DNA from: an uncultured delta proteobacterium
GTDB taxonomy: Bacteria > Desulfobacterota > Binatia > HRBIN30 > BPIQ01
DNA length: 64,000 nt
Direction of reading: 5' to 3'
NCBI GenBank assembly: GCA_963761335.1
Contig: CAVXGR010000018.1
Coordinates: forward strand, 1,088,001 to 1,152,000
How positions within the stretch are numbered: the first letter of the stretch is position 1; the number at the start of each line of letters is the position of its first letter. Below the pieces are notes generated by a model. The model made no database searches. It was not told the origin of the DNA and saw only the letters and a program-made list of their open reading frames with translations. The position numbers were made by a program, and so were the translations under genes. Positions 1 to 64,000 of this stretch are shown here, in pieces.

Positions 1-2132
1 AACGGCGGCGAGGTCGTCACCATCGCGCCCGACTTCAGCCCCTCCGCCGTGCACGCCGACTATCACGTGCCGATCGAGATCGGCACCGACGCCGCGTTCG
101 CCAATGCCATGTCGCAGGTGGTGATCGCCGAGGGGCTGGTCGACTGGGACTTCGTCAAGAAGCAGACCGATCTGCCGCTGCTCATCCGCATCGACACCCA
201 CCGTTTCCTGCGCGCCTCGGATCTCGGTGGGGGCGCCGACGACCAGTTCTACTGGCTCGACGCGAGGACCGGCAAGATGCCGCGGCGCCCCGAGGATGAC
301 CCTCGACCCCGGCGACGTCGACCCGGCACTCGAAGGCTCGACGGGGTGAAGCTGGCGGACGGCAAGGAGGTCGAGGTGCGCCCGGTCTTCTCGTTGCTGC
401 GCGACATGCTCAATGCGCAGTATACGCCGGAGAAGGTGCAGGCGATGTGCGGCGTGCATCCGGACACGACGCGCAAGCTGGCGCGCAAGATCGCCAGAAG
501 CGCACCCGCATCATGATGGGGTGGAACTCCGGCAAGTACTACCACGGCGACCTGATGGAGCGGGCGATGATGCTCATCCTCGGGCTCACCGGCAACTGGG
601 GCAAGCACGGCACCGGCGCGCGCAGCTGGGCGGTCGGCCTCAACGACGGCATGTTCACGGTGCTGCTGAAGTCGCAGTCCGGTCCGGAGATGACGCTGGC
701 GACGCGCGCCATGCGCGACGCGATGCTGCAGGCGATGATGGAGGCGGACCCGACCATCACCGACGAGATGGCCAAGTACACCGTCGAGCGCGAGATGACC
801 CAGATGATGGGCATCTTCACGCCGCCGGCGTTCTTCTGGTACCACCACTGCGGCTACCGCGAGATCTGGAACCGCCCCGGGTACAACGACCCGGAGATGA
901 AGCGCACCTTCGACGAGTATTTCCACGAGGCCTGCGAGAAGGGCTGGTGGGACAGCGGTGATCGAGCAGACGCGCCAGGCCGAGCCGCGCTTCCTGATCG
1001 AGGTGGGCGGCAACCTGCTGCGCCGCCAGCGCGGCGGCGCCGGCAGCTGCTCGAGCACCTGTGGCCGAAGCTGAAGATGATCGTCTCGGTCGACTGGCGC
1101 ATCAACACCACCGGCCTCTACGCCGACTACATCCTGCCGGCCGCGCAGCACTACGAGAAGGTGAACCAGCCGTACTCCAGCCCGATGCACCTGCACGTGC
1201 TGCTGATCGAGAAGGCCGCCGAGCCGGCCGGGGAGGCGCGCAGCGAGTGGCAGATGATCCAGGGCCTCGCCAAGGCGCTGGAGACGCGCTCCAAGGAGCG
1301 CGGCATCGAGGGGTGGCAGCGCAAGAACGGCGAGCCGGTGCCGCTGGAAAACCTGTGGAGCTGGATCACCAAGGGCGGCGATCTCGCCGACGACGCCCGG
1401 CTGATCGACGAGATGTTCCGCGACAGCGCCATCCTCGGGACCATGCCGCCCGACACGACGCTGGAGACGATGCGCGAGAAGGGGGCGGTGCGCGCCGTCG
1501 ACTGGGGCAACTCGTCGATGATGGTGTGCCAGCAGTCGCCGATCGAGCCCAACAAGACCCACACGCCGTTCCGCAACCACGTCGAGCAGCTCAAGCCCTA
1601 TCCGACGCTCAACCGCCGCGCCTCGTTCTACATCGACCACGACTGGTACCTCGAGGCGGGCGAGGAGATTCCGGTGCACAAGGACAACCCGCACCACGGC
1701 GGCGAGTACCCGCTGCGCCTCACCAGCGGCCATCCGCGCTGGAGCATCCACTCGATGAACCACACCAGCCGCGTCATGCTCGGCACCCATCGCGGCCATC
1801 CGGTGATGTACATGAACCCGGACGACATGGAGGAGCGCAGCCTCGACAACGGCGACGAGGCGTGCGTGTTCAACGATCTCGCCGACATGCGCATCCGCGT
1901 GCGCCGCTCGCCGGGCACCAAGCCGGGGCAGGTGGTCATCTACAACGGCTACGAGCCGTTCCAGTTCAAGGACTGGAGGGGCCCGGAGAACGTCGAGCCG
2001 GGCATGGTGAAGTGGCTGCACTTCGCCGGCGGCTACGGCCACCTGCAGTACCGCGGCCTGCACTGGCAGCCGATCCCCATCGACCGCGCCGTGCACCTCG
2101 ACGTGAGAAGGCGTAGGAGGCCCTCACCCTGA
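1..2132 (+). CDS. Type II DMSO-reductase-family molybdoenzyme alpha subunit (EbdA/S25dA-like), 5'-truncated by the window edge, with apparent frameshifts
   Basis: Motifs across ORFs 49..516 and 447..2132: GTDAAFA, QTDLPLL, GKYYHGDLMERA, ADYILPAAQHYEK, YPTLNRRASFYIDHDWY, SGHPRWSIHS, WLHFAGGYGHL. Frame switches near 280-330, 500 and 960-1040. Confidence 0.85.
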
Positions 2133-2162
2133 CCCTCTCCCGCAGAAGACGCGGGAGAGGGA
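2121..2162. repeat. REP-like palindrome, family A (CCCTCACCCTGACCCTCTCCCGC..GCGGGAGAGGG)
   Basis: 11-bp inverted repeat. Related copies at 2251-2291, ~9995-10037, 10090-10130, ~10290-10327, 10383-10426, 61866/63606 (split by the IS) and 63635-63677. Confidence 0.8.
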
Positions 2163-2211
2163 ACCCGCGCACGTAGCGACGGAGCTTGCCGCATACTGAT
2201 TCTCACTTCTC

Positions 2212-5135
2212 ATGTTGTCGTCCCCGCACGTACCCGCAACGGCCACAGGTTCCCTCTCCCGCTCTTTTGCGGGAGAGGGTCAGGGTGAGGGTACGGGTGC
2301 GGCCCCTCTCACCCGCCGCCAGTTCCTGATCGCCGGAGCGGCGGGGGCGGTGGCGCTGTCCTTGCGGCGGCTTGCCTTTGCGGCGCCGGAGACGGCGGCC
2401 GTCACCGCCGCACCGGCGCCGCTACCCGACTACCGCACCTGGGAGGACGTCTACCGCGCCAACTGGAGCTGGGATCGCGTCGTTCGCGGCACCCACCTGC
2501 GCGCCAACTGCTTCAGCGCCTGCTCCTTCGATCTGTACGTGAAGGACGGCGTGGTGTGGCGCGAGGAGCAGGCCGACGTCTACGCCCGCGAGGCCCCGGG
2601 TCTGCCCGACTACGCGCCGCGCGGCTGCCAGAAGGGCAACTGCTACAGCTCGCTGACGGTGGCTCCCGGTCGCGTGACCTATCCGCTCGAGCGCGTCGGC
2701 CCGCGCGGCTCGGGGAAATGGCGCCGCATGTCGTGGGACGAGGCCCTCGATCGCGTCGCCGACGCGATTCTCGACGCCGCGACAAAGGGCGGCACGGAGA
2801 CCGTCGTCTACGACAACGGCACCTCCAACATCGACTGGGGCCCGAGCACGATCGGCGAGATGCGGCTCTTCGGCATGCTCGGCGCCACCATGCTCGACGG
2901 CTTCGCCGGCACCGGCGACCTCGCCAAGGGGGCGCTGCAGACCTGGGGCACGTCCTTCGTCGACGGCTCGTCCGACGACTGGTTCCGCGCCGACACCCTG
3001 TTCTTCTGGCACTGCAACCCGATGGCCACGCGCATCCCCGACGCGCACTTCGCCACCGAGGCGCGCTATCGCGGCGCCACCGTCGTCACCGTCGGTCCCG
3101 ACCTCTCGCCGAGCGCCATCCACGCCTCCCTGTGGGTCAACCCGCAGCCCGGCACCGATGCGGCGCTGGCCCTCGGCCTGGCGCGCGAGCTCATCGAGCG
3201 CGGCGCGGTCGACGAGGCCTACGTGCGCGAGCAGACCGATCTGCCGTTTCTGGTGCGCGACGACAACGGTCGCTTCCTGCGCCAGTCCGACATGTCGGAG
3301 GGAGGCGACGACGACGTCTTCTACGTCGCCGACATGCACACGGGGGACATCGTCGAGGCTCCGGGAACCCCGGGCTGCTGGAGCGACTCGCTCGCTCTCG
3401 GCGACCTGGAGCCGGCGCTCGGCGGGCGCTTCGAGGTGCAGACGCCGCAAGGGAAGGTCGCCGTGCGCCCGGTGATGGAGCGCCTGCGCGAGCGGCTGGC
3501 GGCGTACACGCCGGAGTACGTCGCGGAGGTGACCGGGGTCGGGCCGGCGACCCAGGCGCGGCTCGCGGATCTGCTGGCCACGCTCGGCGGACGCTGATCT
3601 ACGCGACCTGGGGCTCGTGCAAGTCGTACCACGGCGATCTGCTGCAGCGCTCTTTGATCCTGCTCTCGGCGCTGCGCGGCCAGCACGGCCGCACCGGGTC
3701 CGGCGTGCGCTTCGCCGCCTGGCTGCCCTTCGAGGGTGCCGACGCGCTGATCGGAGCGCAGCCGTCGTGGCTGCAGCGCAGGCGCTGCGCATCTACACGC
3801 CGCCGCCGCGGGCGATGGAGGAGGCCATCGCCGAGGCCTCGGCGACGCGGCTCACCTGGACGCCGTCGCACCTCTTCCTCTACGTGCACGGCGGTCTGGA
3901 CGCGGCGCAGGACGAGGCGCCGCGCGAGACGCCGCGCCCCACGTCCCGCGCGACTACTTCCGCGAGGCGATGGAGCGCGGCTGGCTCCCGCCGCGGCCGG
4001 CGGCGGATCGACCGCCGCGGGTTCTGGTGACCTCGGGCGTCAACCCGCTGCGGCGCTGGCCGGTGCCGCAGGTGATCGAGCGGGTGCTGTGGCCCAAGCT
4101 GAAGCTCATCGTCGCCATCGACACGCGCGTGTCGACCACGGGCCTGAAGGCCGATCTGATCCTGCCGGCGGCCGGCTACTACGAGAAGCGCGGCATCAAG
4201 TACGCCGTGGCGCTGGCGCCGTACGTCGTCGTCGGCGATCGCGCCGTGCCGCCGCTGGGCGAGTCGAAGCCGGAGTGGGAGATCATGGCCCTGCTGGCGC
4301 GCTGCATGCAGGAGCGTGCTCGAGCGCGGGGTCTCAGGGCGACGTGCGCGAAGATCTACGATCGCTTCACCGAGGACGGCCGCTTCGGCCCGGGAGCGAC
4401 GAGGCGGTTCTCGACCAGATCCTGGAGGGACTCGTCGTCGACCAAGGGGATGAGCTGGGGCGAGGCGCGCAAGCGCGGGGCGATGCAGGCGCGGTCGGCG
4501 GGCGGCTGGGGGACGACCAGCGGCATCGGCAGCGAGATCGAGCCGCAGGGGAGCCTGAGCCCGTCGCGCATTCACGTCGAGGGCAAGCACGCCTGGCCGA
4601 CGCTGACCGGCCGGCAGCAGTTCTATCTCGATCACCCGTGGTTCTTCGAGGCCGACGAGGTGCTGCCGCGCTGGAAGCCGCTGCCCGGCATCGGTCGGCG
4701 CTATCCGATCTGCTCACCGGCGGCCACACGCGCTGGAGCATCCACGCCATCTGGCGGACGGAGCCGAGACTGCTGCGCCTGCAGCGCGGCGAGCCGTCGA
4801 TGTGGATGGCGATCGCGGACGCGCAGGCCCGCGGCATCGACGATAACGACATCGTTCTGGTGCGCAACGATCACGGCTCGTTCCGCGTGCGCGCCCGCCT
4901 GGCGCCGAGCGTGGCTCCCGGCGAGGCGATTCTCTATCACGCCTGGGAGCCGCTGCAGTTCCCCGGCTGGCAGGGCAACATGGAGGTGGTCGCGTCGCCC
5001 TACAAGCCCACGCACCTGGTCGGCGACTACGGTCACCTTCGCTACCGCGTCTTCTCCAGCGGGCCGCAGCACGTCCCGCGCGGCGTGCCGGTGGAGATCG
5101 AGCGGCTGGACAAAGGATCGGAGAATGTAAAATGA
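2212..5135 (+). CDS. Second type II DMSO-reductase-family alpha subunit with Tat signal, with several apparent frameshifts
   Basis: TRRQFL Tat motif; GTHLRANCFSAC..PRGCQKG FS0 cluster motif; TGD candidate Mo-ligand Asp; SYHGDLLQRS; WPTLTGRQQFYLDHPW; GGHTRWSIHA. Pieces lie in ORFs 2212..3597, 3617..4030, 3970..5130 and 2556..5135. Confidence 0.85.
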
Positions 5136-5244
5136 AGAACCGGTGACCGGGAATGGAGAGCCGGCAAACGGCTCGGATTCGACTCGCACGACTTCATCAG
5201 CCGGTTCTCCATTCCCGGTCACCGGTTCTCGATTTTACATTCTC
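5121..5244. terminator. Long inverted repeat (~45-bp arms) between convergent genes; putative bidirectional terminator or repeat element
   Basis: GAGAATGTAAAAT..GAACCGGTGACCGGGAATGGAGA..CCGG pairs with CCGG.TCTCCATTCCCGGTCACCGGTTC..ATTTTACATTCTC. Confidence 0.6.
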
Positions 5245-5295
5245 TTCTCTTTCCCCCGGGTAGGCGGCGTGCCCCGCGGCGCCGGTCGCTGCCCT

Positions 5296-5961
5296 TCAAC
5301 CGTCGCCACACTGCGCCCGCGCGTACGCCTGATCCGCCTCGAAGAAGGCGCCGGCGAAGGCGACCAGCGCGGCGAAGAAGGGCAGCGGGTCGTGCTTCTG
5401 CAGCCGCCCCTGGAGGCGCGGCATCCAGCGGCACAGGTGGCGCCCGAGAAAGTCGCGCTGGGCCCGTAGCAGCGGCGTCGCATCGATCCCGTGCTGCCGC
5501 GCCTCCGCCTCGCGATAGGTGAGGTAGTGCAGGAACTCCAGCTCGGTGGTGAGGTGGTCGGGGAGCTCGTGCACCTCCGGCGACAGATGCAGCTGGAAGA
5601 AGTTGTAGAAGCGCGTCGCCTCCTCCATCACCTTCATGCGGTCGCCGATGTAGATGCCGCCGTAGAGAGGGCAGGGGGGGCCGGCGGCGCCGACGTCGAA
5701 GAGGCGGATGTACTCCGACTGGAACTCCGTGTACGAGGCGCCGCCGTCGCCCAGGTCGTCGGTGACCTGCGCACCCAGACCGTGGGGCAGCCAGGCGCAC
5801 GCCTCGCGGCAGGCAGCGGCGAACTCTCCGGCGCCGACCGCCGCGTGCAGCTCCTCGTCGGGAAAGGCGAAGGCGGCCCCGAGAAGCTGATACAGGCGCG
5901 AGCGCGCCGCCGCCACTCGCGCGGCTTCACTGTCGAGCTCGGTGAGACGCGCGGCCTCCAT
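5296..5961 (-). CDS. Molybdoenzyme maturation chaperone (TorD/NarJ/EbdD-type delta subunit)
   Basis: MEAARLTELD start; EYIRLFDVG..PPCPLYGG and ELPDHLTTELEFLHYL motifs; directly downstream of the beta gene. Confidence 0.9.
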   Translation of the reverse strand: MEAARLTELDSEAARVAAARSRLYQLLGAAFAFPDEELHAAVGAGEFAAACREACAWLPHGLGAQVTDDLGDGGASYTEFQSEYIRLFDVGAAGPPCPLYGGIYIGDRMKVMEEATRFYNFFQLHLSPEVHELPDHLTTELEFLHYLTYREAEARQHGIDATPLLRAQRDFLGRHLCRWMPRLQGRLQKHDPLPFFAALVAFAGAFFEADQAYARAQCGDG

Positions 5962-5963
5962 GA

Positions 5964-7067
5964 TTACACCTTGCGCGGCTCGAGCTTTGCCGGATCGTTG
6001 GTGAACGGACCGAACAGACCCTTCCACTCGTAGACGATGAGCAGATCCATGAGCTCGGACTTGCCTCCTGCCTTGGTCTTGGCCATCTCGGCGTTGAGAG
6101 TGTCGAGGGCGGCATCGACGCCATTTCCAAAGAGATACTTGAGGTATTCGGTGGGGATCCGCGGCTTCGACTCGTCGAGATTGCCGTCGGCGTCGAAGCG
6201 CGGCGGCGAGATCGGCGGCACGTAGTAGATGTTGGGATCGGTGCCGTCCTCGGAGTGCAGCGGCAGGGCCACCTTCCATTTCTTGACCAGCTTGTGGATC
6301 GGGCCGTTCTCGTCGTCGAGGAAGCCGACGAAGCGCAGGCGCCCGGGGCACTGTCGCGCGCACGCCGGGGCCACGCCCTTCTCGACGCGCGGGTAGCAGA
6401 AGATGCACTTCTGCCCGATCTTGCGGGCGTGGTTGAAGTAGATCTTCTTGTACGGACAGGCCTCGACGCAGAAGCGATATCCCTTGCAGCGCTCCTCGCT
6501 GATGAGGACGATACCGTCTTCCTCGCGCTTGTAGATGGCGTTGCGGGGACAGGCCTCGAGGCAGGCGGGATGAGTGCAGTGATTGCAGATGCGCGGCATG
6601 TAGAAGTAGAAGCTGTTCGGGTAGCGTCCGCCGCCCTGGTCCTCGTCCCAGTTCGGACCCCACTCCGGCTTGCCGGAGGGCTGCAGGTGGACGGTGTTGC
6701 CCTTGCCGCTGAAGAAGACCTCGTCGTAGTTGAACTCCCACGCGTCACCGAAGTCGGCCCGGGTGGGCAGCTGGCCGGCCTGCGGCTCCTCGTCGCGGAA
6801 GCCGCCGCCGAGGCGCTCCCAGTCGCGCGGCGTGCCCTTGCCGGGCTGCGTGTTGACGGTCGCCCACCACATGTACTCCATGCCCTCGTCGCGGGTCCAC
6901 AGGGTCTTGCAGGCGATCACGCAGGTCTGGCATCCGAGGCACTTGTTGAGATCGAACACCATGGCGACCTGACGCTTGCAGTATCGCAGGCGCGCCTTCT
7001 GGCTCTTCAGCTCGCTGGCGAGCTCCTTGGCGCGTTCCGCCTTCTGTTGGGGGTTGGTCTCGGCCAT
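5964..7067 (-). CDS. Type II DMSO-reductase-family Fe-S beta subunit (EbdB/NarH-like)
   Basis: FDLNKCLGCQTCVIACK, CNHCTHPACLEACP, CKGYRFCVEACPYKK, KCIFCYPR..CARQCPGR. Confidence 0.95.
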   Translation of the reverse strand: MAETNPQQKAERAKELASELKSQKARLRYCKRQVAMVFDLNKCLGCQTCVIACKTLWTRDEGMEYMWWATVNTQPGKGTPRDWERLGGGFRDEEPQAGQLPTRADFGDAWEFNYDEVFFSGKGNTVHLQPSGKPEWGPNWDEDQGGGRYPNSFYFYMPRICNHCTHPACLEACPRNAIYKREEDGIVLISEERCKGYRFCVEACPYKKIYFNHARKIGQKCIFCYPRVEKGVAPACARQCPGRLRFVGFLDDENGPIHKLVKKWKVALPLHSEDGTDPNIYYVPPISPPRFDADGNLDESKPRIPTEYLKYLFGNGVDAALDTLNAEMAKTKAGGKSELMDLLIVYEWKGLFGPFTNDPAKLEPRKV

Positions 7068-7083
7068 TGCCGCCTCTCCTTCC

Positions 7084-7743
7084 TCAGGCCTCGATCTCGA
7101 GGTCGCGCCACTCTTTGGAGAACGATTTGACGCCGGCGCGCTCGCCGTTGCTGCCTTCCCAGACGGCGAAGCCGATCTTCACGGTGCGCCCCGGGGCGAG
7201 CTGGACGGTCTCGTCCTGTTGCTCGGGGACGGCGAGAGGACGCGTGAACACCACCGCCCAGGCGCCGTTCGCCCAGAAGGAGCGCGTGGCGATGGCGCAG
7301 CGCTTGGTGAACTCCGTCGTTCCCAGACCGTGGGCGATGGTGTTGCGCGGCTGATCGTCGAAGTCGGCGCGCCAGAACCAGGCGTTCACCGGTGCCTTCT
7401 GGCTGCCCATCTCATCGATGGGTGGATCACCGCCGTTCAGCGGCATGAGCACGCCGCAGCCGTCGGCGAAGCGGTTGATGTCGGAGATCTCCGCGTCCTT
7501 GCTGGCGTCTTCCCAGGTCAGGTGAAAGAAGATGTCGCTGCCGTTGTGTACCGCCTGCACGACCAGGTTCCTCACCTTGCCGATCTCCCGCTCGTTGCGA
7601 CTGGCCTTGATGTACTCCGAGGGCTGGTTGGCGAGCGGCGTCGCGGCCATCTGCAGCAGCTCCTGGGCGATGGCGTCGCGCCAGGCCGCCGCCTGCGGGT
7701 CGAGCAGCTGCTCGCGTGTCCCCGTCACTTTCTTGCAGAGCAT
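7084..7743 (-). CDS. Heme b gamma subunit (EbdC-like)
   Basis: MLCKKV start; LTWED, FADGCGV, EMGS..PVNAWFWRAD, GFAVWEGSNGERAGVKS with candidate Met and Lys heme ligands. Confidence 0.85.
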   Translation of the reverse strand: MLCKKVTGTREQLLDPQAAAWRDAIAQELLQMAATPLANQPSEYIKASRNEREIGKVRNLVVQAVHNGSDIFFHLTWEDASKDAEISDINRFADGCGVLMPLNGGDPPIDEMGSQKAPVNAWFWRADFDDQPRNTIAHGLGTTEFTKRCAIATRSFWANGAWAVVFTRPLAVPEQQDETVQLAPGRTVKIGFAVWEGSNGERAGVKSFSKEWRDLEIEA

Positions 7744-8378
7744 CTGGCAGCCTCCTTGTTCTCCGTTTCTGACCAGGCAACGTCGGGCAGGATACAGCGC
7801 TCGACGATGCGGACCACGTTGCGCTTGATGTGTTCCACACTGGTGCGGCTGAAGACGTCGCTCTGCCACGACGGCACCAGATGCGGCGCCGAGGTGAACA
7901 GAAAGGCGACCAGGCCGACGATACCGAGGACCAGCGCCAGCGGATCGATCGGCGCGAAGATGCGCGCCTCCTGGCCGGCGCGGAGGAAGTCGGCGATGGC
8001 ATGCAGAAGGCGCTCGGCATCGGGTGTCTTGTAGCCGATGGGGACGTCGCCGAGGCTCTGGCGCAGCAGGATCTTGGCGCGGTCGGGATGCGCCGCCACC
8101 AGATCCACGTAAGCTTCGGTCAGAGCGCGGATCTTGTCGAGCGCCGGAGCCTCAATGGAGAGGGTGTCCTTGACGATGTCCTCGGTCTCCGCGAGGCTGC
8201 GCTCCACCACCGCCCGGTAGAGGTCGTCCTTGCTGGCGAAGTAGTGGAACAGGGACGCCTTGCGGATGCCGACGCGCGCGGCGATCTCGTGGAGCTTGGT
8301 ACCGTGGTAGCCCAGCTCCCCCAGCGACGCCTGCGCCGCTTCCAGGATGAGGTCGCGCCTGCCGCGCTCGTCCGCCAT
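7725..8378 (-). CDS. TetR/AcrR family transcriptional regulator
   Basis: GYHGTKLHEIAARVGIRKASLFHYFASKDDL helix-turn-helix. Confidence 0.95.
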   Translation of the reverse strand: MADERGRRDLILEAAQASLGELGYHGTKLHEIAARVGIRKASLFHYFASKDDLYRAVVERSLAETEDIVKDTLSIEAPALDKIRALTEAYVDLVAAHPDRAKILLRQSLGDVPIGYKTPDAERLLHAIADFLRAGQEARIFAPIDPLALVLGIVGLVAFLFTSAPHLVPSWQSDVFSRTSVEHIKRNVVRIVERCILPDVAWSETENKEAARCSARK

Positions 8379-8477
8379 GGGGCGAGTCTACCGAACGGTC
8401 GGGAGGGGGACATGACCAATGTCAGCATTGCAGCTGATCGACGAGAGCCGTCGCGGCGGCGTCCGGGGAGGGGCAGA

Positions 8478-8526
8478 GTAGAAGCGGCGTCTCGCCGCTT
8501 CGAAAGCACCGGGACGGCGCTTCTAC
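8478..8526. repeat. GTAG-type REP doublet (REPIN-like), family B
   Basis: GTAGAAGCGGCGTCTCGCCGCTT..GGGACGGCGCTTCTAC. Copies at 12480, 54646 and 57004; half copies at 22959 and ~42893. Confidence 0.85.
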
Positions 8527-9872
8527 TCCGTGCGGGTGACCGATATGGTCCCGTAGAACGGCAGCAGGAGTCCCTCTCGGACCTCGATCTGCTGTCCGCT
8601 CGGCTCGGGCTCGAGGGCCGGGCCAGAGAGTGGATCGTAGCAGTTCATGATCGGCGCGGGGTCGAGTCGGCTCTGGAACTGCGGCGCCAGGAAGGCAGCG
8701 AGCTGTGCCTGCAGGTCCAGGTTGGCGATGCCGGCCTCCTCGCCGGCGACTTCGTCGAGGAAATCCCACGGGGTCACGCACACGCGCGGCGTCGGTGCGG
8801 CGACCGTCTCGGCGCCCAGGGTCGTACTGACCACGGCACAGCTCGAAGCGTCGTCGGGTGTGATCTCGATCTGGACACCGGGGCGGGTGATCCAGTGATA
8901 GCGAACCTCGAGCCGCGTACCGCTGCTGCCTGGAGGCGCACAGACGCGCCAGGCAACCGGAGAGGTTCGATTCGGCAGCATCATCGCCCACGACTCGAGG
9001 CTGTCGAGCGAGGTGTAGGGCGCGGGCCCGATGTCCTGCAGTCGCAGGACATCGGTGATCAGCACGGCGGGAAACGGCCCGGCGCCGGCATCGGTGAAGC
9101 GGGACGGATCGTCGAAGGCGAGGGCCTTTGCCGGATCGGGGTGATAGAGCTCCGACTCGCGGTAGGGATTGTAGAAGGCGTCGACGACGGTCTTGCCGTC
9201 GACGGTGCGGCTATTGGCCATGAAGGTGATCGGGTGCAGCTCGGTCTGGAAGTTGACGTGCCCGCAATCGACGATCCAGTTCCCCATGACCAGGACACGG
9301 CTGTCCTGGTCCGGAACGAAGCGGTCGAAGATTCCCTGGCGCGAGCGCGCCGACATGGCCTCCCACTCCTGTCCCGTGGCCGGCCCTGGGGGACCCTCCT
9401 CGTGCGGCAGCTGTCCCTCCGAGATCTCGACGTGGAGGTTGCCGCCGACCACGCCGCGGTTCTGGGCCGCCTCGGCGTAAGCGGAGTCGAGCACCACGTC
9501 CATATTGAAGTCGGAGCCGAAGGTGTGGTCGAAGGGAAAATCGCCGCCGCCGATCGAGACGCCGGTTGCCGCCCCCGCGACCATGATCTCGCTGGGAGAC
9601 TCCTTGATGTCGGCGAGCCGTTTCGGGACCTTGTAGTCGAACGGGCTCCCCTGCGTCAGCTCGGCGAGGAAACGGCGGTCATCGGCGCCGCAGACCGTTT
9701 TCGGGTCGGCGGGCGGATAGTCGCCGTTGGCGGCGACGGCCGCCTCCTGGTCAAAGGTGAGGACCGCCTGATCCGGCGCCGTGCGGCTGAGCGCCGCGGG
9801 ATTGTCCTCATCGCCGCAGCCCGCCAGCAGCAGCAGGGTGAAAATCGAAAAGACCACGAGTGTATGTCGCAC
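8523..9872 (-). CDS. Hypothetical lipoprotein
   Basis: Lipobox LLAGC; coding-like composition; WIVDCGH..TELHP motif; no family recognised. Confidence 0.75.
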   Translation of the reverse strand: MRHTLVVFSIFTLLLLAGCGDEDNPAALSRTAPDQAVLTFDQEAAVAANGDYPPADPKTVCGADDRRFLAELTQGSPFDYKVPKRLADIKESPSEIMVAGAATGVSIGGGDFPFDHTFGSDFNMDVVLDSAYAEAAQNRGVVGGNLHVEISEGQLPHEEGPPGPATGQEWEAMSARSRQGIFDRFVPDQDSRVLVMGNWIVDCGHVNFQTELHPITFMANSRTVDGKTVVDAFYNPYRESELYHPDPAKALAFDDPSRFTDAGAGPFPAVLITDVLRLQDIGPAPYTSLDSLESWAMMLPNRTSPVAWRVCAPPGSSGTRLEVRYHWITRPGVQIEITPDDASSCAVVSTTLGAETVAAPTPRVCVTPWDFLDEVAGEEAGIANLDLQAQLAAFLAPQFQSRLDPAPIMNCYDPLSGPALEPEPSGQQIEVREGLLLPFYGTISVTRTE

Positions 9873-9994
9873 GGCTCCCCCCCGTGGACGAATTTGTAGC
9901 CGGCCTCGGCCAGCCTGTGCAACCGCTCATGCAAAAAGTTGGGGACTGTTCTAATTCGACGTCTGCGACGGTCACCGGCGCCGACAAACTGGGT

Positions 9995-10469
9995 CTCCGC
10001 TCCCGCATTGCCTGCGGGAAGAGGAACAAGGTGAGGGATCCCTTCTCGCTGAAAGCTGGTGGATCTTCGCGGCGTTCAAAGAGTCGGCGCCCTCACCCCG
10101 GCCCTTCTATGACGGCCATGCGGGAGAGGGAACGCGCGCCCCGAAGCGCACACCCAACAGAGTTTCGAAGCAGTGCGTCATGAGCCTGAGCGAGCTCACC
10201 AACAGACGATGAAAATGGACGGCGTCCTGATGCACCGATCAGACGCTTGCGATGGTACTTCCGCGCCGCCGCGGGGCGCTGATCTCCAATCCGCAGCTTT
10301 CCGCGGGGAGAGGACCAAGGTGAGGGGTTCCTGCGCCCACTGCGAGCTCGATGAATTTCCACGGCCTTCACAGAGATCGGTACCCTCACCCAGACCCTCT
10401 CGCGGCGAGAGTAATACGGGAGAGGGAACGCGCCCCCGAAGCGCTTCACCCAACAGATTTTCGAAGCAG
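9995..10469. repeat. Composite intergenic repeat cluster (REP-A hairpins plus CACCCAACAGATTTTCGAAGCAG core)
   Basis: 10151-10333 closely matches the reverse complement of 63630-63806. 10119-10176 and 10411-10469 match the reverse complement of 61821-61880. Confidence 0.8.
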
Positions 10470-10588
10470 GCTTCTTTTCGGCGCCAACGTCCCCCCATGA
10501 TAGCGACCGTTGCGCGTTGCCGAAAAGATGCCGTGTCCCCGGCGCCGGGATGCTGGCGACTGTTTTGCCGCGGGTGTAGAGAATTCCC

Positions 10589-11272
10589 ATGATCGACCTG
10601 TACACCGCGCCGACGCCGAACGGCTGGAAGGCCTCCGTTACCCTGGAGGAGCTCGGGCTTCCCTACGAGGTCCACGTCATCAACCTCGCCGCCGGCGACC
10701 AGAAGCAGGAGGCGTATCTCGAGCTCAACCCCAACGGCCGCATTCCCACCATCGTCGACCGCGACGAGGACGACTTCGCCGTCTTCGAGTCGGGTGCCGT
10801 CCTGATCTATCTGGCCGAGAAGACCGGGCGGCTGATGCCCCAGGATCGCCGCGGGCGCTCCCGCGTGATCCAGTGGCTGATGTTCCAGATGGGCGGCATC
10901 GGCCCGATGATGGGGCAGGCGAACGTCTTCTTCCGCTACTTTCCGGAGAAGTATCAACCGGCCATCGATCGCTATCAGCACGAGTCGCGGCGGCTCTTCG
11001 AGGTGCTCGATCGCCGCCTCGGCAAGAGCGAGTGGCTGGCCGACGACTACTCCATCGCCGACATCGCCAACTGGTGCTGGGTGCGCACCTACAAGTGGTC
11101 CGGTGTGCCGATCGACGGCCTCTCCAACCTCCGGCGCTGGCTCGACGCCATGAAGGAACGCCCCGCCTGCCGGCGCGGCGTCGAGATCCCCTTCCGCCTT
11201 CCCGACATAACGGACAACGCCAAGGCAGTGCAGGAGTTCGCCGAGAACGCCCGCAAGTCCCTGCAGCGCTGA
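10589..11272 (+). CDS. Glutathione S-transferase, YfcG/YghU-like (TPNG type)
   Basis: [50 protein letters not shown]. Confidence 0.95.
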
Positions 11273-11292
11273 GCCCTGGGCCGCAGAATGAG

Positions 11293-11640
11293 ATGGACGT
11301 CGCTCTCGAGCGCCTCGCCGACCTGAAGGACGAGCTTCTCGCCCGTGGCTTCTGTGTCGTGCGCGGCGTGATCGACGCCGGCGACGTGGGGGCGATCAAG
11401 GGGCGCCTGCGCTACATCGCTGCGCACCCGGGCTTCTACCGCCGCCTCGGCGTCTTCTTTGCCCCATCCTCTGCCGCCGCCCCGACCGGCGATCCCCTCG
11501 AGCGATTCGAGCAGATCGGCAACGTCCCCTTCCTCGACGCGGCGTGCCGTCGCCGTCTACTGCCGCACCCGCGCCTCATGCACCTCGCCCAAGCCGTGCT
11601 CGGGCCCGACGTCAACGTCATCAACGCCGGCTGGCTCGCG
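11293..11640 (+). pseudogene. Truncated phytanoyl-CoA dioxygenase (PhyH)-like N-terminal fragment
   Basis: MDVALERL..RGFCVVRGVID..HPRLMHLAQAVLGPDV resembles PhyH N-termini; no HxD motif follows. Confidence 0.5.
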
Positions 11641-11677
11641 GGACGGCGGAGGGCGGCTTGCGCACTCGGGCGCGGCA

Positions 11678-12475
11678 ATGACAGAATTCGCTCTCGCGAT
11701 GACCTATCAGAGAGAGGCGAGCGACGAAGCGATCCGAGACGTGCGCCGCTGGATCGCGGCGGCGCGGCGAATCGTCGTGCTCACCGGCGCGGGCATCTCG
11801 ACGGATTCCGGCATCCCCGACTTTCGCGGCCCGCAAGGTCTGTGGACCAAGAACCCGCAGGCGGAGAAGATGGCGACCCTGCAGCACTACATGGCCGATC
11901 CCGAGGTGCGCCGGCGCGCCTGGCGGAGCCGCCTCGAGTCGGCGGCGCATCTGCGCGAGCCGAATGCCGGCCATCATGCCCTCGTGGCACTCGAGCGGCG
12001 CGGCAACCTGCAGGCGCTGATCACGCAGAACATCGACGGGCTGCACCAGAAGGCCGGCAGCTCTGCCGAGCTGATCGTCGAGATCCACGGCACCATGCGC
12101 GAGGTGGTGTGCATGTCCTGCGGGGAGCGGGCGCCGATGGAGCGCGCCCTCGAGCGTGTCCACGCCGGCGAGGAGGATCCGTCCTGCCGCAGCTGCGGCG
12201 GCATCCTCAAGTCGGCGACCATCTCCTTCGGGCAGTCGCTGGTCGCCGAGGATCTGGCGCGCGCCGAGGAGGCGGCGCAGACCTGCGACCTGCTCCTCGC
12301 CATCGGCTCCACCCTCGGCGTCTATCCCATCGCTGCGGTGGTGCCGGTGGCCAAGGAGTGCGGCGCGCGGGTCGTCATCATCAACGGCGAGCCCACGGTG
12401 ATGGACAACCTCGCCGACCGCGTGCTGCGCGGCCCGATCGCCGAGCTGCTGACCGAGGTGCTCGCCGAGGCCTGA
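11678..12475 (+). CDS. cobB: Sir2-family NAD-dependent protein deacylase
   Basis: GAGISTDSGIPDFRG, TQNIDGLHQKAG, EIHG, two CxxC zinc motifs. Start could instead be 11699. Confidence 0.93.
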   Translation: MTEFALAMTYQREASDEAIRDVRRWIAAARRIVVLTGAGISTDSGIPDFRGPQGLWTKNPQAEKMATLQHYMADPEVRRRAWRSRLESAAHLREPNAGHHALVALERRGNLQALITQNIDGLHQKAGSSAELIVEIHGTMREVVCMSCGERAPMERALERVHAGEEDPSCRSCGGILKSATISFGQSLVAEDLARAEEAAQTCDLLLAIGSTLGVYPIAAVVPVAKECGARVVIINGEPTVMDNLADRVLRGPIAELLTEVLAEA

Positions 12476-12479
12476 GGAA

Positions 12480-12529
12480 GTAGAGGCGCCGTCCCGGCGC
12501 TTTGCGAAGCGGCGAGACGCCGCTTCTAC
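12480..12529. repeat. GTAG-type REP doublet, family B
   Basis: GTAGAGGCGCCGTCCCGGCGCTTTGCGAAGCGGCGAGACGCCGCTTCTAC between convergent genes. Confidence 0.85.
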
Positions 12530-15273
12530 GTTGGCGGTGCCGGCGCCGCTGGGTTTCCCTCGAGCGCCTTGTGGAGCGCGTCCATCTCGGCACCGAAGGT
12601 CTGCCAGTTCCCCTGGCGCAGGGCGTCGAGAGCGGCGCGGTAATGGCTCAGGGCCGCGGAGTTGCCGACGCCGCCCGCGGCTGGTGGCGCCTCCGGCGGC
12701 GCGGCGCCGCTGCTGACCACGGCGGCGGGATTCGGCTCGCCGGCAAACAAGGCGGCCAACAGCGGCTCGACCTTCTGGGTCATGACGACGCGGTCACCGG
12801 TGGAGGCGATCAGGCGCTTCAGCTCCGGAAGCTGGCGGTTCTCGGCGCTCAGGTAGAGAGGCTCGACGTAGAGCAGCGAGTCGTCGATAGGAATGACCAG
12901 CAGGTTGCCGCGGATCACTCGCGAGCCGGTCTGGTTCCACAGAGAGAGCTGCTGCGAGATCGTCGTGTCCTGGTCGATGCGCGCCTCGATCTGCGAGGGG
13001 CCGTAGATGAGCTTCTCCTTGGGGAAACGGTACTCGATCACCGAGCCATAGGCGGCGCCGTCGCAGCGCGCCGCCAGCCAGGCGATCATGTTGTCGCGGT
13101 TGTTCGGCACCATCGGCAGCATGAGGATGAGCTCCTCGCGCGTCTCGCCCGGCAGCCGCATGATCGTGTAGTACGGCTGCATCTGCACCGACTGGCCGCT
13201 GTAGGTCTCCTGCGGAAAGCTCCACAGGTCTTCCTTGTTGTAGAAGACCTCGGGGTCGGTCATGTGGTAGGTGCTGTAGACGCTCGCCTGCAGCACGAAG
13301 AGGTCCTCCGGATAGCGGACGTGCCGGCGCAGCGTCGCCGGCATCTCGTCGAGCGGATGGAACAGCGCCGGGAAGATGTGCTGGTAGGTGCGCAGGATCG
13401 GATCGTCGGGATCGGCGACGTAGAGGCGTACGGTGCCGTCGTAGGCATCGACGGCGATCTTCACGGAGTTGCGGATGTAGTTGATGCCGCTGGTCGTGAC
13501 CGGCTGGGAGTAGGGCAGGGCGTCACTGGTGGTGTAGGCGTCCTGCAGCCACACCAGTCGCCCGTCGCTGATCACCAGGTAGGGGTCGCGGTCGAGCGCC
13601 AGGAAGGGGGCGACGCGGCGGATGCGATCGCGGATCAGGCGGCGGAAGAGGATGCGGCTGGCGTCGCTGACGTTGCCGCTGATCAGCAGCTTGACGTCGC
13701 CGAGATACCAGGCGAACAGCAGCCGGCGCCAGAGGCTGTCGAGGGCCACGCCGCCGGCGCCGTTGTAGGTCGTGTAGACGTTGTCCTCTCCCTTCGGGTA
13801 GTCGAACTCCTTGTTGGCGCCGCCGACGACGATGAAGTTGCTGGTCTTCTCGCCGAAGTAGATCGCCGGACGCTCGATCCGCAGGTCGGGCGGGGAGACG
13901 GGAGGGATGTCCTTGACGGTGAACACCGGCAGTCCCTCGTTGTCGAAGCGGTTGACCGGGCTCATCGCCAGGCCGATGCCGTGGGTGAACTTGAAATGCA
14001 GGTTGATCCAGGTCTGCGCTTCCTGTGGAAGGCGTGACTGATCGAGCTCGCGGGCGGCCAGCATCACCTGGCGGTAATCTCCGTCGAGCGTGTAGCGATC
14101 GACGTCGACGTCGTGAAAATCGTAGTAGAGGCGGATCTCCTGCAGCTGTCTGTAGGTCTGCAGCAGCGGTCTCGGGTCCCACCAGCGGATGTTCTGGATG
14201 GTGGCCTTGTTGGCCGCCATCGTCGCCGCCGTCAGCCGGCCGCTGGCGGGAAACTCCTGGGCGGTGATGCGGTCCAGTCCGAACCCGTAGCGGGTCAGGG
14301 AGATGTTGTCGGCGATGTACGGCGATTCCAGGCGCAGCTCGTCCGGCTTGACACGATAGCTCTGCACCAGCGGCGGCGCGAACCATTCGATGAGCGAGGC
14401 GGCGAAGACGAGCACGGCAGCGGCCACCGGCAGGCGCAGGTCCGGCCGCACCACGGCGGCCGCGGAGATCAACGCGCCGATCACCGAGAGCGCCGCCAGC
14501 GCCGCCAGCAGGGGGAGGCGCACGTTGACGTCGGTGTAGGCGGCGCCGAAGACGACGCCGTTGTTGCTCATCAGCAGGTCGTAGCGCTGCAGCAGGTAGT
14601 CGCCGGCTTTGAAGAGGAAGAACACGGCGAGCAGCGCCGACAGATGGCGCAGCGGCGCGGGCGACAGGCGCGGCGGCCCCTGGTCGGTCTCGATGGCGCC
14701 GCGGCCCCAGTAGACGAGGGCGGCGATCATCGCCGAGAGCAGCACCACGAGCAGGCCCCAGTCGCGCAGGGCGTTCCACATGGGCAGGGTGAAGACGTAG
14801 AAGCCGAGGTCGAGACCGAAGAGGGGGTCGGTGCGCCCGAACGGCACGGCGTCGCGCCACTTGAGAAACTGCTCCCATCCCGAGGCGTAGCCCAGGCCGA
14901 TGAAGAGGCTGAGCAACGAGGCCGCGGCCAGTGCCAGCAGGCGCCAGGGGAAGCGCTCGAAGGAGATCTCCAGGACGTCGGCGGGCTCGCCGGTGGGCCC
15001 GTTGCTGCGCACCATGCGCAGGCGCCGCACCCGCGGGCCGCGGCCGTGCGCCGCCAGCAGGCCGTTGGCGGCGAAGATCAGCCAGGAGGGAACGGCGACG
15101 ATGACGAACACCTCGAGCCGCGCCACCCAGGTGGTGGTGAATACGGATCCCAGCCCCAGGGAGTCGAACCACAGCCAATCGACGAAGACCCCGCTCAGCG
15201 CTGCCGCCGAGATCACCAGGACGGCGGCGAGCGCGGCGACGGCCAGGATGGTGCGCGCGCGGAAAGGGGTCAT
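12526..15273 (-). CDS. UPF0182 family membrane protein
   Basis: DWLWFDSLG, DPLFGLDLGFYVFTLP, DVDVDRY, NYIRNSVK, RYPEDLF, FYNKEDLW, LLYVEPLYL. Confidence 0.95.
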   Translation of the reverse strand: MTPFRARTILAVAALAAVLVISAAALSGVFVDWLWFDSLGLGSVFTTTWVARLEVFVIVAVPSWLIFAANGLLAAHGRGPRVRRLRMVRSNGPTGEPADVLEISFERFPWRLLALAAASLLSLFIGLGYASGWEQFLKWRDAVPFGRTDPLFGLDLGFYVFTLPMWNALRDWGLLVVLLSAMIAALVYWGRGAIETDQGPPRLSPAPLRHLSALLAVFFLFKAGDYLLQRYDLLMSNNGVVFGAAYTDVNVRLPLLAALAALSVIGALISAAAVVRPDLRLPVAAAVLVFAASLIEWFAPPLVQSYRVKPDELRLESPYIADNISLTRYGFGLDRITAQEFPASGRLTAATMAANKATIQNIRWWDPRPLLQTYRQLQEIRLYYDFHDVDVDRYTLDGDYRQVMLAARELDQSRLPQEAQTWINLHFKFTHGIGLAMSPVNRFDNEGLPVFTVKDIPPVSPPDLRIERPAIYFGEKTSNFIVVGGANKEFDYPKGEDNVYTTYNGAGGVALDSLWRRLLFAWYLGDVKLLISGNVSDASRILFRRLIRDRIRRVAPFLALDRDPYLVISDGRLVWLQDAYTTSDALPYSQPVTTSGINYIRNSVKIAVDAYDGTVRLYVADPDDPILRTYQHIFPALFHPLDEMPATLRRHVRYPEDLFVLQASVYSTYHMTDPEVFYNKEDLWSFPQETYSGQSVQMQPYYTIMRLPGETREELILMLPMVPNNRDNMIAWLAARCDGAAYGSVIEYRFPKEKLIYGPSQIEARIDQDTTISQQLSLWNQTGSRVIRGNLLVIPIDDSLLYVEPLYLSAENRQLPELKRLIASTGDRVVMTQKVEPLLAALFAGEPNPAAVVSSGAAPPEAPPAAGGVGNSAALSHYRAALDALRQGNWQTFGAEMDALHKALEGNPAAPAPPT

Positions 15274-15343
15274 CGAGAGCGATCACCGTAGCCGTGTAGG
15301 GGAGCCTTTTCAAACGCGCGCCCGGAACGGGCCCGGGGCGGGC

Positions 15344-15470
15344 CGTTCTCATTCTCATTCCCGGTTCTCATCCCGTCGTCTTCCATTGCCCTGATGGCCG
15401 CGGAAAATCGCGAGCCCCGCAGACAACGGAAAACGACGGCATGAGAACCGGGAATGAGAACCGGGAATGA
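15344..15470. repeat. Inverted repeat built from GAGAACCGGGAAT units (family C)
   Basis: CTCATTCCCGGTTCTCAT.CCGTCGT pairs with ACGACGG.ATGAGAACCGGGAATGAG; related copy at ~32634-32680. Confidence 0.6.
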
Positions 15471-15478
15471 GCGAGAGA

Positions 15479-17080
15479 TCAGCCTTCCCGGTACACACCC
15501 ACCGCATCCGGGGTGAAGCGCTCCAATAGAAACCGCTCCTGGGGCTTCTCCGATGCCGTCTTGGGGATCTCCTCGACGACCTGGAGATACGCGGGCACGA
15601 AGTTCGGCTCCAGATCGCGGCGGCACTTGGCGAACACGGCGCTCGCGGAGAGCTGCGCGCCCGGCATGGGGACCACGGCGGCGACCACGTCCTTCTCTCC
15701 CGGCGCCCCCGACGCTGCGGCAATGCCGTAGACGAACACCTCGGATACGTCCGAGTGCTCGGCGATCACTTTCTCCACGAACCCCGGGTTCACGAAGTCG
15801 CCGTTGTGGCGGATGCCGCCGCCCTTGCGGTAGTCGAAGAAGAACCATCCCTCGCCGTCGCGGTGCCCCATGTCGCCGCTGCGCAGCCAGCCGCCCTCGG
15901 TCTTCTTGCGCGAGGCGCTCTCGTCCCCGAAGTAGTCGACGCGCGCCGCCTCGCCGCTCGCCGGCCGCGAGACGATCTCGCCCACGGCTCCGGGCGGACA
16001 TTCCGCGTCGCGCTCGTCGACGATCTTCATCTCCAGCCCCGGCACGGGTTTGCCGAAGCTGCCAATCGGGCCCACGCCGATCGGCTTGAAGGCGAGGCCG
16101 CCCTCGATGGCGCCGTACCACTCGAAGATGCGCGCCCCGAAGCGCCCTTCGAACGCCTCCCAGATGGCGGGCGGCATGCCGGCGTCGATCACCATGCGCA
16201 CCGGGTTGTCGGCGTCGTCGGCGCGCGGCGGCTCGCTGTAGATCGCCATCGCCATGCCGCCGAGCATGGAGAAGGTGGTGCAGCCATAGCGGCGGCTGAT
16301 GTCCCAGAGCTTCGACTTGGTGAAGCGGCGGCTGAAGACGGCGCGCATGCCCATGTGCAACGACGGGCCGAGAGTCACCGCCTGGGCGTTGCCGTGGGTG
16401 AGCGACAGACCGGTGTAGGGACGGTCGTCCTGCCGGTACCCGAGAAGAGTGCCCAGGAGGGCGAAGAGGCCGAAGCGGGCGTTGGGGAACACCACCCCCT
16501 TGGGGTCGCCGGTGGTGCCCGAGGTATAGATGATCTGCAGCGGATCCTCGGGTGACTGCAGTCGCACGTCGACGCTGACCTCCGGGCCGGAAAGGACGTT
16601 CTGAAGGAGATCGGCAGTCGATGTCGACAGCGGCTCCGGCATCTCGTCGGTGCGCAGCACCAGCACCCACTCGAGCAGCGGCAGTGAGGGACGCACGGCC
16701 TCGATCGCCGGCAGGCAGTAGTCGGCGCAAATGACTCCGTGGCACTCCGAGTTCGCCAGCGTGTAGGCCAGCTTGGCGCCGCGGGTGCGCGGGTCGATGG
16801 GAACGGCGACGCAGCCGCTGATCGAGGCGCCGATCAGCGACTCGACCGCCTGCGGATGGTTGCGCATCATCAGGGCGAAGCGCTCGCCTCGCCTGAGGCC
16901 GCGGGCGATCAGCGCCGCGGCGATGCGGTTGCCGTTGCGGTCGAGCTGCGCGTAGGTGCGCACCTCGTCCTCCTGCCCGTCGAGGCTCCAGCGCTCGAAG
17001 GTGAGCACGTCCAAATCGGGGGCGCGCTCGGCGCGTGCCGCCACCAGGTCGGCGAGGATCATCTCGTTGCGCTCGCGCAT
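15479..17080 (-). CDS. ATP-dependent acyl-CoA ligase (CaiC-like)
   Basis: IYTSGTTGDPKGV, WYGAIEG, GWLRSGDMG, IPKTASEK. Confidence 0.93.
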   Translation of the reverse strand: MRERNEMILADLVAARAERAPDLDVLTFERWSLDGQEDEVRTYAQLDRNGNRIAAALIARGLRRGERFALMMRNHPQAVESLIGASISGCVAVPIDPRTRGAKLAYTLANSECHGVICADYCLPAIEAVRPSLPLLEWVLVLRTDEMPEPLSTSTADLLQNVLSGPEVSVDVRLQSPEDPLQIIYTSGTTGDPKGVVFPNARFGLFALLGTLLGYRQDDRPYTGLSLTHGNAQAVTLGPSLHMGMRAVFSRRFTKSKLWDISRRYGCTTFSMLGGMAMAIYSEPPRADDADNPVRMVIDAGMPPAIWEAFEGRFGARIFEWYGAIEGGLAFKPIGVGPIGSFGKPVPGLEMKIVDERDAECPPGAVGEIVSRPASGEAARVDYFGDESASRKKTEGGWLRSGDMGHRDGEGWFFFDYRKGGGIRHNGDFVNPGFVEKVIAEHSDVSEVFVYGIAAASGAPGEKDVVAAVVPMPGAQLSASAVFAKCRRDLEPNFVPAYLQVVEEIPKTASEKPQERFLLERFTPDAVGVYREG

Positions 17081-17104
17081 GCGCCTTCTCCTCTCGCGGG
17101 CCGA

Positions 17105-18337
17105 CTACACGCCCAGGATGGTGACGCACATCGCCGCGGCATCGGTACCGATGGCGCCGCCGCCGTTGTGCGCCAGACCGACGCGGGCGCCCTCCACCTG
17201 GCGCGCGCCGCAGCGGCCCTGAATCTGCTCGGTGAGCTCGACGATCTGGGCGATGCCCGTGGCGCCGACCGGATGGCCCTTGCGCAGCAGGCCGCCCGAG
17301 GAGTTCACCGGGATCCGGCCGCCGAGGCGCGTGGCTCCCGATTCGACGAGAGGGCCGCCGCCGCCTTTCTCGCACAGGCCGAGGGCTTCGTACGCCATGA
17401 TCTCGGCGGGCGCCGAGGCGTCGTGGCACTCGAGCAGATCGATCTCGCCCGGGCCGACTCCCGCCTCCGCGTAGGCTTCCGCGGCGCACAGCTCGGCGAC
17501 GCCCGGCTCGTCGGGGGCGCGATCCCAACCGGAGTGCAGCGCGCAGGAGAGCACCCGCACCGGGAGGCGAATCCCCAGCTGGCGCGCCCGGCTCTCGCTG
17601 GCGACCACCACCGCCGCGGCGCCGTCGCCGATCGGCGAGCACATCGGGCGCGTCAGTGGCGGCGCGATCATCGGCGCCGCCAGAACGTCCTCGATGCTGA
17701 GGACCTCGCGGAACTGGGCGCGCGGATTGAGGCTGCCGTGCAGCGAGTTCTTGGCGGCGACGGCGGCGAACTGGCGCTCCGTGGTTCCGTAGCGCTGCAT
17801 GTGCGCCCGCGCCGCCGCCGCGTAGATGTCCATGAACATCGAACGCTTCTCGCCGGCACCGCCGCCGCCCTGGCCGCCCTTGCCGCCGGAGGCGCCCTGC
17901 TTCAGGGCTTCGAGCATCGGCGCCAGCAGCTCGACGTCGACGGCGCCGCTGAAGGCGGCGAAGCTGCGGCGCTTGTCCTCGTGGTAGAGCTTCTCGACGC
18001 CGAGGGCGAGCACCAGGTCGAAGGCGCCGGCGGTCACCGCCATGCACGCCTGATGCAGAGCCGTGGAGGCGCTGGCGCAGGCGTTCTCGACGTTGATCAC
18101 CGGGATGCGGCCGATGCCCATGCCGCGCAGGATGACCTGGCCGCGGATACACTCCTGGCCGGTGACCAGACCGGCGGCGGCATTGCCGACGAAGGCCGCC
18201 TCGAGGGCTCCGGCCTCCACGCCGGCATCGGCGAGTGCCGCCTTCACGGCCTCGGCGCCGATCGCCTTGAGACCCGACTCCATGTGCTTGCCGAAACGCG
18301 TCATGCCGACGCCGACGATCATTGCTTTCGGTTTCAT
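17105..18337 (-). CDS. Thiolase family protein (SCP-x/lipid-transfer type)
   Basis: VENACASASTA, CSPIGDGAAA, ECHDA, SGGLLRKGHPVGATG, HNGGG. Confidence 0.93.
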   Translation of the reverse strand: MKPKAMIVGVGMTRFGKHMESGLKAIGAEAVKAALADAGVEAGALEAAFVGNAAAGLVTGQECIRGQVILRGMGIGRIPVINVENACASASTALHQACMAVTAGAFDLVLALGVEKLYHEDKRRSFAAFSGAVDVELLAPMLEALKQGASGGKGGQGGGGAGEKRSMFMDIYAAAARAHMQRYGTTERQFAAVAAKNSLHGSLNPRAQFREVLSIEDVLAAPMIAPPLTRPMCSPIGDGAAAVVVASESRARQLGIRLPVRVLSCALHSGWDRAPDEPGVAELCAAEAYAEAGVGPGEIDLLECHDASAPAEIMAYEALGLCEKGGGGPLVESGATRLGGRIPVNSSGGLLRKGHPVGATGIAQIVELTEQIQGRCGARQVEGARVGLAHNGGGAIGTDAAAMCVTILGV

Positions 18338-18341
18338 GCGC

Positions 18342-19130
18342 TCACAGTAACCCGTGGCCTTTGATGCCCAGGGCCTTCTTCAGGTACTCCAGCTCGGCCT
18401 CGCGCCAGGGGCGCGGCGCCGGATTCTGGATCATGCCGTCCTCCTCCAGCTCGGCCACCACCTCCGCGGATCGGGGGAAGGCCTCGCCGTAGCGGTTCAT
18501 ATGGAAGAGCGTCTCGAAGGGCTGTCGCGGCCGCTGGCCGCCGGCGTCGGGGCTCTCGGCCGGGTAGCCGACGGTCTGCAGCAGGAGCACCCGGCAGCCG
18601 TCGGGCAGGCCGAGATTGAGGCGGATCTTCTCGAGGTTCGGCGACGCCAGGCAGCAGGTGCCGAGACCCTGCTCGAAGGCGGCGAGAGTGGCCTGGGCGA
18701 TCCCTTGGCCGCAGTCGACCTCGCCGATGCCGGGCTGCTTCAGATGGTCGCGGATCGAGTCGAAGATGGGGATCAGCTGGTTCTCGAGAGCGTCGCGCTT
18801 TCCCTCGCCGAAGCCGAGGGCGCCGGCCTCGAGGAGCTCTCGCAGGCGGTCCGATTGCTGATCGACGGCGTTGGTGTCGATGTACCAGACGATCACCACC
18901 GGCGCGAGGCGGATCTGGAAGCCGGCGATCGGCGCCACCAGCGACTCGACGACCTCCGGGGGCGCCGAATCGCGGAAGACGACGACGGCGCGCAGGCTGT
19001 TGACGTTGCCCCAGTGCGAGGCCAGGCGCGCCGCCTCGAGCATGCGCTGGATCTTCTCCGGCTCGACCGGCTTGTAGGGCAGCATGAAACGGATCGAGCG
19101 GCGGCGTCCGATGACTTGGCGGAGCTCCAT
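18342..19130 (-). CDS. Nitroreductase family flavoprotein
   Basis: RRRSIR, LEAARLASHWGN, GLGTCC, VGYPAE. Confidence 0.88.
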   Translation of the reverse strand: MELRQVIGRRRSIRFMLPYKPVEPEKIQRMLEAARLASHWGNVNSLRAVVVFRDSAPPEVVESLVAPIAGFQIRLAPVVIVWYIDTNAVDQQSDRLRELLEAGALGFGEGKRDALENQLIPIFDSIRDHLKQPGIGEVDCGQGIAQATLAAFEQGLGTCCLASPNLEKIRLNLGLPDGCRVLLLQTVGYPAESPDAGGQRPRQPFETLFHMNRYGEAFPRSAEVVAELEEDGMIQNPAPRPWREAELEYLKKALGIKGHGLL

Positions 19131-19143
19131 GACTCTTCTCTCC

Positions 19144-20346
19144 TTACAGCTTGGCGGCGCCCACGAGGCTGAGCATCTCGTTGCAGCCGTCCTCGATCAT
19201 CGAGGCGCGGGCGTCGCGCAGCAGCTTCTCGATCGGGTACTCGCGGCTGAGGCCGTTGCCGCCGAAGATCTGCAGGGCGGCGCTCGCCGCCTCGAAGGCG
19301 GTGTTGGTGCAGAACACCTTGGAGGCGATCGAGTACTGCACCAGCGGCGGGTTGGTGTTGTTGTAGAGCATGACGCGCCAGGCGAGCGAGCGCGCCGCCT
19401 CCACCTGCGCGAAGGTGCGGAAGAGGCGCGACTTCACGTTCTGGTGCTCGAAGATCGGCACGCCGCCCTGGACCCGCTCCTTGGCGTAGCCGAGGGCGTG
19501 CTCGAGGGCGGCGCGCGCCAAGCCTACGAAGATCGCCCCCATGGAGGCGTTGGCCATTGCCAGCACCGCCTCGACCACGGCCGCGTAGGCCTCGGGTCCG
19601 ACCACCATGTAGTCGGCGGGGATGCGCACCTCGTCGAAGAAGATCTCTCCCTGGTTGAGGGCGCGCTGCCCGAGCTTGTCGAGCGGCTGGCCGCGCGATA
19701 CTCCCGGTAGCTCCAGCGGCACCAGGCAGACGCCGCCGCCGCGAAACCCGAGCGCCGGATCGACGGTGCAGAATAGAGTGGCGACGCTGGCGATGGTGCC
19801 GTTCGATACCCAGGCGGATTTCTGTCCGCTGATGACGTAATGATCGCCGTCGGGGCGGGCGACGCAGTTCGGCTTCAGCTTGGGGCTGGCGAAGCTCGGC
19901 TCGGTCACTGCCAGCGAGTCGCTGCCGTGATCCGGCTCGGTGACCGCCCAGCAGCCGATGTCGCGGTTGTCGGGCGCGCCGAAGCGCTCGAGGAGGGCCG
20001 GCCTTCCGGACATGTGCGCGAAGAGCTTGTGGAAGCCGCCGACGCCGAGGCTGATGGCGAGACCGGAGTCGCCCCAGCCGAGCTCCTCGGAGATCAGGAA
20101 GCGGAGGCGCGCGTGCTCGGCGGGATCCTCGCCGCCGGTGACCTCCAGTGCGTCCAGCTGCAGGGCGTGGTAGGTCTCGAAGACCTTCCACAGCGGCGAT
20201 TCGCCGGCGATCACCAAGGCGGGATCGGCGAGGCGGTCGAGCTGGCGCCCCACCGGGCGGAGCACCTCCACGGCGAATCGATGCGCTGTTTCCCGCACCG
20301 CTCGCTCCTGGTCCGTGAGAGTGATTTCGAGGTCGGCAAACGCCAT
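19144..20346 (-). CDS. Acyl-CoA dehydrogenase
   Basis: WAVTEPDHGSD, GQKSAWVSNG, YAKERVQGG, QIFGGNG, IEDGCNE. Confidence 0.95.
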   Translation of the reverse strand: MAFADLEITLTDQERAVRETAHRFAVEVLRPVGRQLDRLADPALVIAGESPLWKVFETYHALQLDALEVTGGEDPAEHARLRFLISEELGWGDSGLAISLGVGGFHKLFAHMSGRPALLERFGAPDNRDIGCWAVTEPDHGSDSLAVTEPSFASPKLKPNCVARPDGDHYVISGQKSAWVSNGTIASVATLFCTVDPALGFRGGGVCLVPLELPGVSRGQPLDKLGQRALNQGEIFFDEVRIPADYMVVGPEAYAAVVEAVLAMANASMGAIFVGLARAALEHALGYAKERVQGGVPIFEHQNVKSRLFRTFAQVEAARSLAWRVMLYNNTNPPLVQYSIASKVFCTNTAFEAASAALQIFGGNGLSREYPIEKLLRDARASMIEDGCNEMLSLVGAAKL

Positions 20347-20522
20347 CGCAGCACCTTTCTTCGCGAGCGATCCTAGCGGGGCAGGGGAGGCGTTCCATGA
20401 CATATGTCATCCCTCGACCTGATCGCGGCTACCCATGCGCGCTGGCGGAATGATCTTTGTCAGCTCAATTCCTGCGCCCGGTCCTGGATCGCGCCGGATG
20501 CGCCGGCATAACCGGAGGCGTG

Positions 20523-21692
20523 ATGGAGGCGCACAGCTCGCTCGAGATCTTCGGCATCACCGAGGAAAGCGCCTCCCTGTGCGTGCGCCCGCACGCCGGG
20601 GATGAAAGCTCATTGGCGCGCCGCCGGGGTGCCTTGGTGCTCTGCGCCGCCGGTGAAGAGCGGGTTGTCTCGGCCTCGGCAGTGGTGCGCCTCGAAGGGC
20701 TCGAGCCGGATGCGGCCTACGTGGCTCGCCTGTGGCGCGGCGACCTGGAGCTGGCCGCATGCCGCTTTCGCACCTTGGCGGCGCCGCCGGCGCCGCAGGT
20801 GGCATCGTTCGCCACCATCGACGACCCGCATTTCGGCGAGGTGCGGCAAGGCGCGGCTTGCCGGGAGGGCGAGCCATGGCGCTTCATGAACGACGACGCG
20901 GTCGCCGCGATCAACCGACTTGCCGTCGACGCGGTGATCGTCAAGGGCGACCTGACGCACGCAGCCCGGCCGGAGCAGTTCGCCGCCGCCGCCGCTACCC
21001 TGGCGCGCTTGCGGGCGCCGCTGCACCTGATTTTCGGAAACCACGATCTGGGAAACGGCGATGCCGGCGCCGCCGGTGCGACAGCGCACTTCGCTGACCC
21101 GGCGGCGCCGGGCGCCGTCCGCGTTGGCGGCTGGCTGCTCGTCATGCTCGACACCGTCGAGCCCGGCGCTCACCGGGGCCGTCTCGACGAGGCGCAGCTG
21201 GGCTGGCTCGAGGAGGTGTTGAGCGATGCCAGCTGTCGCCGGGCGCCGACTCTGCTGCTCATGCATCACCAGCTGGTTCTCCACGGCGACTGCCGCTCGC
21301 GCCCGGACAGCATCGGCCTGCGGCGCGAGGACTCGCTGCGCCTGGTGGGCCTGCTGCGCGACCATGCCCAGGTGCGCGGCATTCTGAGCGGTCATTCGCA
21401 CCGCAACCGGGTGCAGTACCACCCGGCCCTCGATGGCGTGCCGCTGGTCGAGGTCTGTGCCACCAAGGACTATCCGGGCGCCTACGCGCACTACCGGCTG
21501 TTCGCGGATGGCAGCTTCCGCCAGGAGGTGCGGCGCATCGCCAGCCGCCGGGCCCTGCGGCACTCCGAGCACTGCCGGGGTCTGCCGCCAGCCGGTCCCG
21601 AGGCGGTGCTCGGACCGCTGTGGGCGCGCAGCTTCGCCAGCGAGCCATCGCTCGCCTGCGTCGAGCCGCCGCTGGCGCGTCGCTGCGCCTGA
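20523..21692 (+). CDS. Calcineurin-like metallophosphoesterase (CpdA-like) with N-terminal extension
   Basis: DPHF, KGDLT, GNHD, MHH and GHSH motifs. Confidence 0.85.
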   Translation: MEAHSSLEIFGITEESASLCVRPHAGDESSLARRRGALVLCAAGEERVVSASAVVRLEGLEPDAAYVARLWRGDLELAACRFRTLAAPPAPQVASFATIDDPHFGEVRQGAACREGEPWRFMNDDAVAAINRLAVDAVIVKGDLTHAARPEQFAAAAATLARLRAPLHLIFGNHDLGNGDAGAAGATAHFADPAAPGAVRVGGWLLVMLDTVEPGAHRGRLDEAQLGWLEEVLSDASCRRAPTLLLMHHQLVLHGDCRSRPDSIGLRREDSLRLVGLLRDHAQVRGILSGHSHRNRVQYHPALDGVPLVEVCATKDYPGAYAHYRLFADGSFRQEVRRIASRRALRHSEHCRGLPPAGPEAVLGPLWARSFASEPSLACVEPPLARRCA

Positions 21693-21844
21693 CGGCCGGC
21701 GATGCAGGGGACACTCACCGCAAACCCGGCAACCAGAAAACTGAGCCACTGAGAAACCGAGCCACCCTCATCGCCTCCGTCGCAAAGCGGGGGGCATTGC
21801 GGTATGTGCGGTAGACCTGCTGGAGGAATTGTGAGGCGCGTGCG

Positions 21845-22012
21845 ATGAGCTGGGGAATGGTGGGCTATGCGGCCCTGTGCGTAGTGGTGCCGGTGGTGTG
21901 GGGAGTTCTGGTGGTCTGGGCATCGAACCGCATCGAGCACAGTCTCGGCGGGCACCAGGGCTCCGACCGCCGCGGGCGGCGCCCGAAGCGGCCGATCGAA
22001 TACCACATCTGA
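21845..22012 (+). CDS. Small (55 aa) single-pass membrane protein, absent from the ORF track
   Basis: MSWGMVGYAALCVVVPVVWGVLVVWASNRIEH..PIEYHI*; upstream GAGG; stop is 6 nt before the TauE start. Confidence 0.65.
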   Translation: MSWGMVGYAALCVVVPVVWGVLVVWASNRIEHSLGGHQGSDRRGRRPKRPIEYHI

Positions 22013-22018
22013 GCCGGC

Positions 22019-22948
22019 ATGCTGTGGGCCCAGCTCGGGGTCGGCGTCGGTCACCCGGTGTTTCTGCCGGCACTGGCGCTGGTCGGTCTCTTCATCGGCT
22101 ACATCGCCGGAATGTTCGGCGTCGGCGGCGGCTTTCTGCTGACGCCGGTGCTCATCTCGATGTTCGGCGTTCCGGTGCCGATCGCCGTGGGCTCGGCGCT
22201 CTGCCAGAAGTGCGGCACCTCGATCGCCTCGTTTCTCAAGTACCGCTCCCTGAAGCGCGGCGATCCGCACATCGACGTGGTCATGCTCGGCGGCAGTCTG
22301 ATCGGCGTCGATGCCGGTACCCGCCTGCTGCACTATCTGACCACCCTGGGAAGCTGGCAGATCGGCGGCGGTCGGGCGATGCCGGCGGTGCAGGTCGTTC
22401 TCGACGCGCTCTTCATCGTCATGCTCTCGGTGATCGCCGCCTACACGTTCAACGACGCCTGGCGCGCCCGGCGGAAGAAGGTGCCGCGCGGCGACCGCAC
22501 GATTCCCGGCCCGCTGGTGACGCGGGTGCGCATCCCGCCCTACGTGGATCTGCCCGACGTCGACCTCTGGCAGGTGTCGGTGCCGATGCTGGCCTATCTC
22601 GGCTTCGTCCTCGGCGTCGCCTCCGGGCTCATGGGCATCGGCGGCGGCGTTCTCTTCCTGCCGATCCTGCTCTACGGCTTCGGCCTCTCGGCGCGCAACG
22701 CCGCCGGCACGGGGGTGCTGCTGCTGTTTGCCACCGTCGCCGTGGGCACCTTCGAGCAGGGGCTGCGCGGCGACGTCAGCCTCGAGCTGGCGCTCGCCAT
22801 TCTCCTCGGCTCGTCGATCGGCTCGCAGCTCGGCGCCCTGACCACGCACCGAATCCGCAATCGCACCTTGCGCCTGATCTTCTCCCTCCTGGTCGGGGGG
22901 ACGGTGGTGATGATCGCCTGGGACCTCTCCCGCCTCCTCCGCGCCTAG
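22019..22948 (+). CDS. TauE/SafE (TSUP) sulfite exporter family membrane protein
   Basis: Duplicated GMFGVGGGFLLTP / GLMGIGGGVLFLP repeats; multiple hydrophobic segments. Confidence 0.92.
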   Translation: MLWAQLGVGVGHPVFLPALALVGLFIGYIAGMFGVGGGFLLTPVLISMFGVPVPIAVGSALCQKCGTSIASFLKYRSLKRGDPHIDVVMLGGSLIGVDAGTRLLHYLTTLGSWQIGGGRAMPAVQVVLDALFIVMLSVIAAYTFNDAWRARRKKVPRGDRTIPGPLVTRVRIPPYVDLPDVDLWQVSVPMLAYLGFVLGVASGLMGIGGGVLFLPILLYGFGLSARNAAGTGVLLLFATVAVGTFEQGLRGDVSLELALAILLGSSIGSQLGALTTHRIRNRTLRLIFSLLVGGTVVMIAWDLSRLLRA

Positions 22949-23145
22949 CCCCACCAGAGTAGAGGAGGCGTCCCGCCTCCTCAGGGGCGGCCGGGGTCGG
23001 GGGGGATCGTCCTCGTGCTCAGACGCGACACCAGCCGGGGCTGGTTGGATGGACAATGAACCTGGGAATAGAGGTTCGTTGGTGGCGGGTAGAGGTTCTA
23101 CTCCCTTCGTTTGACCGCGGCGCGGGTCGTGGTAACCGTTGGGCG

Positions 23146-23664
23146 ATGAAAGGCGTGCTGCACGGATATTTGGCTGCTGATCATCGGCGTCTCGAGGCGC
23201 TGCTCGAGCGCGCCGAAGCGGGCGCTCCGCAGGTCGATCGCGAGGCGTACGCCGCCTTTCGCGCCGGGCTGCTGCGGCACATCTCGATGGAGGAGAAGAT
23301 TCTTCTGCCCGAGGCGCAGCGGCGCCGCGGCGGCGAGCCTCTGGCGCAGGCCGCCCAGCTGCGCCTCGAGCACGGCGCCATTGCGGCGCTGCTGGTGCCC
23401 TCGCCGTCGGCGGACGTCATTGCCACGCTGCGAGTGGTGCTGGCGGCGCACGACCCGATCGAGGAAGATGCCGAAGGCGTCTATGCCCTCTGCGAAGAGC
23501 TCGCCGGAGACGCGGTGGAGGATCTCCTGGCGCGCCTGCGCGCCGCTCCCGAGGTCCGCGTCGCCGCCCACGTCGACGGCGCCAGGGTGCTGGCCTCGGC
23601 CCGGCGCGCCCTCGAGCGCGCCGGCTTCGAGGTGGCGGCTCTGCCGCTGACGCGGCAGGAGTAG
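23146..23664 (+). CDS. Hemerythrin-like domain protein
   Basis: DHRRLE, RHISMEEKILLP, LEH, HDPIEE. Confidence 0.8.
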   Translation: MKGVLHGYLAADHRRLEALLERAEAGAPQVDREAYAAFRAGLLRHISMEEKILLPEAQRRRGGEPLAQAAQLRLEHGAIAALLVPSPSADVIATLRVVLAAHDPIEEDAEGVYALCEELAGDAVEDLLARLRAAPEVRVAAHVDGARVLASARRALERAGFEVAALPLTRQE

Positions 23665-23783
23665 AAGGCCGCCGCGAAGGGGGGACAGTGCGTCATGAGC
23701 CTTGCGGCTCGCCAGCAGACGATGAAAATGAGGCTGGGGATCTGACCCGTGAAGAGATTTGGCGGTTCTCGCCTGGGCGAAGT

Positions 23784-24052
23784 TCGCCCCGGAGGGGCGG
23801 TGGCGTGTAGCCCCGGGTGAAACCCGGGGAAAAATGCACCGTCCGTCATACGCGCCCCGCCAGGGGCGCGGGCAGATTTTCGTCGACGTCGCGCCTGTAC
23901 GCCGATTATCACCGCTGGGTGCGTGGGTAGCTCATGGACGTGATTCACGCGGCCTCTACGCCTGCGCCCCTGCGGGGCGCTGATCTGGGCCAATCGGAAC
24001 GCGGTTCCCGGGTTGACACCCGGGGCTACATGCCCGCGCCCCTCCGGGGCGA
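23784..24052. repeat. Non-autonomous REPIN/MITE-like element with long terminal inverted repeats
   Basis: TCGCCCCGGAGGGGCG..TGTAGCCCCGGGTG.AACCCGGG is inverted at 24007-24052; an inverted second copy lies at 63848-64000. Confidence 0.75.
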
Positions 24053-24343
24053 TGAGCTCCACGCCAAGCGCCGGGGCTCCGCAGACCCTTCCCTCCCGCC
24101 AAGCGCCAGTCCCCGCCAGACCTTCACCCAAGACATTTTCGAAGCAGGCACCTCTTCGGCGAGCAACGCGAAACGTCCAACCTATTTCTCGTGCCGCCGA
24201 AAAGGAGCCAGTCCCCGTTCTGCTTCTTGACAGGTGGGAACTCTGTGTGAGACTGAGGCAAGGCTATGACTAGGGGAACCTTTGGGAGAATAGGGAAGCC
24301 GTCGGCGCTGCGCGTGAATGGGGCGCGCCGCGGACGGTCACGG

Positions 24344-24574
24344 ATGAGCTCGGGGCAGCTGGCAGAGGCCGGAGTCCTTGCCGCGTGCGCTTTGGCGGTG
24401 CTTCCGTCGACGGCACACGCGTATCTGGATCCGGGAAGCGGCAGCATGGCCCTGCAGATCTTACTGGCCACGGCGCTCGGCGCGGTCTACGCGGTGCGCG
24501 CGTACTGGCGAAAGATCCGCGCGCGCTTCACGCGGCCGCGCGAGGAGGTGGAGGCCGTCGACACGAATGACTGA
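24344..24574 (+). CDS. Small membrane protein with AYLDPGSGS motif
   Basis: Signal-like AHA-YLDPGSGS, then a hydrophobic helix and a basic tail; overlaps the next gene start. Confidence 0.75.
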   Translation: MSSGQLAEAGVLAACALAVLPSTAHAYLDPGSGSMALQILLATALGAVYAVRAYWRKIRARFTRPREEVEAVDTND

Positions 24575-25949
24575 CGGGGTGGCCGCGAGCTCCTTTCGCG
24601 ACCCCAGCGGTTTCGTCTTCCGGCGCGGCGGTACCCTCTACCGCCAGATCAACCAACCGGCGGGAGACGACTACGACCATCTGATCTCCTCCGGGCTCTA
24701 CGACACGCTGGCACGTGCCGGCCTGTTGATCCCGCACGTCGAAGTTGGCCCGGCGGAGGCGTATGCCGGTGCGGCCCACCAGGTGATTCGGCCGGAGCCG
24801 ATTCCGTTCGTTTCGTATCCGTACGAGTGGTGCTTCAGTCAGCTGCGCGACGCCGCGCTCGCCACCCTGGACATTCTCCGCCGTGCCCTCGACTGCGGCA
24901 TGATCCTCAAGGATGCCAGCGCCTACAACCTGCAGCTGCGGCGCGGCCGCCTGGTTCTGATCGACACCCTCTCCTTCACCCGCTACCGCGAAGGCCAGCC
25001 GTGGGTCGCCTATCGCCAGTTCTGCCAGCACTTCCTCGCCCCCCTGGCGCTGATGAGCTACACCGACGTGCGCCTCGGGCAGCTCCTGCGCGTGTATCTC
25101 GACGGCGTTCCGTTGGACCTGGCCAGCAGCCTGTTGCCGGTGCGGACGCGGGCGCGCTTTGCGCTCCTCGCCCACATCCACCTGCACGCCCGCAGCCAGC
25201 GCCGCCTCGCCGGCAAGCGGGAAACGCAGAGCTCTGGCCGCGTCGGCCGCCAGGGGCTCCTCGGGGTCATTGACAGTCTCGAAGGCGCCGTGCGCCGCCT
25301 GCGCTGGCGGCCGCAGGGAACCGAGTGGGCAGAGTACTATTCCGAGACGCACTACTCGGAGGCCGCGCGGGCCGCGAAGGTGCGACTGGTGGAGGAGTTG
25401 CTGGAGAGCGCCGAGCCCGCCGTCGTCTGGGATCTGGGCGCCAACACCGGAGTCTTCAGCCGACTCGCCAGCCAGCGCGGCGCGCTCACCGTCTCCTTTG
25501 ATTCCGATCCGGCGGCCGTGGAGCAGAGCTATCTGCGCTGCCGCCGCGAGCGGGAAGCCGGCTTGATCCCCGTGCTCCTCGACCTGACCAACCCGAGCTC
25601 CGGCATCGGCTGGGCACACGAGGAGCGCACCGCCTGGCTCGACCGCGGTCCGGCGGACACGGTCATGGCACTGGCCCTGATCCATCACCTGGCGATCTCC
25701 AACAACCTTCCCCTGCCGGCCCTGGCGGCCTTCTTCGCGCGCCTCTGCCGCAGCCTCATCATCGAGTTCGTGCCCAAGGAAGACGAGAGAGTGCAGCAGC
25801 TACTGGCGACGCGCGAGGACGTTTTCCCCAACTACCGCGAGTCGGCCTTCGAGCAAGAGTTCAAGCGATACTTCAATATCGAGCGGCGCGCGCCCATCCC
25901 GGACAGCCGTCGAACCCTCTACCTGATGAAGCGCCGCGACGCCGCTTGA
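24567..25949 (+). CDS. NoeA-like SAM-dependent methyltransferase with kinase-like N-terminal domain
   Basis: SFRDPSG, SYPYEWCFSQL, LKDASAYN, IDTLSF; WDLGANTG SAM motif; LALIHHLAI. Confidence 0.88.
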   Translation: MTDGVAASSFRDPSGFVFRRGGTLYRQINQPAGDDYDHLISSGLYDTLARAGLLIPHVEVGPAEAYAGAAHQVIRPEPIPFVSYPYEWCFSQLRDAALATLDILRRALDCGMILKDASAYNLQLRRGRLVLIDTLSFTRYREGQPWVAYRQFCQHFLAPLALMSYTDVRLGQLLRVYLDGVPLDLASSLLPVRTRARFALLAHIHLHARSQRRLAGKRETQSSGRVGRQGLLGVIDSLEGAVRRLRWRPQGTEWAEYYSETHYSEAARAAKVRLVEELLESAEPAVVWDLGANTGVFSRLASQRGALTVSFDSDPAAVEQSYLRCRREREAGLIPVLLDLTNPSSGIGWAHEERTAWLDRGPADTVMALALIHHLAISNNLPLPALAAFFARLCRSLIIEFVPKEDERVQQLLATREDVFPNYRESAFEQEFKRYFNIERRAPIPDSRRTLYLMKRRDAA

Positions 25950-25960
25950 GGGGAGGGGCA

Positions 25961-27703
25961 GTGAGCAGGGCAGGCTCCCTGGTGAAGGGCCATGTCGGGC
26001 GCCTGCCCGAGCTGCTCGCCGTGGCGGGGTGGCTCGCGGGCAATCTGTTCGTCTTCGGCACGCACTCCACCTACGCCGGCAATCGCGATCTCTTCTCCGT
26101 CCCCTTCAGTTTCCTGCTGGAGCGCTATTATCTCCATCCTCTGGCGCTGCTGGTTCTCGGCCTGCTGGGGGTGGGGCTGCTGCTTCCAGGGCGCGGGCTC
26201 TACCGCGTCTACTTGGTGACCCTCTTCGGCGTCGGCCTGATGACCTGGGTCCAGGGAAACTTCCTGGTGTGGAACTACGGGGCATTCGACGGCACGGCCA
26301 TCGACTTCGCTTCGCACCGCCTCGCCGGGGGGCTCGAGGTGGTGCTGTGGATCTCGGTGCTCAGCCTTCTGCTCATCTATCGCGAGCGCGCCCACCGGCA
26401 CCTGGTCTTCGTCGCCGGGGGGCTCTGCCTGCTGCAGGCGGTCGCCATTCTGCCCCTGCGCAGCGGGCAGGCGGCGGCGAAGGCGGTCAAGCAGCGGCAT
26501 CCCAGCGGCATGCCGCTGGTCACCTCGCGGCCGGATTCGGTTTTCGAGTTCTCCCGCGCCGGCAACGTGATCATCTACATATCCGACGGCTTCGAGTCGG
26601 ATATCTTTCGCGAGATCGTCGACGGCCCGGACGGCTTTGCCGCCGACCTGGACGGCTTCACCTTCTTCGACGACACCTCGACCAACGCCCGGGTGACGAT
26701 CGGCGCCTATCCGGCGTTGATCAGCGGCTCCATGTACGACGGCACCGTTCCCTTTCGCACCTACGCACAGGAGACGGTGGGGCGCGACAACATCGGTCGG
26801 GCGCTCTACCGCGCCGGCTACTCGGTCGCCTTCGTTTTGGAATCGGGCAACCTGCAGTTTCAGCGCGAGCACTGTGTCAGCCCCTTCCTCTTCCTGAAGC
26901 AATTTTCCGCGGACGATCTCGCCAGTCGCCGGGTTCTCAACGCCACCCTGTTTCGGCACGTCCCTCACCTGCTCAAGCCGTACGTGTTCGACGGCACCAG
27001 CGGGGTGGCGGCGCGGCTGCTCAACGACCCGATTCATATGATGGACGTCAACGGCACCACGGCGTACGTCGATTTCATGAACCTGATGAACCTGCGCATG
27101 ACGGCGCGCGGCGGGCCGCCGACCTTCAAGCTCTTCCACCTGCTCAACGCCCATCCGCCGATCTCTCTCAACGAGCGCTGCGAGTACGAGCGCATGACCA
27201 TGCGGCGCAAGGACTGGGTGCGCACCAACGTGTGCTCGATGAAGATGTTCGCGCGCTTTCTCGCCCATCTGAAAGCGCTCGGCGTCTACGACAAGTCGAC
27301 GATCGTCTTCCTCGGCGACCACGGCGCCAAGGGCTCCGATACCGGCATTACTGCGGTGACCAAGGGTCTGAGCGTCGCCGACGCCTGGCCGGCTCTGGCG
27401 ATCAAGCCGCCCGGCAGCCACGGGCCGCTGCGCGCCTCGAGCGTGCCGGCGGAGCTCTCCGACGTCCCCGCCACCATCGCGGCGCTCACCGGCATCGGCG
27501 ACAGGTTTCCCGGCCGTTCCGTCTTTTCGCTGCGCGCCGGCGAGAAGCGCGAGCGCTACTTCTTCCTCGGCGCCTTCCGCGAGCGCTGGGACAAGACCGT
27601 CGACACGCTTCCCCACCGCGTCGACTTCGCCATCCGCGGGCCGGTCAGAGACCGATCATCCTGGTTCCCGCTGGTCGACGACACGGCGTCGACCGGGGGT
27701 TGA
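25961..27703 (+). CDS. Membrane-anchored alkaline-phosphatase/sulfatase-superfamily protein
   Basis: About five N-terminal TM helices; ISDGF, AHPP, GDHG, LSDVPATI. Confidence 0.8.
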   Translation: MSRAGSLVKGHVGRLPELLAVAGWLAGNLFVFGTHSTYAGNRDLFSVPFSFLLERYYLHPLALLVLGLLGVGLLLPGRGLYRVYLVTLFGVGLMTWVQGNFLVWNYGAFDGTAIDFASHRLAGGLEVVLWISVLSLLLIYRERAHRHLVFVAGGLCLLQAVAILPLRSGQAAAKAVKQRHPSGMPLVTSRPDSVFEFSRAGNVIIYISDGFESDIFREIVDGPDGFAADLDGFTFFDDTSTNARVTIGAYPALISGSMYDGTVPFRTYAQETVGRDNIGRALYRAGYSVAFVLESGNLQFQREHCVSPFLFLKQFSADDLASRRVLNATLFRHVPHLLKPYVFDGTSGVAARLLNDPIHMMDVNGTTAYVDFMNLMNLRMTARGGPPTFKLFHLLNAHPPISLNERCEYERMTMRRKDWVRTNVCSMKMFARFLAHLKALGVYDKSTIVFLGDHGAKGSDTGITAVTKGLSVADAWPALAIKPPGSHGPLRASSVPAELSDVPATIAALTGIGDRFPGRSVFSLRAGEKRERYFFLGAFRERWDKTVDTLPHRVDFAIRGPVRDRSSWFPLVDDTASTGG

Positions 27704-27752
27704 AACCATTTCAACCGGGGGTGGCCGCGGAGCTCGCCGCCCCGCCACCCGC

Positions 27753-28016
27753 TCAGCCGCCGGCGGCGGATTTCAGAAAGGAGACCGTGTCGCCGTCGGT
27801 GACGGGCGTGGACATGCCCTTCTTGTGGCTGATCAGCACGCCGTTGACGACCACGGCGGCGACCCGGGTGAGCTTCTCGAACGATTCGGCGTTGGCGCCG
27901 AAGCGCTCGCGGGTGAGCCGTACCACGTCGTCGACGGTGCGCGCTCCCTCCACCTCGAAGCGGCGCACGCCGAGTGCCTTGCTCATGTCGTAGGTGAGCT
28001 CGACCGCAATGCTCAT
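27753..28016 (-). CDS. MoaD/ThiS family sulfur carrier
   Basis: 87 aa, VVVNG, DGDTVSF, C-terminal GG; follows AOR. Confidence 0.9.
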   Translation of the reverse strand: MSIAVELTYDMSKALGVRRFEVEGARTVDDVVRLTRERFGANAESFEKLTRVAAVVVNGVLISHKKGMSTPVTDGDTVSFLKSAAGG

Positions 28017-28048
28017 GGGATATCCTCCCGTCCGCAAGAACCGGCTGG

Positions 28049-29932
28049 TCAGCAGCGCACCTGCAGGCGCTCCAGTGTTCGCTTGGTCGGTACGCCGTCG
28101 GCGTCCCAGCCGCGCAGGTGATAGTAGCGGGGCAGCAGCTGGCCCAGCGGGTGACCCGACTTCATGCCCTTGAACGTCGGCTCGTGCAGCATTCGCGGCG
28201 GAAGAGTGTCGTCGCGACCGGTCATCCCCTCGCGCAGGTTGTACATCCGCTCCAGGTTGAAGATCCGGCCGCCGGTCTCCTGGAGATGGCCGGAGGAGAA
28301 GGTGGTGCCGGTGATGTAGGTGAGCCATTTCTCGAACCACAGCATCGGTCGCCCCTTCAGGCCCATGACGGTGCGGAGGATCGGACCGCTGTTCTCGAAG
28401 GCGGTGGCCAGGAGCTTGTAGGTGAAGGAGTTCGGGTCGAGATTGTGCACCGCCTTCGGAATGATTCCGTAGGTGGTGAATATGCAGAGCACCATGGAGT
28501 TGATGGTGCAGGCCAGGTTCTGCTGCAGGATGGGGATGTCGGCCTTGAGCTTCAGGTTCTGCGGGTTGATGGTCAGCGGCCCGACCGACTCGAGGTACAT
28601 GCTGGCGCCCTGGACGTGACAGCCGCCGCGGTTGGTGGTTGCGTACTCGACCCCCTGGGCGAAGGAGCCGCGCGGATCGTAGGCCGAGAGCTCCAGGCCC
28701 TTGACGTGCATGGCGAACTCGTTGCCGCCGTACTTCTCCGCCAGGCGCTTCACGCCCTCGGCGAGATCGTTGCCGAGGCCGCGGCGGAAGGCGATGTCCT
28801 TGATCACCTCGCTGACCCCGGAGGCGTCGCCGAAGTGCAGGCCGGCATTCAGCATGCCGCGCTCCTGCAGCTCCATGGCGAAGCTCAGCGAGGTACCCAG
28901 GCTGATGGTGTCCATGCCCAGGTCGTCGGCCAGATAGTTCCACTCGGACACCTTCTTCAAATCGAGGATCTCGAGGTTGGGGCCGAGCAGCGCGACCGTC
29001 TCGTACTCCGGGCCCTTGACGCGGCCGACACCTTCGACGTTCACGTCGCGGCCGCAGGTGACCGGACAGTGAATACAGCTGGATTTGATGCCGACGAGCT
29101 CGTGGTCCTCCATGTACTCGCCGGAGATGTTCATGGCGTCGGGGTGATGCCCGTACTTGAAGTTGTGGGTGGGAATGATGTTGCGGGCGTTGGTGGTATT
29201 GACGATGCCGGCGGTGCCGTAGCGTTTGAGCTTCTCGCCGAGGACCGGGTGATCGCGGAACATCTCCCGCACCCACTTCGTGTATTCCTTGAACTTCTCC
29301 TCGTCGTCCATGTCGAGCTTGCGCGAGCCGTTGACCGAGATCGCCTTGAGGCGCTTCGACCCCATGACGGCGCCGACGCCGGTGCGGCCGGCGATGCGCT
29401 CGTTGGAGACGATGCCGGCGTAGCGGACCAGGTTCTCTCCCGCCGGCCCGATGACCGCGTGGTATTTCTTCTTGCCGAGGATCTGCTGCGTCTCGTACGT
29501 ACCCTTGCCCCAGAGATCCTCGGCGTCGATGAAGGCGACTGTGGAGCGGTCGCCGTCGACCTCGAGGCGCACCGGCTTCTCCGACTGGTGCTTCACCACC
29601 AGAATGTCGATGCCGGCGCGCTTCAGGCCATAGGCGAAGGAGCCGCCACAGGCGGCATTGCCGATACCGCCGGTGAGCGGGCTCTTGCAGACGACGGCAA
29701 AGCGATTCGACTGCGGTGCCACGGAGCCGTTCAGAGGTCCGGTGGCGAAGATCAGGGGGTTCTGCGGGCCGAGCGGGTCGATGCCCGCGTCGGTCATGTC
29801 GTAGAGTAGGCGGGTCCCGTATCCCTTACCGCCGATGTAGAGGCGGGCCGTCTCCTCGTCGAGAGGCTTGAAGGCGAAGGTCTGATTGCCGAGATCGACT
29901 TCGAGAATCCGACCGGCATAGCCGCTGATCAT
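28049..29932 (-). CDS. aor: Aldehyde:ferredoxin oxidoreductase (W/Mo AOR family)
   Basis: GYAGRILEVDL, KSPLTG, IGPAGENLV, GAVMGSKRLKAI, CxxCxxxC, GPEYET, DDLGMDTIS, YDPRG, RGGCH, YYHLRGWD; GGAGG RBS. Confidence 0.95.
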   Translation of the reverse strand: MISGYAGRILEVDLGNQTFAFKPLDEETARLYIGGKGYGTRLLYDMTDAGIDPLGPQNPLIFATGPLNGSVAPQSNRFAVVCKSPLTGGIGNAACGGSFAYGLKRAGIDILVVKHQSEKPVRLEVDGDRSTVAFIDAEDLWGKGTYETQQILGKKKYHAVIGPAGENLVRYAGIVSNERIAGRTGVGAVMGSKRLKAISVNGSRKLDMDDEEKFKEYTKWVREMFRDHPVLGEKLKRYGTAGIVNTTNARNIIPTHNFKYGHHPDAMNISGEYMEDHELVGIKSSCIHCPVTCGRDVNVEGVGRVKGPEYETVALLGPNLEILDLKKVSEWNYLADDLGMDTISLGTSLSFAMELQERGMLNAGLHFGDASGVSEVIKDIAFRRGLGNDLAEGVKRLAEKYGGNEFAMHVKGLELSAYDPRGSFAQGVEYATTNRGGCHVQGASMYLESVGPLTINPQNLKLKADIPILQQNLACTINSMVLCIFTTYGIIPKAVHNLDPNSFTYKLLATAFENSGPILRTVMGLKGRPMLWFEKWLTYITGTTFSSGHLQETGGRIFNLERMYNLREGMTGRDDTLPPRMLHEPTFKGMKSGHPLGQLLPRYYHLRGWDADGVPTKRTLERLQVRC

Positions 29933-30000
29933 GATGCACCTCCACGGTGTTTGTACCCGGGGTGCAGCCGCTGAACAACCGGGGGCATGTCCCGCAGGGC

Positions 30001-31452
30001 CTAATTCCCGGCGCCGCGCAGGTACTCGGTGAGAGTGGCGAAGTCGTTGCCGGCGGCCAGCGCGGTCTCGCGGCGAATGCGCTTGGCGCGCACCAGGTCG
30101 GTGAGGCTGCGTTCCAGGGCCACCATCCCCTCGCTGCCGCCCGACTGGAGAGCGCTGGCGATCTGCGCCGTGCGGCCCTCGCGGATCAGATTGGCGACCG
30201 CGTGGGTCACCCGCAGGAGCTCTACGGCCGGCACCCGGCCGCTGCCGTCGACGGTGGGCAGCAGGCGTTGCGAGATCACGGCGCGCAGCGCGTCGGCGAG
30301 CTGCACGCGAATCTGCCGCTGGCGTTCGGGCGGATAGGTGTCGACGATGCGCTCCACCGCGGACGCGGCGGTGCGGCTGTGCAGGCTGGCGAAGACGAGG
30401 TGTCCGGTCTCGGCGGCGGTGAGCGCCAGGCTGATGGTCTCGGGGTCCCGCATCTCGCCGACGAGGATGATGTCGGGGTCCTCGCGCAGCGTGTCGCGCA
30501 AACCGGTGGTGAAGTCGCGCACGTGGGTGCCGACCTCCCGCTGGCGCACCAGGCTCGACGAGTGCACCGGTTGCAGGTGGTACTCGATTGGGTCCTCCAG
30601 GGTCACCACCACCTGCGGCCGCAGGTGCAGGGCGTGCTGAACCAGAGCCGCCATGGTGCTGCTCTTGCCGCAGCCGGTCGGCCCGCAGGCGATCACCAGC
30701 CCGTTGGGCAGGTCGACGAGCGCTTCGATCTGCGGCGGCAGGTTCAGCTCGGCGAGCGTCGGCACCTCGCTGCGGAGGATGCGCACGGCGGCGCACAGTC
30801 CCTCCTCGCTGGAGTAGACGTTGACGCGCACGCGGCCCACGCCGGCGACGTCGAAGGCGCGATCCACCGAGCCGCCGGCGCGCAGGCGCTGGCGGCGCTC
30901 CTCGCTGCCGATCAGCCCCGTGGCGTCGAATCCGGGGAGCTCCGCCATGATCTCGAGGGCGCCGTTGGCGCGGATGATCGGGGCGCGGTGTGGGCTCAGA
31001 TGCAGGTCGCTGGCGCCTCGTGACAGCGCCTGCTTCAGCAGGTCCGCCAGCGGCGCCGGCAGCGCCTCGCTCTCCGCGAGGGAAGCCGGAGCGGCCGGCC
31101 GCGGCCCCGCGGCCTCGCCGCAGGAGGCATCGTTGGAGGCGAGCGCATCCTTCTGCCGGAGGAAGCGGACCTCGATGGAGGAGTCGTCGGCGTGCGCGAG
31201 CCGCAAGGCGAAGCGTCCCAGGTCTTCGCTGTCGTAGGTGAGCGACAGCTCGTGGCGATGGCGCAGCGCCGCTTCGTGAGCGGTCCACAGATCATCGAGC
31301 AGCTCGCGGATGCGCTCCGTCGACATCGCCGGGATCGTCAGCGGCAGCTCGGCGTCCTCCTTGAACATCTGCGGCCGCCGATCCGACGCCAAGCGGAGCT
31401 CCGTGCCTCCCTGCTGCACCAGGATGTTGAGGAGGCTGTCGATGGTTCTCAC
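30001..31452 (-). CDS. PilT/PilU family ATPase with an additional N-terminal PilT-like domain
   Basis: GASDLHL, GPTGCGKSS, TLEDPIEY, QREVG, REDPDIILVGEMRD, AAETGHLV. Confidence 0.92.
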   Translation of the reverse strand: MRTIDSLLNILVQQGGTELRLASDRRPQMFKEDAELPLTIPAMSTERIRELLDDLWTAHEAALRHRHELSLTYDSEDLGRFALRLAHADDSSIEVRFLRQKDALASNDASCGEAAGPRPAAPASLAESEALPAPLADLLKQALSRGASDLHLSPHRAPIIRANGALEIMAELPGFDATGLIGSEERRQRLRAGGSVDRAFDVAGVGRVRVNVYSSEEGLCAAVRILRSEVPTLAELNLPPQIEALVDLPNGLVIACGPTGCGKSSTMAALVQHALHLRPQVVVTLEDPIEYHLQPVHSSSLVRQREVGTHVRDFTTGLRDTLREDPDIILVGEMRDPETISLALTAAETGHLVFASLHSRTAASAVERIVDTYPPERQRQIRVQLADALRAVISQRLLPTVDGSGRVPAVELLRVTHAVANLIREGRTAQIASALQSGGSEGMVALERSLTDLVRAKRIRRETALAAGNDFATLTEYLRGAGN

Positions 31453-31533
31453 GTGGCGGCTCGGCCTCTCACCCGCTGATCTTTGCCTGACCCGCGCCGC
31501 CGCCGCAACCACGGGAGCGGGACGATACTCGAT

Positions 31534-32568
31534 TCACCGATCAGAAGTCGGGTGACCGCCTCTGGTGTACTGGCGCGGCGACAGGCCCGTCCAGCGCTTG
31601 AAGGCGCGGGAGAAGGTGCTGGTTTCGGCGAATCCGAGGATGAAGGCAATCTCGGTGACGTTGAGGCGGCCTTCGCGCAGGTAGCTGCGGGCCAGGTCGA
31701 TGCGGGCGCCGTCGAGGAGCGTCTTGAACGAGGTGCCCTCGTCCGCCAGGTGGCGCTGCAGGTTGCGCGGGCTGACGCCGAGCTGCCGCGCCACGGCGAT
31801 CTTGGACGGACGGCCGTCGGGCAGGGAATCCACCAGCGCCGCCAGCACTCGATTGGAGAGGCTCGCCTTCTCCAGTCCCGCCAGGTAGTCGACCACCACT
31901 TGCTCGTTGCTGCGCGCCAGCTCGGCATTGGCGGCCGGGAGCGGCTCGTCGAGTGCGGCGCGCGCGTACTCAATGGCATTCAGCGGCTGCGAGAAGGCGA
32001 CCGGTGCATGAAAGAAGCTGCGGTAGGGCGTGGAAGGTGACGGCTCGGGGCGCTGCAGCAGAACCGCGAGCGGATTGAAGTCGCGAACGCCGCGCAGCAG
32101 ACGCGCCTGGCGCACGGTCATTGCGGCAAAGGCGTCGACGGACTCGCAGGGAACGCCCGGCGGCCGCGAGACGTCGATCACGAAGCGGGTTCGCTCGCCG
32201 TCATCCTCGAGCCTGAGCTCGACGACGTCGCCGATGAGGCGGCGATAGCGAATGATTCGCTCGAAGGCCTCGCGCAGGGTGGCGCTGGCGAGGACCGCGT
32301 AGCCGAGCGCGTGGAACGTCGTCTGGGTGGCGAAGCGCGTCGCCTCGAGCCCGAAGCACGGGTCGCCGCTCGCCTCCACGGCGAGCTGCCACAGGCGCGT
32401 GAGGGCGGCGCGCGGCACGCGTGCCGTGGGCGCCTGCGCCGTGCCGGGATCGATCCCCGCCTCCTGGGCGACCCGCCGGCCGTCGATCCCGCGGGCGTCC
32501 AGGGCGCGGATGATCATGTTGCTCAGGCTGGCGATGGTGGAAGCCGCTCTGGGTTCCGCAAGGTTCAT
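31534..32568 (-). CDS. AraC family transcriptional regulator (OruR/ArgR-like)
   Basis: C-terminal double HTH: VARQLGVSPRNLQRHL..EIAFILGFAETSTFSRAFKRWTG. Confidence 0.95.
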   Translation of the reverse strand: MNLAEPRAASTIASLSNMIIRALDARGIDGRRVAQEAGIDPGTAQAPTARVPRAALTRLWQLAVEASGDPCFGLEATRFATQTTFHALGYAVLASATLREAFERIIRYRRLIGDVVELRLEDDGERTRFVIDVSRPPGVPCESVDAFAAMTVRQARLLRGVRDFNPLAVLLQRPEPSPSTPYRSFFHAPVAFSQPLNAIEYARAALDEPLPAANAELARSNEQVVVDYLAGLEKASLSNRVLAALVDSLPDGRPSKIAVARQLGVSPRNLQRHLADEGTSFKTLLDGARIDLARSYLREGRLNVTEIAFILGFAETSTFSRAFKRWTGLSPRQYTRGGHPTSDR

Positions 32569-32793
32569 GGCCGTGCTCGTCGAGCCGGATTCTACCCAGC
32601 TACGGGGGCTCAGGGCGAGGGGAACGGGCAGATGGAAAACGACGGTATGAGAATCGGGAACGACGGAACGGAGAATCCGCGACCATCTGCGGGAGACAAT
32701 TGGCCGCAGCGGCAAAGAAATCGGCCCGAACGGCCAAGCGCGAAGCGGGCGAGTATGCGTATACTGGCTGCGTCAAACGGAGGAGCCTCGACG

Positions 32794-33726
32794 ATGGAGA
32801 CCGTGATCAGAGTTGCCGACCTGGCATTCCCGCGCTTTCGCGCCCCGGATCTGGATCGCATGGAGGAGTTCCTGCTCGACTTCGGCATGCGGCGCTCGGC
32901 GCGCACCGAGGAGGCTCTCTACATGCGCGGCACCGACCCCGACCACCACGTCCACGTCACCCATCGGGGCGATGCGGCCTTCCTCGGCCTGGCCTTCCAG
33001 GCGGCAGGGCGCGACGATCTGGAGCGCCTGGCAAAGGCGACCGGGAAGAGAGTGGAGGCGCTGGACGAGCCGGGCGGCGGCTCCGTGGTTCGCCTGCGCG
33101 ATCCGGACGGGCGGCAGATCGACGTGGTGTACGGCATCGAGGAGCTCGAGCCCTTGCCGCTCCGGGGCCACCCGCCCCTCAACACCGGCGCTCGGCGAGC
33201 GCGCCTGGACGAGCTGCAGCGCATTCCGCCCGGTCCCTCGCAGCCGAAGCGCTGCGGGCATGCGGCGATCAAGACGACGGATCTGCAGGCGCTGTCGGAC
33301 TGGTATCAGACCTATCTCGGGATGCTGGTCTCCGACGACATCTATCTGGAGGCACCCGAGAAGCCGATGGGGCGCTTCGTGCGCTGCGATCGCGGCGAGA
33401 TGGCAGTCGATCACCACACCCTCCTGCTGCTCGAGACCCCGGAGGCCAAGCTCGGCCATGTCTCCTGGGAGGTCGCCGACCTCGACGATCTCATGGCGGG
33501 CCACGATCACCTGAAGGCGAAGGGCATCTATCGGCACTACTGGGGCATCGGCCGCCACATTCTCGGGGGACAGATCTTCGACTACTGGAAGGATCCGATC
33601 GGCTTCACCGTCGAGCACTGGACCGACAGCGACCTGCTCTCGGCCGCCGTGGCGCCGCAGTCGCACCACATTCTCAATGCCTTGAACCAATGGGGTCCGC
33701 CGCCGCCCCCGGATCTCGACTTCTGA
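32794..33726 (+). CDS. VOC superfamily protein (extradiol dioxygenase/glyoxalase-like, two domains)
   Basis: GHAAI, DHHTL, HVSWEV, WGIGRHILGGQIFDYWKDPIGFTVEH; AGGAG RBS. Confidence 0.9.
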   Translation: METVIRVADLAFPRFRAPDLDRMEEFLLDFGMRRSARTEEALYMRGTDPDHHVHVTHRGDAAFLGLAFQAAGRDDLERLAKATGKRVEALDEPGGGSVVRLRDPDGRQIDVVYGIEELEPLPLRGHPPLNTGARRARLDELQRIPPGPSQPKRCGHAAIKTTDLQALSDWYQTYLGMLVSDDIYLEAPEKPMGRFVRCDRGEMAVDHHTLLLLETPEAKLGHVSWEVADLDDLMAGHDHLKAKGIYRHYWGIGRHILGGQIFDYWKDPIGFTVEHWTDSDLLSAAVAPQSHHILNALNQWGPPPPPDLDF

Positions 33727-33735
33727 GGAGCGACC

Positions 33736-34515
33736 ATGGATCTCGGCATTCGAGACAGGACGGCAATCGTCTGCGCCTCCAGCCGCGGCCTCGGCAAGGC
33801 CTGCGCCGCGGCGCTGGCGGGCGAGGGAGTGCACGTGACCATCAACGCCCGCAACCCGGAGGCGCTCGAGGCCACCGCCGCGGAGATTCGCGAGGCCACC
33901 GGCGTGCGCGTCACCGCCGTCGCCGGCGACATTGCCCGCGAGGAGGTGCGCGCCGCGCTGCTCGAGGCCTGCCCCGAGCCGGACATCCTGGTGAACAACA
34001 ACAGCGGGCCGCCGCCGGGGCGCTTCCAGGACTGGGACGCCGGCGCCTGGGCGCGGGCGCTCGAGGCCAACATGCTGACGCCCATTCACATGATCCGCGC
34101 GGTTGTCGACGGCATGGTGGAGCGCCGCTTCGGGCGCATCGTCAACATCACCTCGGCCATGGTCAAGGCACCGCTGGCGCCGATGGGCCTCTCGTCCGGC
34201 GCCCGCGCCGGTCTGACCTCGACGTGCAAGGCGCTGTCGCAGCAGGTCGCCTGGGCGAACGTGACCGTGAACAACCTCCTCCCGGAGCGCATCGACACAG
34301 ATCGCCAGAAGCAGATGGCGCAGCTCAGCGCCGGGTTGAACGGCATCTCGATCGAGGCCGCCTACGAGCAGATCCGGGCTCGCATCCCCGCCGGCCGGCT
34401 GGGGCGCCCCCACGAGGTCGGTGACGCCTGCGCCTTCCTGTGCAGCGCCCAGGCCGGCTTCATCACCGGCCACAACCTGCAGCTCGACGGCGGATCGTAT
34501 CCAGGGCTCTTCTGA
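33736..34515 (+). CDS. Short-chain dehydrogenase/reductase
   Basis: CASSRGLG, DILVNN, GRIVNITS, IPAGRLG, DGG. Confidence 0.93.
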   Translation: MDLGIRDRTAIVCASSRGLGKACAAALAGEGVHVTINARNPEALEATAAEIREATGVRVTAVAGDIAREEVRAALLEACPEPDILVNNNSGPPPGRFQDWDAGAWARALEANMLTPIHMIRAVVDGMVERRFGRIVNITSAMVKAPLAPMGLSSGARAGLTSTCKALSQQVAWANVTVNNLLPERIDTDRQKQMAQLSAGLNGISIEAAYEQIRARIPAGRLGRPHEVGDACAFLCSAQAGFITGHNLQLDGGSYPGLF

Positions 34516-34527
34516 GGAAAGGCGCGC

Positions 34528-36219
34528 ATGGAGACAGTCGAGGTCCCGGTACTCATCGTCGGTGCCGGTCCGGTCGGACTCAGCGCGGCGCTGCTGCTGG
34601 CGCGGCAGGGGATGGACAGCTGCATCGTCGAGCGGCGCTCGGGACCGCAGCGCGCGCCCGCGGCGCACGTCGTCAACGCGCGCACCTTCGAGATCTGCCG
34701 GCAGGCGGGAGTGGACATGGAGGCCGTCGCCGCTGCCGCCAAGGATCCCGCCGATGCCGGATTCACCTACTGGGTGAGCCGCCTCGGCGGCGAGGTGCTC
34801 GGCCGGCTGCGCTACGAGCGCCAGGGCGACGAGGTTCTTTCGTTGACGCCGACGCCGTTGCGCAACCTCTCGCAACATCGCTTCGAGCCCATCCTGCGCG
34901 ACTCTCTGGCGAGATGGCACGTGGCGCGGCCGCGCTACGGGCATCGATGGGAAGCCGCAGAGCAGGACGGCGACGGCGTCACCTCGCGCATCACCGATGT
35001 CCCGGCCGGGCGCACCTACCAGGTGCGCAGCCGCTATCTGATCGCCGCCGACGGCGCCGGCAGCCCGGTGCGGAAGTCGCTGAATATTCCGCAGATCGGA
35101 CCCGAGCGGCTACAGAGCTTCATGATGATCCATTTCGAGGCGAACCTTCGCCCGCTGGTCGCGTCATGCCCGGGGGTTCTCTACTGGACCTGCGATCCGG
35201 AGTGCAGCGGCATCTTCGTGGCGCACGACATCGACCGCGAGTGGGTCTTCATGCAGGCCTGGGATCCGGAGCGGGAATCGGTCGAGAGCTACGACGCGGC
35301 CGCCTGCGAAGCGCTGGTGCGACGCGCCATCGCCGCCGACGGCGTGGAGCTGGCGATTCGCACGGTCTCCCCATGGACGATGACCTGTCAGGTGGCCGAG
35401 CGCTATCGGCACGGGCGGATCGTCCTCGCCGGCGATGCGGCGCATCGATTTCCGCCGACCGGCGGGCTCGGCCTCAATACGGGAGTTCAGGACGCCCACA
35501 ACCTCGCCTGGAAGCTCGCCGCCGTCGAGGCGGGCTGGGCGCCGGAGGCGCTGCTCGACACCTATCAGGTCGAACGACAGCCGGTGGCGCGCTACAACGC
35601 CGACCAGAGCCTGCAAAACGCGGTGCGCCTCCTCGAAGTTCCCCGCGCCCTCGGCTTCAGCGAAGACGCCGAGACCGCCAGGAAGGGATTCGCCGAGGTG
35701 TTCACCGACCCCGAACGCCGCCGCCAGGTCGAAGAGGCAATCGCCAATCAGGCGGAGCACTTCGACATGCTCGGCCTGCAGCTCGGATTCAGCTACGAGG
35801 AGGGCGCCGTCGCCGGCGACGGCAGCCAGCCGCCGGTGCCGGCGAATCCGGTGCGCGATTTCATTCCCAGCAGTCGGCCCGGATCGCGCCTGCCGCACGG
35901 TTGGGTTGGGAAGGGAGGCCAGCGGCTTTCCAGCCTCGACCTGGTGGAGTGGCAGGGCTTCACCTTGCTGGCCGGCGGCGACGCCTCTCCGTGGCTGGAT
36001 GCCGCGGCGGCCATCGACTCCGTGCCGATGCGCGCTCTGCAGGTCGGCCGCGACTTCGATGATCCCGCCGAATGGTGGAGCCGGAGCGCCGGCATGGAGC
36101 CGGGCGGCGCCCTGCTGCTGCGCCCCGACCAGCACGTCGCCTGGCGCTCGCGCGGTGCCGCCTCCGGCGACGCTTCCGCCGAGCTGCGCTCCGCGATTGC
36201 GGCGATCCTCGGCCGCTGA
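34528..36219 (+). CDS. FAD-dependent aromatic monooxygenase (PheA/TfdB-like)
   Basis: GAGPVG, ADGAGS, GDAAHRFPPTGGLGLNTGVQDAHNLAWKL, LRPDQHVAWR. Confidence 0.93.
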   Translation: METVEVPVLIVGAGPVGLSAALLLARQGMDSCIVERRSGPQRAPAAHVVNARTFEICRQAGVDMEAVAAAAKDPADAGFTYWVSRLGGEVLGRLRYERQGDEVLSLTPTPLRNLSQHRFEPILRDSLARWHVARPRYGHRWEAAEQDGDGVTSRITDVPAGRTYQVRSRYLIAADGAGSPVRKSLNIPQIGPERLQSFMMIHFEANLRPLVASCPGVLYWTCDPECSGIFVAHDIDREWVFMQAWDPERESVESYDAAACEALVRRAIAADGVELAIRTVSPWTMTCQVAERYRHGRIVLAGDAAHRFPPTGGLGLNTGVQDAHNLAWKLAAVEAGWAPEALLDTYQVERQPVARYNADQSLQNAVRLLEVPRALGFSEDAETARKGFAEVFTDPERRRQVEEAIANQAEHFDMLGLQLGFSYEEGAVAGDGSQPPVPANPVRDFIPSSRPGSRLPHGWVGKGGQRLSSLDLVEWQGFTLLAGGDASPWLDAAAAIDSVPMRALQVGRDFDDPAEWWSRSAGMEPGGALLLRPDQHVAWRSRGAASGDASAELRSAIAAILGR

Positions 36220-36372
36220 GCAGCGTTCTCGCACTCCGCAGGCGCGCGACTCCCGCGAACGTTCACTGCAATCCTTTGCAGTCTCTCCGCGGGTCGTGGC
36301 ACCCACTCGGCTCACCGCCGATCGCGATGAGCGGTGGCATGTCCGTTGCTGTTGACGCAGCGAATCGGACTG

Positions 36373-38784
36373 ATGATGCGGTCGCCGGCGCGAGGTGGGA
36401 AGAATACGTCGACGGCACTGGCGCGGGCGATTGCCGTGCCGTGTGTCGTCCTGCTGCAGGCGTGCGTCGTCTCCGCTGCCTGCGCGGTAGGGGGAACATC
36501 GAGCTTGCCGGCTCCGGCGAGCATCTATCTGCGCAGCTATCGCGCCTCGCTCGGCACTCCGAGCCGGGTCGCCGTCGACGACTCCGGCAACACCTATGTT
36601 GCCGATCCCGGTCTGCGGCAGGTCCTCGTGCGCGCCCCCAGCGGCCGCATTCTCTCCCGCGCAGAGAACCTCGGTCGGCCGCTCGGCATCGCCGTGGGAG
36701 ACACCGGCACGGTGTATGTCGGCGACGTCGATACGGGCAGCGTCACTGCCTTCGACGCCGACTGGCAACCACTCTTCCAGCTCGGCCAGGGGGCAGGGGA
36801 GTTCTCGAGGCCGAACGACATCGCGGTCGATGCCGCCACGGGGAACGTCTATGTCGCCGACACCGCGGCGCAGCAGATCAAGGTCTACACTGCCACCGGC
36901 TCGCTTCTCAGCAGCTTTGGCGGGCAGGGCGCGGGCGACGGGCTATTCAATTTTCCTGCAGGCGTCTACGTGGACGCGGCGGCGCGACAGGTCCTGGTCG
37001 CGGATCAGCTGAACTACCGCATTCAGATCTTCGACGTGCAGGGCAACTTTCTCTCCTGCTTCGGAGCTCAGGGGAGCAGTCCCGGCCGATTCAACATGCC
37101 GCAGGGCGTAACCGCCGACGGCCAGGGTCGGGTGTACGTCGCCGACGCGCTCGAGGGCCGCATCCAGGTGCTCGATCGCAATGGCGCCTTCCTTGGATAC
37201 GTCGGCGATTTTGGCGAGGCCGGAGGGCAGCTGCGCATTCCCACGGGACTGGCGATCGATCCGTCGAACCGGCTGTTCGTCGCCGCGGCGAACAACGCCC
37301 GCCTGGAGATCTATGGCCTGGACGCCTTCTCGGATCCGGAGACTGTACTGCCGGCAGTGGTGCGCATGCAGCCGCAGCTGATCGACAGGGCGATTCCCAA
37401 CGGCGCGGTCGCTGCCGACGTCGAGGTTCCCGGGTACACGCTCGAGCAGATCGTCCCGGGCAGCATGACCGTCAATGGCGTCGCGCCGATGAGCCCGCCC
37501 GCAATCGGCGACCGGGACAACGACGGCGTTCCGGACGTCCGCCTGGAGCTCGACCGCGCGGCGTTGCTGGCGACGCTTCCCGCCGCGGGCAGCGGCGCGA
37601 TCGCGGTCTCCGGAATGCTGGGAGAGCTGCGGCTCGAAGGTTCCGCGGCCGTGCAGGTGGCGACCTGTGCTCCGCAAACGAAGTGCCCTCTCGGCAACGC
37701 CGATCCGCAGTGCAACGACGCCGTGTGTGTCGACGGCGTCGGATGCACGGTGCAGCCGAAGACGGAAGGTAGCGGCTGTGAGGACGGCGATGCCTGTACG
37801 GTCGAGGACACCTGCAGTGCCGGAGTCTGCGCGGGCGCCGTCTTGACCTGTGACGATCTCAACCCCTGCACCGACGACAGCTGCGATGCGGTCACCGGAT
37901 GCGTGTTCTCGAACAATACAGCCGTCTGCGATGACGCCGACCCCGGCACTGTCGGCGACCTCTGCGACGGGCAGGGGCAGTGCCTCGGGCGGGTCGTCAC
38001 CGGGCGCTACGCGGTCCTCGAGAGCCCGGTCGATACCCGGAGACACAATGCCGTGTCGATCGGCCGTCGCGCTCTCATGGGCGGTGACGTCTGCGGTGAG
38101 AGTCTTCGCTTGGGATCCTTCGCGCACATCGACGGCACCGCGGTGGGTTGGGCGTCCGTGGGCAGAGCCGTGGCTCTCCACCGCAATAGCCAGGTGACCG
38201 GCGACGTGGTGACCGGCGGTGCGAGCGTGGTTTTGATGCCGCCGGCAAACATCGGCGGCCAGATCGACCAGAGCGGCACGGGCGCCGCGGTCAGCGACTG
38301 CGCCGCGGCCCGTTACCGCGCGGACAGCCGCCGCGCGGAGTGGACGGCACAGGTGCCGTCACCCGGCTACGCTCAGGGGCGGATTGCGGTGCGACGCGGA
38401 GACACCATGCGGCTGCCTTCGTCCGGAACGCTGGGAACGGGCGCGATCTTGATCGACACCGCCGGCGTCCGCCTGGGGCCGGCGAGCACGCTCACTCTGG
38501 TCGGCGATGCCTCCACGGAGACGGTGGTGGTGCGGGTTCACGGCAAGCTCTCGCTCGGCTCGGCCGCGCGTCTGGAAGCCCAGGGGGTGCCGCCGGAACG
38601 CGTTATGGTGATGGTCGATGGGCCGGTGTTCCTGCACCGCGGGGCGGCGCTCGCCGGCTCTCTCTCGGCGAGCGGCCATGTCCGGCTCGGGAACGCCAGC
38701 GCCGTCAGCGGCGCGGTGCTCGGCGATCACGTCGACGTGGCCTCGGACGCCAGGGTGACTCTTCACCCGTTCATCGGTTGGTAG
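36373..38784 (+). CDS. Secreted NHL-repeat protein with Cys-rich repeats and a C-terminal beta-rich domain
   Basis: About six NHL repeats (FxxPxGIAVD..VYVAD); CxDGDACTxxDxC repeats. Start uncertain. Confidence 0.85.
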   Translation: MMRSPARGGKNTSTALARAIAVPCVVLLQACVVSAACAVGGTSSLPAPASIYLRSYRASLGTPSRVAVDDSGNTYVADPGLRQVLVRAPSGRILSRAENLGRPLGIAVGDTGTVYVGDVDTGSVTAFDADWQPLFQLGQGAGEFSRPNDIAVDAATGNVYVADTAAQQIKVYTATGSLLSSFGGQGAGDGLFNFPAGVYVDAAARQVLVADQLNYRIQIFDVQGNFLSCFGAQGSSPGRFNMPQGVTADGQGRVYVADALEGRIQVLDRNGAFLGYVGDFGEAGGQLRIPTGLAIDPSNRLFVAAANNARLEIYGLDAFSDPETVLPAVVRMQPQLIDRAIPNGAVAADVEVPGYTLEQIVPGSMTVNGVAPMSPPAIGDRDNDGVPDVRLELDRAALLATLPAAGSGAIAVSGMLGELRLEGSAAVQVATCAPQTKCPLGNADPQCNDAVCVDGVGCTVQPKTEGSGCEDGDACTVEDTCSAGVCAGAVLTCDDLNPCTDDSCDAVTGCVFSNNTAVCDDADPGTVGDLCDGQGQCLGRVVTGRYAVLESPVDTRRHNAVSIGRRALMGGDVCGESLRLGSFAHIDGTAVGWASVGRAVALHRNSQVTGDVVTGGASVVLMPPANIGGQIDQSGTGAAVSDCAAARYRADSRRAEWTAQVPSPGYAQGRIAVRRGDTMRLPSSGTLGTGAILIDTAGVRLGPASTLTLVGDASTETVVVRVHGKLSLGSAARLEAQGVPPERVMVMVDGPVFLHRGAALAGSLSASGHVRLGNASAVSGAVLGDHVDVASDARVTLHPFIGW

Positions 38785-38790
38785 GATTGC

Positions 38791-41445
38791 GTGAGACGAG
38801 CTGCACTCCATACTCTCTCGCTGCTCTTCGGGCTGGTGTGCCTGGCTCCGGGAGGCTCCTGGGCGCTCGACCCGCCGCACGATGCCAGTCAGTCGATCGA
38901 CTGCGGCAACTGCCACATCACCCACCACGCCCCGGGAGGAGCGATCACCAAGGTCGCCGGCAACCCGAACCTGTGCATGAGCTGCCATACGCCCGGAGGG
39001 ATGGCGTCCGCGAAGCCCTTTGCCGATGCGGATGAGGCGATTCCGGGCGCCGGCGGCACTTCGCACCGATGGGACTCGGGCGCCTCGGGCTGGGTGAAGG
39101 CCGATCCGGCGAATACCTCGGCCGGCACCGTGCGGTCGAGTGGCAGCTTCAGCGGCCGCTATGCGAAGAGCTACACGATCGCCATCGAGACGCCCGGAGA
39201 GACAGGGGTTGCGACCTTCGCTTGGAGCACCTCGGCGGCGACCAGCGACACCTACCGCGACGATTTCAGCACCATCTCCTTCAGCGCCTCGAATGGGTCG
39301 CGCGACTGGAGCGGCAGTCCGTGGCAGGAGGTCGTCGAGGCGGACGGTGTCGGTGCTGGCGTCGTGCGCGTGGTCGCCAGCACGGCCTGCGCCAGTGGCA
39401 ACTGCCTGCGCATCGGCGGCGGCACCATCGACATGCGCGGCCTGCGCCGCGCCGCGGATCTGAGCGGCGCCAGCTCGGCGATGCTGACCTTCAGCTATCG
39501 CCGGCAGCTGGCAACCTGTCCCAACACCAGCACCGCCAACGTCGCCTTCGAGGTGAGTAGCGACGGAAACGCCTGGACCACCCTGGCGACCTACGACCTG
39601 AACGCCTGCGACAGCGCCCCTGTGGCGCAGGCGTTCGACGCCACGGATTTCGTGTCGCCGGCACTGCAGATCCGCTTCCGGGGGGTGGGCACCGCCGGCA
39701 CCAATGATTTCATCTACGTCGATGACGTGCAGGTCGAGGGGCTGCTCCGCGGTGAGGGAGCCACCGGGGTGCTCAGCGGCGCCGACGTGCCACTCAACGA
39801 AGGCGTCAGCCTGAGCTTCGGCAACGGCGCGGCGCCGCCGTCGTTCGATCTCGGCGATCAGTGGACGGTCTATGCCCTTCCGGACATCAACCAGCCCACA
39901 ACCCCAGCGCTCTTGGCGCGACTCGCGGGCGGCAAGATCACCTGCTCGACCTGCCACAACCAGCACAGCCAGCTCGCCGAGCCGTTCGACCCGGCCGCGC
40001 CCGCGTATCCGATGTCGGCGCCGGGCGGCGAGGGGAGGCACAACCAGAGGGTCGACAACGAGACCAACCAGATGTGCATCGATTGCCACAGCGCGCGGAG
40101 CGTGATGGCCGCGGCACAGGGGTCGCATCCCGTCGGTGTCGCGATTCCGGGCGGGCAGTACAGAGCGCCGTCGCTGCTGCCGTTGGATATCGTCAGCAAC
40201 TCCGTGCAGTGCATGTCGTGCCACCAGCTCCACGACAGCCCGACCAGCGACGGCTCGCTCGCCCGGATCGCCGATGCCACGGCGCTGTGCTCCGACTGCC
40301 ACACCCTGGCCGACACCAGCGCGCCGGCCTCGCATTTGAGCCCGTCGAGCGGCGTCCTGTGGCCGGGACCGCAGTACGGGACGCGCTTCCCGGGCATCAC
40401 CGATGCGTCGAAGAGGGGAGCCTGCACCAACTGTCATCAGCCCCACGGATGGCCCGACGGCGAAAACCCCGCAGCCGACTATCCCGCCCTGCTGGTCAAC
40501 CGGGAGGAGGGTCTCTGCTTCGCCTGCCACGACGGCAGCCCGGCGGCGACCAACGTGCTGCTGCAGTTTACCAAGAGCTACCGGCATCCGACGACGGACT
40601 ACAGCGGCCGGCACGATCCGGCGGAAGGCGGCGACGCCGCCCGCTTCGGTACCGGCAATCGCCACGCCGAGTGTGAAGATTGCCACAACCCGCACGTTGC
40701 CGGCGGCGACGGCACGGCTCCGAGCGCACCGGCGGCCTCGAGACGCATCGCCGGCGTGAGTCGCGTGGCGGTCACCAACGGCGCCGCGGCAACGGTGCCG
40801 GCATTCACCTTCCGAGGTCCACAGGACGGCACGCCCGCTTCGGAGTACGAGCTCTGCTTCAAGTGCCACTCGTCATGGACGACGCAGCCCGCCGGTCAGC
40901 CGGACATGGCGGTGAGGTTCAACACCAGCAATCCGTCGTTTCACCCGGTGGAGGCGCCGGGCAAGAACACGAACATCCGTGCCGGCGGCTTCGTTAACGG
41001 CTGGTCGGCGAGCAGCACAGTCTACTGCACGGACTGCCACACCAGCGAGGATCCCACGGTGCGCGGCCCGCACGGATCGCAGTATGCGTATCTGCTCAAG
41101 CGGCCCTTCGTTGCCAGCAGCAGCCGCCGCACCATGGCCTCGACCGAGGAGTGCTTCGACTGCCACAGCTTCAATACGTACGCCAACACGCAGAGCAGCG
41201 ACACGGTGCAAGGCTACAGCCGCTTCAACCGGCCAAGCTTCGAGGAAGGGCACTCCTTTCACGTGGTCGAGAAGCGGGCGCCGTGCTACGCCTGCCACGA
41301 CTCGCACGGCTCGGGCAGCTTGCCGCACCTGATCGTCACCGGCCGCAATCCGGGGATCAACAGCTACACGGAGACGTCGACCGGAGGCAGCTGCTCCCCG
41401 ACCTGCCACGAGCGCGAGAGCTACCGCCTCAATTACGCCCGATGA
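38791..41445 (+). CDS. Large exported multiheme cytochrome c (13 CxxCH + 1 CxxxCH)
   Basis: Signal peptide ending SWA-LDPPH; counted heme motifs; ~300 aa heme-free insert after the second heme. Confidence 0.92.
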   Translation: MRRAALHTLSLLFGLVCLAPGGSWALDPPHDASQSIDCGNCHITHHAPGGAITKVAGNPNLCMSCHTPGGMASAKPFADADEAIPGAGGTSHRWDSGASGWVKADPANTSAGTVRSSGSFSGRYAKSYTIAIETPGETGVATFAWSTSAATSDTYRDDFSTISFSASNGSRDWSGSPWQEVVEADGVGAGVVRVVASTACASGNCLRIGGGTIDMRGLRRAADLSGASSAMLTFSYRRQLATCPNTSTANVAFEVSSDGNAWTTLATYDLNACDSAPVAQAFDATDFVSPALQIRFRGVGTAGTNDFIYVDDVQVEGLLRGEGATGVLSGADVPLNEGVSLSFGNGAAPPSFDLGDQWTVYALPDINQPTTPALLARLAGGKITCSTCHNQHSQLAEPFDPAAPAYPMSAPGGEGRHNQRVDNETNQMCIDCHSARSVMAAAQGSHPVGVAIPGGQYRAPSLLPLDIVSNSVQCMSCHQLHDSPTSDGSLARIADATALCSDCHTLADTSAPASHLSPSSGVLWPGPQYGTRFPGITDASKRGACTNCHQPHGWPDGENPAADYPALLVNREEGLCFACHDGSPAATNVLLQFTKSYRHPTTDYSGRHDPAEGGDAARFGTGNRHAECEDCHNPHVAGGDGTAPSAPAASRRIAGVSRVAVTNGAAATVPAFTFRGPQDGTPASEYELCFKCHSSWTTQPAGQPDMAVRFNTSNPSFHPVEAPGKNTNIRAGGFVNGWSASSTVYCTDCHTSEDPTVRGPHGSQYAYLLKRPFVASSSRRTMASTEECFDCHSFNTYANTQSSDTVQGYSRFNRPSFEEGHSFHVVEKRAPCYACHDSHGSGSLPHLIVTGRNPGINSYTETSTGGSCSPTCHERESYRLNYAR

Positions 41446-41474
41446 TCGGGCGCACCCCCGGTGCGCCCGCCGTC

Positions 41475-42785
41475 TCAGGCGGTGCCGTACTTGGTTTCGA
41501 CCTGAACGCCGATGTCCCGGAGAAACTGGGTCGGCAGAATACCGCCGGCGCAGACGATCACGGCGTCGTTCGGCAGGATCGTGCTGGCTCCGCGCTGCTC
41601 GATGACGACGCGCTCGTCTTCGATCTCGACGACGTTCGACTCGAGCATGATGCTCAGCCTTCCGCACGCTTCGGCGCCTTGCAGGCGGTCGCGGTTCGCC
41701 TGCCGGGCGCGCGAGGTCGCCCTGCCGCGATAGGAGAGGGTCACGGTCGTCCCGGGTCGCTCCGCCAGGGCCACTGCGGCCTCGATGGCGCTGTCGCCGC
41801 CGCCGACCACGAGGACGTGCTTGCCGTCGTACTGGGCGGGATCGATCATGCGATAGACGACCTTGGGCAGGTCCTCGCCGCCGACGCCCAGCTTGCGGGG
41901 CGTGCCGCGACGGCCGATGGCCAGCAGGATGGCGCGCGTGCGGTACGATTGGCGCGAGGTGTGTACGGCGAAGACGTCGCCCTCGCGGGCGATGGACTCG
42001 ACGCGCTCGTTGTAGCGGATCCGCAGCCCGGTGCGCTGCTCGATGTCTTCCCAGAATGACAGCAGGGCTTCTTTGGTCGTCTCCCGCAGGCTGGTCTTGC
42101 CGACGATGGCGAGCTTGACGGGCGCGGTCATGACGATCTTGCCGCGCGGGTAATGGGAGACGGTGCCGCCGCGGGTCTCCTGCTCGACGGTGACGAAGCG
42201 GAGCTGCTGCTCGAGTGCGGCGAGGGAAGCGGAGATGCCCGCCGGCCCGGCGCCGACGATCAGGACGTCGAGGTCGGAGCTGTTGGAGGTGCGCCGTTGG
42301 TTGGCGATTGCGGCGATCGCCTGCCGCCCCTGTTCGGCGGCGTTGTGGATCAGCCCCATGCCGCCGAGCTCGCCGGCGATGAAGATTCCTCGGACGTTGG
42401 TCTCGAACTCCGGGCCGACCAGGGGAATGTCGACGCCGCGCCGCGCGGTGCCGAACACCAGCTCGATCGCCTTGGTCGGGCAGGCCTGCTTGCAGGCACC
42501 ATGGCCGATGCAGTGGCTGGGGTTGACGAGATGCGCCTTGCCGTCGATCACGCCGAGGACGTCGCCCTCGGGGCACGCGGCGACGCAGGAGCGACAGCCG
42601 ATGCAGTGCACCGGGTCGATGAGCGGGTGCAGGGTGGGCGGATCGGTGAGCCCCGCCTCGGTCGCCTCGCGCAGCATGCGCACGCTGCGTCGATGATGGG
42701 CGGCGCGGCGCGCCCAGTAGATGCCCCAGATCAGCGCCATGGGCGCGGCATAGGCGGCAAACCACAGAGCGTCGCTGTCCATCAT
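41475..42785 (-). CDS. Membrane-anchored ferredoxin / TrxB-like NAD(P)H-FAD oxidoreductase
   Basis: N-terminal TM; CIGCRSCVAACP and CIGHGACKQACP; GAGPAG; GGGDSA. Confidence 0.9.
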   Translation of the reverse strand: MMDSDALWFAAYAAPMALIWGIYWARRAAHHRRSVRMLREATEAGLTDPPTLHPLIDPVHCIGCRSCVAACPEGDVLGVIDGKAHLVNPSHCIGHGACKQACPTKAIELVFGTARRGVDIPLVGPEFETNVRGIFIAGELGGMGLIHNAAEQGRQAIAAIANQRRTSNSSDLDVLIVGAGPAGISASLAALEQQLRFVTVEQETRGGTVSHYPRGKIVMTAPVKLAIVGKTSLRETTKEALLSFWEDIEQRTGLRIRYNERVESIAREGDVFAVHTSRQSYRTRAILLAIGRRGTPRKLGVGGEDLPKVVYRMIDPAQYDGKHVLVVGGGDSAIEAAVALAERPGTTVTLSYRGRATSRARQANRDRLQGAEACGRLSIMLESNVVEIEDERVVIEQRGASTILPNDAVIVCAGGILPTQFLRDIGVQVETKYGTA

Positions 42786-43065
42786 CGCAGCGCGGGATAC
42801 TTCCAGAAGATCGTCCCGAGTCAAGACGATTGCGAGGGCGAACCGCAGAGGAAGAAGAGAGAAGAAATGAAAGGACGCAGAGAGATAGAGCGGTAGAGGA
42901 GGCGTCCTGCAAGTTTCTGCAGAAGGGTGATGGCGGACCGCGCAAATTCTTGCCGTACGCGGGCGTGTCGCGCGGCGCTCACCGGATGCATCGTTGGAAT
43001 CCCGGTTGCGGGCACAGCGATTGCTGCGCAATGACCTCTCGGTGGCCGGAAGCGGAAGATCAACA

Positions 43066-43977
43066 ATGGTTGTCGAAGCAGCTCCCCGGATGAAACGGCT
43101 GCCGCTGCTGGCGCTGCCGGCCACGCGCGCGGCGCGGGTGCGCCGCTCGGGTACGGCACTGCGGGTCGCCGTGCTCGTCCTCTCGACGGTCGCCTGCGGT
43201 TGGCTGCTGCGCGACCGCATCCCGCTCACGCCCAAATCGGGTCCCGGCTACGGGCTCGGCATTGCGGGCGGAGTCACCATGCTGGTTCTCGGGCTCTATC
43301 CGGCGCGCAAGAACCTGCGATTCATGCGCAGCTGGGGCCGGCTGAGCGAGTGGTTCCACATCCACATGATTCTCGGAGTGGTGGGGCCGCTGCTCATCCT
43401 GTTCCACTGTGATTTTCACCTGGGAGCGCCGAACAGCAGCGTGGCGCTCGCCTCGATGCTGTTGGTGGCGACCAGCGGCGTCATCGGCCGCTACATCTAT
43501 ACCCACATCAACCACGGCCTCTACGGCGCGCGCGCGACGCTCGAGGAGCTCCACCAGCAGCTCGACCTGAGCGCCCATACGCTCGGCGATCTGCTGCCGC
43601 CGGCGTCGCGCGCCTCTCAGCGGCTGGCCGCGTTTGCGGCGCGGGCGCAGGCGCCGCAGCGGACGATCGCCGGGCGCTTCGTCCGGGTTGCCGGTCTGCC
43701 GCTGCTCGCCCGCCTGGAGCACGGCCGCGTGCGTCGCGATCTGCGCGCCGACCTCGACGCCGAGGCGGGGCGCAGCGGCTGGGATGCGCGGGCGCGGCGC
43801 ACCGCCGAGGAAACGATCGGCGAGATGATCGCCTCGTACATCGCCGCTCTGGTCAAGGAGGTGCAGTTCAGCGCCTACCAGCGCCTGGCCTCCCTCTGGC
43901 ATGCCGTTCACGTGCCGCTCTTCATCATGCTGATCCTCACGGCCATCGTGCACGTCATCGCCGTGCACATGTACTGA
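43066..43977 (+). CDS. His-rich polytopic membrane protein (putative heme b / ferric-reductase-like TM)
   Basis: WFHIHMILG, LFH, SGVIGRYIY, LWHAVHVP..IVHVIAVH. Start uncertain. Confidence 0.8.
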   Translation: MVVEAAPRMKRLPLLALPATRAARVRRSGTALRVAVLVLSTVACGWLLRDRIPLTPKSGPGYGLGIAGGVTMLVLGLYPARKNLRFMRSWGRLSEWFHIHMILGVVGPLLILFHCDFHLGAPNSSVALASMLLVATSGVIGRYIYTHINHGLYGARATLEELHQQLDLSAHTLGDLLPPASRASQRLAAFAARAQAPQRTIAGRFVRVAGLPLLARLEHGRVRRDLRADLDAEAGRSGWDARARRTAEETIGEMIASYIAALVKEVQFSAYQRLASLWHAVHVPLFIMLILTAIVHVIAVHMY

Positions 43978-44024
43978 GCCGCTCGGCGAGACGGTCGGTC
44001 GCTCTGGACACCGCAGCGCAGAGG

Positions 44025-45371
44025 TTGTGGGTCGCCGGATGCCTCGGCGTCCTGGCAAGCGCCATGTTCGGCACGGCTGCGGCCCGAGCCTCGTGGGTCG
44101 AGCCGCTGCTGATGCCCGGCGAGGTCGCCGCCAAGCACGCGAAGCTCGAGCACCAGTGCGAGAAGTGTCACGCGCCCTTCGACAAGCAGGCGCAGGATCG
44201 CCTGTGCCTCGCCTGCCATGAGGAGGTGGCCGCGGATCTCGGCGAGAAGCGCGGTTACCACGGCCGCGACCCGGCGGTGAGCGGCCAGGTCTGCAAGACG
44301 TGCCATACCGAGCACGAGGGACGCGATGCCGAGATCGTGCGGCTCAATCGGCACACCTTCGAGCACCGCTACACCGACATGCCGCTGCGCGAGGCGCACC
44401 TGCGCGTTCCCTGCGAGCAGTGCCACGCGGCCGGCAAGCGCTATCGCGATGCGGCTGCGGAGTGCAGCCATTGCCACGGCCAGCGGGATCCGCACGAGGG
44501 CTCGGTGGGGGCGGCCTGCGACCGCTGTCACCAGGAGAGCGCCTGGAAGACGGTGCGTTTCGATCACGATGCAGCGTTCCGCCTCGAAGGCCGGCATCGC
44601 CAGGCCGAATGTCAGAAGTGTCACCCGAGCAAGCGTTACAAGCCGACGGCGAGAGACTGCCACACCTGCCACCAGAGCCAGGATCGGCACCGCGGCGCGC
44701 TGGGCATGGAGTGTCAGTCCTGTCACACGCCGCGCGCCTGGTCGACGACCTTTGATCACCGCCGCCGGACGCATTTCCCGTTGCAGGGACGGCATGCGGG
44801 TGCCGCCTGCGAGAGCTGCCACCGGCCGGGAATGGCGGCCGCGGACGCGCCGACGAGCTGTCGGGGGTGCCATGAACGCGACGACGCGCACCAGGGGCGA
44901 TTCGGCCCCGCCTGCGAGAGCTGTCACGTCCCCGTGGAGTGGCGCCGTCACACCTTCGACCACGCCCGCAGCGCCGGCTATCCGCTCCGCGGCCGACACG
45001 CCGCGGCGCCGTGCACCGCATGCCACCGCGGGGCCGTTCGCCAGGAGCACCTCCAAACCGCTTGCGTCTCCTGCCATCGCGCCGACGATGTGCACCACGG
45101 CAGCCAGGGAAGCAACTGCAAGGGCTGCCACGACGAAGGCGGGTGGAGCCGCGGCGTGCTGATCGATCACGACAGCACGCGTTTCCCGCTGAGCGGAGCC
45201 CATGTGCGCCTCACCTGCATGCAGTGTCACATGTCTTCCTCGTTCAAGGACGTGGCCCGCGACTGCATGGGCTGTCACCAGAAGGACGACGTGCATCGCG
45301 GCCGTCTCGGGCCGCGCTGCGAGCGCTGCCACGAGGCGTCGTCGTTCAAGGTGACCCACGAGCCGCGGTGA
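44025..45371 (+). CDS. Periplasmic 18-heme cytochrome c made of six triheme modules
   Basis: 18 CxxCH counted; repeating FDH..FPLxGxH..CxxCH..CxxCH..H..CxxCH..W; signal peptide. Confidence 0.92.
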   Translation: MWVAGCLGVLASAMFGTAAARASWVEPLLMPGEVAAKHAKLEHQCEKCHAPFDKQAQDRLCLACHEEVAADLGEKRGYHGRDPAVSGQVCKTCHTEHEGRDAEIVRLNRHTFEHRYTDMPLREAHLRVPCEQCHAAGKRYRDAAAECSHCHGQRDPHEGSVGAACDRCHQESAWKTVRFDHDAAFRLEGRHRQAECQKCHPSKRYKPTARDCHTCHQSQDRHRGALGMECQSCHTPRAWSTTFDHRRRTHFPLQGRHAGAACESCHRPGMAAADAPTSCRGCHERDDAHQGRFGPACESCHVPVEWRRHTFDHARSAGYPLRGRHAAAPCTACHRGAVRQEHLQTACVSCHRADDVHHGSQGSNCKGCHDEGGWSRGVLIDHDSTRFPLSGAHVRLTCMQCHMSSSFKDVARDCMGCHQKDDVHRGRLGPRCERCHEASSFKVTHEPR

Positions 45372-45514
45372 GAGAGGCGTTCCGGTGCAACTTCTTGCAG
45401 TGCGCGAATCGAGAGGCCGCAAGCGTTTGCAGGGCATGTGTCCAGGTTGACAGATCCCGTCCGTGCCCTTCACCGAGTGCGCATGGGTACGCTTCTTGCC
45501 TTGCCCGGAGCAGC

Positions 45515-46627
45515 GTGAATCGGTCATCGACAAACCTGGCGCGGCGTCCCCCGGGGCGGCGCGATGTGTGGCGTCTTGCGTGCCTCGCTCTTCTCCTGGC
45601 GCTCGGCGGTTGCGCCGCCAGCGCCAAGGTCCCGGAGGTCTTCTGGCCGGATCCTCCGGATCCGCCGCGGATCAAGTACCTGGGCAGCGTGCAGTCGCGG
45701 AGCGACGTCGGCGGCCACTCGTGGCGCGAGGTGCTGGTCGGCGCCGACAAGGCGAGGGCGCTCTATCAGCCGATGGGGATCGCGCTGTCTGCGGACAAAC
45801 AGCGGCTCTACGTCGCCGATCGCGCCTGGAACCTGGTGTTCGTCTTCGATCTGAACGGCGGCGGCGTGCGCACCATCGGCGACCAGGAGCGATATCCCCT
45901 TACCTGGCCGGTGGGCGTGGCCCTGGACGCTCGGGAAAACGTCTACGTCACCGATACCGGCAGCCACTCGGTGCGCGTGTACGACAAGAGCGGTACCTTC
46001 CTGCGCGGCATCGGCAAGGAGGCGCTGGTGCGGCCGACCGGAATCGCCGTGGATACGGTACGCGGGCGTCTGTACGTGGTCGATACCGGCCGGAAGGACG
46101 GCGACGGGGCGCACCGGGTGAAGGTCTTCGATCTCGAGGGGCACCTGCAGCAGGAGATCGGGCACCGCGGTGATGGGGATGGGGAGTTCAACTTTCCCAC
46201 GTTCGCGAGCCTGGACGCCGAAGGCCGGCTGTACGTCGTCGATTCGGTCAACAACCGCATCGAGGTGTTCGACTCCAGCGGAAAGTTTCTCTGGAAGTTC
46301 GGGCGCGGCGGCGACCAGATCGGTGATTTCGCGCGGCCCAAGGGCGTCGCCGTCGATACCTTCGGCAACATCTACGTGGTCGACTCGCGCTGGAGCAACG
46401 TGCAGGTGTTCAACCAGCGCGGTCAGCTGCTGATGATCTTTGCCGGCGTCGGCACGTATCCCGGCTTGCTGATCAATCCGACTGCGATCGCGATCGACGG
46501 CGACAACCGGATCTACGTCGCCGACACGCTGGGGAAGCGCGTCAGCATGTACCAGCTGGTGAACACCACGGCGGCGGACAGCACGGGATCGGGCGACGCA
46601 GCTGCGAATGCGGGCAGAGGGGGTTGA
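45515..46627 (+). CDS. NHL-repeat lipoprotein
   Basis: Lipobox LGGC; WPDPPDPPRI; NHL repeats; GGAG RBS before GTG. Confidence 0.88.
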   Translation: MNRSSTNLARRPPGRRDVWRLACLALLLALGGCAASAKVPEVFWPDPPDPPRIKYLGSVQSRSDVGGHSWREVLVGADKARALYQPMGIALSADKQRLYVADRAWNLVFVFDLNGGGVRTIGDQERYPLTWPVGVALDARENVYVTDTGSHSVRVYDKSGTFLRGIGKEALVRPTGIAVDTVRGRLYVVDTGRKDGDGAHRVKVFDLEGHLQQEIGHRGDGDGEFNFPTFASLDAEGRLYVVDSVNNRIEVFDSSGKFLWKFGRGGDQIGDFARPKGVAVDTFGNIYVVDSRWSNVQVFNQRGQLLMIFAGVGTYPGLLINPTAIAIDGDNRIYVADTLGKRVSMYQLVNTTAADSTGSGDAAANAGRGG

Positions 46628-46731
46628 GTGTTTTGTCGGACGAGGCCGGAGAAGGGAGAGCGAGTGAGATGAAGTGGGGCATGAGCGCAAGCTCGAAACG
46701 TACGGGACATTTGCGGCGAGGAGGTCATGTC

Positions 46732-47382
46732 ATGAGGAGGCAGTTGGTTCTTGCGGCCGCTCTGGTTGTGGCGGTGGGAAGCAGTGCATTCGGGGCCTCG
46801 ATGTCCGGGGGAATGCACGATCTGAGCTCGACGTCGTCGGGACCGAACAAGTCCAATTCGCAGACACAGCTGTGCGCCTTCTGCCACGTCCCTCACAACA
46901 GCCTGCCGGCGGTGTCGCGCCCTCTGTGGAGCCACACCATGACGGCACAGAACCTGACCTGGGCACCGGCGACCACGGTGCGCGGCACGACCCTGCCGAC
47001 GTCGATCACCGGTACGGCGCTGGCGGGCTCGCGCGCCTGCATGAGCTGTCACGACGGCACGGTGGCGCTCGGCGATCTGCTCAACGGCTCGGGCGGCACG
47101 GTCAGCGGTCCGAACGTGACTGCCGGCAAGCTGAGCGGCGGCCCCAACTTCCTCAATCCGGCGGCGATGGAGTCCAACCATCCCCTGGGGGTGACGCAGC
47201 CGGCGAACGTGGCCGGGTTCACCGGGTTCAAGACGGTCCCGGCCAGCAGCGCCGTCAACTACGACGCCTCGGGCTACGTGCAGTGCGGCTCCTGCCACAA
47301 TCCGCACGACGACACCAATGTGCCTTTCCTGAAGATCAACAACACGGGCAGTGCGATCTGCGTGACCTGCCACGACCTGTAG
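46732..47382 (+). CDS. Tetraheme cytochrome c, OmcE-like
   Basis: Signal peptide; HDLSS..CAFCHVPH..PLW..CMSCHDG..NHP..CGSCHNPH..PFL..CVTCH; AGGAGG RBS. Confidence 0.88.
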   Translation: MRRQLVLAAALVVAVGSSAFGASMSGGMHDLSSTSSGPNKSNSQTQLCAFCHVPHNSLPAVSRPLWSHTMTAQNLTWAPATTVRGTTLPTSITGTALAGSRACMSCHDGTVALGDLLNGSGGTVSGPNVTAGKLSGGPNFLNPAAMESNHPLGVTQPANVAGFTGFKTVPASSAVNYDASGYVQCGSCHNPHDDTNVPFLKINNTGSAICVTCHDL

Positions 47383-47451
47383 TCGAGTGGAGGTGGCGAG
47401 GAGGCCGAGTCGGGCCTCTTCGCCACCGCGGAAATCCTGTGGGCTGAGGTG

Positions 47452-47778
47452 ATGGAGCGTCGGGTACGGCTCGCGTCTGCGGTGTTCTTCGCCCTCCTGC
47501 TGGCGATCTCTTGTCTCCCTTCCCGGGGAGGCGAGCTGGGGGACGTGGTCTACTCGCGGGCGACCGGGACGCAGGAGTTTCCGCCGGCGTACTTTCCGCA
47601 TTGGGTTCACCGCATCAAATACAAGTGCTACGCCTGCCACGACGGCCTATTTCCGATGCGCCACACGGCCAATCCGACGATGGATTCCATGTCGAAGGGG
47701 GAGTCGTGCGGCGTCTGTCACAACGGCAAGCTCGCCTTCGGCGTGGATATGTGCCAGCGCTGCCATGTCCGGCAGTGA
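47452..47778 (+). CDS. c7-type triheme cytochrome
   Basis: FPHWVH..CYACH..CGVCHNGKLAF..CQRCH. Confidence 0.9.
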   Translation: MERRVRLASAVFFALLLAISCLPSRGGELGDVVYSRATGTQEFPPAYFPHWVHRIKYKCYACHDGLFPMRHTANPTMDSMSKGESCGVCHNGKLAFGVDMCQRCHVRQ

Positions 47779-49010
47779 GCTCCGGGGGGCGCCGGGCCGG
47801 CGTGCTGTGGGCGCTGCTGGTCGCCACCAGCTTGGCGGGCTGTAGCCCCGAGAGCCGCCAGCGGACACTCGTCTTCCTCTTTGAAGACGTGCCCTCGCCG
47901 GACGCCGCGCCCGGCACCACGCCGCTGGTGCGGCGGCCGCGACGTCCGCCGCCGCCCACCGCCGCGCCGACGCCGACGCCGGCGTTCCTGCAGACGGAGG
48001 CGGAGAGATCCGCGGCGCTGCGGACCTGGGATGACGTCGCGAGGCGCCTGCCGAAAGATCCGCTGGGAAATCCCGATTGGTCGCGGGCCCTGGAGCAGGG
48101 CATCATCGCGCCGCGGCCTGGCATCGAGCCGCGGGCAGAGGAGCAAGCGGTACTGGCCCTCGACGTCGAGATCTCCCGGCCCGGGGACTCGGCGCTGGCC
48201 GTCGTCTTCTCGCACCGGAAGCACGGCGAATGGCTCTCCTGCGACAACTGTCACACCGCTCTGTTCGCGATGAAGTCCGGGGAGACGTCGATGGCCGCCG
48301 GCGAGGCTCACGGAGAGCGGCGCTGCGGCGCCTGTCACGGGAAGGTGGCCTTCGACGTGGTCAGTGGTTGCCCCCTGTGTCACCTGCGCACCTTTCCCAA
48401 GGACGCGCAGGGGCAGGTCGATTGGAACCGCGCCCTTGCGGAGTCGCGCATCGTGCCGGGCAGCGGCCCGAGAAGCGCGGTCGCGCCGGTGCCCATCCTG
48501 GATCTCGACGTCGCCCTCGAGGCCGCGCAGCCGACGTTCAGCTCGGTGTTCTCACACCGGGCGCACACGCAATGGCTCAGCTGTGGCAGCTGCCACCCGC
48601 GACCGTTTCCCCAGGAGGCCGGGGGACTGAACGGGGCAGACCTGCATTCTCGAGAGTACTGCGGCGCCTGTCACGGGTCGGTCGCCTTCGGGCTCACCGG
48701 TGCCTGCGAGCGCTGCCATCCGGCCTTTCGCAAGGAAAAGCATCACAATGCGTCCCTGGATCTCGACGTCGAGATCACCCCGAAGGCCTCGCCATCGACG
48801 ACGAGGACGGTCTTCTCGCACAAGATCCACACACCCTGGGTAGAGTGCTCCGTCTGCCACTCCGACGTGTACGCGCCGACGGCGCCGGCGGAGCGCCCGG
48901 CGATGGCCGACCTCTATACGGGCAAGTACTGCGCCAGCTGTCACGGAAAGATCGCCTCTGAGCTCACCGCGCGTTGCCAGCCGTGCCATGTCGCCGGGGA
49001 CGCCAGGTGA
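47775..49010 (+). CDS. Nonaheme lipoprotein cytochrome with three c7-type domains
   Basis: Lipobox LAGC; three FSHxxH + 3xCxxCH modules; GTGA overlap with the upstream gene. Confidence 0.88.
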   Translation: MSSGGRRAGVLWALLVATSLAGCSPESRQRTLVFLFEDVPSPDAAPGTTPLVRRPRRPPPPTAAPTPTPAFLQTEAERSAALRTWDDVARRLPKDPLGNPDWSRALEQGIIAPRPGIEPRAEEQAVLALDVEISRPGDSALAVVFSHRKHGEWLSCDNCHTALFAMKSGETSMAAGEAHGERRCGACHGKVAFDVVSGCPLCHLRTFPKDAQGQVDWNRALAESRIVPGSGPRSAVAPVPILDLDVALEAAQPTFSSVFSHRAHTQWLSCGSCHPRPFPQEAGGLNGADLHSREYCGACHGSVAFGLTGACERCHPAFRKEKHHNASLDLDVEITPKASPSTTRTVFSHKIHTPWVECSVCHSDVYAPTAPAERPAMADLYTGKYCASCHGKIASELTARCQPCHVAGDAR

Positions 49011-51034
49011 AGCGATGGCGCGCCAGCGCGGCGGGCACGAGAGCAATCGCGCTCGGCTTTGCCGGGGCGGCCCTGGTTCTCTGTATGGCAACTCGGACCC
49101 ATGCTCAGGCGCGCTGGGGGCTCGGGCGGTGGCAAGGCGACGGCATCTTCTTTCTCGACTGGGAGAAGCAGGACGACAAGCGCTCGCAGAGCAAGTACGA
49201 GACGATTCTGTTTCAGGAGCGGCTGCGCCTCCGCAACCTCGGCGCTTTCCTCGTCGATCCGCGCTTCTTCAGATTCAACCTGGGCGGGTCCTTCGGGCTG
49301 TCGCAGGAGGAGGGCATCGCCGCCAGCGACAACCCACTGCGCGTCGGCAACGGCACTCTCTACGATTACGCGTTCGACGGCGTGTTTCTCGGCGACCGGC
49401 CGTATCCGGTCACGGTCTTCGCCAACCGCAGCGAGAGCATCCTGACGCAGGGCTTCGGCGGCCGCGCCGACGTGCGCTTCGAGAGCCGTGGGGGAACCTT
49501 CGAGCTGCGCGAGGGCAGCTTTCTCGAGCGCCGCGGCATTCGCCACTTCACCTCCGTTCTCGACGTTCGCCAGGAGCTGCTCAACGAGGACTCCTCGGTG
49601 TTCGGCAGCCCCTTCCTCCGCGACGAGACCCGCAACGTCGTCCGCTACGGCGCCCACAAAGGCGGTGAGAGCTCCGACATGGACCTGCGCTACGAGCTCG
49701 ACGACGTCAGCGATCCGATCAACCTCGCCGACAACTTTCAGAGCCATACGGTGCGTGCCGTACACAGCCTCGACTTCGGCGCGCGGCTCAATCGGCGCCT
49801 GGACTCGGTTCTCTATTACTTCACCCGTTCCGGTGTCGGCCCGAGCAGCTATCTTTCCTTCGACGAAGGCCTGCGCATCGACCACAGTGCCAATCTGGCC
49901 AGCAATCTCCGCTACGACTTCTCGCGGAGCGACTCCAGCGTCGGCGTGACCACGACCAACTCCGGAAGCGCGAGTGTGCGCCATCAGCTGTACGGTCACC
50001 TGACGACCACCATCGATGGCAGAGGCCTGCGCCAGGACTTTCCCAACGGCGCCAAGACGATCTACGGCGGCCAGGCCGGTGCCGCCTATCGCCGCTCCCT
50101 GCCGGGACAGGGCGAGCTCTCCGCGCAGACGTACGTCGGTTACCAGGTGGACGACAACGCCTTCACCTCCTCCCGGGTCGACGTCGTGGACGAGCCGCAC
50201 GCGGCGCCGCCGTTGCTCGGCGCGGGCGCCGGATTCACGCTCGCCAACCCTTTCGTCATGAGCGACACCGTCGTGGTGGTCGACGTCCGCGGAGGGGCGC
50301 GGTTGCCGACGGTGCTCAACCTCGATTACATCCTCACGCAGGAGGGCAGTCTGACGAGAGTCGTTCCCCTCGCCGGCAGCCCGGTGATTCGCCCGGACGA
50401 CCCCCTCGAGGTGAGCTACGCGTACTCGGTCGACCCCGGCCTCGAGTACTCGACCGCGACGCTGAGCGCCAGAACCGGGATCGACTATCGCTGGTTCGGA
50501 CTCAGCTACCAGCACGTGCTCAGTGACCAGACGCGCCTGTCCGGTGCAGCCACGCCGCAGTTCCTCATCGATCAGAACGTGGACGATTTCTCCCTCGAGC
50601 TGCGCCATCAGTGGAACGCGGTGCGGGGGCAGTCGACCGTGGCCTACGAGATCTTCAACTCGACGATCGTCGACTCGCGCTCCTGGCGCTTCAGCCAGCT
50701 GCTCTCCTACCAGCCGCGATTCGACCTCAACGCGCAGCTCAGCGGCGATCAGGACCTGATCGACTATCCGAATGAGAACCGGCGCTCGGAGTCGTACCTG
50801 GTGCGCGCCACCGTCGACTGGCTCACGCCGATAGGGCCGAGCTTGGCGCCCTTCGCCGGCTATCGCTCTTATCGGGACACCGGCACGCAGCGCGACGAGA
50901 TCCTCGACTTCGGCGTGCGCCTGCGCTGGACCTTCCGCAACCTGGAAATCTCCCAGAGCTTCTCCTGGGCGGACTATCGGAGACGGCTGAATGACGTTCG
51001 CGCTCAGCTGCAGATCACGCGGCGCTTCTTCTGA
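49007..51034 (+). CDS. Outer-membrane beta-barrel protein (porin-cytochrome type)
   Basis: Signal peptide; alternating amphipathic aromatic-rich strands; C-terminal Phe; overlaps the cytochrome stop. Confidence 0.78.
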   Translation: MKRWRASAAGTRAIALGFAGAALVLCMATRTHAQARWGLGRWQGDGIFFLDWEKQDDKRSQSKYETILFQERLRLRNLGAFLVDPRFFRFNLGGSFGLSQEEGIAASDNPLRVGNGTLYDYAFDGVFLGDRPYPVTVFANRSESILTQGFGGRADVRFESRGGTFELREGSFLERRGIRHFTSVLDVRQELLNEDSSVFGSPFLRDETRNVVRYGAHKGGESSDMDLRYELDDVSDPINLADNFQSHTVRAVHSLDFGARLNRRLDSVLYYFTRSGVGPSSYLSFDEGLRIDHSANLASNLRYDFSRSDSSVGVTTTNSGSASVRHQLYGHLTTTIDGRGLRQDFPNGAKTIYGGQAGAAYRRSLPGQGELSAQTYVGYQVDDNAFTSSRVDVVDEPHAAPPLLGAGAGFTLANPFVMSDTVVVVDVRGGARLPTVLNLDYILTQEGSLTRVVPLAGSPVIRPDDPLEVSYAYSVDPGLEYSTATLSARTGIDYRWFGLSYQHVLSDQTRLSGAATPQFLIDQNVDDFSLELRHQWNAVRGQSTVAYEIFNSTIVDSRSWRFSQLLSYQPRFDLNAQLSGDQDLIDYPNENRRSESYLVRATVDWLTPIGPSLAPFAGYRSYRDTGTQRDEILDFGVRLRWTFRNLEISQSFSWADYRRRLNDVRAQLQITRRFF

Positions 51035-52091
51035 CCGGCGCGCGGCCCCCGCACTCCGGCGGCGTGCAACGCAGTGGGGGAGGCACGTTCTCCTCCCCCT
51101 GCTCTGCGTGCTGGTCACCGGATGCGGCTGGGCGCGAGGCGATGCGCGGCAATCGCAGTCGATCCCGCCGATGGTGTGGCCCGCGGCGCCCAGCGAGCCG
51201 CGCATCGAGCTGCTCTCGCTCTTCGCGCGCGGCGCGGATCTCGGCATCGAGCCCTCCATCTGGGCGCGTCTCGCGAGCCTGGTCACCGGAGGAGGCGAGC
51301 CGCGCCTGGTGCGTCCCACCGGCGTGGCGGCATCGGGCGCACGCGTCGCGGTCGCCGATCCCGGCGCCGGGGTGGTGCAGGTCTATGATCTGGCGGAGCG
51401 GCGTGCCCTTGCCCTCGGCCGCTGCGGTGATGCCGCGCTCGTCGAGCCGGTGTCCGTCGCCTTCCTCGCCGGCCACATCTATGTCTCCGACGCCGCAGCG
51501 TCGCGCATCGACGCATTCGACGGGGACGGTGCCTGCACGGGTGGCTGGCGATTGGCGCCGGGCTCGCGTCCGGCGGGGCTGGCCGCAGACGAGCAACGGG
51601 GGCGTCTGTACGTGGCCGATGCCGGCGCGCACCAGGTGCTCGCCTTCGATCCCCAAGGGACGGAGATCCTTCGCTTCGGGAGGCGCGGTGCCGGGGCGGG
51701 CGAGTTCAACTACCCGACGTGGATTGCCGTCGACGGTGCCGGCCACCTCTACGTCACCGATGCCCTGAACTTTCGCGTGCAGTCATTCGACGAGAGCGGC
51801 AAGGCGCTCGGCCGCTTCGGCGGGCAGGGAGACGGCTCCGGCGATCTGGCGCGCCCGAAGGGAATCGCCGTCGACGGCGGCGGCCACATCTTCCTGGTCG
51901 ACGCGCTCTTCGACGCCGTGCAGATGTTCGATGGCGAGGGCCGCTATCTGATGGTGTTCGGCGAGCGCGGCCGCGGGGCCGGACACTTCTGGCTGCCGTC
52001 CGGCGTGGCGGTGGCCGGAGACCGCATCTACGTGGCCGACTCGTACAATCAGAGGGTGCAGGTGTTTCGCTTTCTCGGGGGAGCCTCGTGA
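50991..52091 (+). CDS. NHL-repeat lipoprotein
   Basis: Lipobox VTGC; WPAAPSEPRI; NHL repeats (FNYPTWIAVD, ARPKGIAVD). Start uncertain. Confidence 0.85.
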   Translation: MTFALSCRSRGASSDRRAAPALRRRATQWGRHVLLPLLCVLVTGCGWARGDARQSQSIPPMVWPAAPSEPRIELLSLFARGADLGIEPSIWARLASLVTGGGEPRLVRPTGVAASGARVAVADPGAGVVQVYDLAERRALALGRCGDAALVEPVSVAFLAGHIYVSDAAASRIDAFDGDGACTGGWRLAPGSRPAGLAADEQRGRLYVADAGAHQVLAFDPQGTEILRFGRRGAGAGEFNYPTWIAVDGAGHLYVTDALNFRVQSFDESGKALGRFGGQGDGSGDLARPKGIAVDGGGHIFLVDALFDAVQMFDGEGRYLMVFGERGRGAGHFWLPSGVAVAGDRIYVADSYNQRVQVFRFLGGAS

Positions 52092-53824
52092 GGCGTTCCG
52101 CTCTCTCGGCTTTGCCGATGGCGGTCTCGATTCTCGCCGCTACCGCGGTCGCCTCGGCGGGACTGCGCGAGACCGTGCACAACCTCAGCCCCGGAGGCGT
52201 CGGCCGGCAGCAACGGAGTCTGCAGGGGGGCGGCGGCGGCGGCGCGGCGATGGCCGACGGCGATCTCTGCGTCTTCTGCCATACGCCACACAGCGCCGAG
52301 GGGCGCCGCGGCTTGTGGAACCGCGCCGTCCAGCCTCTGCGCTACAAGCTCTACGAGAGCAGCACCGCGGAAGCGGAGATGCAGCAACCGACCGGGAGCT
52401 CGCGGCTGTGTCTCTCCTGCCACGACGGAATGATCGCGGTTGGAGCGCTCAAGCATCACGGCGATCCGACGCTCGGCAAGCTGAGCGGCGCCGCCGACCT
52501 CGGTACCGACCTCTCGGACGACCACCCGATCTCGTTCGTCTACGACCAGGCCCTGGTGACGCGAAGGCGGGACCTGGCGAATCCGCGCGCCCTGACCGGC
52601 AGCGTCAAGCTCGACGAGTCCGGTCAGATGCAGTGCACCTCCTGCCACGATGCGCATCTCGATCGCTACCCCAAGTTCCTGGTGATGGATCCATCCTACT
52701 CGGCCTTGTGCGTCACCTGTCACCGGCTGCCCCACTGGCAGGAGTCGGGGCATGCGACCTCGGCGGCATCGGCGCCGGCAAGCGCCGTCCCCGGGCTCGG
52801 CTACGCGACCGTGGGCCAGAACGGCTGCTCGAGCTGCCATCAGTCGCACGGGGCAAAGCACCCGCAGCGCCTGCTGGCGGCGGCGACCGAAGAGGGGGTG
52901 TGTCTGGACTGTCACGATGGCAGCGTGGCCGCCACCGACGTGCGGCGGGAGTCAATGAAGTACAGTGCCCATCGGGTTGACCGCTACGCCGGCGTCCATG
53001 ATCCCACCGAGAATCCCAACACCATGGCGGAGCACGTGGAGTGCGTCGACTGCCACGACGCGCATCAGGCATCGGCGGAGTCGGCGCCGGGCCAGCTTGC
53101 CGGGCCGCTCCGGGGCGTGTCGGGTGTCAGCATCGGCGGCAGCTTCTTGCGCGAGGCCAGCTTCGAGTACGAGGTCTGCCTGAAGTGTCACGGCATCAGC
53201 GAGGCGCGCGACCCGCTCGTCTTTCGCGCCGATCAGGTGACCAATGCGCGGCTGGAGCTCGATCCGCAGAACGCCTCTTTTCACCCGCTCGCCGACCTCG
53301 GCAGGAATCCCGGCATCGTCGGTTTGATTCCGCCACTGACGGCCGCCAGCCGCCTTTCGTGTACCAGCTGTCACGACGACGATACCTCGCGGCGGAGCGG
53401 CAGCACCGCTCCCCGGGGGCCGCACGGCTCGAGCTATCGGCCGATCCTCGCTGCCGAGTACCGCACCGAGGCGACCGCGGCGCCGGAGTCCTACCAGCGC
53501 TATGCGCTCTGCTACGGCTGCCATGACCGCAACACGCTGCTGAACCGACCCGGCGGCTTCCCGCACCGGCTGCACGTGAGCGACGCCGGCGCCAGCTGCG
53601 CCGTCTGCCACGACGCCCACGGCTCGCGGCGCAACGCCCACCTGATCAACTTCATGAGCCGCGATCTCACCGGCGAGGTGGCGGTCACGCCGTCGAGCTC
53701 GGGACGGCTGGAGTACGTCTCTCTGGGAGCCGACGCCGGTCGCTGCTTTCTCACTTGCCACGGCAGCGATCACGAGGGCACGGAGTACTCGGTGGCGACG
53801 GTAGCCACTGCGGGGCGCCGCTGA
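52088..53824 (+). CDS. Multiheme cytochrome c (11 CxxCH + 1 CxxxCH) with OmcE-like N-terminal domain
   Basis: HNLS..CVFCHTPH..LWNR..CLSCHDG..LGTDLSDDHPI..CTSCHDAH..CVTCH, followed by eight more motifs. Confidence 0.9.
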   Translation: MRRSALSALPMAVSILAATAVASAGLRETVHNLSPGGVGRQQRSLQGGGGGGAAMADGDLCVFCHTPHSAEGRRGLWNRAVQPLRYKLYESSTAEAEMQQPTGSSRLCLSCHDGMIAVGALKHHGDPTLGKLSGAADLGTDLSDDHPISFVYDQALVTRRRDLANPRALTGSVKLDESGQMQCTSCHDAHLDRYPKFLVMDPSYSALCVTCHRLPHWQESGHATSAASAPASAVPGLGYATVGQNGCSSCHQSHGAKHPQRLLAAATEEGVCLDCHDGSVAATDVRRESMKYSAHRVDRYAGVHDPTENPNTMAEHVECVDCHDAHQASAESAPGQLAGPLRGVSGVSIGGSFLREASFEYEVCLKCHGISEARDPLVFRADQVTNARLELDPQNASFHPLADLGRNPGIVGLIPPLTAASRLSCTSCHDDDTSRRSGSTAPRGPHGSSYRPILAAEYRTEATAAPESYQRYALCYGCHDRNTLLNRPGGFPHRLHVSDAGASCAVCHDAHGSRRNAHLINFMSRDLTGEVAVTPSSSGRLEYVSLGADAGRCFLTCHGSDHEGTEYSVATVATAGRR

Positions 53825-53837
53825 TACGATCGCGGCG

Positions 53838-54644
53838 ATGTCGACGACAAACGGCGCGGGCTTCAGCGCCATGATGCATCTCGAGCCGCACGGTCCGGAT
53901 ACCTTCGTGGCCAGCGGACCGCGCTACCCGTGGGGCGGGCTGTACGGCGGGCAGATCATTGCGCAGGCGCTGCGCGCCGCGACGCTCACCGTCGACCCGG
54001 CGTACCAGCTGCATTCGCTGCACGCGTACTTCATCCGTCTCGGCGACGCCGCCGAGCCCATCCGCCTCGAGGTGGACCGCATCCGCAACGGCCGCAGCTT
54101 CGTCACCCGGCGGGTAGTCGCCCGCCAGTCCGGTGGGGCCATCCTCAACATGTCCTCCTCCTTCCAGATGCCGGAGGGCGGTCCCATGGTGCAGACGGAG
54201 GAGATGCCCCGCGTCGCCTCGCCCGACGAGCTGCGCAACGACAGCTGGAGCCCGCTCATCGAACGGCGCTCTCTCGGCCAGGAGATCATGCCCGGGCGCG
54301 TCGGCGCCTGGATGCGGCTGACCGAGCAGATCGGCGATGATCCCGTGTTGAACGCCTGTGCGCTCGCCTATCTCTCCGACGATCTGCCGACCGACGCGGT
54401 GGTGGCGCGGCACCCCGATCGCGCCCCGCGCGATTCGGGAGAGCGGCGCTTCTGGAACGCCAGCCTCGATCACGCCATCTGGTTCTATCACCCGACGCGC
54501 GCCAACCAGTGGCAGCTGCACGACTTCACCTGCCGCGGCCTGGTCGGCACCCGCGGCTTGTCGATCGGATCGATCTTCGACGGCAGCGGCCGGCATCTGG
54601 CGACCGTGTCGCAGGAGGTCCTGATCCGCCCCGTCCGCGGCTGA
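53838..54644 (+). CDS. tesB: Acyl-CoA thioesterase II (TesB-like)
   Basis: LYGGQIIAQAL, HSLHAYFI, GRSFVTRRV, LAYLSD, ASLDHAIWF, QEVL. Confidence 0.92.
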   Translation: MSTTNGAGFSAMMHLEPHGPDTFVASGPRYPWGGLYGGQIIAQALRAATLTVDPAYQLHSLHAYFIRLGDAAEPIRLEVDRIRNGRSFVTRRVVARQSGGAILNMSSSFQMPEGGPMVQTEEMPRVASPDELRNDSWSPLIERRSLGQEIMPGRVGAWMRLTEQIGDDPVLNACALAYLSDDLPTDAVVARHPDRAPRDSGERRFWNASLDHAIWFYHPTRANQWQLHDFTCRGLVGTRGLSIGSIFDGSGRHLATVSQEVLIRPVRG

Positions 54645-54645
54645 G

Positions 54646-54695
54646 GTAGAAGCGCCGTCCCGGCGCTTTCCGAAGCGGCGAGACGCCGCTTCTAC
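54646..54695. repeat. GTAG-type REP doublet, family B
   Basis: GTAGAAGCGCCGTCCCGGCGCTTTCCGAAGCGGCGAGACGCCGCTTCTAC. Confidence 0.85.
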
Positions 54696-56248
54696 TCGGC
54701 CCGCGGGCCGGTGGGTGAGGGCGGCCGAGACGGCCGCGGCCCCAGGCCGACGACGGCGATCAGTGCGGCGAGGGACAGCCAGCCCGGCCAATCGCCCCAT
54801 CGCGTGTAGAGTGTCTCCTCGTCCAGCATGTGCACGGTGGCGATCAGGTTCTCGCGCCTCAGCAGCCCGCTGCGCGCGATGAGCCGTCCGCTCGGGTCGA
54901 CGACGGCGCTGATGCCGCTGTTGGTGGAACGCACCAGATAGCGAGCGTGCTCCACGGCGCGCGCCCGCGCCATTGCCAGGTGCAGCCAGGGCTCCTGCGA
55001 GTCGCCGAACCAGGAGTCGTTGGCGAGGGTGACAATGAGCTGCGGTCTGGCCTCGCGCAGCATGCGGCGCACGAACGCCGGGCGCACGGCTTCGTAGCAG
55101 ATCGGTGTCGAGATGCGCCACCGACCGAGCGACAGCGCCGGCGTGTCGGTGGCGGCGGTGAACTCCGAGGACTTCGCCAGGGACGGCGCCAGGGGCTCCA
55201 GCCATTTCGCCAGCGGCACGTACTCGGTGAAGGGGATGAGAAGATTCTTGTCGTAAACGTCGCGAATGACGCCGTCGGCACCGGCGAGCAGCGCCGAGTT
55301 GTACTTGAGGCGCTGCCCGCTGTCGCCGCGCACCGAGGCGGCGCCGAAGAGAATCGGCACGGCGAGGTCGCCGACGACGTAGCGTGCCGACAGCGGCAGC
55401 GGGCGCAGTAGCCCGCGCGTGTAAACGGTCTCCGGCCAGACCACCAGATCGGGCTTCTCCTGGGCGAGGAGCTCCCGGGTCTGCTGCAGATACTTGCGGT
55501 GATCGAGCGCGGCGTTCCGCCCCTTCTCGAATACTCCGAGGTTGCCCTGAACGATGCCGACGCGCAGCGCCGGTGCCGCGGCGACGGCGTTCTCGAGGTG
55601 ATGGAGGTGCACGGCGCCGTAGGTGCAGGCGAGGGCCGTACCCAGGGCGGCAGCGGCCCACGCCCGGTCCGGCCGCGGAGCTCTTGCCGCGATCCACCGC
55701 CAGGTCGCGAAGAGGGCGAGGTTGAGCAGCACCAGGAGGGCGCTGAGCAGCAGTGGGCCGCCGAGCGCGGAGATCTGCATCACCAGCTCGCCTGAGAGGG
55801 CGTGCCCGAGATAGACGGGAAAGAGCGCCGGATAGAGCCATTCGGTCACCAGCAAGGGGAGCAGGGCCGCGGCTATGAGCGGCCCGCCGCGGCGACGGAC
55901 GAGCGCGTAGCCGGCGGCATAGAGGGCGAAGCGCAGAGCGAACCAGGAGGCGTCGGCGGCCCAGAGGAGCGCGCCGAGCAGAACATTGCCGCCGAGGAAG
56001 ACGTCGACGAGCCTCCATATCCAGTAGAAGCCGCCGGCATAGGCAGCGATGCCGAAGGTGAAGCCGAGGCGCGCCGCTTTCCAGGAGTCGCCGGCCGCAT
56101 CTTCCTCGAGCGCCTCCCAGAGGGCCGCGAGGCAGAGCAGGGCCAGCGGCCAGATGCCGAAGCCGACGAAGCCGAGAAAGGCGAGGACGCCCCCGGTCGC
56201 CGCCAGCACGTACGGGCGGGCTCTCGCCAGGGTGCGGCTGTGTGGCAC
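54692..56248 (-). CDS. lnt: Apolipoprotein N-acyltransferase
   Basis: VQGN, VWPE, YDKNLLIPFTEYVP, ICYE, NDSWFG, ARARAVE, RSTNSGIS. Confidence 0.95.
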   Translation of the reverse strand: MPHSRTLARARPYVLAATGGVLAFLGFVGFGIWPLALLCLAALWEALEEDAAGDSWKAARLGFTFGIAAYAGGFYWIWRLVDVFLGGNVLLGALLWAADASWFALRFALYAAGYALVRRRGGPLIAAALLPLLVTEWLYPALFPVYLGHALSGELVMQISALGGPLLLSALLVLLNLALFATWRWIAARAPRPDRAWAAAALGTALACTYGAVHLHHLENAVAAAPALRVGIVQGNLGVFEKGRNAALDHRKYLQQTRELLAQEKPDLVVWPETVYTRGLLRPLPLSARYVVGDLAVPILFGAASVRGDSGQRLKYNSALLAGADGVIRDVYDKNLLIPFTEYVPLAKWLEPLAPSLAKSSEFTAATDTPALSLGRWRISTPICYEAVRPAFVRRMLREARPQLIVTLANDSWFGDSQEPWLHLAMARARAVEHARYLVRSTNSGISAVVDPSGRLIARSGLLRRENLIATVHMLDEETLYTRWGDWPGWLSLAALIAVVGLGPRPSRPPSPTGPRAE

Positions 56249-56250
56249 CG

Positions 56251-56988
56251 CTAGGGCAGCTTCAGGCAGACGTCCGTCCCCGGGGCGGCGCGTTGGCGCG
56301 CGGTGCGGCCTTCCTGGTCTTTCAGAGCCGCATCGGCGCCCCGCTGAAGCAGGAGCGCGGCCATCTCGCCGTGCCCCTTGGCGCAGGCCACGATCAGCGG
56401 CGTGTCACCGAACTGGTCGCGGGCATTGGCGTCGGCCTGGTGATCGAGAAGAAAGGCGACGACGTCGCGGTGATCGGTGAGCGCCGCCTGGAAGAGGGGG
56501 GTGCGCTGTTGCTTGTCTCGGCTGTCTACGGCGGCGCCGTGCTCGACCAGGTAGCGGACCAGATCGAGGCGACCATGCTCGGCCGCGAAGCTCAGCGGGG
56601 TTCTTCCGCCGACGTCCGCCTCGTCGAGCGCGGCCCCCTTTTCGTGCAGCCAGCGCGCCAGATCGAGGTCGCCGGCGTCCATGACGGCCAGGAAAAGGGT
56701 GTTGCGACCGAGATCGTCTCTGGAGTTGATGCCGGCGCCGAGCTGCAGGGCGCGCTCGACGGTGGGCCGGTCGTCGCGGCGCACGCCGTCGAGGAGCCGC
56801 TGCTCGAGCGTGAAGGGCTCGGGATTGCGGGGCTCCCCGGTCCCCATCACCAGGTTGCGCACCGGCCCCTTGGGGACCGGTTGGGGCGATGGCGTGGCGG
56901 CGGGCGCCGCCGAGGACGGCGTCTGTGCATCGCAGGAGGCCGTCAGGAGCAGCAGTATCGCCAGCGCCGCGCGCGCCGCCTTCCGCAG
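56251..56988 (-). CDS. Ankyrin-repeat lipoprotein
   Basis: GRTPLSFAA, RTPLFQAA and GDTPLIVAC repeats; lipobox TASC. Start codon uncertain. Confidence 0.85.
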   Translation of the reverse strand: MRKAARAALAILLLLTASCDAQTPSSAAPAATPSPQPVPKGPVRNLVMGTGEPRNPEPFTLEQRLLDGVRRDDRPTVERALQLGAGINSRDDLGRNTLFLAVMDAGDLDLARWLHEKGAALDEADVGGRTPLSFAAEHGRLDLVRYLVEHGAAVDSRDKQQRTPLFQAALTDHRDVVAFLLDHQADANARDQFGDTPLIVACAKGHGEMAALLLQRGADAALKDQEGRTARQRAAPGTDVCLKLP

Positions 56989-57003
56989 TGGCCCGGCCTC
57001 AAA

Positions 57004-57053
57004 GTAGAAGCGCCGTCTCGGCGCTTTCCGAAGCGGCGGGACGCCGCTTCTAC
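57004..57053. repeat. GTAG-type REP doublet, family B
   Basis: GTAGAAGCGCCGTCTCGGCGCTTTCCGAAGCGGCGGGACGCCGCTTCTAC. Confidence 0.85.
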
Positions 57054-57179
57054 ACTCTCTCGCGCGCCGGCGCAGCGGCGCTCCAGGACGATACGTGCGC
57101 GTCTCTGTAGGGAGGTCAGATCCAGACGCGTCGGTGCGGGGCCCGCCGGGGCCCCGCACCGCGGTGTCGGCCGCGCGAC

Positions 57180-58496
57180 TCAAGCGCCGGAGATCGCGTC
57201 GTTGATGATCGGAGCGACGATCTGCATGCCGGGATCCTCGTTGTTGTAGTAGTTCTCCGGCTCGACGATGCGGGTCTGCTGGCCGTTGGTGATGAAGCGC
57301 GTCAGGAATGTTTCGAATGGCATCATACCGCTCGGGCACTTCCAGCTTTGCGTCCACGGCCACTCGAACACCTCGTACCACTTCTTCTTGCGCACCGTCG
57401 GGCACGCGTGGCTGCCGATGAAGGTGATGATCGACACGCAGTGGCTGTCGTTGATCGGCCGGTGCCACGGGATGATGTAGCTGTAGTTGGAGTAGTTCTT
57501 GATCTGGTTGACCAGGTTCGCCTGATCCTGGCGCCACTTCTGCAGAACGCCTGCCTGGTCGATGCCGGGATAGAACCGCTCGTAGGAGAAGCGGGAGAAA
57601 TTGTAGTCGCTCGAGTACCCGACGTAGGCCATCTTGTCATTCGGGAACTGCGTGGCGACCATGGCGTTCATGCTGCCGAAGTCGTTCGGGTCGAACGAGG
57701 CCGGCAGCTGGTCGTAGAGCGACTGCAGATTCCACTGCGCGGTGATCAGCTGGTGCAGCGGCCGCGAGTTGTAGGTGGCGTTGGGCGCCGGGAAGATCGG
57801 CCCCGAGTCATTCAGCAGGTAGGCGTGCGACGGCACCAGGGTGCGGCGCGCCTGATAGAAGACGGCGCTGCTGGCCACGCCGCCGGCGCTGAAGCCGGTG
57901 ACCACCAGCTTGTTGATGCTCGGAAAGCGCGAGTGCAGGAAGTTGAGTGCCGCCACCGCGTTGTTGTAGCCGTTGTGGCGATAGGTGATCGGCGGCTGCT
58001 GGCCGCTCGGATCGGTATAGGTGACGACGCGGTTCCCCACGTGCACGTCGCCGGTGCAGTAGGGCATGTAGACCATGTCGAAGCCGTTGGTGGCGATATA
58101 GGTCTTGGAGCGGAACGGCGGGATGCCGGGATCGGCACCGTTCACCAGCGGCGAGACGTACTTGGCCTTGAACTGGGTGATGTAGTCGGTGGGAATGCCA
58201 TTGGGATTGGAGGCGCCGAGAACACCCGCCTGGCCGCTGCAGGTGGCGTAATCCCAGCAGGCTCCGCCGCCTTCGAACGAGATGAGCATGCTGTTGGAGC
58301 TCGGGTTGTCGTAGTACCAGAAGCGGTACTGCGAGCCGTCGCTGCAGACGGTGCCCGGTAGCTCGACGAGCTGCCAGGCGTAGTTGTTGCCGCCGTCGAC
58401 GATGTCCTCGATGCCGATGGCGTGGGCGGCGCGCAGCGGTAACGCCGCCATGAGCAAAGCGAAGCTCCAGATACCGACCTGTGCCCTGATCTTCAT
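57180..58496 (-). CDS. Secreted pectinacetylesterase/Notum-family hydrolase
   Basis: CSDGS, FEGGGACW, PYCTGDVHVG, TGFSAGG, NDSG. Confidence 0.88.
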   Translation of the reverse strand: MKIRAQVGIWSFALLMAALPLRAAHAIGIEDIVDGGNNYAWQLVELPGTVCSDGSQYRFWYYDNPSSNSMLISFEGGGACWDYATCSGQAGVLGASNPNGIPTDYITQFKAKYVSPLVNGADPGIPPFRSKTYIATNGFDMVYMPYCTGDVHVGNRVVTYTDPSGQQPPITYRHNGYNNAVAALNFLHSRFPSINKLVVTGFSAGGVASSAVFYQARRTLVPSHAYLLNDSGPIFPAPNATYNSRPLHQLITAQWNLQSLYDQLPASFDPNDFGSMNAMVATQFPNDKMAYVGYSSDYNFSRFSYERFYPGIDQAGVLQKWRQDQANLVNQIKNYSNYSYIIPWHRPINDSHCVSIITFIGSHACPTVRKKKWYEVFEWPWTQSWKCPSGMMPFETFLTRFITNGQQTRIVEPENYYNNEDPGMQIVAPIINDAISGA

Positions 58497-58658
58497 ACCT
58501 TCCCCCTCTTTGTGCTTGGGCGCGCCGTGAGTCCGCGCGCGACTCAGGTTTGTGGTACCGTCTCGCCAACCGTGGCGATTGCTCGTGTGCGGCCTAAGTT
58601 GCCATTTGCTCCGCGCTTGTCAAGGCAAATGTTGCGCCCTGTTTCGGCTCGGCGGCGC

Positions 58659-59396
58659 TCACTTGTCGGCGGGCGGGGCGGCGGCGCCGCCGTCGAACTT
58701 CGCCTGGTCCGCCAACCATGCGGCGCGCGCCTCATCCTGCTTGTGCTTGCGCGCCAGGGCCTCTTCCACCTGGCGAGGGATCTCCTCGATGCGCGCCAGA
58801 TGGAGGCGCCGGGCGAGCTCGAGCAGCGACACGTCGCGTTCCGGGAGCTGATCGCGGTAGTGATCGAGCAGGTAGGTGGTGAACTCGACGTAATCGGTGG
58901 AGAGCTGGGCGCGGTGATCGTAGTAGTTGCGGATCTCGTCTTCGCTGCCGGTCCCTGAGAGCACCTTGCCGTACTCGACGTTCCAGTGGGCCCGTTCGGC
59001 TTGGCGCGCCGCGATCACCGCTTCGTCCTTGGTCGGCGCCGACATCTTGAAGTAGAGGTTGTCGGGCATCGCCCGGCGCACGGCGTCGAGATCGACCGCC
59101 GACCAGGCCTCGGCGATCTCGTCCATGCGGTCGGGGACCAGCTGATCCGCCGGAATCGAGGCGTCGTCCGGAGCGGGCGATGGCGCCGGCACGTGTCCGG
59201 GAGGCACGGTCGGCAGGGGCCGCTCTGGCGCCGCGGGAGGCGGCTGCGCTGCGGCGGGATTTGCCAGCGGCAGTGCGGCGCCGGCGATCTCACCCGGCGG
59301 CGCGGGGCTGTGCCGCGGGCGCAGCCCCAGCCAGGCGACGAGAGCTGCGGCGGCAAAGCCGCCGATGACGATCAGTGCGAATCGACGTGACCCCAT
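58659..59396 (-). CDS. Hypothetical membrane-anchored helical protein
   Basis: N-terminal TM, Pro-rich linker, helical domain (PDNLYF..YYDHRAQLSTDY). Confidence 0.75.
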   Translation of the reverse strand: MGSRRFALIVIGGFAAAALVAWLGLRPRHSPAPPGEIAGAALPLANPAAAQPPPAAPERPLPTVPPGHVPAPSPAPDDASIPADQLVPDRMDEIAEAWSAVDLDAVRRAMPDNLYFKMSAPTKDEAVIAARQAERAHWNVEYGKVLSGTGSEDEIRNYYDHRAQLSTDYVEFTTYLLDHYRDQLPERDVSLLELARRLHLARIEEIPRQVEEALARKHKQDEARAAWLADQAKFDGGAAAPPADK

Positions 59397-59401
59397 GCCG
59401 C

Positions 59402-60574
59402 TTACTCCTCGAGGACGCCGATGCCGTCGGGAAAGTTGAGTCCTTGGTCGATGGTCTCGGGCGGCTGCGGCTCGCCGTTCTCGAAGCGAATGCGGCGCAC
59501 GCTTCCGGCATTCTCGCCTGGCCCGATGTCGGTCGCCCCGACCACCACGCCGATGTCGGCGTAGTAGAGCGTCCCTTGCGAATCGAGCCCGATCCCGAAG
59601 GGGGTGCCGGTCGGGAACGGCGGCAGACCGGTCGTCGGGGGCTGAAGGATGGTCCGCAGAAATTGACCGCCGGCATCGTACTCGGCGATGACGCCGTTGA
59701 AGACGCTCGACACGTAGAACGTCCCGGATGCCGTCTGCACGACGGCGTTTGGCGTTGGCAGATGCATCTGGTCGAGGATGAAGGTCTCGGCGTTCACCGA
59801 ATCGGCGACAGGTGCGCCCGTGCCGTCGATCTGGCCGCAGCCGCCGGCGGCGTCGTCGCCGGTCGGAAAGGGCGGGCTGTAGCGGAGAACGCGACCGCCT
59901 CCGGGCATATCGCCGCCGCGGGCGCTGGCGACGTAGATGCGGTCGTCGGCGTCCACCCAGATTCCACCGGCGGTGGCGATGCCGATGTCGAGCTTGCAGT
60001 AGTGCTGCTCGGCGGGAGGGCGGTCGAACGGCGGAAACCAGATGATCAGCTGTCCATCCCCCGGACCGGAGGCCTGATTGCCCACGTCGGTGGTCAGCGC
60101 CGCTCCGCTGCTGAGGAAGCCGCAGCCGTAGTTCTCGGCGTTGTCCGCCGACCCCTGGTAGGTCGGCGTCAGCTTGCCGATCTCCTGCGCCGAGAGCTCA
60201 CTCACCGCCTCGCCGTGGAGCTGAAAGATTCCCCAGCCCTGTCGCGGGTTCGGTTGATTGGTATCCTCGCCGGCAATGAAGCGACGCGAGCCGTCGGGAA
60301 AGAAACAGATCTGCGCGTTGATGTCGCGGCCGTAGTCCGGAATGTCGTCGGAGCTGGGAATGACGACGCGCTTCTCGAAGGTGCTGGCGTCGTAGGCGTC
60401 GAGGCGGTTGTTCTCGGCGTTGAAGATGATGACCGAGTGCGTGCCGCTGCCGCCATTGCCGTCACCGCCACAGCCGGCTAGCGGCGGCAGCAGACCCGCG
60501 GCCAGCAGCGCCGACAGCAGCAGAAAGTGTTCCCGCCGCCGGGCGCGGTGCAGATTCCCAGTACGCTCGCCCAT
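59402..60574 (-). CDS. Putative beta-propeller lipoprotein (SMP-30/NHL-like)
   Basis: Lipobox LAGC; TPFGIGLD..LYYAD and FPDGIG repeats. Confidence 0.7.
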   Translation of the reverse strand: MGERTGNLHRARRREHFLLLSALLAAGLLPPLAGCGGDGNGGSGTHSVIIFNAENNRLDAYDASTFEKRVVIPSSDDIPDYGRDINAQICFFPDGSRRFIAGEDTNQPNPRQGWGIFQLHGEAVSELSAQEIGKLTPTYQGSADNAENYGCGFLSSGAALTTDVGNQASGPGDGQLIIWFPPFDRPPAEQHYCKLDIGIATAGGIWVDADDRIYVASARGGDMPGGGRVLRYSPPFPTGDDAAGGCGQIDGTGAPVADSVNAETFILDQMHLPTPNAVVQTASGTFYVSSVFNGVIAEYDAGGQFLRTILQPPTTGLPPFPTGTPFGIGLDSQGTLYYADIGVVVGATDIGPGENAGSVRRIRFENGEPQPPETIDQGLNFPDGIGVLEE

Positions 60575-60659
60575 GATCGCCCCTCCCGCCATGGTTCGCC
60601 CGCGTTTGGCGAATGCGGCTCAGTACCGCGGCGCTCGCGCCGCTGTCAAATGTCGCCGA

Positions 60660-61577
60660 TCACTTCCGCTTTCGGGCGCGCGGGCGCGGCCGCACGACGT
60701 GCTGCCGGCGCGGCTTTCGGGAGCGCGGTCCCTGGCTGTAGTCGCCGAAGGGCTGATCGCGCCGGCGCACCGCCTCGCCGACACCCTGATCGGCGGCGGT
60801 GGCGACGAAGTCGAGAGCCTCGGGGGTGTTGCGCATGTAGCCGTCGATGACCGGACCGAGCAGCTGGGTGCTGTGCAGGCCCATGTTGTCGTACGCCTGA
60901 TTGACGATCAGCTTCATTGCCGCGAGCTGCGAGAGGGGAATCTGCGCCAGCCGCTCGGCGCAGCGGCGCACCTCGGCCTTCAGCCGGCGAAAGGGAACGG
61001 CCTTGTTGATCAGCTCGACGGCGGCCGCCTCCTTGCCGCTCAGCGGCTCTCCCGTGAGCGCGTGCCACTTGGCGCGTGTCAGCCCGAGGCGGTAGAGCCA
61101 CATGCCGGTCAGGTAGCAGCCCCACATGCGCGAGTACGGGGTGCCGATCTGCGCGTCCTCCGCGGCGATGACGATGTCGGCGCACAGCGCCATGTCGGAG
61201 CCGCCGCCGACGCACCAGCCGTGCACCTGTGCGATCACCGGCTTGGGGCTGCGCCAGAGACTCATGAACTTGGGGACGGGCGCCGCGAAGGGGCTGGTCG
61301 TGTAGATGAGGTCCTTCCCGGGGTCCCAGCGCCCCTGCGTCGTCAGCTCCTCCTTGAAGTGGCCGAAGTCCTCGGAGAAGTCGAAGCCGGCGCAGAAGGC
61401 GCGGCCGGCGCCGCGGAGAACGATGACGCGCACCTGCGGATCCCGGTTGGCGGCGATCACCGCCTGCTCCAGCTCGTCCGGCATCGGCGGCACGATGGTG
61501 TTGAGTCTCTCGGGTCGATTGAGTGTGATCGTCGCCACGGCGCCGTCGGTGTCGTAGAGAATCGTCTCGTAGGGCAT
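60660..61577 (-). CDS. Enoyl-CoA hydratase/crotonase family protein
   Basis: TLNRPERLN, AFCAGFD, KPVIAQVHGWCVGGG. Confidence 0.93.
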   Translation of the reverse strand: MPYETILYDTDGAVATITLNRPERLNTIVPPMPDELEQAVIAANRDPQVRVIVLRGAGRAFCAGFDFSEDFGHFKEELTTQGRWDPGKDLIYTTSPFAAPVPKFMSLWRSPKPVIAQVHGWCVGGGSDMALCADIVIAAEDAQIGTPYSRMWGCYLTGMWLYRLGLTRAKWHALTGEPLSGKEAAAVELINKAVPFRRLKAEVRRCAERLAQIPLSQLAAMKLIVNQAYDNMGLHSTQLLGPVIDGYMRNTPEALDFVATAADQGVGEAVRRRDQPFGDYSQGPRSRKPRRQHVVRPRPRARKRK

Positions 61578-62254
61578 GGGTCGCGTCTCCTGGATTCCAG
61601 CTCTTGGGCAAAGGCTCTGCTAGCATCCCGGTCTCGACGGCGAAAGGCGGAAGGGGACAGGCAGGTGGGGACAGGCTTTTTCCAACGAATCGAGCCCCGG
61701 TGCCGCCGCCGAAGGTTGTTGCGTTGTTGGTTGTTGGTTGTTGGTAAGAAGGGGGGAACCGACCTAGCAACCAACAACCCGCCCGCAGCCAACGGGCATT
61801 CCGCTGGGCAAAGCCAGGATGCACTGCTTCGAAAATCTGTTGGGTGTGCGCTTCGGGGGCGCGTTCCCTCTCCCGCATTACTTGGCGGGGGTTACCATGT
61901 ACGGCATGGTGATTGCCGCGGGGAGCTCGAACGCGAGGGGGGTTGGTAGCCTCCGCTCCCGCGGGCCTCAAGGACCATATTCCCCTCGTCGCCTCCCTGC
62001 GGTCGGCGCCGATTCCTCGCGGAACAAAATCGTCCTTGACCCCCGCTCCGCTGCGGCTGGTGGGGGCTCCTATGGCGGAAAGGGAGACCTTTCCGCCTGC
62101 GGACAAGGCGGAACGCTCCACCCGGAGCAGAGGGGGCAGAGGCAACGCGTGCCTTATCGCGCCGAAAAGGGGAGCCTCCTTCTCAGAAACGCGAGACGCC
62201 ACAGTGGCGTTCAGCAACGCTGCATCGCAGGCAGCAAAACGGAAGGAGACTCCC

Positions 62255-63346
62255 ATGCGAAGATTAGTTCTAAAGCCCGTAGGCAAGCAACACCTCCCAA
62301 CGCGCCCCGCCGCCGGCGAGAGCGTGATCATCGGTGTCGATCTGTCGCGCTCGAAATGGGTCTACACCTGTCGCTGGAGTGGGCTGGAGCAGCGGCGGCT
62401 GAGCACCCCCGGCGAGCTCTGCCACCTCCAAGCTCTGGCAGGCGAGTACCGGGGCTACGGCTGCCACGTGCACATCGTCTACGAGGCCTGCGGCTTCGGC
62501 TACGAGATCGCCTGGTGGGCGCAGGCGCAGGGACTCGATGTGCTGGTGGTGCCGCCGAGCACCGTGGAGAAGGCACCCGGCAGCCACGTGAAGACCGATG
62601 GACACGACGCCAGCGGCCTGGCACTGCGCTACGAGAGAGGAATGCTCAAAGGCATCCACATTCCGGTCCGGAACTGTCACCAGCTGCGCCAGCTGTCGCG
62701 CACTTACGATGCCGCTCTGCGCGATCGCAAGAGACAGCAAGCCAGAGTGCGCATGCTGCTCCAAGAGCACGGATACATGCCGCCTGCGCCGAGCGCCGGC
62801 TGGTCGACGCTCGGGCAGTGGCTGGCGGCCCAGGAGTTCGCCGCCGCCCTCAAGGCCTGTGTGGCGCAGCTGCTCATCCTGCGCCAGAGCGCCGCGATGA
62901 GCACCAAGATGCTCAAGACAGAGCTGCTTGGGGTCGCTGCCCTGCCGCAGTACAAGCCACTGGTTCAGGCGCTCACCGCGCAGTCCGGTGTGGGCAAATT
63001 CACCGCGATTCGCTTCGTGCTCGAGGTGGGCGACATCCATCGCTTTGCCACCGCCGACTCCATCGTCAACTTCTACGGCCTCGCGCCCCAGGAGCACAGC
63101 ACCGGCGACACCGTGCGACGGGGTCGGATTCGCAAGTGCGGTCCCGCCTTCATTCGCTCGTGGATCATCCAGTGCGCCTGGGTTGCTCGCGGTACCCGTG
63201 GCGATGCCGAGCTGCGGGAGTTCTACCAGAGACTGTGGCCGCGGGTCGGCAAGAAGAAGGCCATCGTGGCGGTGGCGCGCAAGCTGGCACTGCGGCTGCG
63301 AGCTCGCTGGCTCGCCTACGAGCGGAGCCAGGCGCAAGCGGCCTAG
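62255..63346 (+). CDS. IS110 family transposase/recombinase
   Basis: GVD, YEA, KTDGHDA (DEDD); SGVG..EVGDIHRF..YGLAPQEHSTG..KKKAIVAVARKL; AAGGAG RBS. Confidence 0.95.
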   Translation: MRRLVLKPVGKQHLPTRPAAGESVIIGVDLSRSKWVYTCRWSGLEQRRLSTPGELCHLQALAGEYRGYGCHVHIVYEACGFGYEIAWWAQAQGLDVLVVPPSTVEKAPGSHVKTDGHDASGLALRYERGMLKGIHIPVRNCHQLRQLSRTYDAALRDRKRQQARVRMLLQEHGYMPPAPSAGWSTLGQWLAAQEFAAALKACVAQLLILRQSAAMSTKMLKTELLGVAALPQYKPLVQALTAQSGVGKFTAIRFVLEVGDIHRFATADSIVNFYGLAPQEHSTGDTVRRGRIRKCGPAFIRSWIIQCAWVARGTRGDAELREFYQRLWPRVGKKKAIVAVARKLALRLRARWLAYERSQAQAA

Positions 63347-63389
63347 ACTCTTGTTCATCGACCACCAACCCGCTCCGCATCCGGCAGGC

Positions 63390-63545
63390 TGTCCCCTCGA
63401 GCGACTGCGTCTGGCCCTCTGGTTGCGCCGCAAGGTGCCAACGTTCGGGAGTTTTGCAGCGCTCGGCAATATCCAACGGGACGAATGATAACTTGGTGAC
63501 CGTCCCCACACGAGGACGCGCACGAATAGAAGACTCGCCACCGAC
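63390..63545 (+). ncRNA. Putative bridge/seek RNA in the IS 3' non-coding end
   Basis: Two stem/internal-loop/hairpin modules whose loop strands match the target (CTGGCCCTCT, CGGGAG) and the donor junction (ATGATAACT, ATAGAAG). Boundaries approximate. Confidence 0.7.
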
Positions 63546-63585
63546 GGATCGGAGCCCAGAACAGAGCGAGGGCGTACATGACCAC

Positions 63586-63591
63586 TTGACA
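63586..63591 (+). promoter_or_regulatory. -35 box of the IS circle-junction promoter (its -10 partner TACCAT is at 61893-61898)
   Basis: Circularisation gives TTGACA-N17-TACCAT. Confidence 0.7.
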
Positions 63592-63629
63592 AGAGCCGTC
63601 ATAGAAGAGGGTCAGGGTTCAGTGAGACA

Positions 63630-64000
63630 GGAACCCCTCACCTTGATCCTCTCCCCGCAGAAAGATGCGGGGAGAGGAGACCCGCCCCCGCGGCGCGGAA
63701 GTATCATCGCAAGCGTCTGATCGGTGAATCAGGACGCCGTCCATTTTCATCGTCTACTGGCGAGCCGCAAGGCTCATGAGGCACTGCTTCGAAAATCTGT
63801 TGGGTGAAGGTCTGGCGGAGCGCACCGGGGCTTGGCGTGGAGGCTTATCGCCCCGGAGGGGCGCAGGCATGTAGCCCCGGGTGTTAACCCGGGGACCGCG
63901 TTCGGCCCAGATCAGCGCCCCGCAGGGGCGCAGGCGTAGAGGCCGCGTGGATCACGTCGATGAGCTTCCCACGCACCCAGCGGTGATCATCGGCGTACAG
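63630..64000. repeat. Composite repeat cluster (inverted copies of 10151-10333 and 23895-24146)
   Basis: Visual alignment of reverse complements; truncated by the window end. Confidence 0.8.

Follow-up and report, generated by a model that had tools for sequence, protein, structure and literature searches.

The little-known class Binatia includes a soil bacterium (a Candidatus Binatia genome) with a gene cluster that is a composite of two already described modules of predicted function and a flavoprotein partner, g3, which the literature seems to have overlooked. The cluster consists of twelve adjacent genes (g1-g12) at positions 36373..53824 of the window, i.e. the whole stretch of 64,000 nucleotides that was analysed, and encodes six cytochromes, three NHL proteins, a beta-barrel, a His-rich membrane protein and an Fe-S flavoprotein. 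We put the chance that the locus encodes an electron conduit of three modules, exporting NAD(P)H electrons to extracellular acceptors, at about 50%. The occurrence of g3 as a neighbour of the PCC3-type inner-membrane protein (IMP), the OmcE-like start of cytochrome g12 and the collinear set of twelve genes all appear to be new.

Gene cluster and host

Reading frames were picked by GC3 within the window, which has a G+C content of 68%, the locus being equal to its flanks in this respect. The twelve adjacent genes and the heme motifs of the six cytochromes (58 CxxCH and 2 CxxxCH, counted per ORF) agree exactly with a first-pass annotation of this DNA. Transcription units are formed by g1-g2 (plus strand), g3 (minus strand) and g4-g12 (plus strand), and because of the orientation of g3 the twelve genes are not a single operon. 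An IS110 transposase is located 8 kb downstream of the locus.

The flanking genes are of the aromatic and lipid catabolic type, as had been remarked earlier, but in the genome as a whole 27 ORFs have at least three heme motifs, 21 of them away from the locus. The host is thus rich in multiheme cytochromes, with only one g4. Four COX1-family genes and no match to RuBisCO were found in the genome (99% complete), which fits a heterotroph that exports electrons.

The inner-membrane module

The IMPs of the PCC3 systems of Fe(II) oxidisers were described as proteins of about 300 aa that span the membrane five times and contain SGxxG in TM4 and WX3HX13H in both TM3 and TM5 (He et al. 2017, PMC5566968). 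The product of g4 (43066..43977, plus strand; 303 aa, five TM helices) shows all of these features, with W96x3H100x13H114 on TM3, S137G138xxG141 on TM4 and W278x3H282x13H296 on TM5. The His pairs in the two helices are invariant among homologs, which bears out its earlier description as a His-rich inner-membrane protein, and in an AF2 model (pLDDT 84) TM3 and TM5 are parallel with the histidines of each pair 14 apart. Positive residues occur at the N-terminus and in the TM2-3 and TM4-5 loops, and an Arg-rich helical domain of about 125 aa is predicted to be cytoplasmic. The model and the motifs suggest that g4 is a di-heme b transmembrane electron carrier. Searches of g4 against Pfam and NCBIfam gave no match, and none of its more than 400 homologs has a Pfam domain; among 30 family members, PF01794 (FRD) matched none and Ni_hydr_CYTB matched two weakly (best E 6e-5). 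The atlas clusters nearest to the family are auto-named 'ferric reductase like', which is a lead only.

The next gene, g5 (44025..45371, plus strand), encodes 18 CxxCH motifs in what is probably a periplasmic polymer of c7-type units (Cytochrome_C7 E 1e-23, 4 stretches, Pfam) of the PCC3 type. Homologs that are 39-61% identical come after the IMP in seven of the loci compared, just as a repetitive periplasmic multiheme cytochrome follows the IMP in the published systems, and the heme counts tallied at IMP loci (21, 24, 27, 18) match the 21-27 given there. On sequence grounds g4-g5 can be regarded as the inner half of PCC3, whereas the PCC3 porin and its extracellular cytochrome of 10-63 hemes are replaced at the locus by g1-g2 and the outer module g6-g12. 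The four-gene definition of PCC3 does not include the flavoprotein g3, and a text search of the main text and supplements found no mention of FAD, pyridine nucleotide, thioredoxin or 4Fe-4S (PMC5566968); g3 is likewise absent from the other PCC3 papers that were searched.

The flavoprotein g3 (41475..42785, minus strand) would be a membrane-anchored cytoplasmic protein, with one N-terminal TM helix followed by RRAAHHRR. Two Fer4 motifs (CxxCxxCxxxCP and CxxHxxCxxxCP; Fer4_10 E 9e-12) precede a TrxR/YpdA-like FAD/NAD(P)H two-Rossmann domain (Pyr_redox_3 E 4e-40). The earlier call of a TM-ferredoxin-flavoprotein therefore stands as regards its soluble domains, but the TM domain of some 200 aa and the implied orientation do not. 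The start at 42785, giving 436 aa, is the most likely one since eight relatives of 434-439 aa begin there. Matches in the PDB are 7a7b (E 2e-24) and 3ab1, an FNR (E 2e-12); both Rossmann motifs are kept, and the protein resembles TrxR-type ferredoxin-NADP reductases, so that g3 appears to be a ferredoxin and an FNR naturally fused into one membrane-anchored chain. A function as disulfide reductase is ruled out: CxxC is absent, the YpdA Cys is replaced by Ala and the flavin domain has no invariant Cys (profile A3). Judged from the gene starts, the divergent spacer between g3 and g4 (42786..43065) is presumably a shared regulatory region; promoter consensus matches in it were not above chance.

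The likeness of the IMP motif to NOX/FRE was already pointed out in the paper that defined the IMP (PMC5566968). In both g4 and the NOX/FRE proteins (FRD, PF01794), two helices with HX13H pairs hold, or in g4 are predicted to hold, the b hemes, and the logic of transfer from cytoplasmic NAD(P)H via flavin and two b hemes to an acceptor across the membrane would be the same. However, g4 is not a NOX/FRE member in view of the missing PF01794 matches and its five rather than six helices; in place of a fused FNR-fold domain there is g3, a TrxR-fold protein of its own with two putative Fe-S clusters, and the acceptor at the locus would be a multiheme cytochrome c. A similar logic is found in the Hmc and Tmc complexes of sulfate reducers, in which a many-heme cytochrome c of the periplasm is combined with a cytochrome b in the membrane and an Fe-S protein on the cytoplasmic side, but the protein families differ and the cytoplasmic partner is HdrD-like, without a flavin/NAD(P)H domain. 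HmcA matched only g12 in the locus, weakly (E 4e-5) and far below the cut-off.

Linkage of g3 to the inner-membrane protein

The IMP survey covered the best 80 of at least 581 loci by similarity to g4, from named genomes, which is not a random sample; a g3 ortholog had to score >300 bits to profile A3 within the fetched flank. Such an ortholog is present in 67 of these 80 loci, which points to a NOX-like route that exports NAD(P)H electrons without the help of quinone; in 51 of them g3 and g4 diverge with under 1.5 kb between them, and among all 80 a cytochrome with at least 15 hemes (range 15-27) comes after the IMP in 77. The flavoprotein-TM-multiheme trio that had been singled out earlier is thus indeed conserved. 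The IMP can also work without g3, as this gene is absent from 8 of the 75 evaluable loci, five of them of the Nitrospira type with a divergent multiheme gene instead. Reciprocally, a g4 homolog is adjacent in 9 of 11 g3-ortholog loci; at locus L014 the one g4-like gene is weak, and L012 has none. The g3 ortholog of L012, which has no IMP nearby, adjoins genes that resemble ccmA/B/E/F in size, order and N-terminal sequence, the sole basis of this assignment.

All characterised Gram-negative entry points of extracellular electron transfer that we know of, i.e. CymA, ImcH and CbcL, take quinol. It is conceivable, if unlikely, that g4 is likewise a quinol-oxidising di-heme cytochrome b fed by the quinone pool, and that g3 is an adjacent NAD(P)H:quinone-type dehydrogenase or a co-regulated separate enzyme. 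A reaction of the IMP with quinone was indeed proposed by the authors who defined it (PMC5566968), and the weak Ni_hydr_CYTB matches and the eight IMP loci lacking g3 point the same way. On the other hand, g3 comes with a membrane anchor and a putative Fe-S wire of its own, its divergent position beside g4 in 51 of the best 80 loci is more than loose association, and the large Arg-rich domain of g4 would be without a role in a pure quinol oxidase. We also know of no quinone-site motif for the g4 family.

A different function, which we consider very improbable, would be that of a maturation or maintenance reductase, in which g3-g4 would supply the periplasm with low-potential electrons, so that heme iron or the cysteines of apocytochromes stay reduced during assembly of very heme-rich cytochromes, and would not form the main respiratory path. 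The ccm-like surroundings of the g3 ortholog in L012, assigned by size, order and N-terminal sequence, would suit such a role, as would the ccsAB genes in the described uet region and the cytochrome of at least 15 hemes that follows the IMP in 77 of the best 80 loci. Yet the host has one g4 for a genome with 21 ORFs of at least three heme motifs elsewhere. To our knowledge, other organisms with many multiheme cytochromes manage with the DsbD/CcdA and CcmF routes of thiol and heme reduction.

The outer module

Genes g6-g12, all on the plus strand, can be assigned to the omcE/Uet type of nanowire cluster. The key component g7 (46732..47382; ORF 46624-47382), the ATG of which is preceded by GAGGAGG, is a tetraheme cytochrome (4 CxxCH) and the presumed filament subunit; matches to OmcE (PDB 7tfs, E 1.4e-21, residues 42-250) and to 9yuq (E 7e-20) confirm the OmcE-like cytochrome predicted in the first-pass annotation as a true homolog. 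Triheme c7-type cytochromes are encoded by g8 (47449..47778; 3 CxxCH, TIGR04257 nanowire_3heme E 1e-21), which is probably periplasmic, and, as three such domains with 9 hemes, by the putative lipoprotein g9 (47802..49010; ORF 47511-49010; lipobox LAGC; TIGR04257 E 2e-46, 3 stretches). For g10 (49007..51034), AF2 (mean pLDDT 85.5, alignment of 36 sequences) gave about 30 long beta strands, and Foldseek retrieved MtrB, FimD, LptD and TonB receptors at probability 1.00, with the best TM-score for MtrB 6r2q_B (TMq 0.44), so that the barrel proposed earlier is upheld by both methods. The protein, predicted to reside in the outer membrane, ends in a C-terminal Phe and has a conserved insert at about residues 400-475; no Pfam match was found among 67 family members. 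The barrel is accompanied in 22 of 28 barrel loci by g6 (45566..46627, start 45566 or 45515; ORF 44939-46627) and followed in 24 of 28 by g11 (50991..52091), both NHL beta-propeller proteins with a lipobox (LGGC and VTGC; PF01436 E 2e-29 and 2e-30). Gene order of the outer module is kept in the 28 barrel loci.

The last gene, g12 (52088..53824; ORF 51719-53824), encodes a 12-heme cytochrome (11 CxxCH and 1 CxxxCH) in which an N-terminal OmcE-like tetraheme domain (7tfs, E 3.6e-20, residues 6-209; BLASTP against g7, E 6e-21) is fused to eight further hemes. This domain was found at the N-terminus of 23 out of 23 homologs, which makes g12 a candidate anchor, base or tip of the filament.

At the other end of the locus, g1 (36373..38784, plus strand, ATG at 36373; ORF 36334-38784, PF01436 E 2e-29, 4 stretches) encodes a putatively secreted NHL beta-propeller of about 800 aa with a Cys-rich middle and a beta-helix-like C-terminal part. 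With g6 and g11 this gives the three NHL proteins listed earlier, each at E about 1e-29. The adjacent g2 (38791..41445, plus strand) is a 14-heme cytochrome (13 CxxCH and 1 CxxxCH) with doubled-CXXCH and MtrC/F domain II/IV-like parts (Pfam) and a non-heme insert of about 250 aa; a PDB sequence search with it gave no match, and four loci have two ORFs, of 4 and 9 hemes, in its place. In Binatia-type loci g1 is always paired with g2. The pair is positioned after g5 in five such loci, whereas it has moved in the window.

The gene content of g6-g12 matches that of uetABCDEFGHIJ of Candidatus Tenderia electrophaga and other Tenderiales (10.1101/2022.05.06.490989; PMC9900912). Drawn from the published descriptions of the Uet proteins and not from sequence comparison with Tenderia, the equivalents are UetA for g7, UetC for g10, UetD/E/G for g8 and g9, UetH/I for g6 and g11, and for g12 the undecaheme, doubled-CXXCH protein UetJ. 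Unlike uet, the locus has no peptidyl-prolyl isomerase (UetB) or cupredoxin (UetF) according to a Pfam scan. In the omcE clusters of Desulfuromonadia (Petersen et al. 2026, PMC13712944), OmcE is homologous to g7 over the full length. The five phyla given there for OmcE homologs do not include the host class Binatia, and the omcE operons as described encode no tip-like candidate, whereas g12 has an OmcE-like domain; the locus further differs in lacking a glycosylation gene block after the cluster and in being linked to an inner-membrane module. PCC3 and Uet/omcE are closer comparators than Geobacter Pcc and ImcH/CbcL, which had been put forward earlier.

Conservation of the complete locus

Genomes G016, G020 and G032, from two other families, have the full set in the collinear order g3|g4 g5 g1 g2 g6...g12, and at protein identities of 46-75% this speaks for selection to keep the genes linked. 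The modules are also found apart: of 52 genomes of the order, 5 have g4 and g10 on the same contig, the outer module is present without a strong g4 in G001, G022, G048, G051 and G038, and the trio g3-g4-g5 without the barrel in G005. The flanks of the 20 barrel loci that are not of the g1-g2 (Binatia-type) kind contain no trio, and no g10-type barrel profile match >100 bits was found at the best 80 of at least 581 IMP loci, the top one (L092) reaching 100 bits. The proposed synteny of the trio with the outer genes thus holds for some genomes only, and 'self-contained', as the locus had been called, is too strong a term because the sub-modules occur independently in relatives.

This patchy spread, including same-family genomes G001 and G002 that lack the trio, could mean that the adjacency is circumstantial and that transfer and rearrangement created an island of independently working multiheme modules; the displacement of g1-g2 and the transposase downstream can be added here. 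In view of the collinear order at 46-75% identity in two other families, and a G+C content like that of the flanks, we give this explanation hardly any chance.

Proposed role in electron export

In the conduit that we favour, g3 would accept hydride from NAD(P)H on FAD and pass single electrons via two Fe-S clusters to the cytoplasm-side heme b of g4 (His100/His282). Via the other heme b (His114/His296) they would reach the far side of the membrane and enter the periplasmic 18-heme wire g5. This inner module would be NOX-like and bypass the quinone pool. In the outer module, the triheme c7 proteins g8 and lipoprotein g9 would deliver electrons to g12, the eight-heme part of which may be in or at barrel g10, held by NHL lipoproteins g6 and g11, while its OmcE-like domain would serve as nucleus or anchor for a filament built from g7. 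The pair g1-g2 may be a lineage-specific surface accessory. A predicted part for every compartment, as had been noted earlier, is present.

Flow in the opposite direction, in which Fe(II), minerals or a partner cell would supply electrons via filament and barrel to g4-g3 and on to NAD(P)+ or another cytoplasmic acceptor, is decidedly unlikely. The potential of NAD(P)+ is about -320 mV, and transfer to it from extracellular Fe(II) would be uphill and against the inside-negative membrane potential, with no energy-coupling part visible at the locus, which also makes the earlier suggestion of a conduit working 'in either direction' unlikely. Moreover, the host has no RuBisCO match and its flanking genes are catabolic. 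Nevertheless, both PCC3 and Uet were proposed in print for electron uptake by lithoautotrophs, Uet for cathode oxidation in Tenderiales with cbb3 oxidases as the sink (10.1101/2022.05.06.490989) and PCC3 for Fe(II) oxidation, the IMP gene being upregulated with Fe(II) oxidation in Sideroxydans CL21. The carriers among the best 80 of at least 581 IMP loci are mostly labelled as sulfur or iron oxidiser lineages, including Thiobacillus, Acidiferrobacterales, Thiohalomonadaceae and Nitrospira. Export, however, is the role described for OmcE filaments in Desulfuromonadia (PMC13712944).

If electrons indeed leave the cell by the conduit outlined above, a candidate cell-interior electron source is joined to a cytochrome 'nanowire' kit in one gene cluster, and an aerobic heterotroph of the Binatia may, at times of oxygen shortage, use it to pass electrons from NAD(P)H to acceptors outside the cell.

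Organization of the cluster and its genomic setting

The locus consists of twelve adjacent genes (g1 to g12) within positions 36373-53824, and the parts listed for it in the first-pass annotation were all recovered. A recount of the heme motifs in its six cytochromes gave identical numbers (13+1, 18, 4, 3, 9 and 11+1, i.e. 58 CxxCH plus 2 CxxxCH). The interpretation attached to these genes, a conduit from NAD(P)H to a nanowire, is supported in part. Since the G+C content of the window is 65-72%, reading frames were picked by third-position G+C. Searches of Pfam and NCBIfam assigned NHL repeats to g1, g6 and g11, doubled-CXXCH and MtrC-like parts to the cytochromes g2 and g12, and c7-type triheme units to the 18-heme cytochrome g5 and to g8 and g9, the latter two both carrying TIGR04257, and gave no match in either database for the inner-membrane protein g4 and the barrel g10. 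Because the flavoprotein gene g3 is encoded on the minus strand, with its start most likely at 42785, the genes fall into three transcription units, g1-g2 (+), g3 (-) and g4-g12 (+). A promoter and terminator scan remained at chance level (1 vs 1.2 expected and 4 vs 5.9 expected).

The cluster is flanked by genes for an aromatic-ring hydroxylase, an SDR, a glyoxalase/dioxygenase-superfamily protein, an acyl-CoA thioesterase, Lnt and an enoyl-CoA hydratase. At 30001-31512 (-), 5 kb upstream of g1, lies a gene for a T2SS/T4P-type ATPase (T2SSE, E 1e-40), and at 61913-63346 (+), 8 kb downstream of g12, one for an IS110-family transposase.

The closest named relatives among the matches listed are MAGs that carry the label Candidatus Binatia or 'Deltaproteobacteria'; in the NCBI taxonomy, Binatia belongs to the phylum Candidatus Binatota. 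Members of this class are described in the available text of PMC11264602 as aerobic methylotrophs and alkane degraders, and a literature search combining Binatia with multiheme cytochromes or extracellular electron transfer (EET) found no paper on EET in this class. The host genome (6.26 Mb, 29 contigs, 99% complete) has four COX1-family genes, no match to the RuBisCO large subunit, and 27 ORFs with at least three heme motifs; in the search of the host for AMO (pmoA), the control genomes were silent. A second multiheme cluster lies outside the window (G000:C21:224377-246664 of the same genome), with 10, 7, 4, 6, 7 and 11 heme motifs. When sequencing runs were searched with positions 41475-47400, no RNA run was listed, and the hits were DNA runs of four soil metagenomes, all of a single study, sharing at most 0.30 of the words.

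A putative membrane-tethered ferredoxin-flavoprotein

The g3 gene (41475-42785, minus strand) most likely encodes 436 amino acids, starting with a single N-terminal TM helix that is followed by RRAAHHRR. The start at 42785 is chosen because relatives align only from there, eight orthologs having 434-439 residues. The TM domain of about 200 residues earlier ascribed to g3 is therefore not upheld, as the upstream 150 codons are conserved in no relative. Pfam recognizes two Fer4 motifs and Pyr_redox_3, so that a ferredoxin domain is fused to a flavin domain in which the GxGxxG and GGGDSA motifs are invariant. Nearest to the flavin domain are YpdA/Bdr (7a7b, E 2e-24), thioredoxin reductases and ferredoxin-NADP reductases (FNR) of the TrxR type; among PDB entries of FNR, 3ab1 and 3lzw were matched with E 2e-12 and E 2e-8. 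One member of the g3 family is labelled Methyloterricola oryzae.

A role of g3 as a disulfide reductase of the YpdA or TrxR kind was considered and rejected: its GAGPAG aligns with GGGPCG of YpdA, the cysteine thus being replaced by alanine, and a CxxC is absent. Outside the Fe-S motifs no cysteine is invariant among 30 sequences, and the NCBIfam scores are far under the cut-offs for YpdA and thioredoxin reductase (155 vs 340). The second Fe-S motif, at residues 92-102, reads CxxHxxCxxxCP, and its histidine is invariant in 30 orthologs. Because of these features, i.e. the lost YpdA cysteine, the missing CxxC, the lack of an invariant cysteine in the flavin domain and the CxxHxxCxxxCP motif, the protein is best read from its sequence as a putative membrane-tethered fusion of a ferredoxin with an FNR-like NAD(P)H flavoprotein. 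The motif further suggests that the second cluster is a His-ligated [4Fe-4S] or [3Fe-4S] center, which would form the end of the wire facing g4.

The inner half of a PCC3 system

The family of g4 comprises more than 400 environmental proteins; each is annotated as 'hypothetical', and none has a Pfam domain. An alignment of 30 members has H100 and H114 invariant on one helix, W278, H282 and H296 invariant on the last helix, an invariant S137-G138-x-x-G141, and W96 conserved in at least 90%. In the AF2 model (pLDDT 84) there are five membrane helices, with a helical domain of about 125 residues between helices 4 and 5. The inner-membrane protein (IMP) of PCC3 and PCC4, porin-cytochrome clusters of which PCC3 is known from Fe(II) oxidizers, Sideroxydans isolates among them, is defined in the available text of PMC5566968 as a protein of about 300 amino acids that crosses the membrane with five helices, with SGXXG in TM4 and a WX3HX13H motif in each of TM3 and TM5. 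All signature residues occur in g4 (W96/H100/H114, S137-G138-x-x-G141 and W278/H282/H296).

The ferric reductase/NOX domain PF01794 matched 0 of 30 g4 family members at E <= 1, and a permissive Pfam scan of 30 relatives yielded scattered weak matches only. Foldseek found no PDB match for the g4 fold at E <= 0.001, and a wide VIA search reached a best Z of 11, with chains of ABC transporters and of generic helical proteins; this value is under the bar of the tool for helical proteins, and g4 was assigned to no fold. Weaker matches to the IMP profile, extending over the first four helices only, were seen in nine genomes of the same order (G036, G038, G043, G046, G047, G037, G029, G004, G023) and in locus L014; they suggest a wider IMP superfamily, probably with shorter or divergent paralogs.

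In PCC3, the IMP is accompanied by a periplasmic multiheme cytochrome with a published content of 21-27 hemes. The 18-heme g5 is this matching c7-polymer cytochrome: in 80 IMP loci the cytochrome after the IMP has 18 hemes in 10, 21 in 32 and 24 in 25. A cytochrome with at least 15 hemes directly follows the IMP in 77 of the 80, and the remaining three leave their contigs at this point. The likeness does not extend to the outer half, since the porin and the many-heme extracellular cytochrome of PCC3 are not in the cluster and are replaced by g1-g2 and the genes g6-g12. The second cytochrome of typical IMP loci resembles g5 rather than g2, and the g10 barrel profile scored above 100 bits in 0 of the 80 loci, the best being L092 with 100 bits.

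Linkage of the flavoprotein to the inner-membrane protein

The IMP loci scanned with profiles were the best 80 of at least 581 in species genomes, and are thus the most g4-like ones rather than a random sample. With a threshold of >300 bits to the profile, an ortholog of g3 was found in the fetched flank of 67 of these 80 loci: in 51 it is divergent and precedes the IMP by less than 1.5 kb, in 12 it is upstream at a distance of 1.6-4.7 kb, and in 4 it is downstream. Five further loci have an upstream flank of less than 2 kb and are not evaluable for g3, and eight lack it although their upstream flank extends over 2.6 kb or more. Five of the latter (L065, L069, L075, L076, L089) are of a Nitrospira type, with a divergent cytochrome of 18-43 hemes upstream of the IMP, and show this membrane protein wired in another way. 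The reverse check gave the same association: nine of 11 g3-ortholog loci have an adjoining g4 homolog. The other two are L014, where a weakly g4-like protein of 405 amino acids (8221-9438) is encoded divergently from the g3 ortholog, and L012, which has none. In L012, an 11-kb contig with neither an IMP nor a multiheme gene, the g3 ortholog adjoins ccmA/B/E/F-like genes at 1703-8958, as judged by size, order and N-terminal sequence.

The PCC3 IMP has been proposed to be a quinone-active protein with two b hemes (He et al. 2017, PMC5566968), and g4 may likewise be fed by quinones. The recurrent g3 neighbor would offer another electron source for the same hemes. A predicted complex of the two proteins, with 2 hemes and 2 [4Fe-4S] clusters, scored 0.48 and one control with an unrelated partner 0.52, a result that speaks neither for nor against contact between g3 and g4. 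In the main text of PMC5566968 the terms FAD, pyridine nucleotide, thioredoxin and 4Fe-4S have 0 occurrences, and FAD, pyridine, thioredoxin, ferredoxin and NAD are all absent from its supplement text. The available parts of later PCC3 papers describe four genes only, and FAD occurs in none of the papers treating PCC3 that a literature search listed. A flavoprotein partner of the IMP is thus, as far as these texts and supplement files reach, not in print, and its conservation as an NAD(P)H flavoprotein beside the PCC3 IMP appears to be unreported.

An outer module of the omcE/Uet type

The tetraheme cytochrome g7 is of the OmcE type: it has four CxxCH motifs and aligns over its full length with OmcE of Geobacter sulfurreducens (7tfs, E 1.4e-21, query 42-250 against chain 10-230), as well as with OmcE of Desulfuromonas soudanensis (9yuq, E 7e-20). 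OmcE clusters are recognized in the available text of PMC13712944 by a large beta-barrel and a beta-propeller lipoprotein, and here g10 and the NHL proteins g6 and g11, both with lipoboxes, have these properties. A model of g10 from a 36-sequence alignment has about 30 long strands (mean pLDDT 85.5), and Foldseek matched it at probability 1.00 to MtrB, ushers, LptD and TonB-dependent receptors. The first-pass annotation had made its reading depend on a barrel fold of this protein, and the predicted strands and the Foldseek matches are those of a barrel. Conservation in the barrel family peaks at g10 residues ~400-475 (VVDEPH...GAGAGFTL...VVVDVRGG.RLPT). In the model this stretch is an insert made up of short strands, of lower pLDDT (71-80), which could be a plug or docking domain.

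The likeness of g10 to MtrB is that of the general barrel fold only (TMq 0.44, 8% identity), and scores for the DmsE family TIGR03508 are 52-70 bits where the cut-off is 192, which sets the locus apart from MtrAB and the Geobacter Pcc systems, where a decaheme cytochrome of the MtrA/DmsE type or an octaheme one of the OmaB type is threaded through an MtrB/OmbB-type porin. The EET cluster of a Methylobacter bioanode (PMC13322032), considered as a relative, proved to be MtrAB-type and unrelated. The uet cluster of Tenderiales is described in the available text of 10.1101/2022.05.06.490989 as encoding a tetraheme UetA, a barrel UetC, the triheme c7 proteins UetD/E/G, the NHL proteins UetH/I and an undecaheme UetJ. 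One conserved block with a tetraheme cytochrome, barrel, triheme c7 proteins, two NHL proteins and an undecaheme cytochrome is common to Uet and g6-g12, a likeness that rests on published descriptions of the Tenderia proteins. Pfam domains corresponding to the peptidyl-prolyl isomerase UetB and the cupredoxin UetF are absent from the 12 proteins here. Thus, g6-g12 fits what is published of both the omcE cluster and Uet, minus the Uet isomerase and cupredoxin, and the comparison shows that 'Uet' and 'omcE' clusters have the same gene content.

The order g6-g7-(g9,g8)-g10-g11-g12 is kept in 28 loci around g10-type barrels, fetched from named genomes with the closer barrel set A4 (Binatia, Burkholderiales, Thiohalobacter, Acidiferrobacterales and others). 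The OmcE-like gene is present in tandem duplicate in L015 (7019-8388), L017 (11735-13053), L123 and L130, and as one copy in the window.

The first ~210 residues of g12 match full-length OmcE (7tfs, E 3.6e-20). They also align with g7 (28% identity, E 6e-21), with which they share all four heme motifs as well as an N-terminal H-[DN]-L-S, and eight more hemes follow beyond this OmcE-like domain. A g12 homolog is present in 23 of the 28 barrel loci; four of the others stop at a contig edge, and in L133 a second g7 after the barrel replaces g11-g12. The OmcE-like domain occurs in all 23 homologs (E 4e-16 to 5e-29), and 22 of the 23 have 11 CxxCH, like UetJ. We infer that this core gene of the cluster type is a candidate filament anchor or tip. 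The OmcE-like domain of the UetJ/g12 family appears to be unreported, and it bears on what anchors or caps the OmcE filament, a question raised in the available text of the 2026 paper on OmcE bundles (PMC13712944).

Joining of the two modules

The locus is the inner half of PCC3 joined to an omcE/Uet outer module. All twelve genes occur in three genomes of the same order that represent two other families (G016, G020, G032), with 46-75% protein identity and in the collinear order g3 | g4 g5 g1 g2 g6 g7 ... g12. In L015, L016 and L017 the g1-g2 pair sits between g5 and g6 and has their orientation; in the window (36334-41445) it lies upstream of g3 and converges on it, a local rearrangement. One ORF of 884 aa encodes g2 in the window, L110 and L111, whereas the homologs in L106, L107, L109 and L113 are split into a 4-heme and a 9-heme ORF.

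Among 52 genomes of the order, including the unpublished G029 that gave no strong match, six have a strong g4, ten a strong g10, and five both on one contig. The outer module without a strong g4 was found in G001, G022, G048, G051 and G038, and a strong g4 without the barrel in G005. If barrel loci that also carry g1-g2 are taken as the Binatia type, 0 of 20 barrel loci outside this type have the g3-g4-g5 trio within the flank. The IMP locus L092, from a Rhodocyclales MAG, has weak barrel and OmcE-like neighbors. The claim of a self-contained conduit is weakened to the extent that the modules are separable in related genomes; on the other hand, the fact that one lineage has kept them fused speaks for a joint function in it.

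Proposed electron route and its direction

In the proposed route, NAD(P)H would reduce the FAD and then the two Fe-S clusters of g3 at the cytoplasmic face, from which electrons would pass to the heme b at H100/H282 and on to the heme b at H114/H296 of g4. They would continue via the 18-heme g5 to the c7 proteins g8 and g9, and from these to g12 at the barrel g10 and into the g7 filament. The inside-negative membrane potential favors the exit of electrons and opposes their entry. Together with textbook potentials and the heterotrophic, oxidase-rich and RuBisCO-free nature of the host, this leads us to favor outward flow. The reverse, electron uptake, has been proposed for PCC3 and for Uet, both of which are assigned in their published descriptions to lithoautotrophs that take up electrons. 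The most far-reaching interpretation consists of two linked claims: the IMP with g3 would be a widespread but so far unrecognized NOX-like NAD(P)H:cytochrome c oxidoreductase, spanning the inner membrane and independent of quinones, and UetJ/g12 would be the missing base or tip subunit of the filament, coupling the barrel to an OmcE-type filament. We estimate the chance that these claims hold at roughly one in three.

To our knowledge, all characterized Gram-negative routes for exporting respiratory electrons start at the quinone pool. If the first claim is true, the IMP with g3 would be the first entry into extracellular electron transfer of Gram-negative bacteria that does without quinones. 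A flavoprotein partner of the PCC3 IMP would be a second type of entry point, and would change the reading of PCC3 in iron oxidizers, where it is now modelled as quinone-linked. With this locus, a complete candidate chain for extracellular electron transfer is present in Binatia, a class of soils and sediments, to which the host range is thereby extended. If both linked claims are true, Binatia in soil could connect NAD(P)H straight to minerals or to neighboring cells.

Follow-up and report, generated by a model that had tools for sequence, protein, structure and literature searches.

A predicted bispecific guide RNA downstream of an IS110-family transposase, with loops that match a genomic REP-like repeat and the element's own ends

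What is encoded by the non-coding stretch at positions 63347-63605 of the window (the whole 64,000 nucleotides of DNA analysed here)? The original prediction read it as a bridge RNA, with target and donor guides in two loops, that programs a recombinase against a repeat of the same genome. All strings and coordinates on which this reading was built are present in the sequence as given. Our analysis suggests, with a probability of about 0.9, that 63347-63605 encodes a bispecific guide RNA (bridge RNA or seekRNA) of an IS110-family insertion sequence (IS), working by the mechanism proposed below.

The region follows a gene on the + strand (62255-63346) for a 363-aa protein annotated here as an IS110-family DEDD RNA-guided recombinase. 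The protein matched the NCBIfam model NF033542, 'IS110 family RNA-guided transposase', over residues 25-349 with 191 bits (cut-off 140), together with the Pfam domains PF01548 (E 1.7e-10) and PF02371 (E 1.4e-20). By these profile matches, it is a member of the IS110 family. In alignment A1, the residues D29, E77, D115, D118, G275, L276, P278, S282 and G284 are invariant, and the motif GLAPQEHSTG fits the pattern GL-P----(S/T)G. We take D29, E77, D115 and D118 to be the DEDD residues, by position rather than by structure. Among solved structures, the IS621 transposase (8wt6) came nearest, matching with E 9.7e-5 in the C-terminal domain only. Searching 72,556 plasmids by tblastn returned 1019 records, all below 60% identity (21.6-36.7% among the matches listed). 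Long full-length IS110-family matches reached at most about 31% identity among those listed, and a plasmid gene annotated as IS1111A/IS1328/IS1533 family shared 24.3% identity over 67% of the query. Among the plasmid-borne matches listed, we found no named IS close enough to serve as a reference.

The gene and the non-coding region lie within 61890-63607 (+ strand), which is an IS110-family insertion sequence with an IS1111-like layout. These coordinates count both junction dinucleotides, GG at 61890-61891 and AG at 63606-63607, so the element of about 1.7 kb measures 1718 bp with both and 1716 bp with one. A DNA search of the host genome (6.26 Mb, 29 contigs) found the IS in five copies with 97-100% identity. 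The transposase reading frame is intact and its protein 100% identical in 5/5 copies, the 259-nt 3' non-coding region is letter-identical in all five, and two copies are identical across all 1718 bp. These intact and identical parts indicate recent activity, and the IS looks both active and recent.

The boundaries of the IS were set by alignment of the five copies and by comparison with empty sites. In this alignment, the left side passes from a variable flank with the end ...GCGGG into GGTTACCATG, and the right side from ...GTCATAGA into AGAGGGTCAGGG. In the window, the left junction (61884-61899) reads GGCGGG-GG-TTACCATG and the right junction (63600-63617) reads CATAGA-AG-AGGGTCAGGG. The left end (61890-61905) opens with GGTTACC, a 7-nt terminal extension that includes the IS-borne GG, and also holds a -10-like hexamer, TACCAT (61893-61898), and the subterminal inverted repeat ATGTACGGC (61897-61905). 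Its bottom strand, ATGGTAACC, is the proposed left donor site, and GTTACCATG does not vary among the homologues with a located left end. The rest of the 5' untranslated part runs from 61906 to 62254 and carries the Shine-Dalgarno sequence GGAAGGAGA directly before the ATG. The distance from the left end to the ATG is 363 nt here, 358 nt in L089 (the closest relative with both ends, its transposase 79% identical) and 110-318 nt in 11 other homologues.

The right end (63573-63605) contains an inverted-repeat copy, CGTACATG (63573-63580), a -35-like TTGACA (63586-63591), a second inverted-repeat copy, GCCGTCAT (63595-63602), and a 3-nt extension, AGA (63603-63605). The subterminal repeats ATGTACGGC and GCCGTCAT match at 8/9 positions with one indel, a reading that gives extensions of 7 and 3 nt. 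A perfect 8-bp repeat, CATGTACG/CGTACATG, is also present, with its right copy 25 nt inside the right end. Across 18 homologues, the inverted-repeat score for an element's own ends (3.67) was barely above that for non-own ends (2.93).

We found that the flanks of the IS are parts of a repeat that occurs at dozens of further places in the genome. Empty copies of this repeat read CCCTCTCCCGC-ATTACTTG-GCGGGAGAGGGTCAGGG, and the uninterrupted flanking repeat is also given as CCCTCTCCCGC-ATTACTTG-GCGGGAGAGGGTCAGGGTGAGGG. Because uninterrupted copies read continuously at this point, the IS splits the 3' arm of a REP-like hairpin into GCGGG and AGAGGG. The left flank (61866-61889, + strand) consists of the hairpin 5' arm CCCTCTCCCGC (61866-61876), the loop ATTACTTG and the start of the 3' arm, GCGGG (61885-61889); it forms the left half of the target, the predicted partner of CGGGAG. 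The right flank (63606-63617, + strand) supplies the rest of the 3' arm, AGAGGG, plus TCAGGG, and forms the right half. Written with both variants, the target is GCGGGAGAGGG(T/C)CAGGG. In the genome, 45 perfect 14-nt target sites are free of the IS, 41 being T-variant (CGGGAGAGGGTCAG) and 4 C-variant (CGGGAGAGGGCCAG) sites, which bears out the claim that the target is a genome-wide REP-like hairpin repeat.

Four short strings on the + strand of the non-coding region match this target or the IS ends, and all of them share the core CU/AG. Target guide 1 (63411-63420; RNA CUGGCCCUCU, DNA CTGGCCCTCT) ends in the core CU and is complementary to the + strand of the right flank, AGAGGG(T/C)CAG, at 9/10 positions of its own flank and at 10/10 positions of the GCC variant. 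Target guide 2, CGGGAG (63446-63451), ends in the core AG and is complementary to the - strand of the left flank plus core (GCGGGAG in the empty site). The right-donor guide, AUAGAAG (63526-63532), has the same sequence as 63601-63607, the final 7 nt when the right end is counted with its core. The proposed left-donor guide (63485-63493; RNA AUGAUAACU, DNA ATGATAACT) matches the + strand of the integrated left end, (G/A)GTTACCAT, at 7/9 positions, with one A:C mismatch and one U:G wobble. The original prediction had counted 8/9 for this guide; that figure holds only if the circle junction carries AG, and the integrated end, GG-TTACCAT, gives 7/9. Of the four guides, the left-donor guide is the least securely assigned.

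The frequency of such matches by chance was estimated from 100,000 mononucleotide shuffles of the non-coding region minus its last 9 nt. Singly, the matches of target guide 1, target guide 2, the left-donor guide and the right-donor guide arose in 808, 10,551, 24,309 and 780 of the 100,000 shuffles. All four together arose in none.

The guide was also predicted to cover both variants of the repeat. Target guide 1 is the exact complement of the rarer GCC variant and meets the common GTC variant with one rG:dT wobble. All full copies with a visible right flank (4/4) are at GTC sites, and the fifth copy, on contig C27, is cut by the contig end. Since the available sites stand at 41:4, four copies at T sites say nothing on preference. 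At locus L175 (296-337), a hairpin arm and GCG are followed by TCATAGAAG, the last nine bases of the IS, and then by AGGGCCAGGG. This arrangement looks like the footprint of a lost IS copy at a C-variant site. We considered whether contig C27 is an allele of the C15 footprint locus and rejected this, as the two share only 73 nt. From the footprint, both REP variants appear to have been used by the IS, and it is plausible, on indirect support, that the guide covers both.

The structure of the predicted RNA was assessed in relatives of the transposase collected from three sources: species-representative genomes, taxonomic neighbours of the window and metagenome contigs. Alignment A2, made with MAFFT and therefore blind to structure, comprises 33 distinct homologous 3' regions whose transposases are about 45-88% identical. 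It revealed a conserved scaffold with hypervariable patches exactly at the positions that the original prediction had named as guides. In the window, the predicted RNA spans about 63372-63555 (about 185 nt, + strand), downstream of the transposase gene, and has two internal loops. The target-binding loop module (63397-63466) is enclosed by an outer stem pairing 63397-63408 with 63456-63466; within it, the stem as first read pairs GAGCGACTGC (63399-63408) with GCAGCGCTC (63456-63464). A GCAA-capped inner hairpin occupies 63422-63442. The donor-loop hairpin pairs 63493-63505 with 63514-63526 and contains the CGTCC (63501-63505) and GGACG (63514-63518) arms.

RNAalifold returned three helices with 26 pairs from alignment A2. 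Helix 1, the outer stem of loop 1, has 11 pairs, of which 4 changed on both sides, and is 95.0% paired. Helix 2, the hairpin of loop 1, has 5 pairs (3 changed on both sides; 93.3% paired), and helix 3, the donor-loop hairpin, has 10 (4 changed on both sides; 98.2% paired). The check proposed with the original prediction, folding and covariation across homologues, thus gave compensatory changes in 11/26 pairs, with 95.9% of cells paired vs 27-50% when the partners were slid by 1-3 columns. The covariation score was 0.323 vs 0.06-0.13 for slid partners, and 0/500 shuffles reached the observed pairing and covariation values. On this strand G-U pairs are frequent, as at columns 12/85, where 20/33 sequences have U-G. 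Because G-U pairs become A-C on the opposite strand, the structure belongs to the transposase-sense strand. The reading as a recombinase-RNA pair is supported by the NF033542, PF01548 and PF02371 matches on one side and by a two-loop RNA conserved in 33 homologues on the other.

The minimum-free-energy fold of the window's sequence contains the stems first read. It also contains a long-range helix between GCUCCGCAUCCG (63372-63383) and CGGAUCGGAGC (63545-63555). In 32 homologues, the duplex of an element's own 5' and 3' flanks averaged -31.8 kcal/mol, compared with -24.5 for non-own and -23.7 for shuffled flanks. On the MAFFT alignment lengthened by 35 and 30 nt, RNAalifold failed to return this helix. 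From the fold and the duplex energies, it probably closes the whole RNA. Single-sequence folding gave z = -0.64, and 48/200 shuffles folded at least as well. By energy, the fold does not stand out from shuffles, and it could not decide the question by itself.

We also determined how far the scaffold extends. A covariance model found the RNA downstream of the transposase in 47/56 metagenome loci (L089-L144) with transposase segments 45-88% identical, and in 0/24 loci with a transposase at 28-33% identity. By this measure, the RNA scaffold is clade-specific. A cmscan search of 61700-64000 against Rfam 15, at E up to 1, found no family in 63347-63599 or in the 5' untranslated part (61906-62254); a SNORA71 match at chance level (E 0.93; 63600-63672, minus strand) overlaps 63600-63605. 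No terminator-like site was found within 63347-63605.

The original prediction further hung on the guides changing with the target sites of homologues. Ends were located in each homologue, and the flanks were then compared with the loop strings. Of the 8 non-core positions of target guide 1, a mean of 6.6 matched the right flank of the same element, compared with 3.84 for non-own flanks (n=20 homologues), and 0/20,000 permutations were as good (20 elements, 19 distinct guides). These counts include the L098 row, in which the first target guide was mis-parsed (3/8). Target guide 2 matched its own left flank at a mean of 4.05 of 7 positions vs 2.35 for non-own flanks (n=22 homologues), again with 0/20,000 permutations as good (22 elements, 18 distinct guides). 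This flank match is only moderate, with a recurrent mismatch at the fourth position from the 3' end. Both target guides therefore covary with the target sites, each with 0/20,000 permutations.

The donor guides were compared with the ends of each homologue in the same way. In 20/20 homologues, the right-donor guide is identical in its 5 non-core nt to the right end of the same element (0/20,000 permutations were as good), and five types are represented: ATAGA, ATAAC, ATAGC, ATGGC and ATAGG. For the left-donor guide, most homologues keep TAAYT, and this plus a few further bases is all that the guide shares with the end. One subgroup has CAACT vs a TAACT end. Because the left end GTTACCATG is nearly invariant, this guide does not lend itself to a covariation test. 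The right junction is GG instead of AG in 3/20 homologues, plus L032 by eye, and the homologues with this junction fit their own guides only after a 1-nt shift, as judged by eye.

The clearest single case is L089. In it, CGGGAG is kept, CTGGCCCTCT is replaced by TCAATCCTCT, and the right flank of L089 fits TCAATCCTCT at 10/10 positions. Read from guides and flanks together, L089 and the window have been retargeted relative to each other in nature. Because the homologues share ancestry, the permutation and shuffle counts make them look more independent than they are. The covariation of guides with their own flanks and ends is nevertheless robust, given the many distinct guide-target pairs.

These observations have to be weighed against other explanations of the region. 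Loop 1 alone may be the guide, as a short seekRNA, with loop 2 serving for example as a protein scaffold or processing signal and the transposase reading the subterminal inverted repeats. This would fit the left-donor guide, which matches badly and comes without covariation. It would also fit the report that a 70-100-nt short form of the ISEc11 RNA with target matches only was sufficient for transposition, and the suggestion in the same paper that end recognition may differ in IS1111-type elements (PMC11187229). The right-donor string speaks against it: without pairing, the identity with the element's own right end, through all five types, would be difficult to account for. Helix 3, the hairpin that separates the donor strings, covaries as well, and the inverted repeats of the clade are short and imperfect, with the small difference between own and non-own scores (3.67 vs 2.93) given above. 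We consider a guide confined to loop 1 unlikely, and two-loop guidance remains our preferred reading.

The region could instead act as DNA, with internal copies of ends and target for transposase binding or synapsis, or as a conserved 3' UTR or terminator with incidental matches. End-like internal repeats do occur in some transposons. The three helices nevertheless show compensatory changes, with G-U allowed on the transposase-sense strand only, and the loops change with the target while the stems stay paired. There is no terminator-like site within 63347-63605, and the protein family has been shown experimentally to use such RNAs (PMC11208160, PMC11187229). A role as DNA or as a UTR is therefore very improbable. 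Least probable of all is chance similarity in a GC-rich non-coding stretch. Two of the guide matches are indeed easily obtained, since CGGGAG-like strings arose in 10.6% of shuffles and a left-end match with at most 2 mismatches in 24.3%. However, the four matches never arose jointly in the 100,000 shuffles, and in independent homologues these four positions change along with flanks and ends. Taken with the conserved scaffold, a bispecific guide RNA is the reading that we retain.

How such an RNA might be expressed is suggested by the ends of the IS. We found no sigma-70-like promoter in the integrated element (0 in 61800-63800). When the right and left ends are abutted, TTGACA (63586-63591) comes to stand 17 nt from TACCAT (61893-61898). 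TTGAC at the 17-nt spacing is present in 21/24 homologues, in which the right end was located without using TTGAC. In Logan contigs from 4 DNA runs, only empty-site-like continuations were seen off the repeated flanks and no RE-LE joint was found; the contigs matching through 61889 go on with AGAGGGTCAGGG. Of 7 sequencing runs listed, none is on record as RNA.

We propose the following mechanism. The IS would excise as a circle, in which the abutted right and left ends create a TTGACA-17-TACCAT promoter. This junction promoter would drive the transposase mRNA, so that circle formation switches the transposase on. The guide RNA would be folded or processed from the 3' part of this mRNA and would bind the transposase. 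The strands of loop 1 would then pair with opposite DNA strands around AG/CT in the 3' arm of the REP-like hairpin, GCGGG-AG-AGGG[T/C]CAG, and the strands of loop 2 with the joined IS ends, CATAGA-AG/GG-TTACCAT. The recombinase would exchange strands at the shared dinucleotide, and the IS would be inserted in one orientation and without target duplication. In this scheme, the sequences show only the complementarities, the covariation and the family membership, and we infer transcription, binding and catalysis.

The dinucleotides at the junctions bear on the strand exchange itself. The left junction carries GG in 5/5 copies and the right junction AG in 5/5, and the left junction of L089 is also GG. 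Among the empty 16-nt sites, AG is present in 45/45 and GG in 0/45. An origin of the left GG from variant targets was rejected on this count. Since GG stands at the left of all copies and AG in all empty sites, the left dinucleotide is IS-borne and the right one target-borne. There is no target-site duplication, and what looks like a duplicate is part of the left IS end. The same assignment is made by convention in PMC11187229 and agrees with the GG/AG pattern found here.

If both strands were exchanged across the 2-bp core, the heterology would be lost quickly, with the target AG being copied in. The persistent GG/AG heterology may thus be a sequence record of one-strand transfer (copy-out, top-strand insertion) by an IS1111-type element. 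One-strand transfer of this kind has been proposed for IS110-group elements in preprints of 2025-2026 (10.1101/2025.10.25.684509; 10.64898/2026.08.31.748434). We offer this reading tentatively and regard it as possible rather than likely. If it is true, the left-donor guide would tolerate a U:G wobble, and target guide 2 an A:C mismatch, at the core.

The element was compared with the IS1111-type elements ISEc11, ISPa11 and ISKpn4, as described by Siddiquee et al. 2024 (PMC11187229). In that account, the seekRNA originates in the downstream non-coding region and is purified together with the transposase; its top-strand complement lies 5' of its bottom-strand complement. The IS in the window shares the DEDD transposase with the GL-P----(S/T)G motif, and its guide RNA likewise lies 3' of the transposase gene (63372-63555, with the stop codon at 63346). 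The order of the strings is the same, with the top-strand complement first (63411-63420 vs the + strand) and the bottom-strand complement second (63446-63451 vs the - strand). The absence of target duplication and a left extension that carries the apparently duplicated base pair are also shared, as are extensions of 7 nt on the left and 3 nt on the right, on one reading of the ends here. The only recognisable promoter of ISEc11 is reported to be formed at the circle junction, which is where the sole recognisable promoter would form here, and ISPa11, like this IS, is described as having REP as its target.

Some features differ from the IS1111-type elements of that account. The inverted repeats here are short and imperfect (8 bp, or 8/9 with an indel), whereas the usual length is given as 11-13 bp with a range of 7-17. 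The left non-coding end, at 363 nt, is longer than the right one, at 259 nt. In addition, the transposase is only distantly related to anything named, among the matches listed, and the RNA scaffold was found only in its own clade.

IS621, of the IS110 group (Durrant et al. 2024, PMC11208160; structures 8wt6-8wt9), is described as having a bridge RNA with a target-binding and a donor-binding loop, each pairing both strands around a CT core. The predicted RNA resembles it in its two internal loops, one for target and one for donor, in which the 5' strand of each loop pairs with one DNA strand and the 3' strand with the other. Further likenesses to this description are the CT/AG core common to all four guides, REP elements as natural targets and a sigma-70 promoter across the joined right and left ends. 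However, the IS621 RNA is encoded upstream of the recombinase, in the left end, whereas the RNA here is downstream, and the target orientation relative to the transposase direction is opposite. The similarity of the two proteins is marginal (E 9.7e-5, C-terminal domain only). For 93.0% of the IS1111 elements in ISfinder, the same study predicted a bridge RNA in the right end, and a right-end guide RNA is thus expected in kind here.

ISPpu10 and ISPpu9 of Pseudomonas putida, IS110-family elements that target REPs or stem-loops (10.64898/2026.03.19.712850, PMC12288879), resemble this IS in that they are reported to insert into many copies of a repeated intergenic palindrome. A target stem-loop beside the base-paired site is reported in these sources as an extra specificity determinant for ISPpu10, and in the window the IS likewise went into a conserved hairpin, within its 3' arm. 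The two elements differ from this IS in host lineage and RNA scaffold.

The known mechanism, described in 2024, is unchanged by these results, and the IS in the window is one further example of it, real but ordinary. By sequence logic, RNA-guided insertion as reported in 2024 for IS621 and ISEc11/ISPa11 extends to a distant uncultured lineage of GC-rich soil bacteria. In this genome, insertion of the IS explains five interruptions of the composite repeat. The roughly 50 related compact guide RNAs (about 150-185 nt), whose target loops have been naturally rewritten, form a set of scaffolds for work on programmability, and the clade offers comparative data on programmability rules, wobble tolerance and core heterology.

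We found that the majority of the target sites of the insertion sequence (IS) come from a composite repeat, which is present at many other loci (e.g., L008, L019, and L027), both dispersed and in tandem arrays of 2 or 3 units. The repeat is ~290 bp long, starts with CTGCTTCGAAAATCTGTTGGGTG, and has two hairpins inside. The copy in the window (61820-61889 and 63608-63810) is interrupted by the IS, and ~45 bp of the unit are absent immediately to the right of the insertion point. We also observed a second repeated unit, often found after the composite repeat, in which a match to the Rfam Acido-Lenti-1 RNA is located (window 63849-63894, minus strand; 37.7 bits against a gathering score of 37, E 2e-6).

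All five IS copies and L089, a relative with a 79%-identical transposase, have GG at the left junction (window 61890-61891), whereas AG was found at the right junction (window 63606-63607) and in 45/45 empty target sites. This difference indicates that the left base is carried by the IS. In the homologues L032, L077, L093, and L094, GG takes the place of AG directly after the right end. The flank of three of these four fits the target guide only with one core base missing.

One locus (L175 296-337; G000:C15:419595-419636) looks like the footprint left where an IS copy was lost from the C-variant target. Here, the order is a REP-like hairpin arm, GCG, TCATAGAAG, and AGGGCCAGGG, and TCATAGAAG corresponds to the terminal 9 nt at the right end of the IS. 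At this site 2-3 flank bases (GG) are also gone, and the ends of the deletion have CG microhomology.

The IS left end (window 61906-62254) is unusually long. Whereas 11 other homologues have 110-318 nt between the left end and the ATG, this distance is 363 nt in the window IS and 358 nt in L089. The additional ~240 nt are conserved between the window and L089, and have no Rfam match.

At L088 in the same genome (G000:C4:120378-120872, minus strand), we identified another, related transposase of the IS110 family, present as a fragment with a 225-aa open frame and 52% identity over residues 3-169. Furthermore, the covariance model of the guide RNA gave a weak match of 29.6 bits at L174 1501-1601 (G000:C3:22337-22437), limited to the donor-loop half and without the target-loop module. 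This sequence probably represents what is left of a related element.
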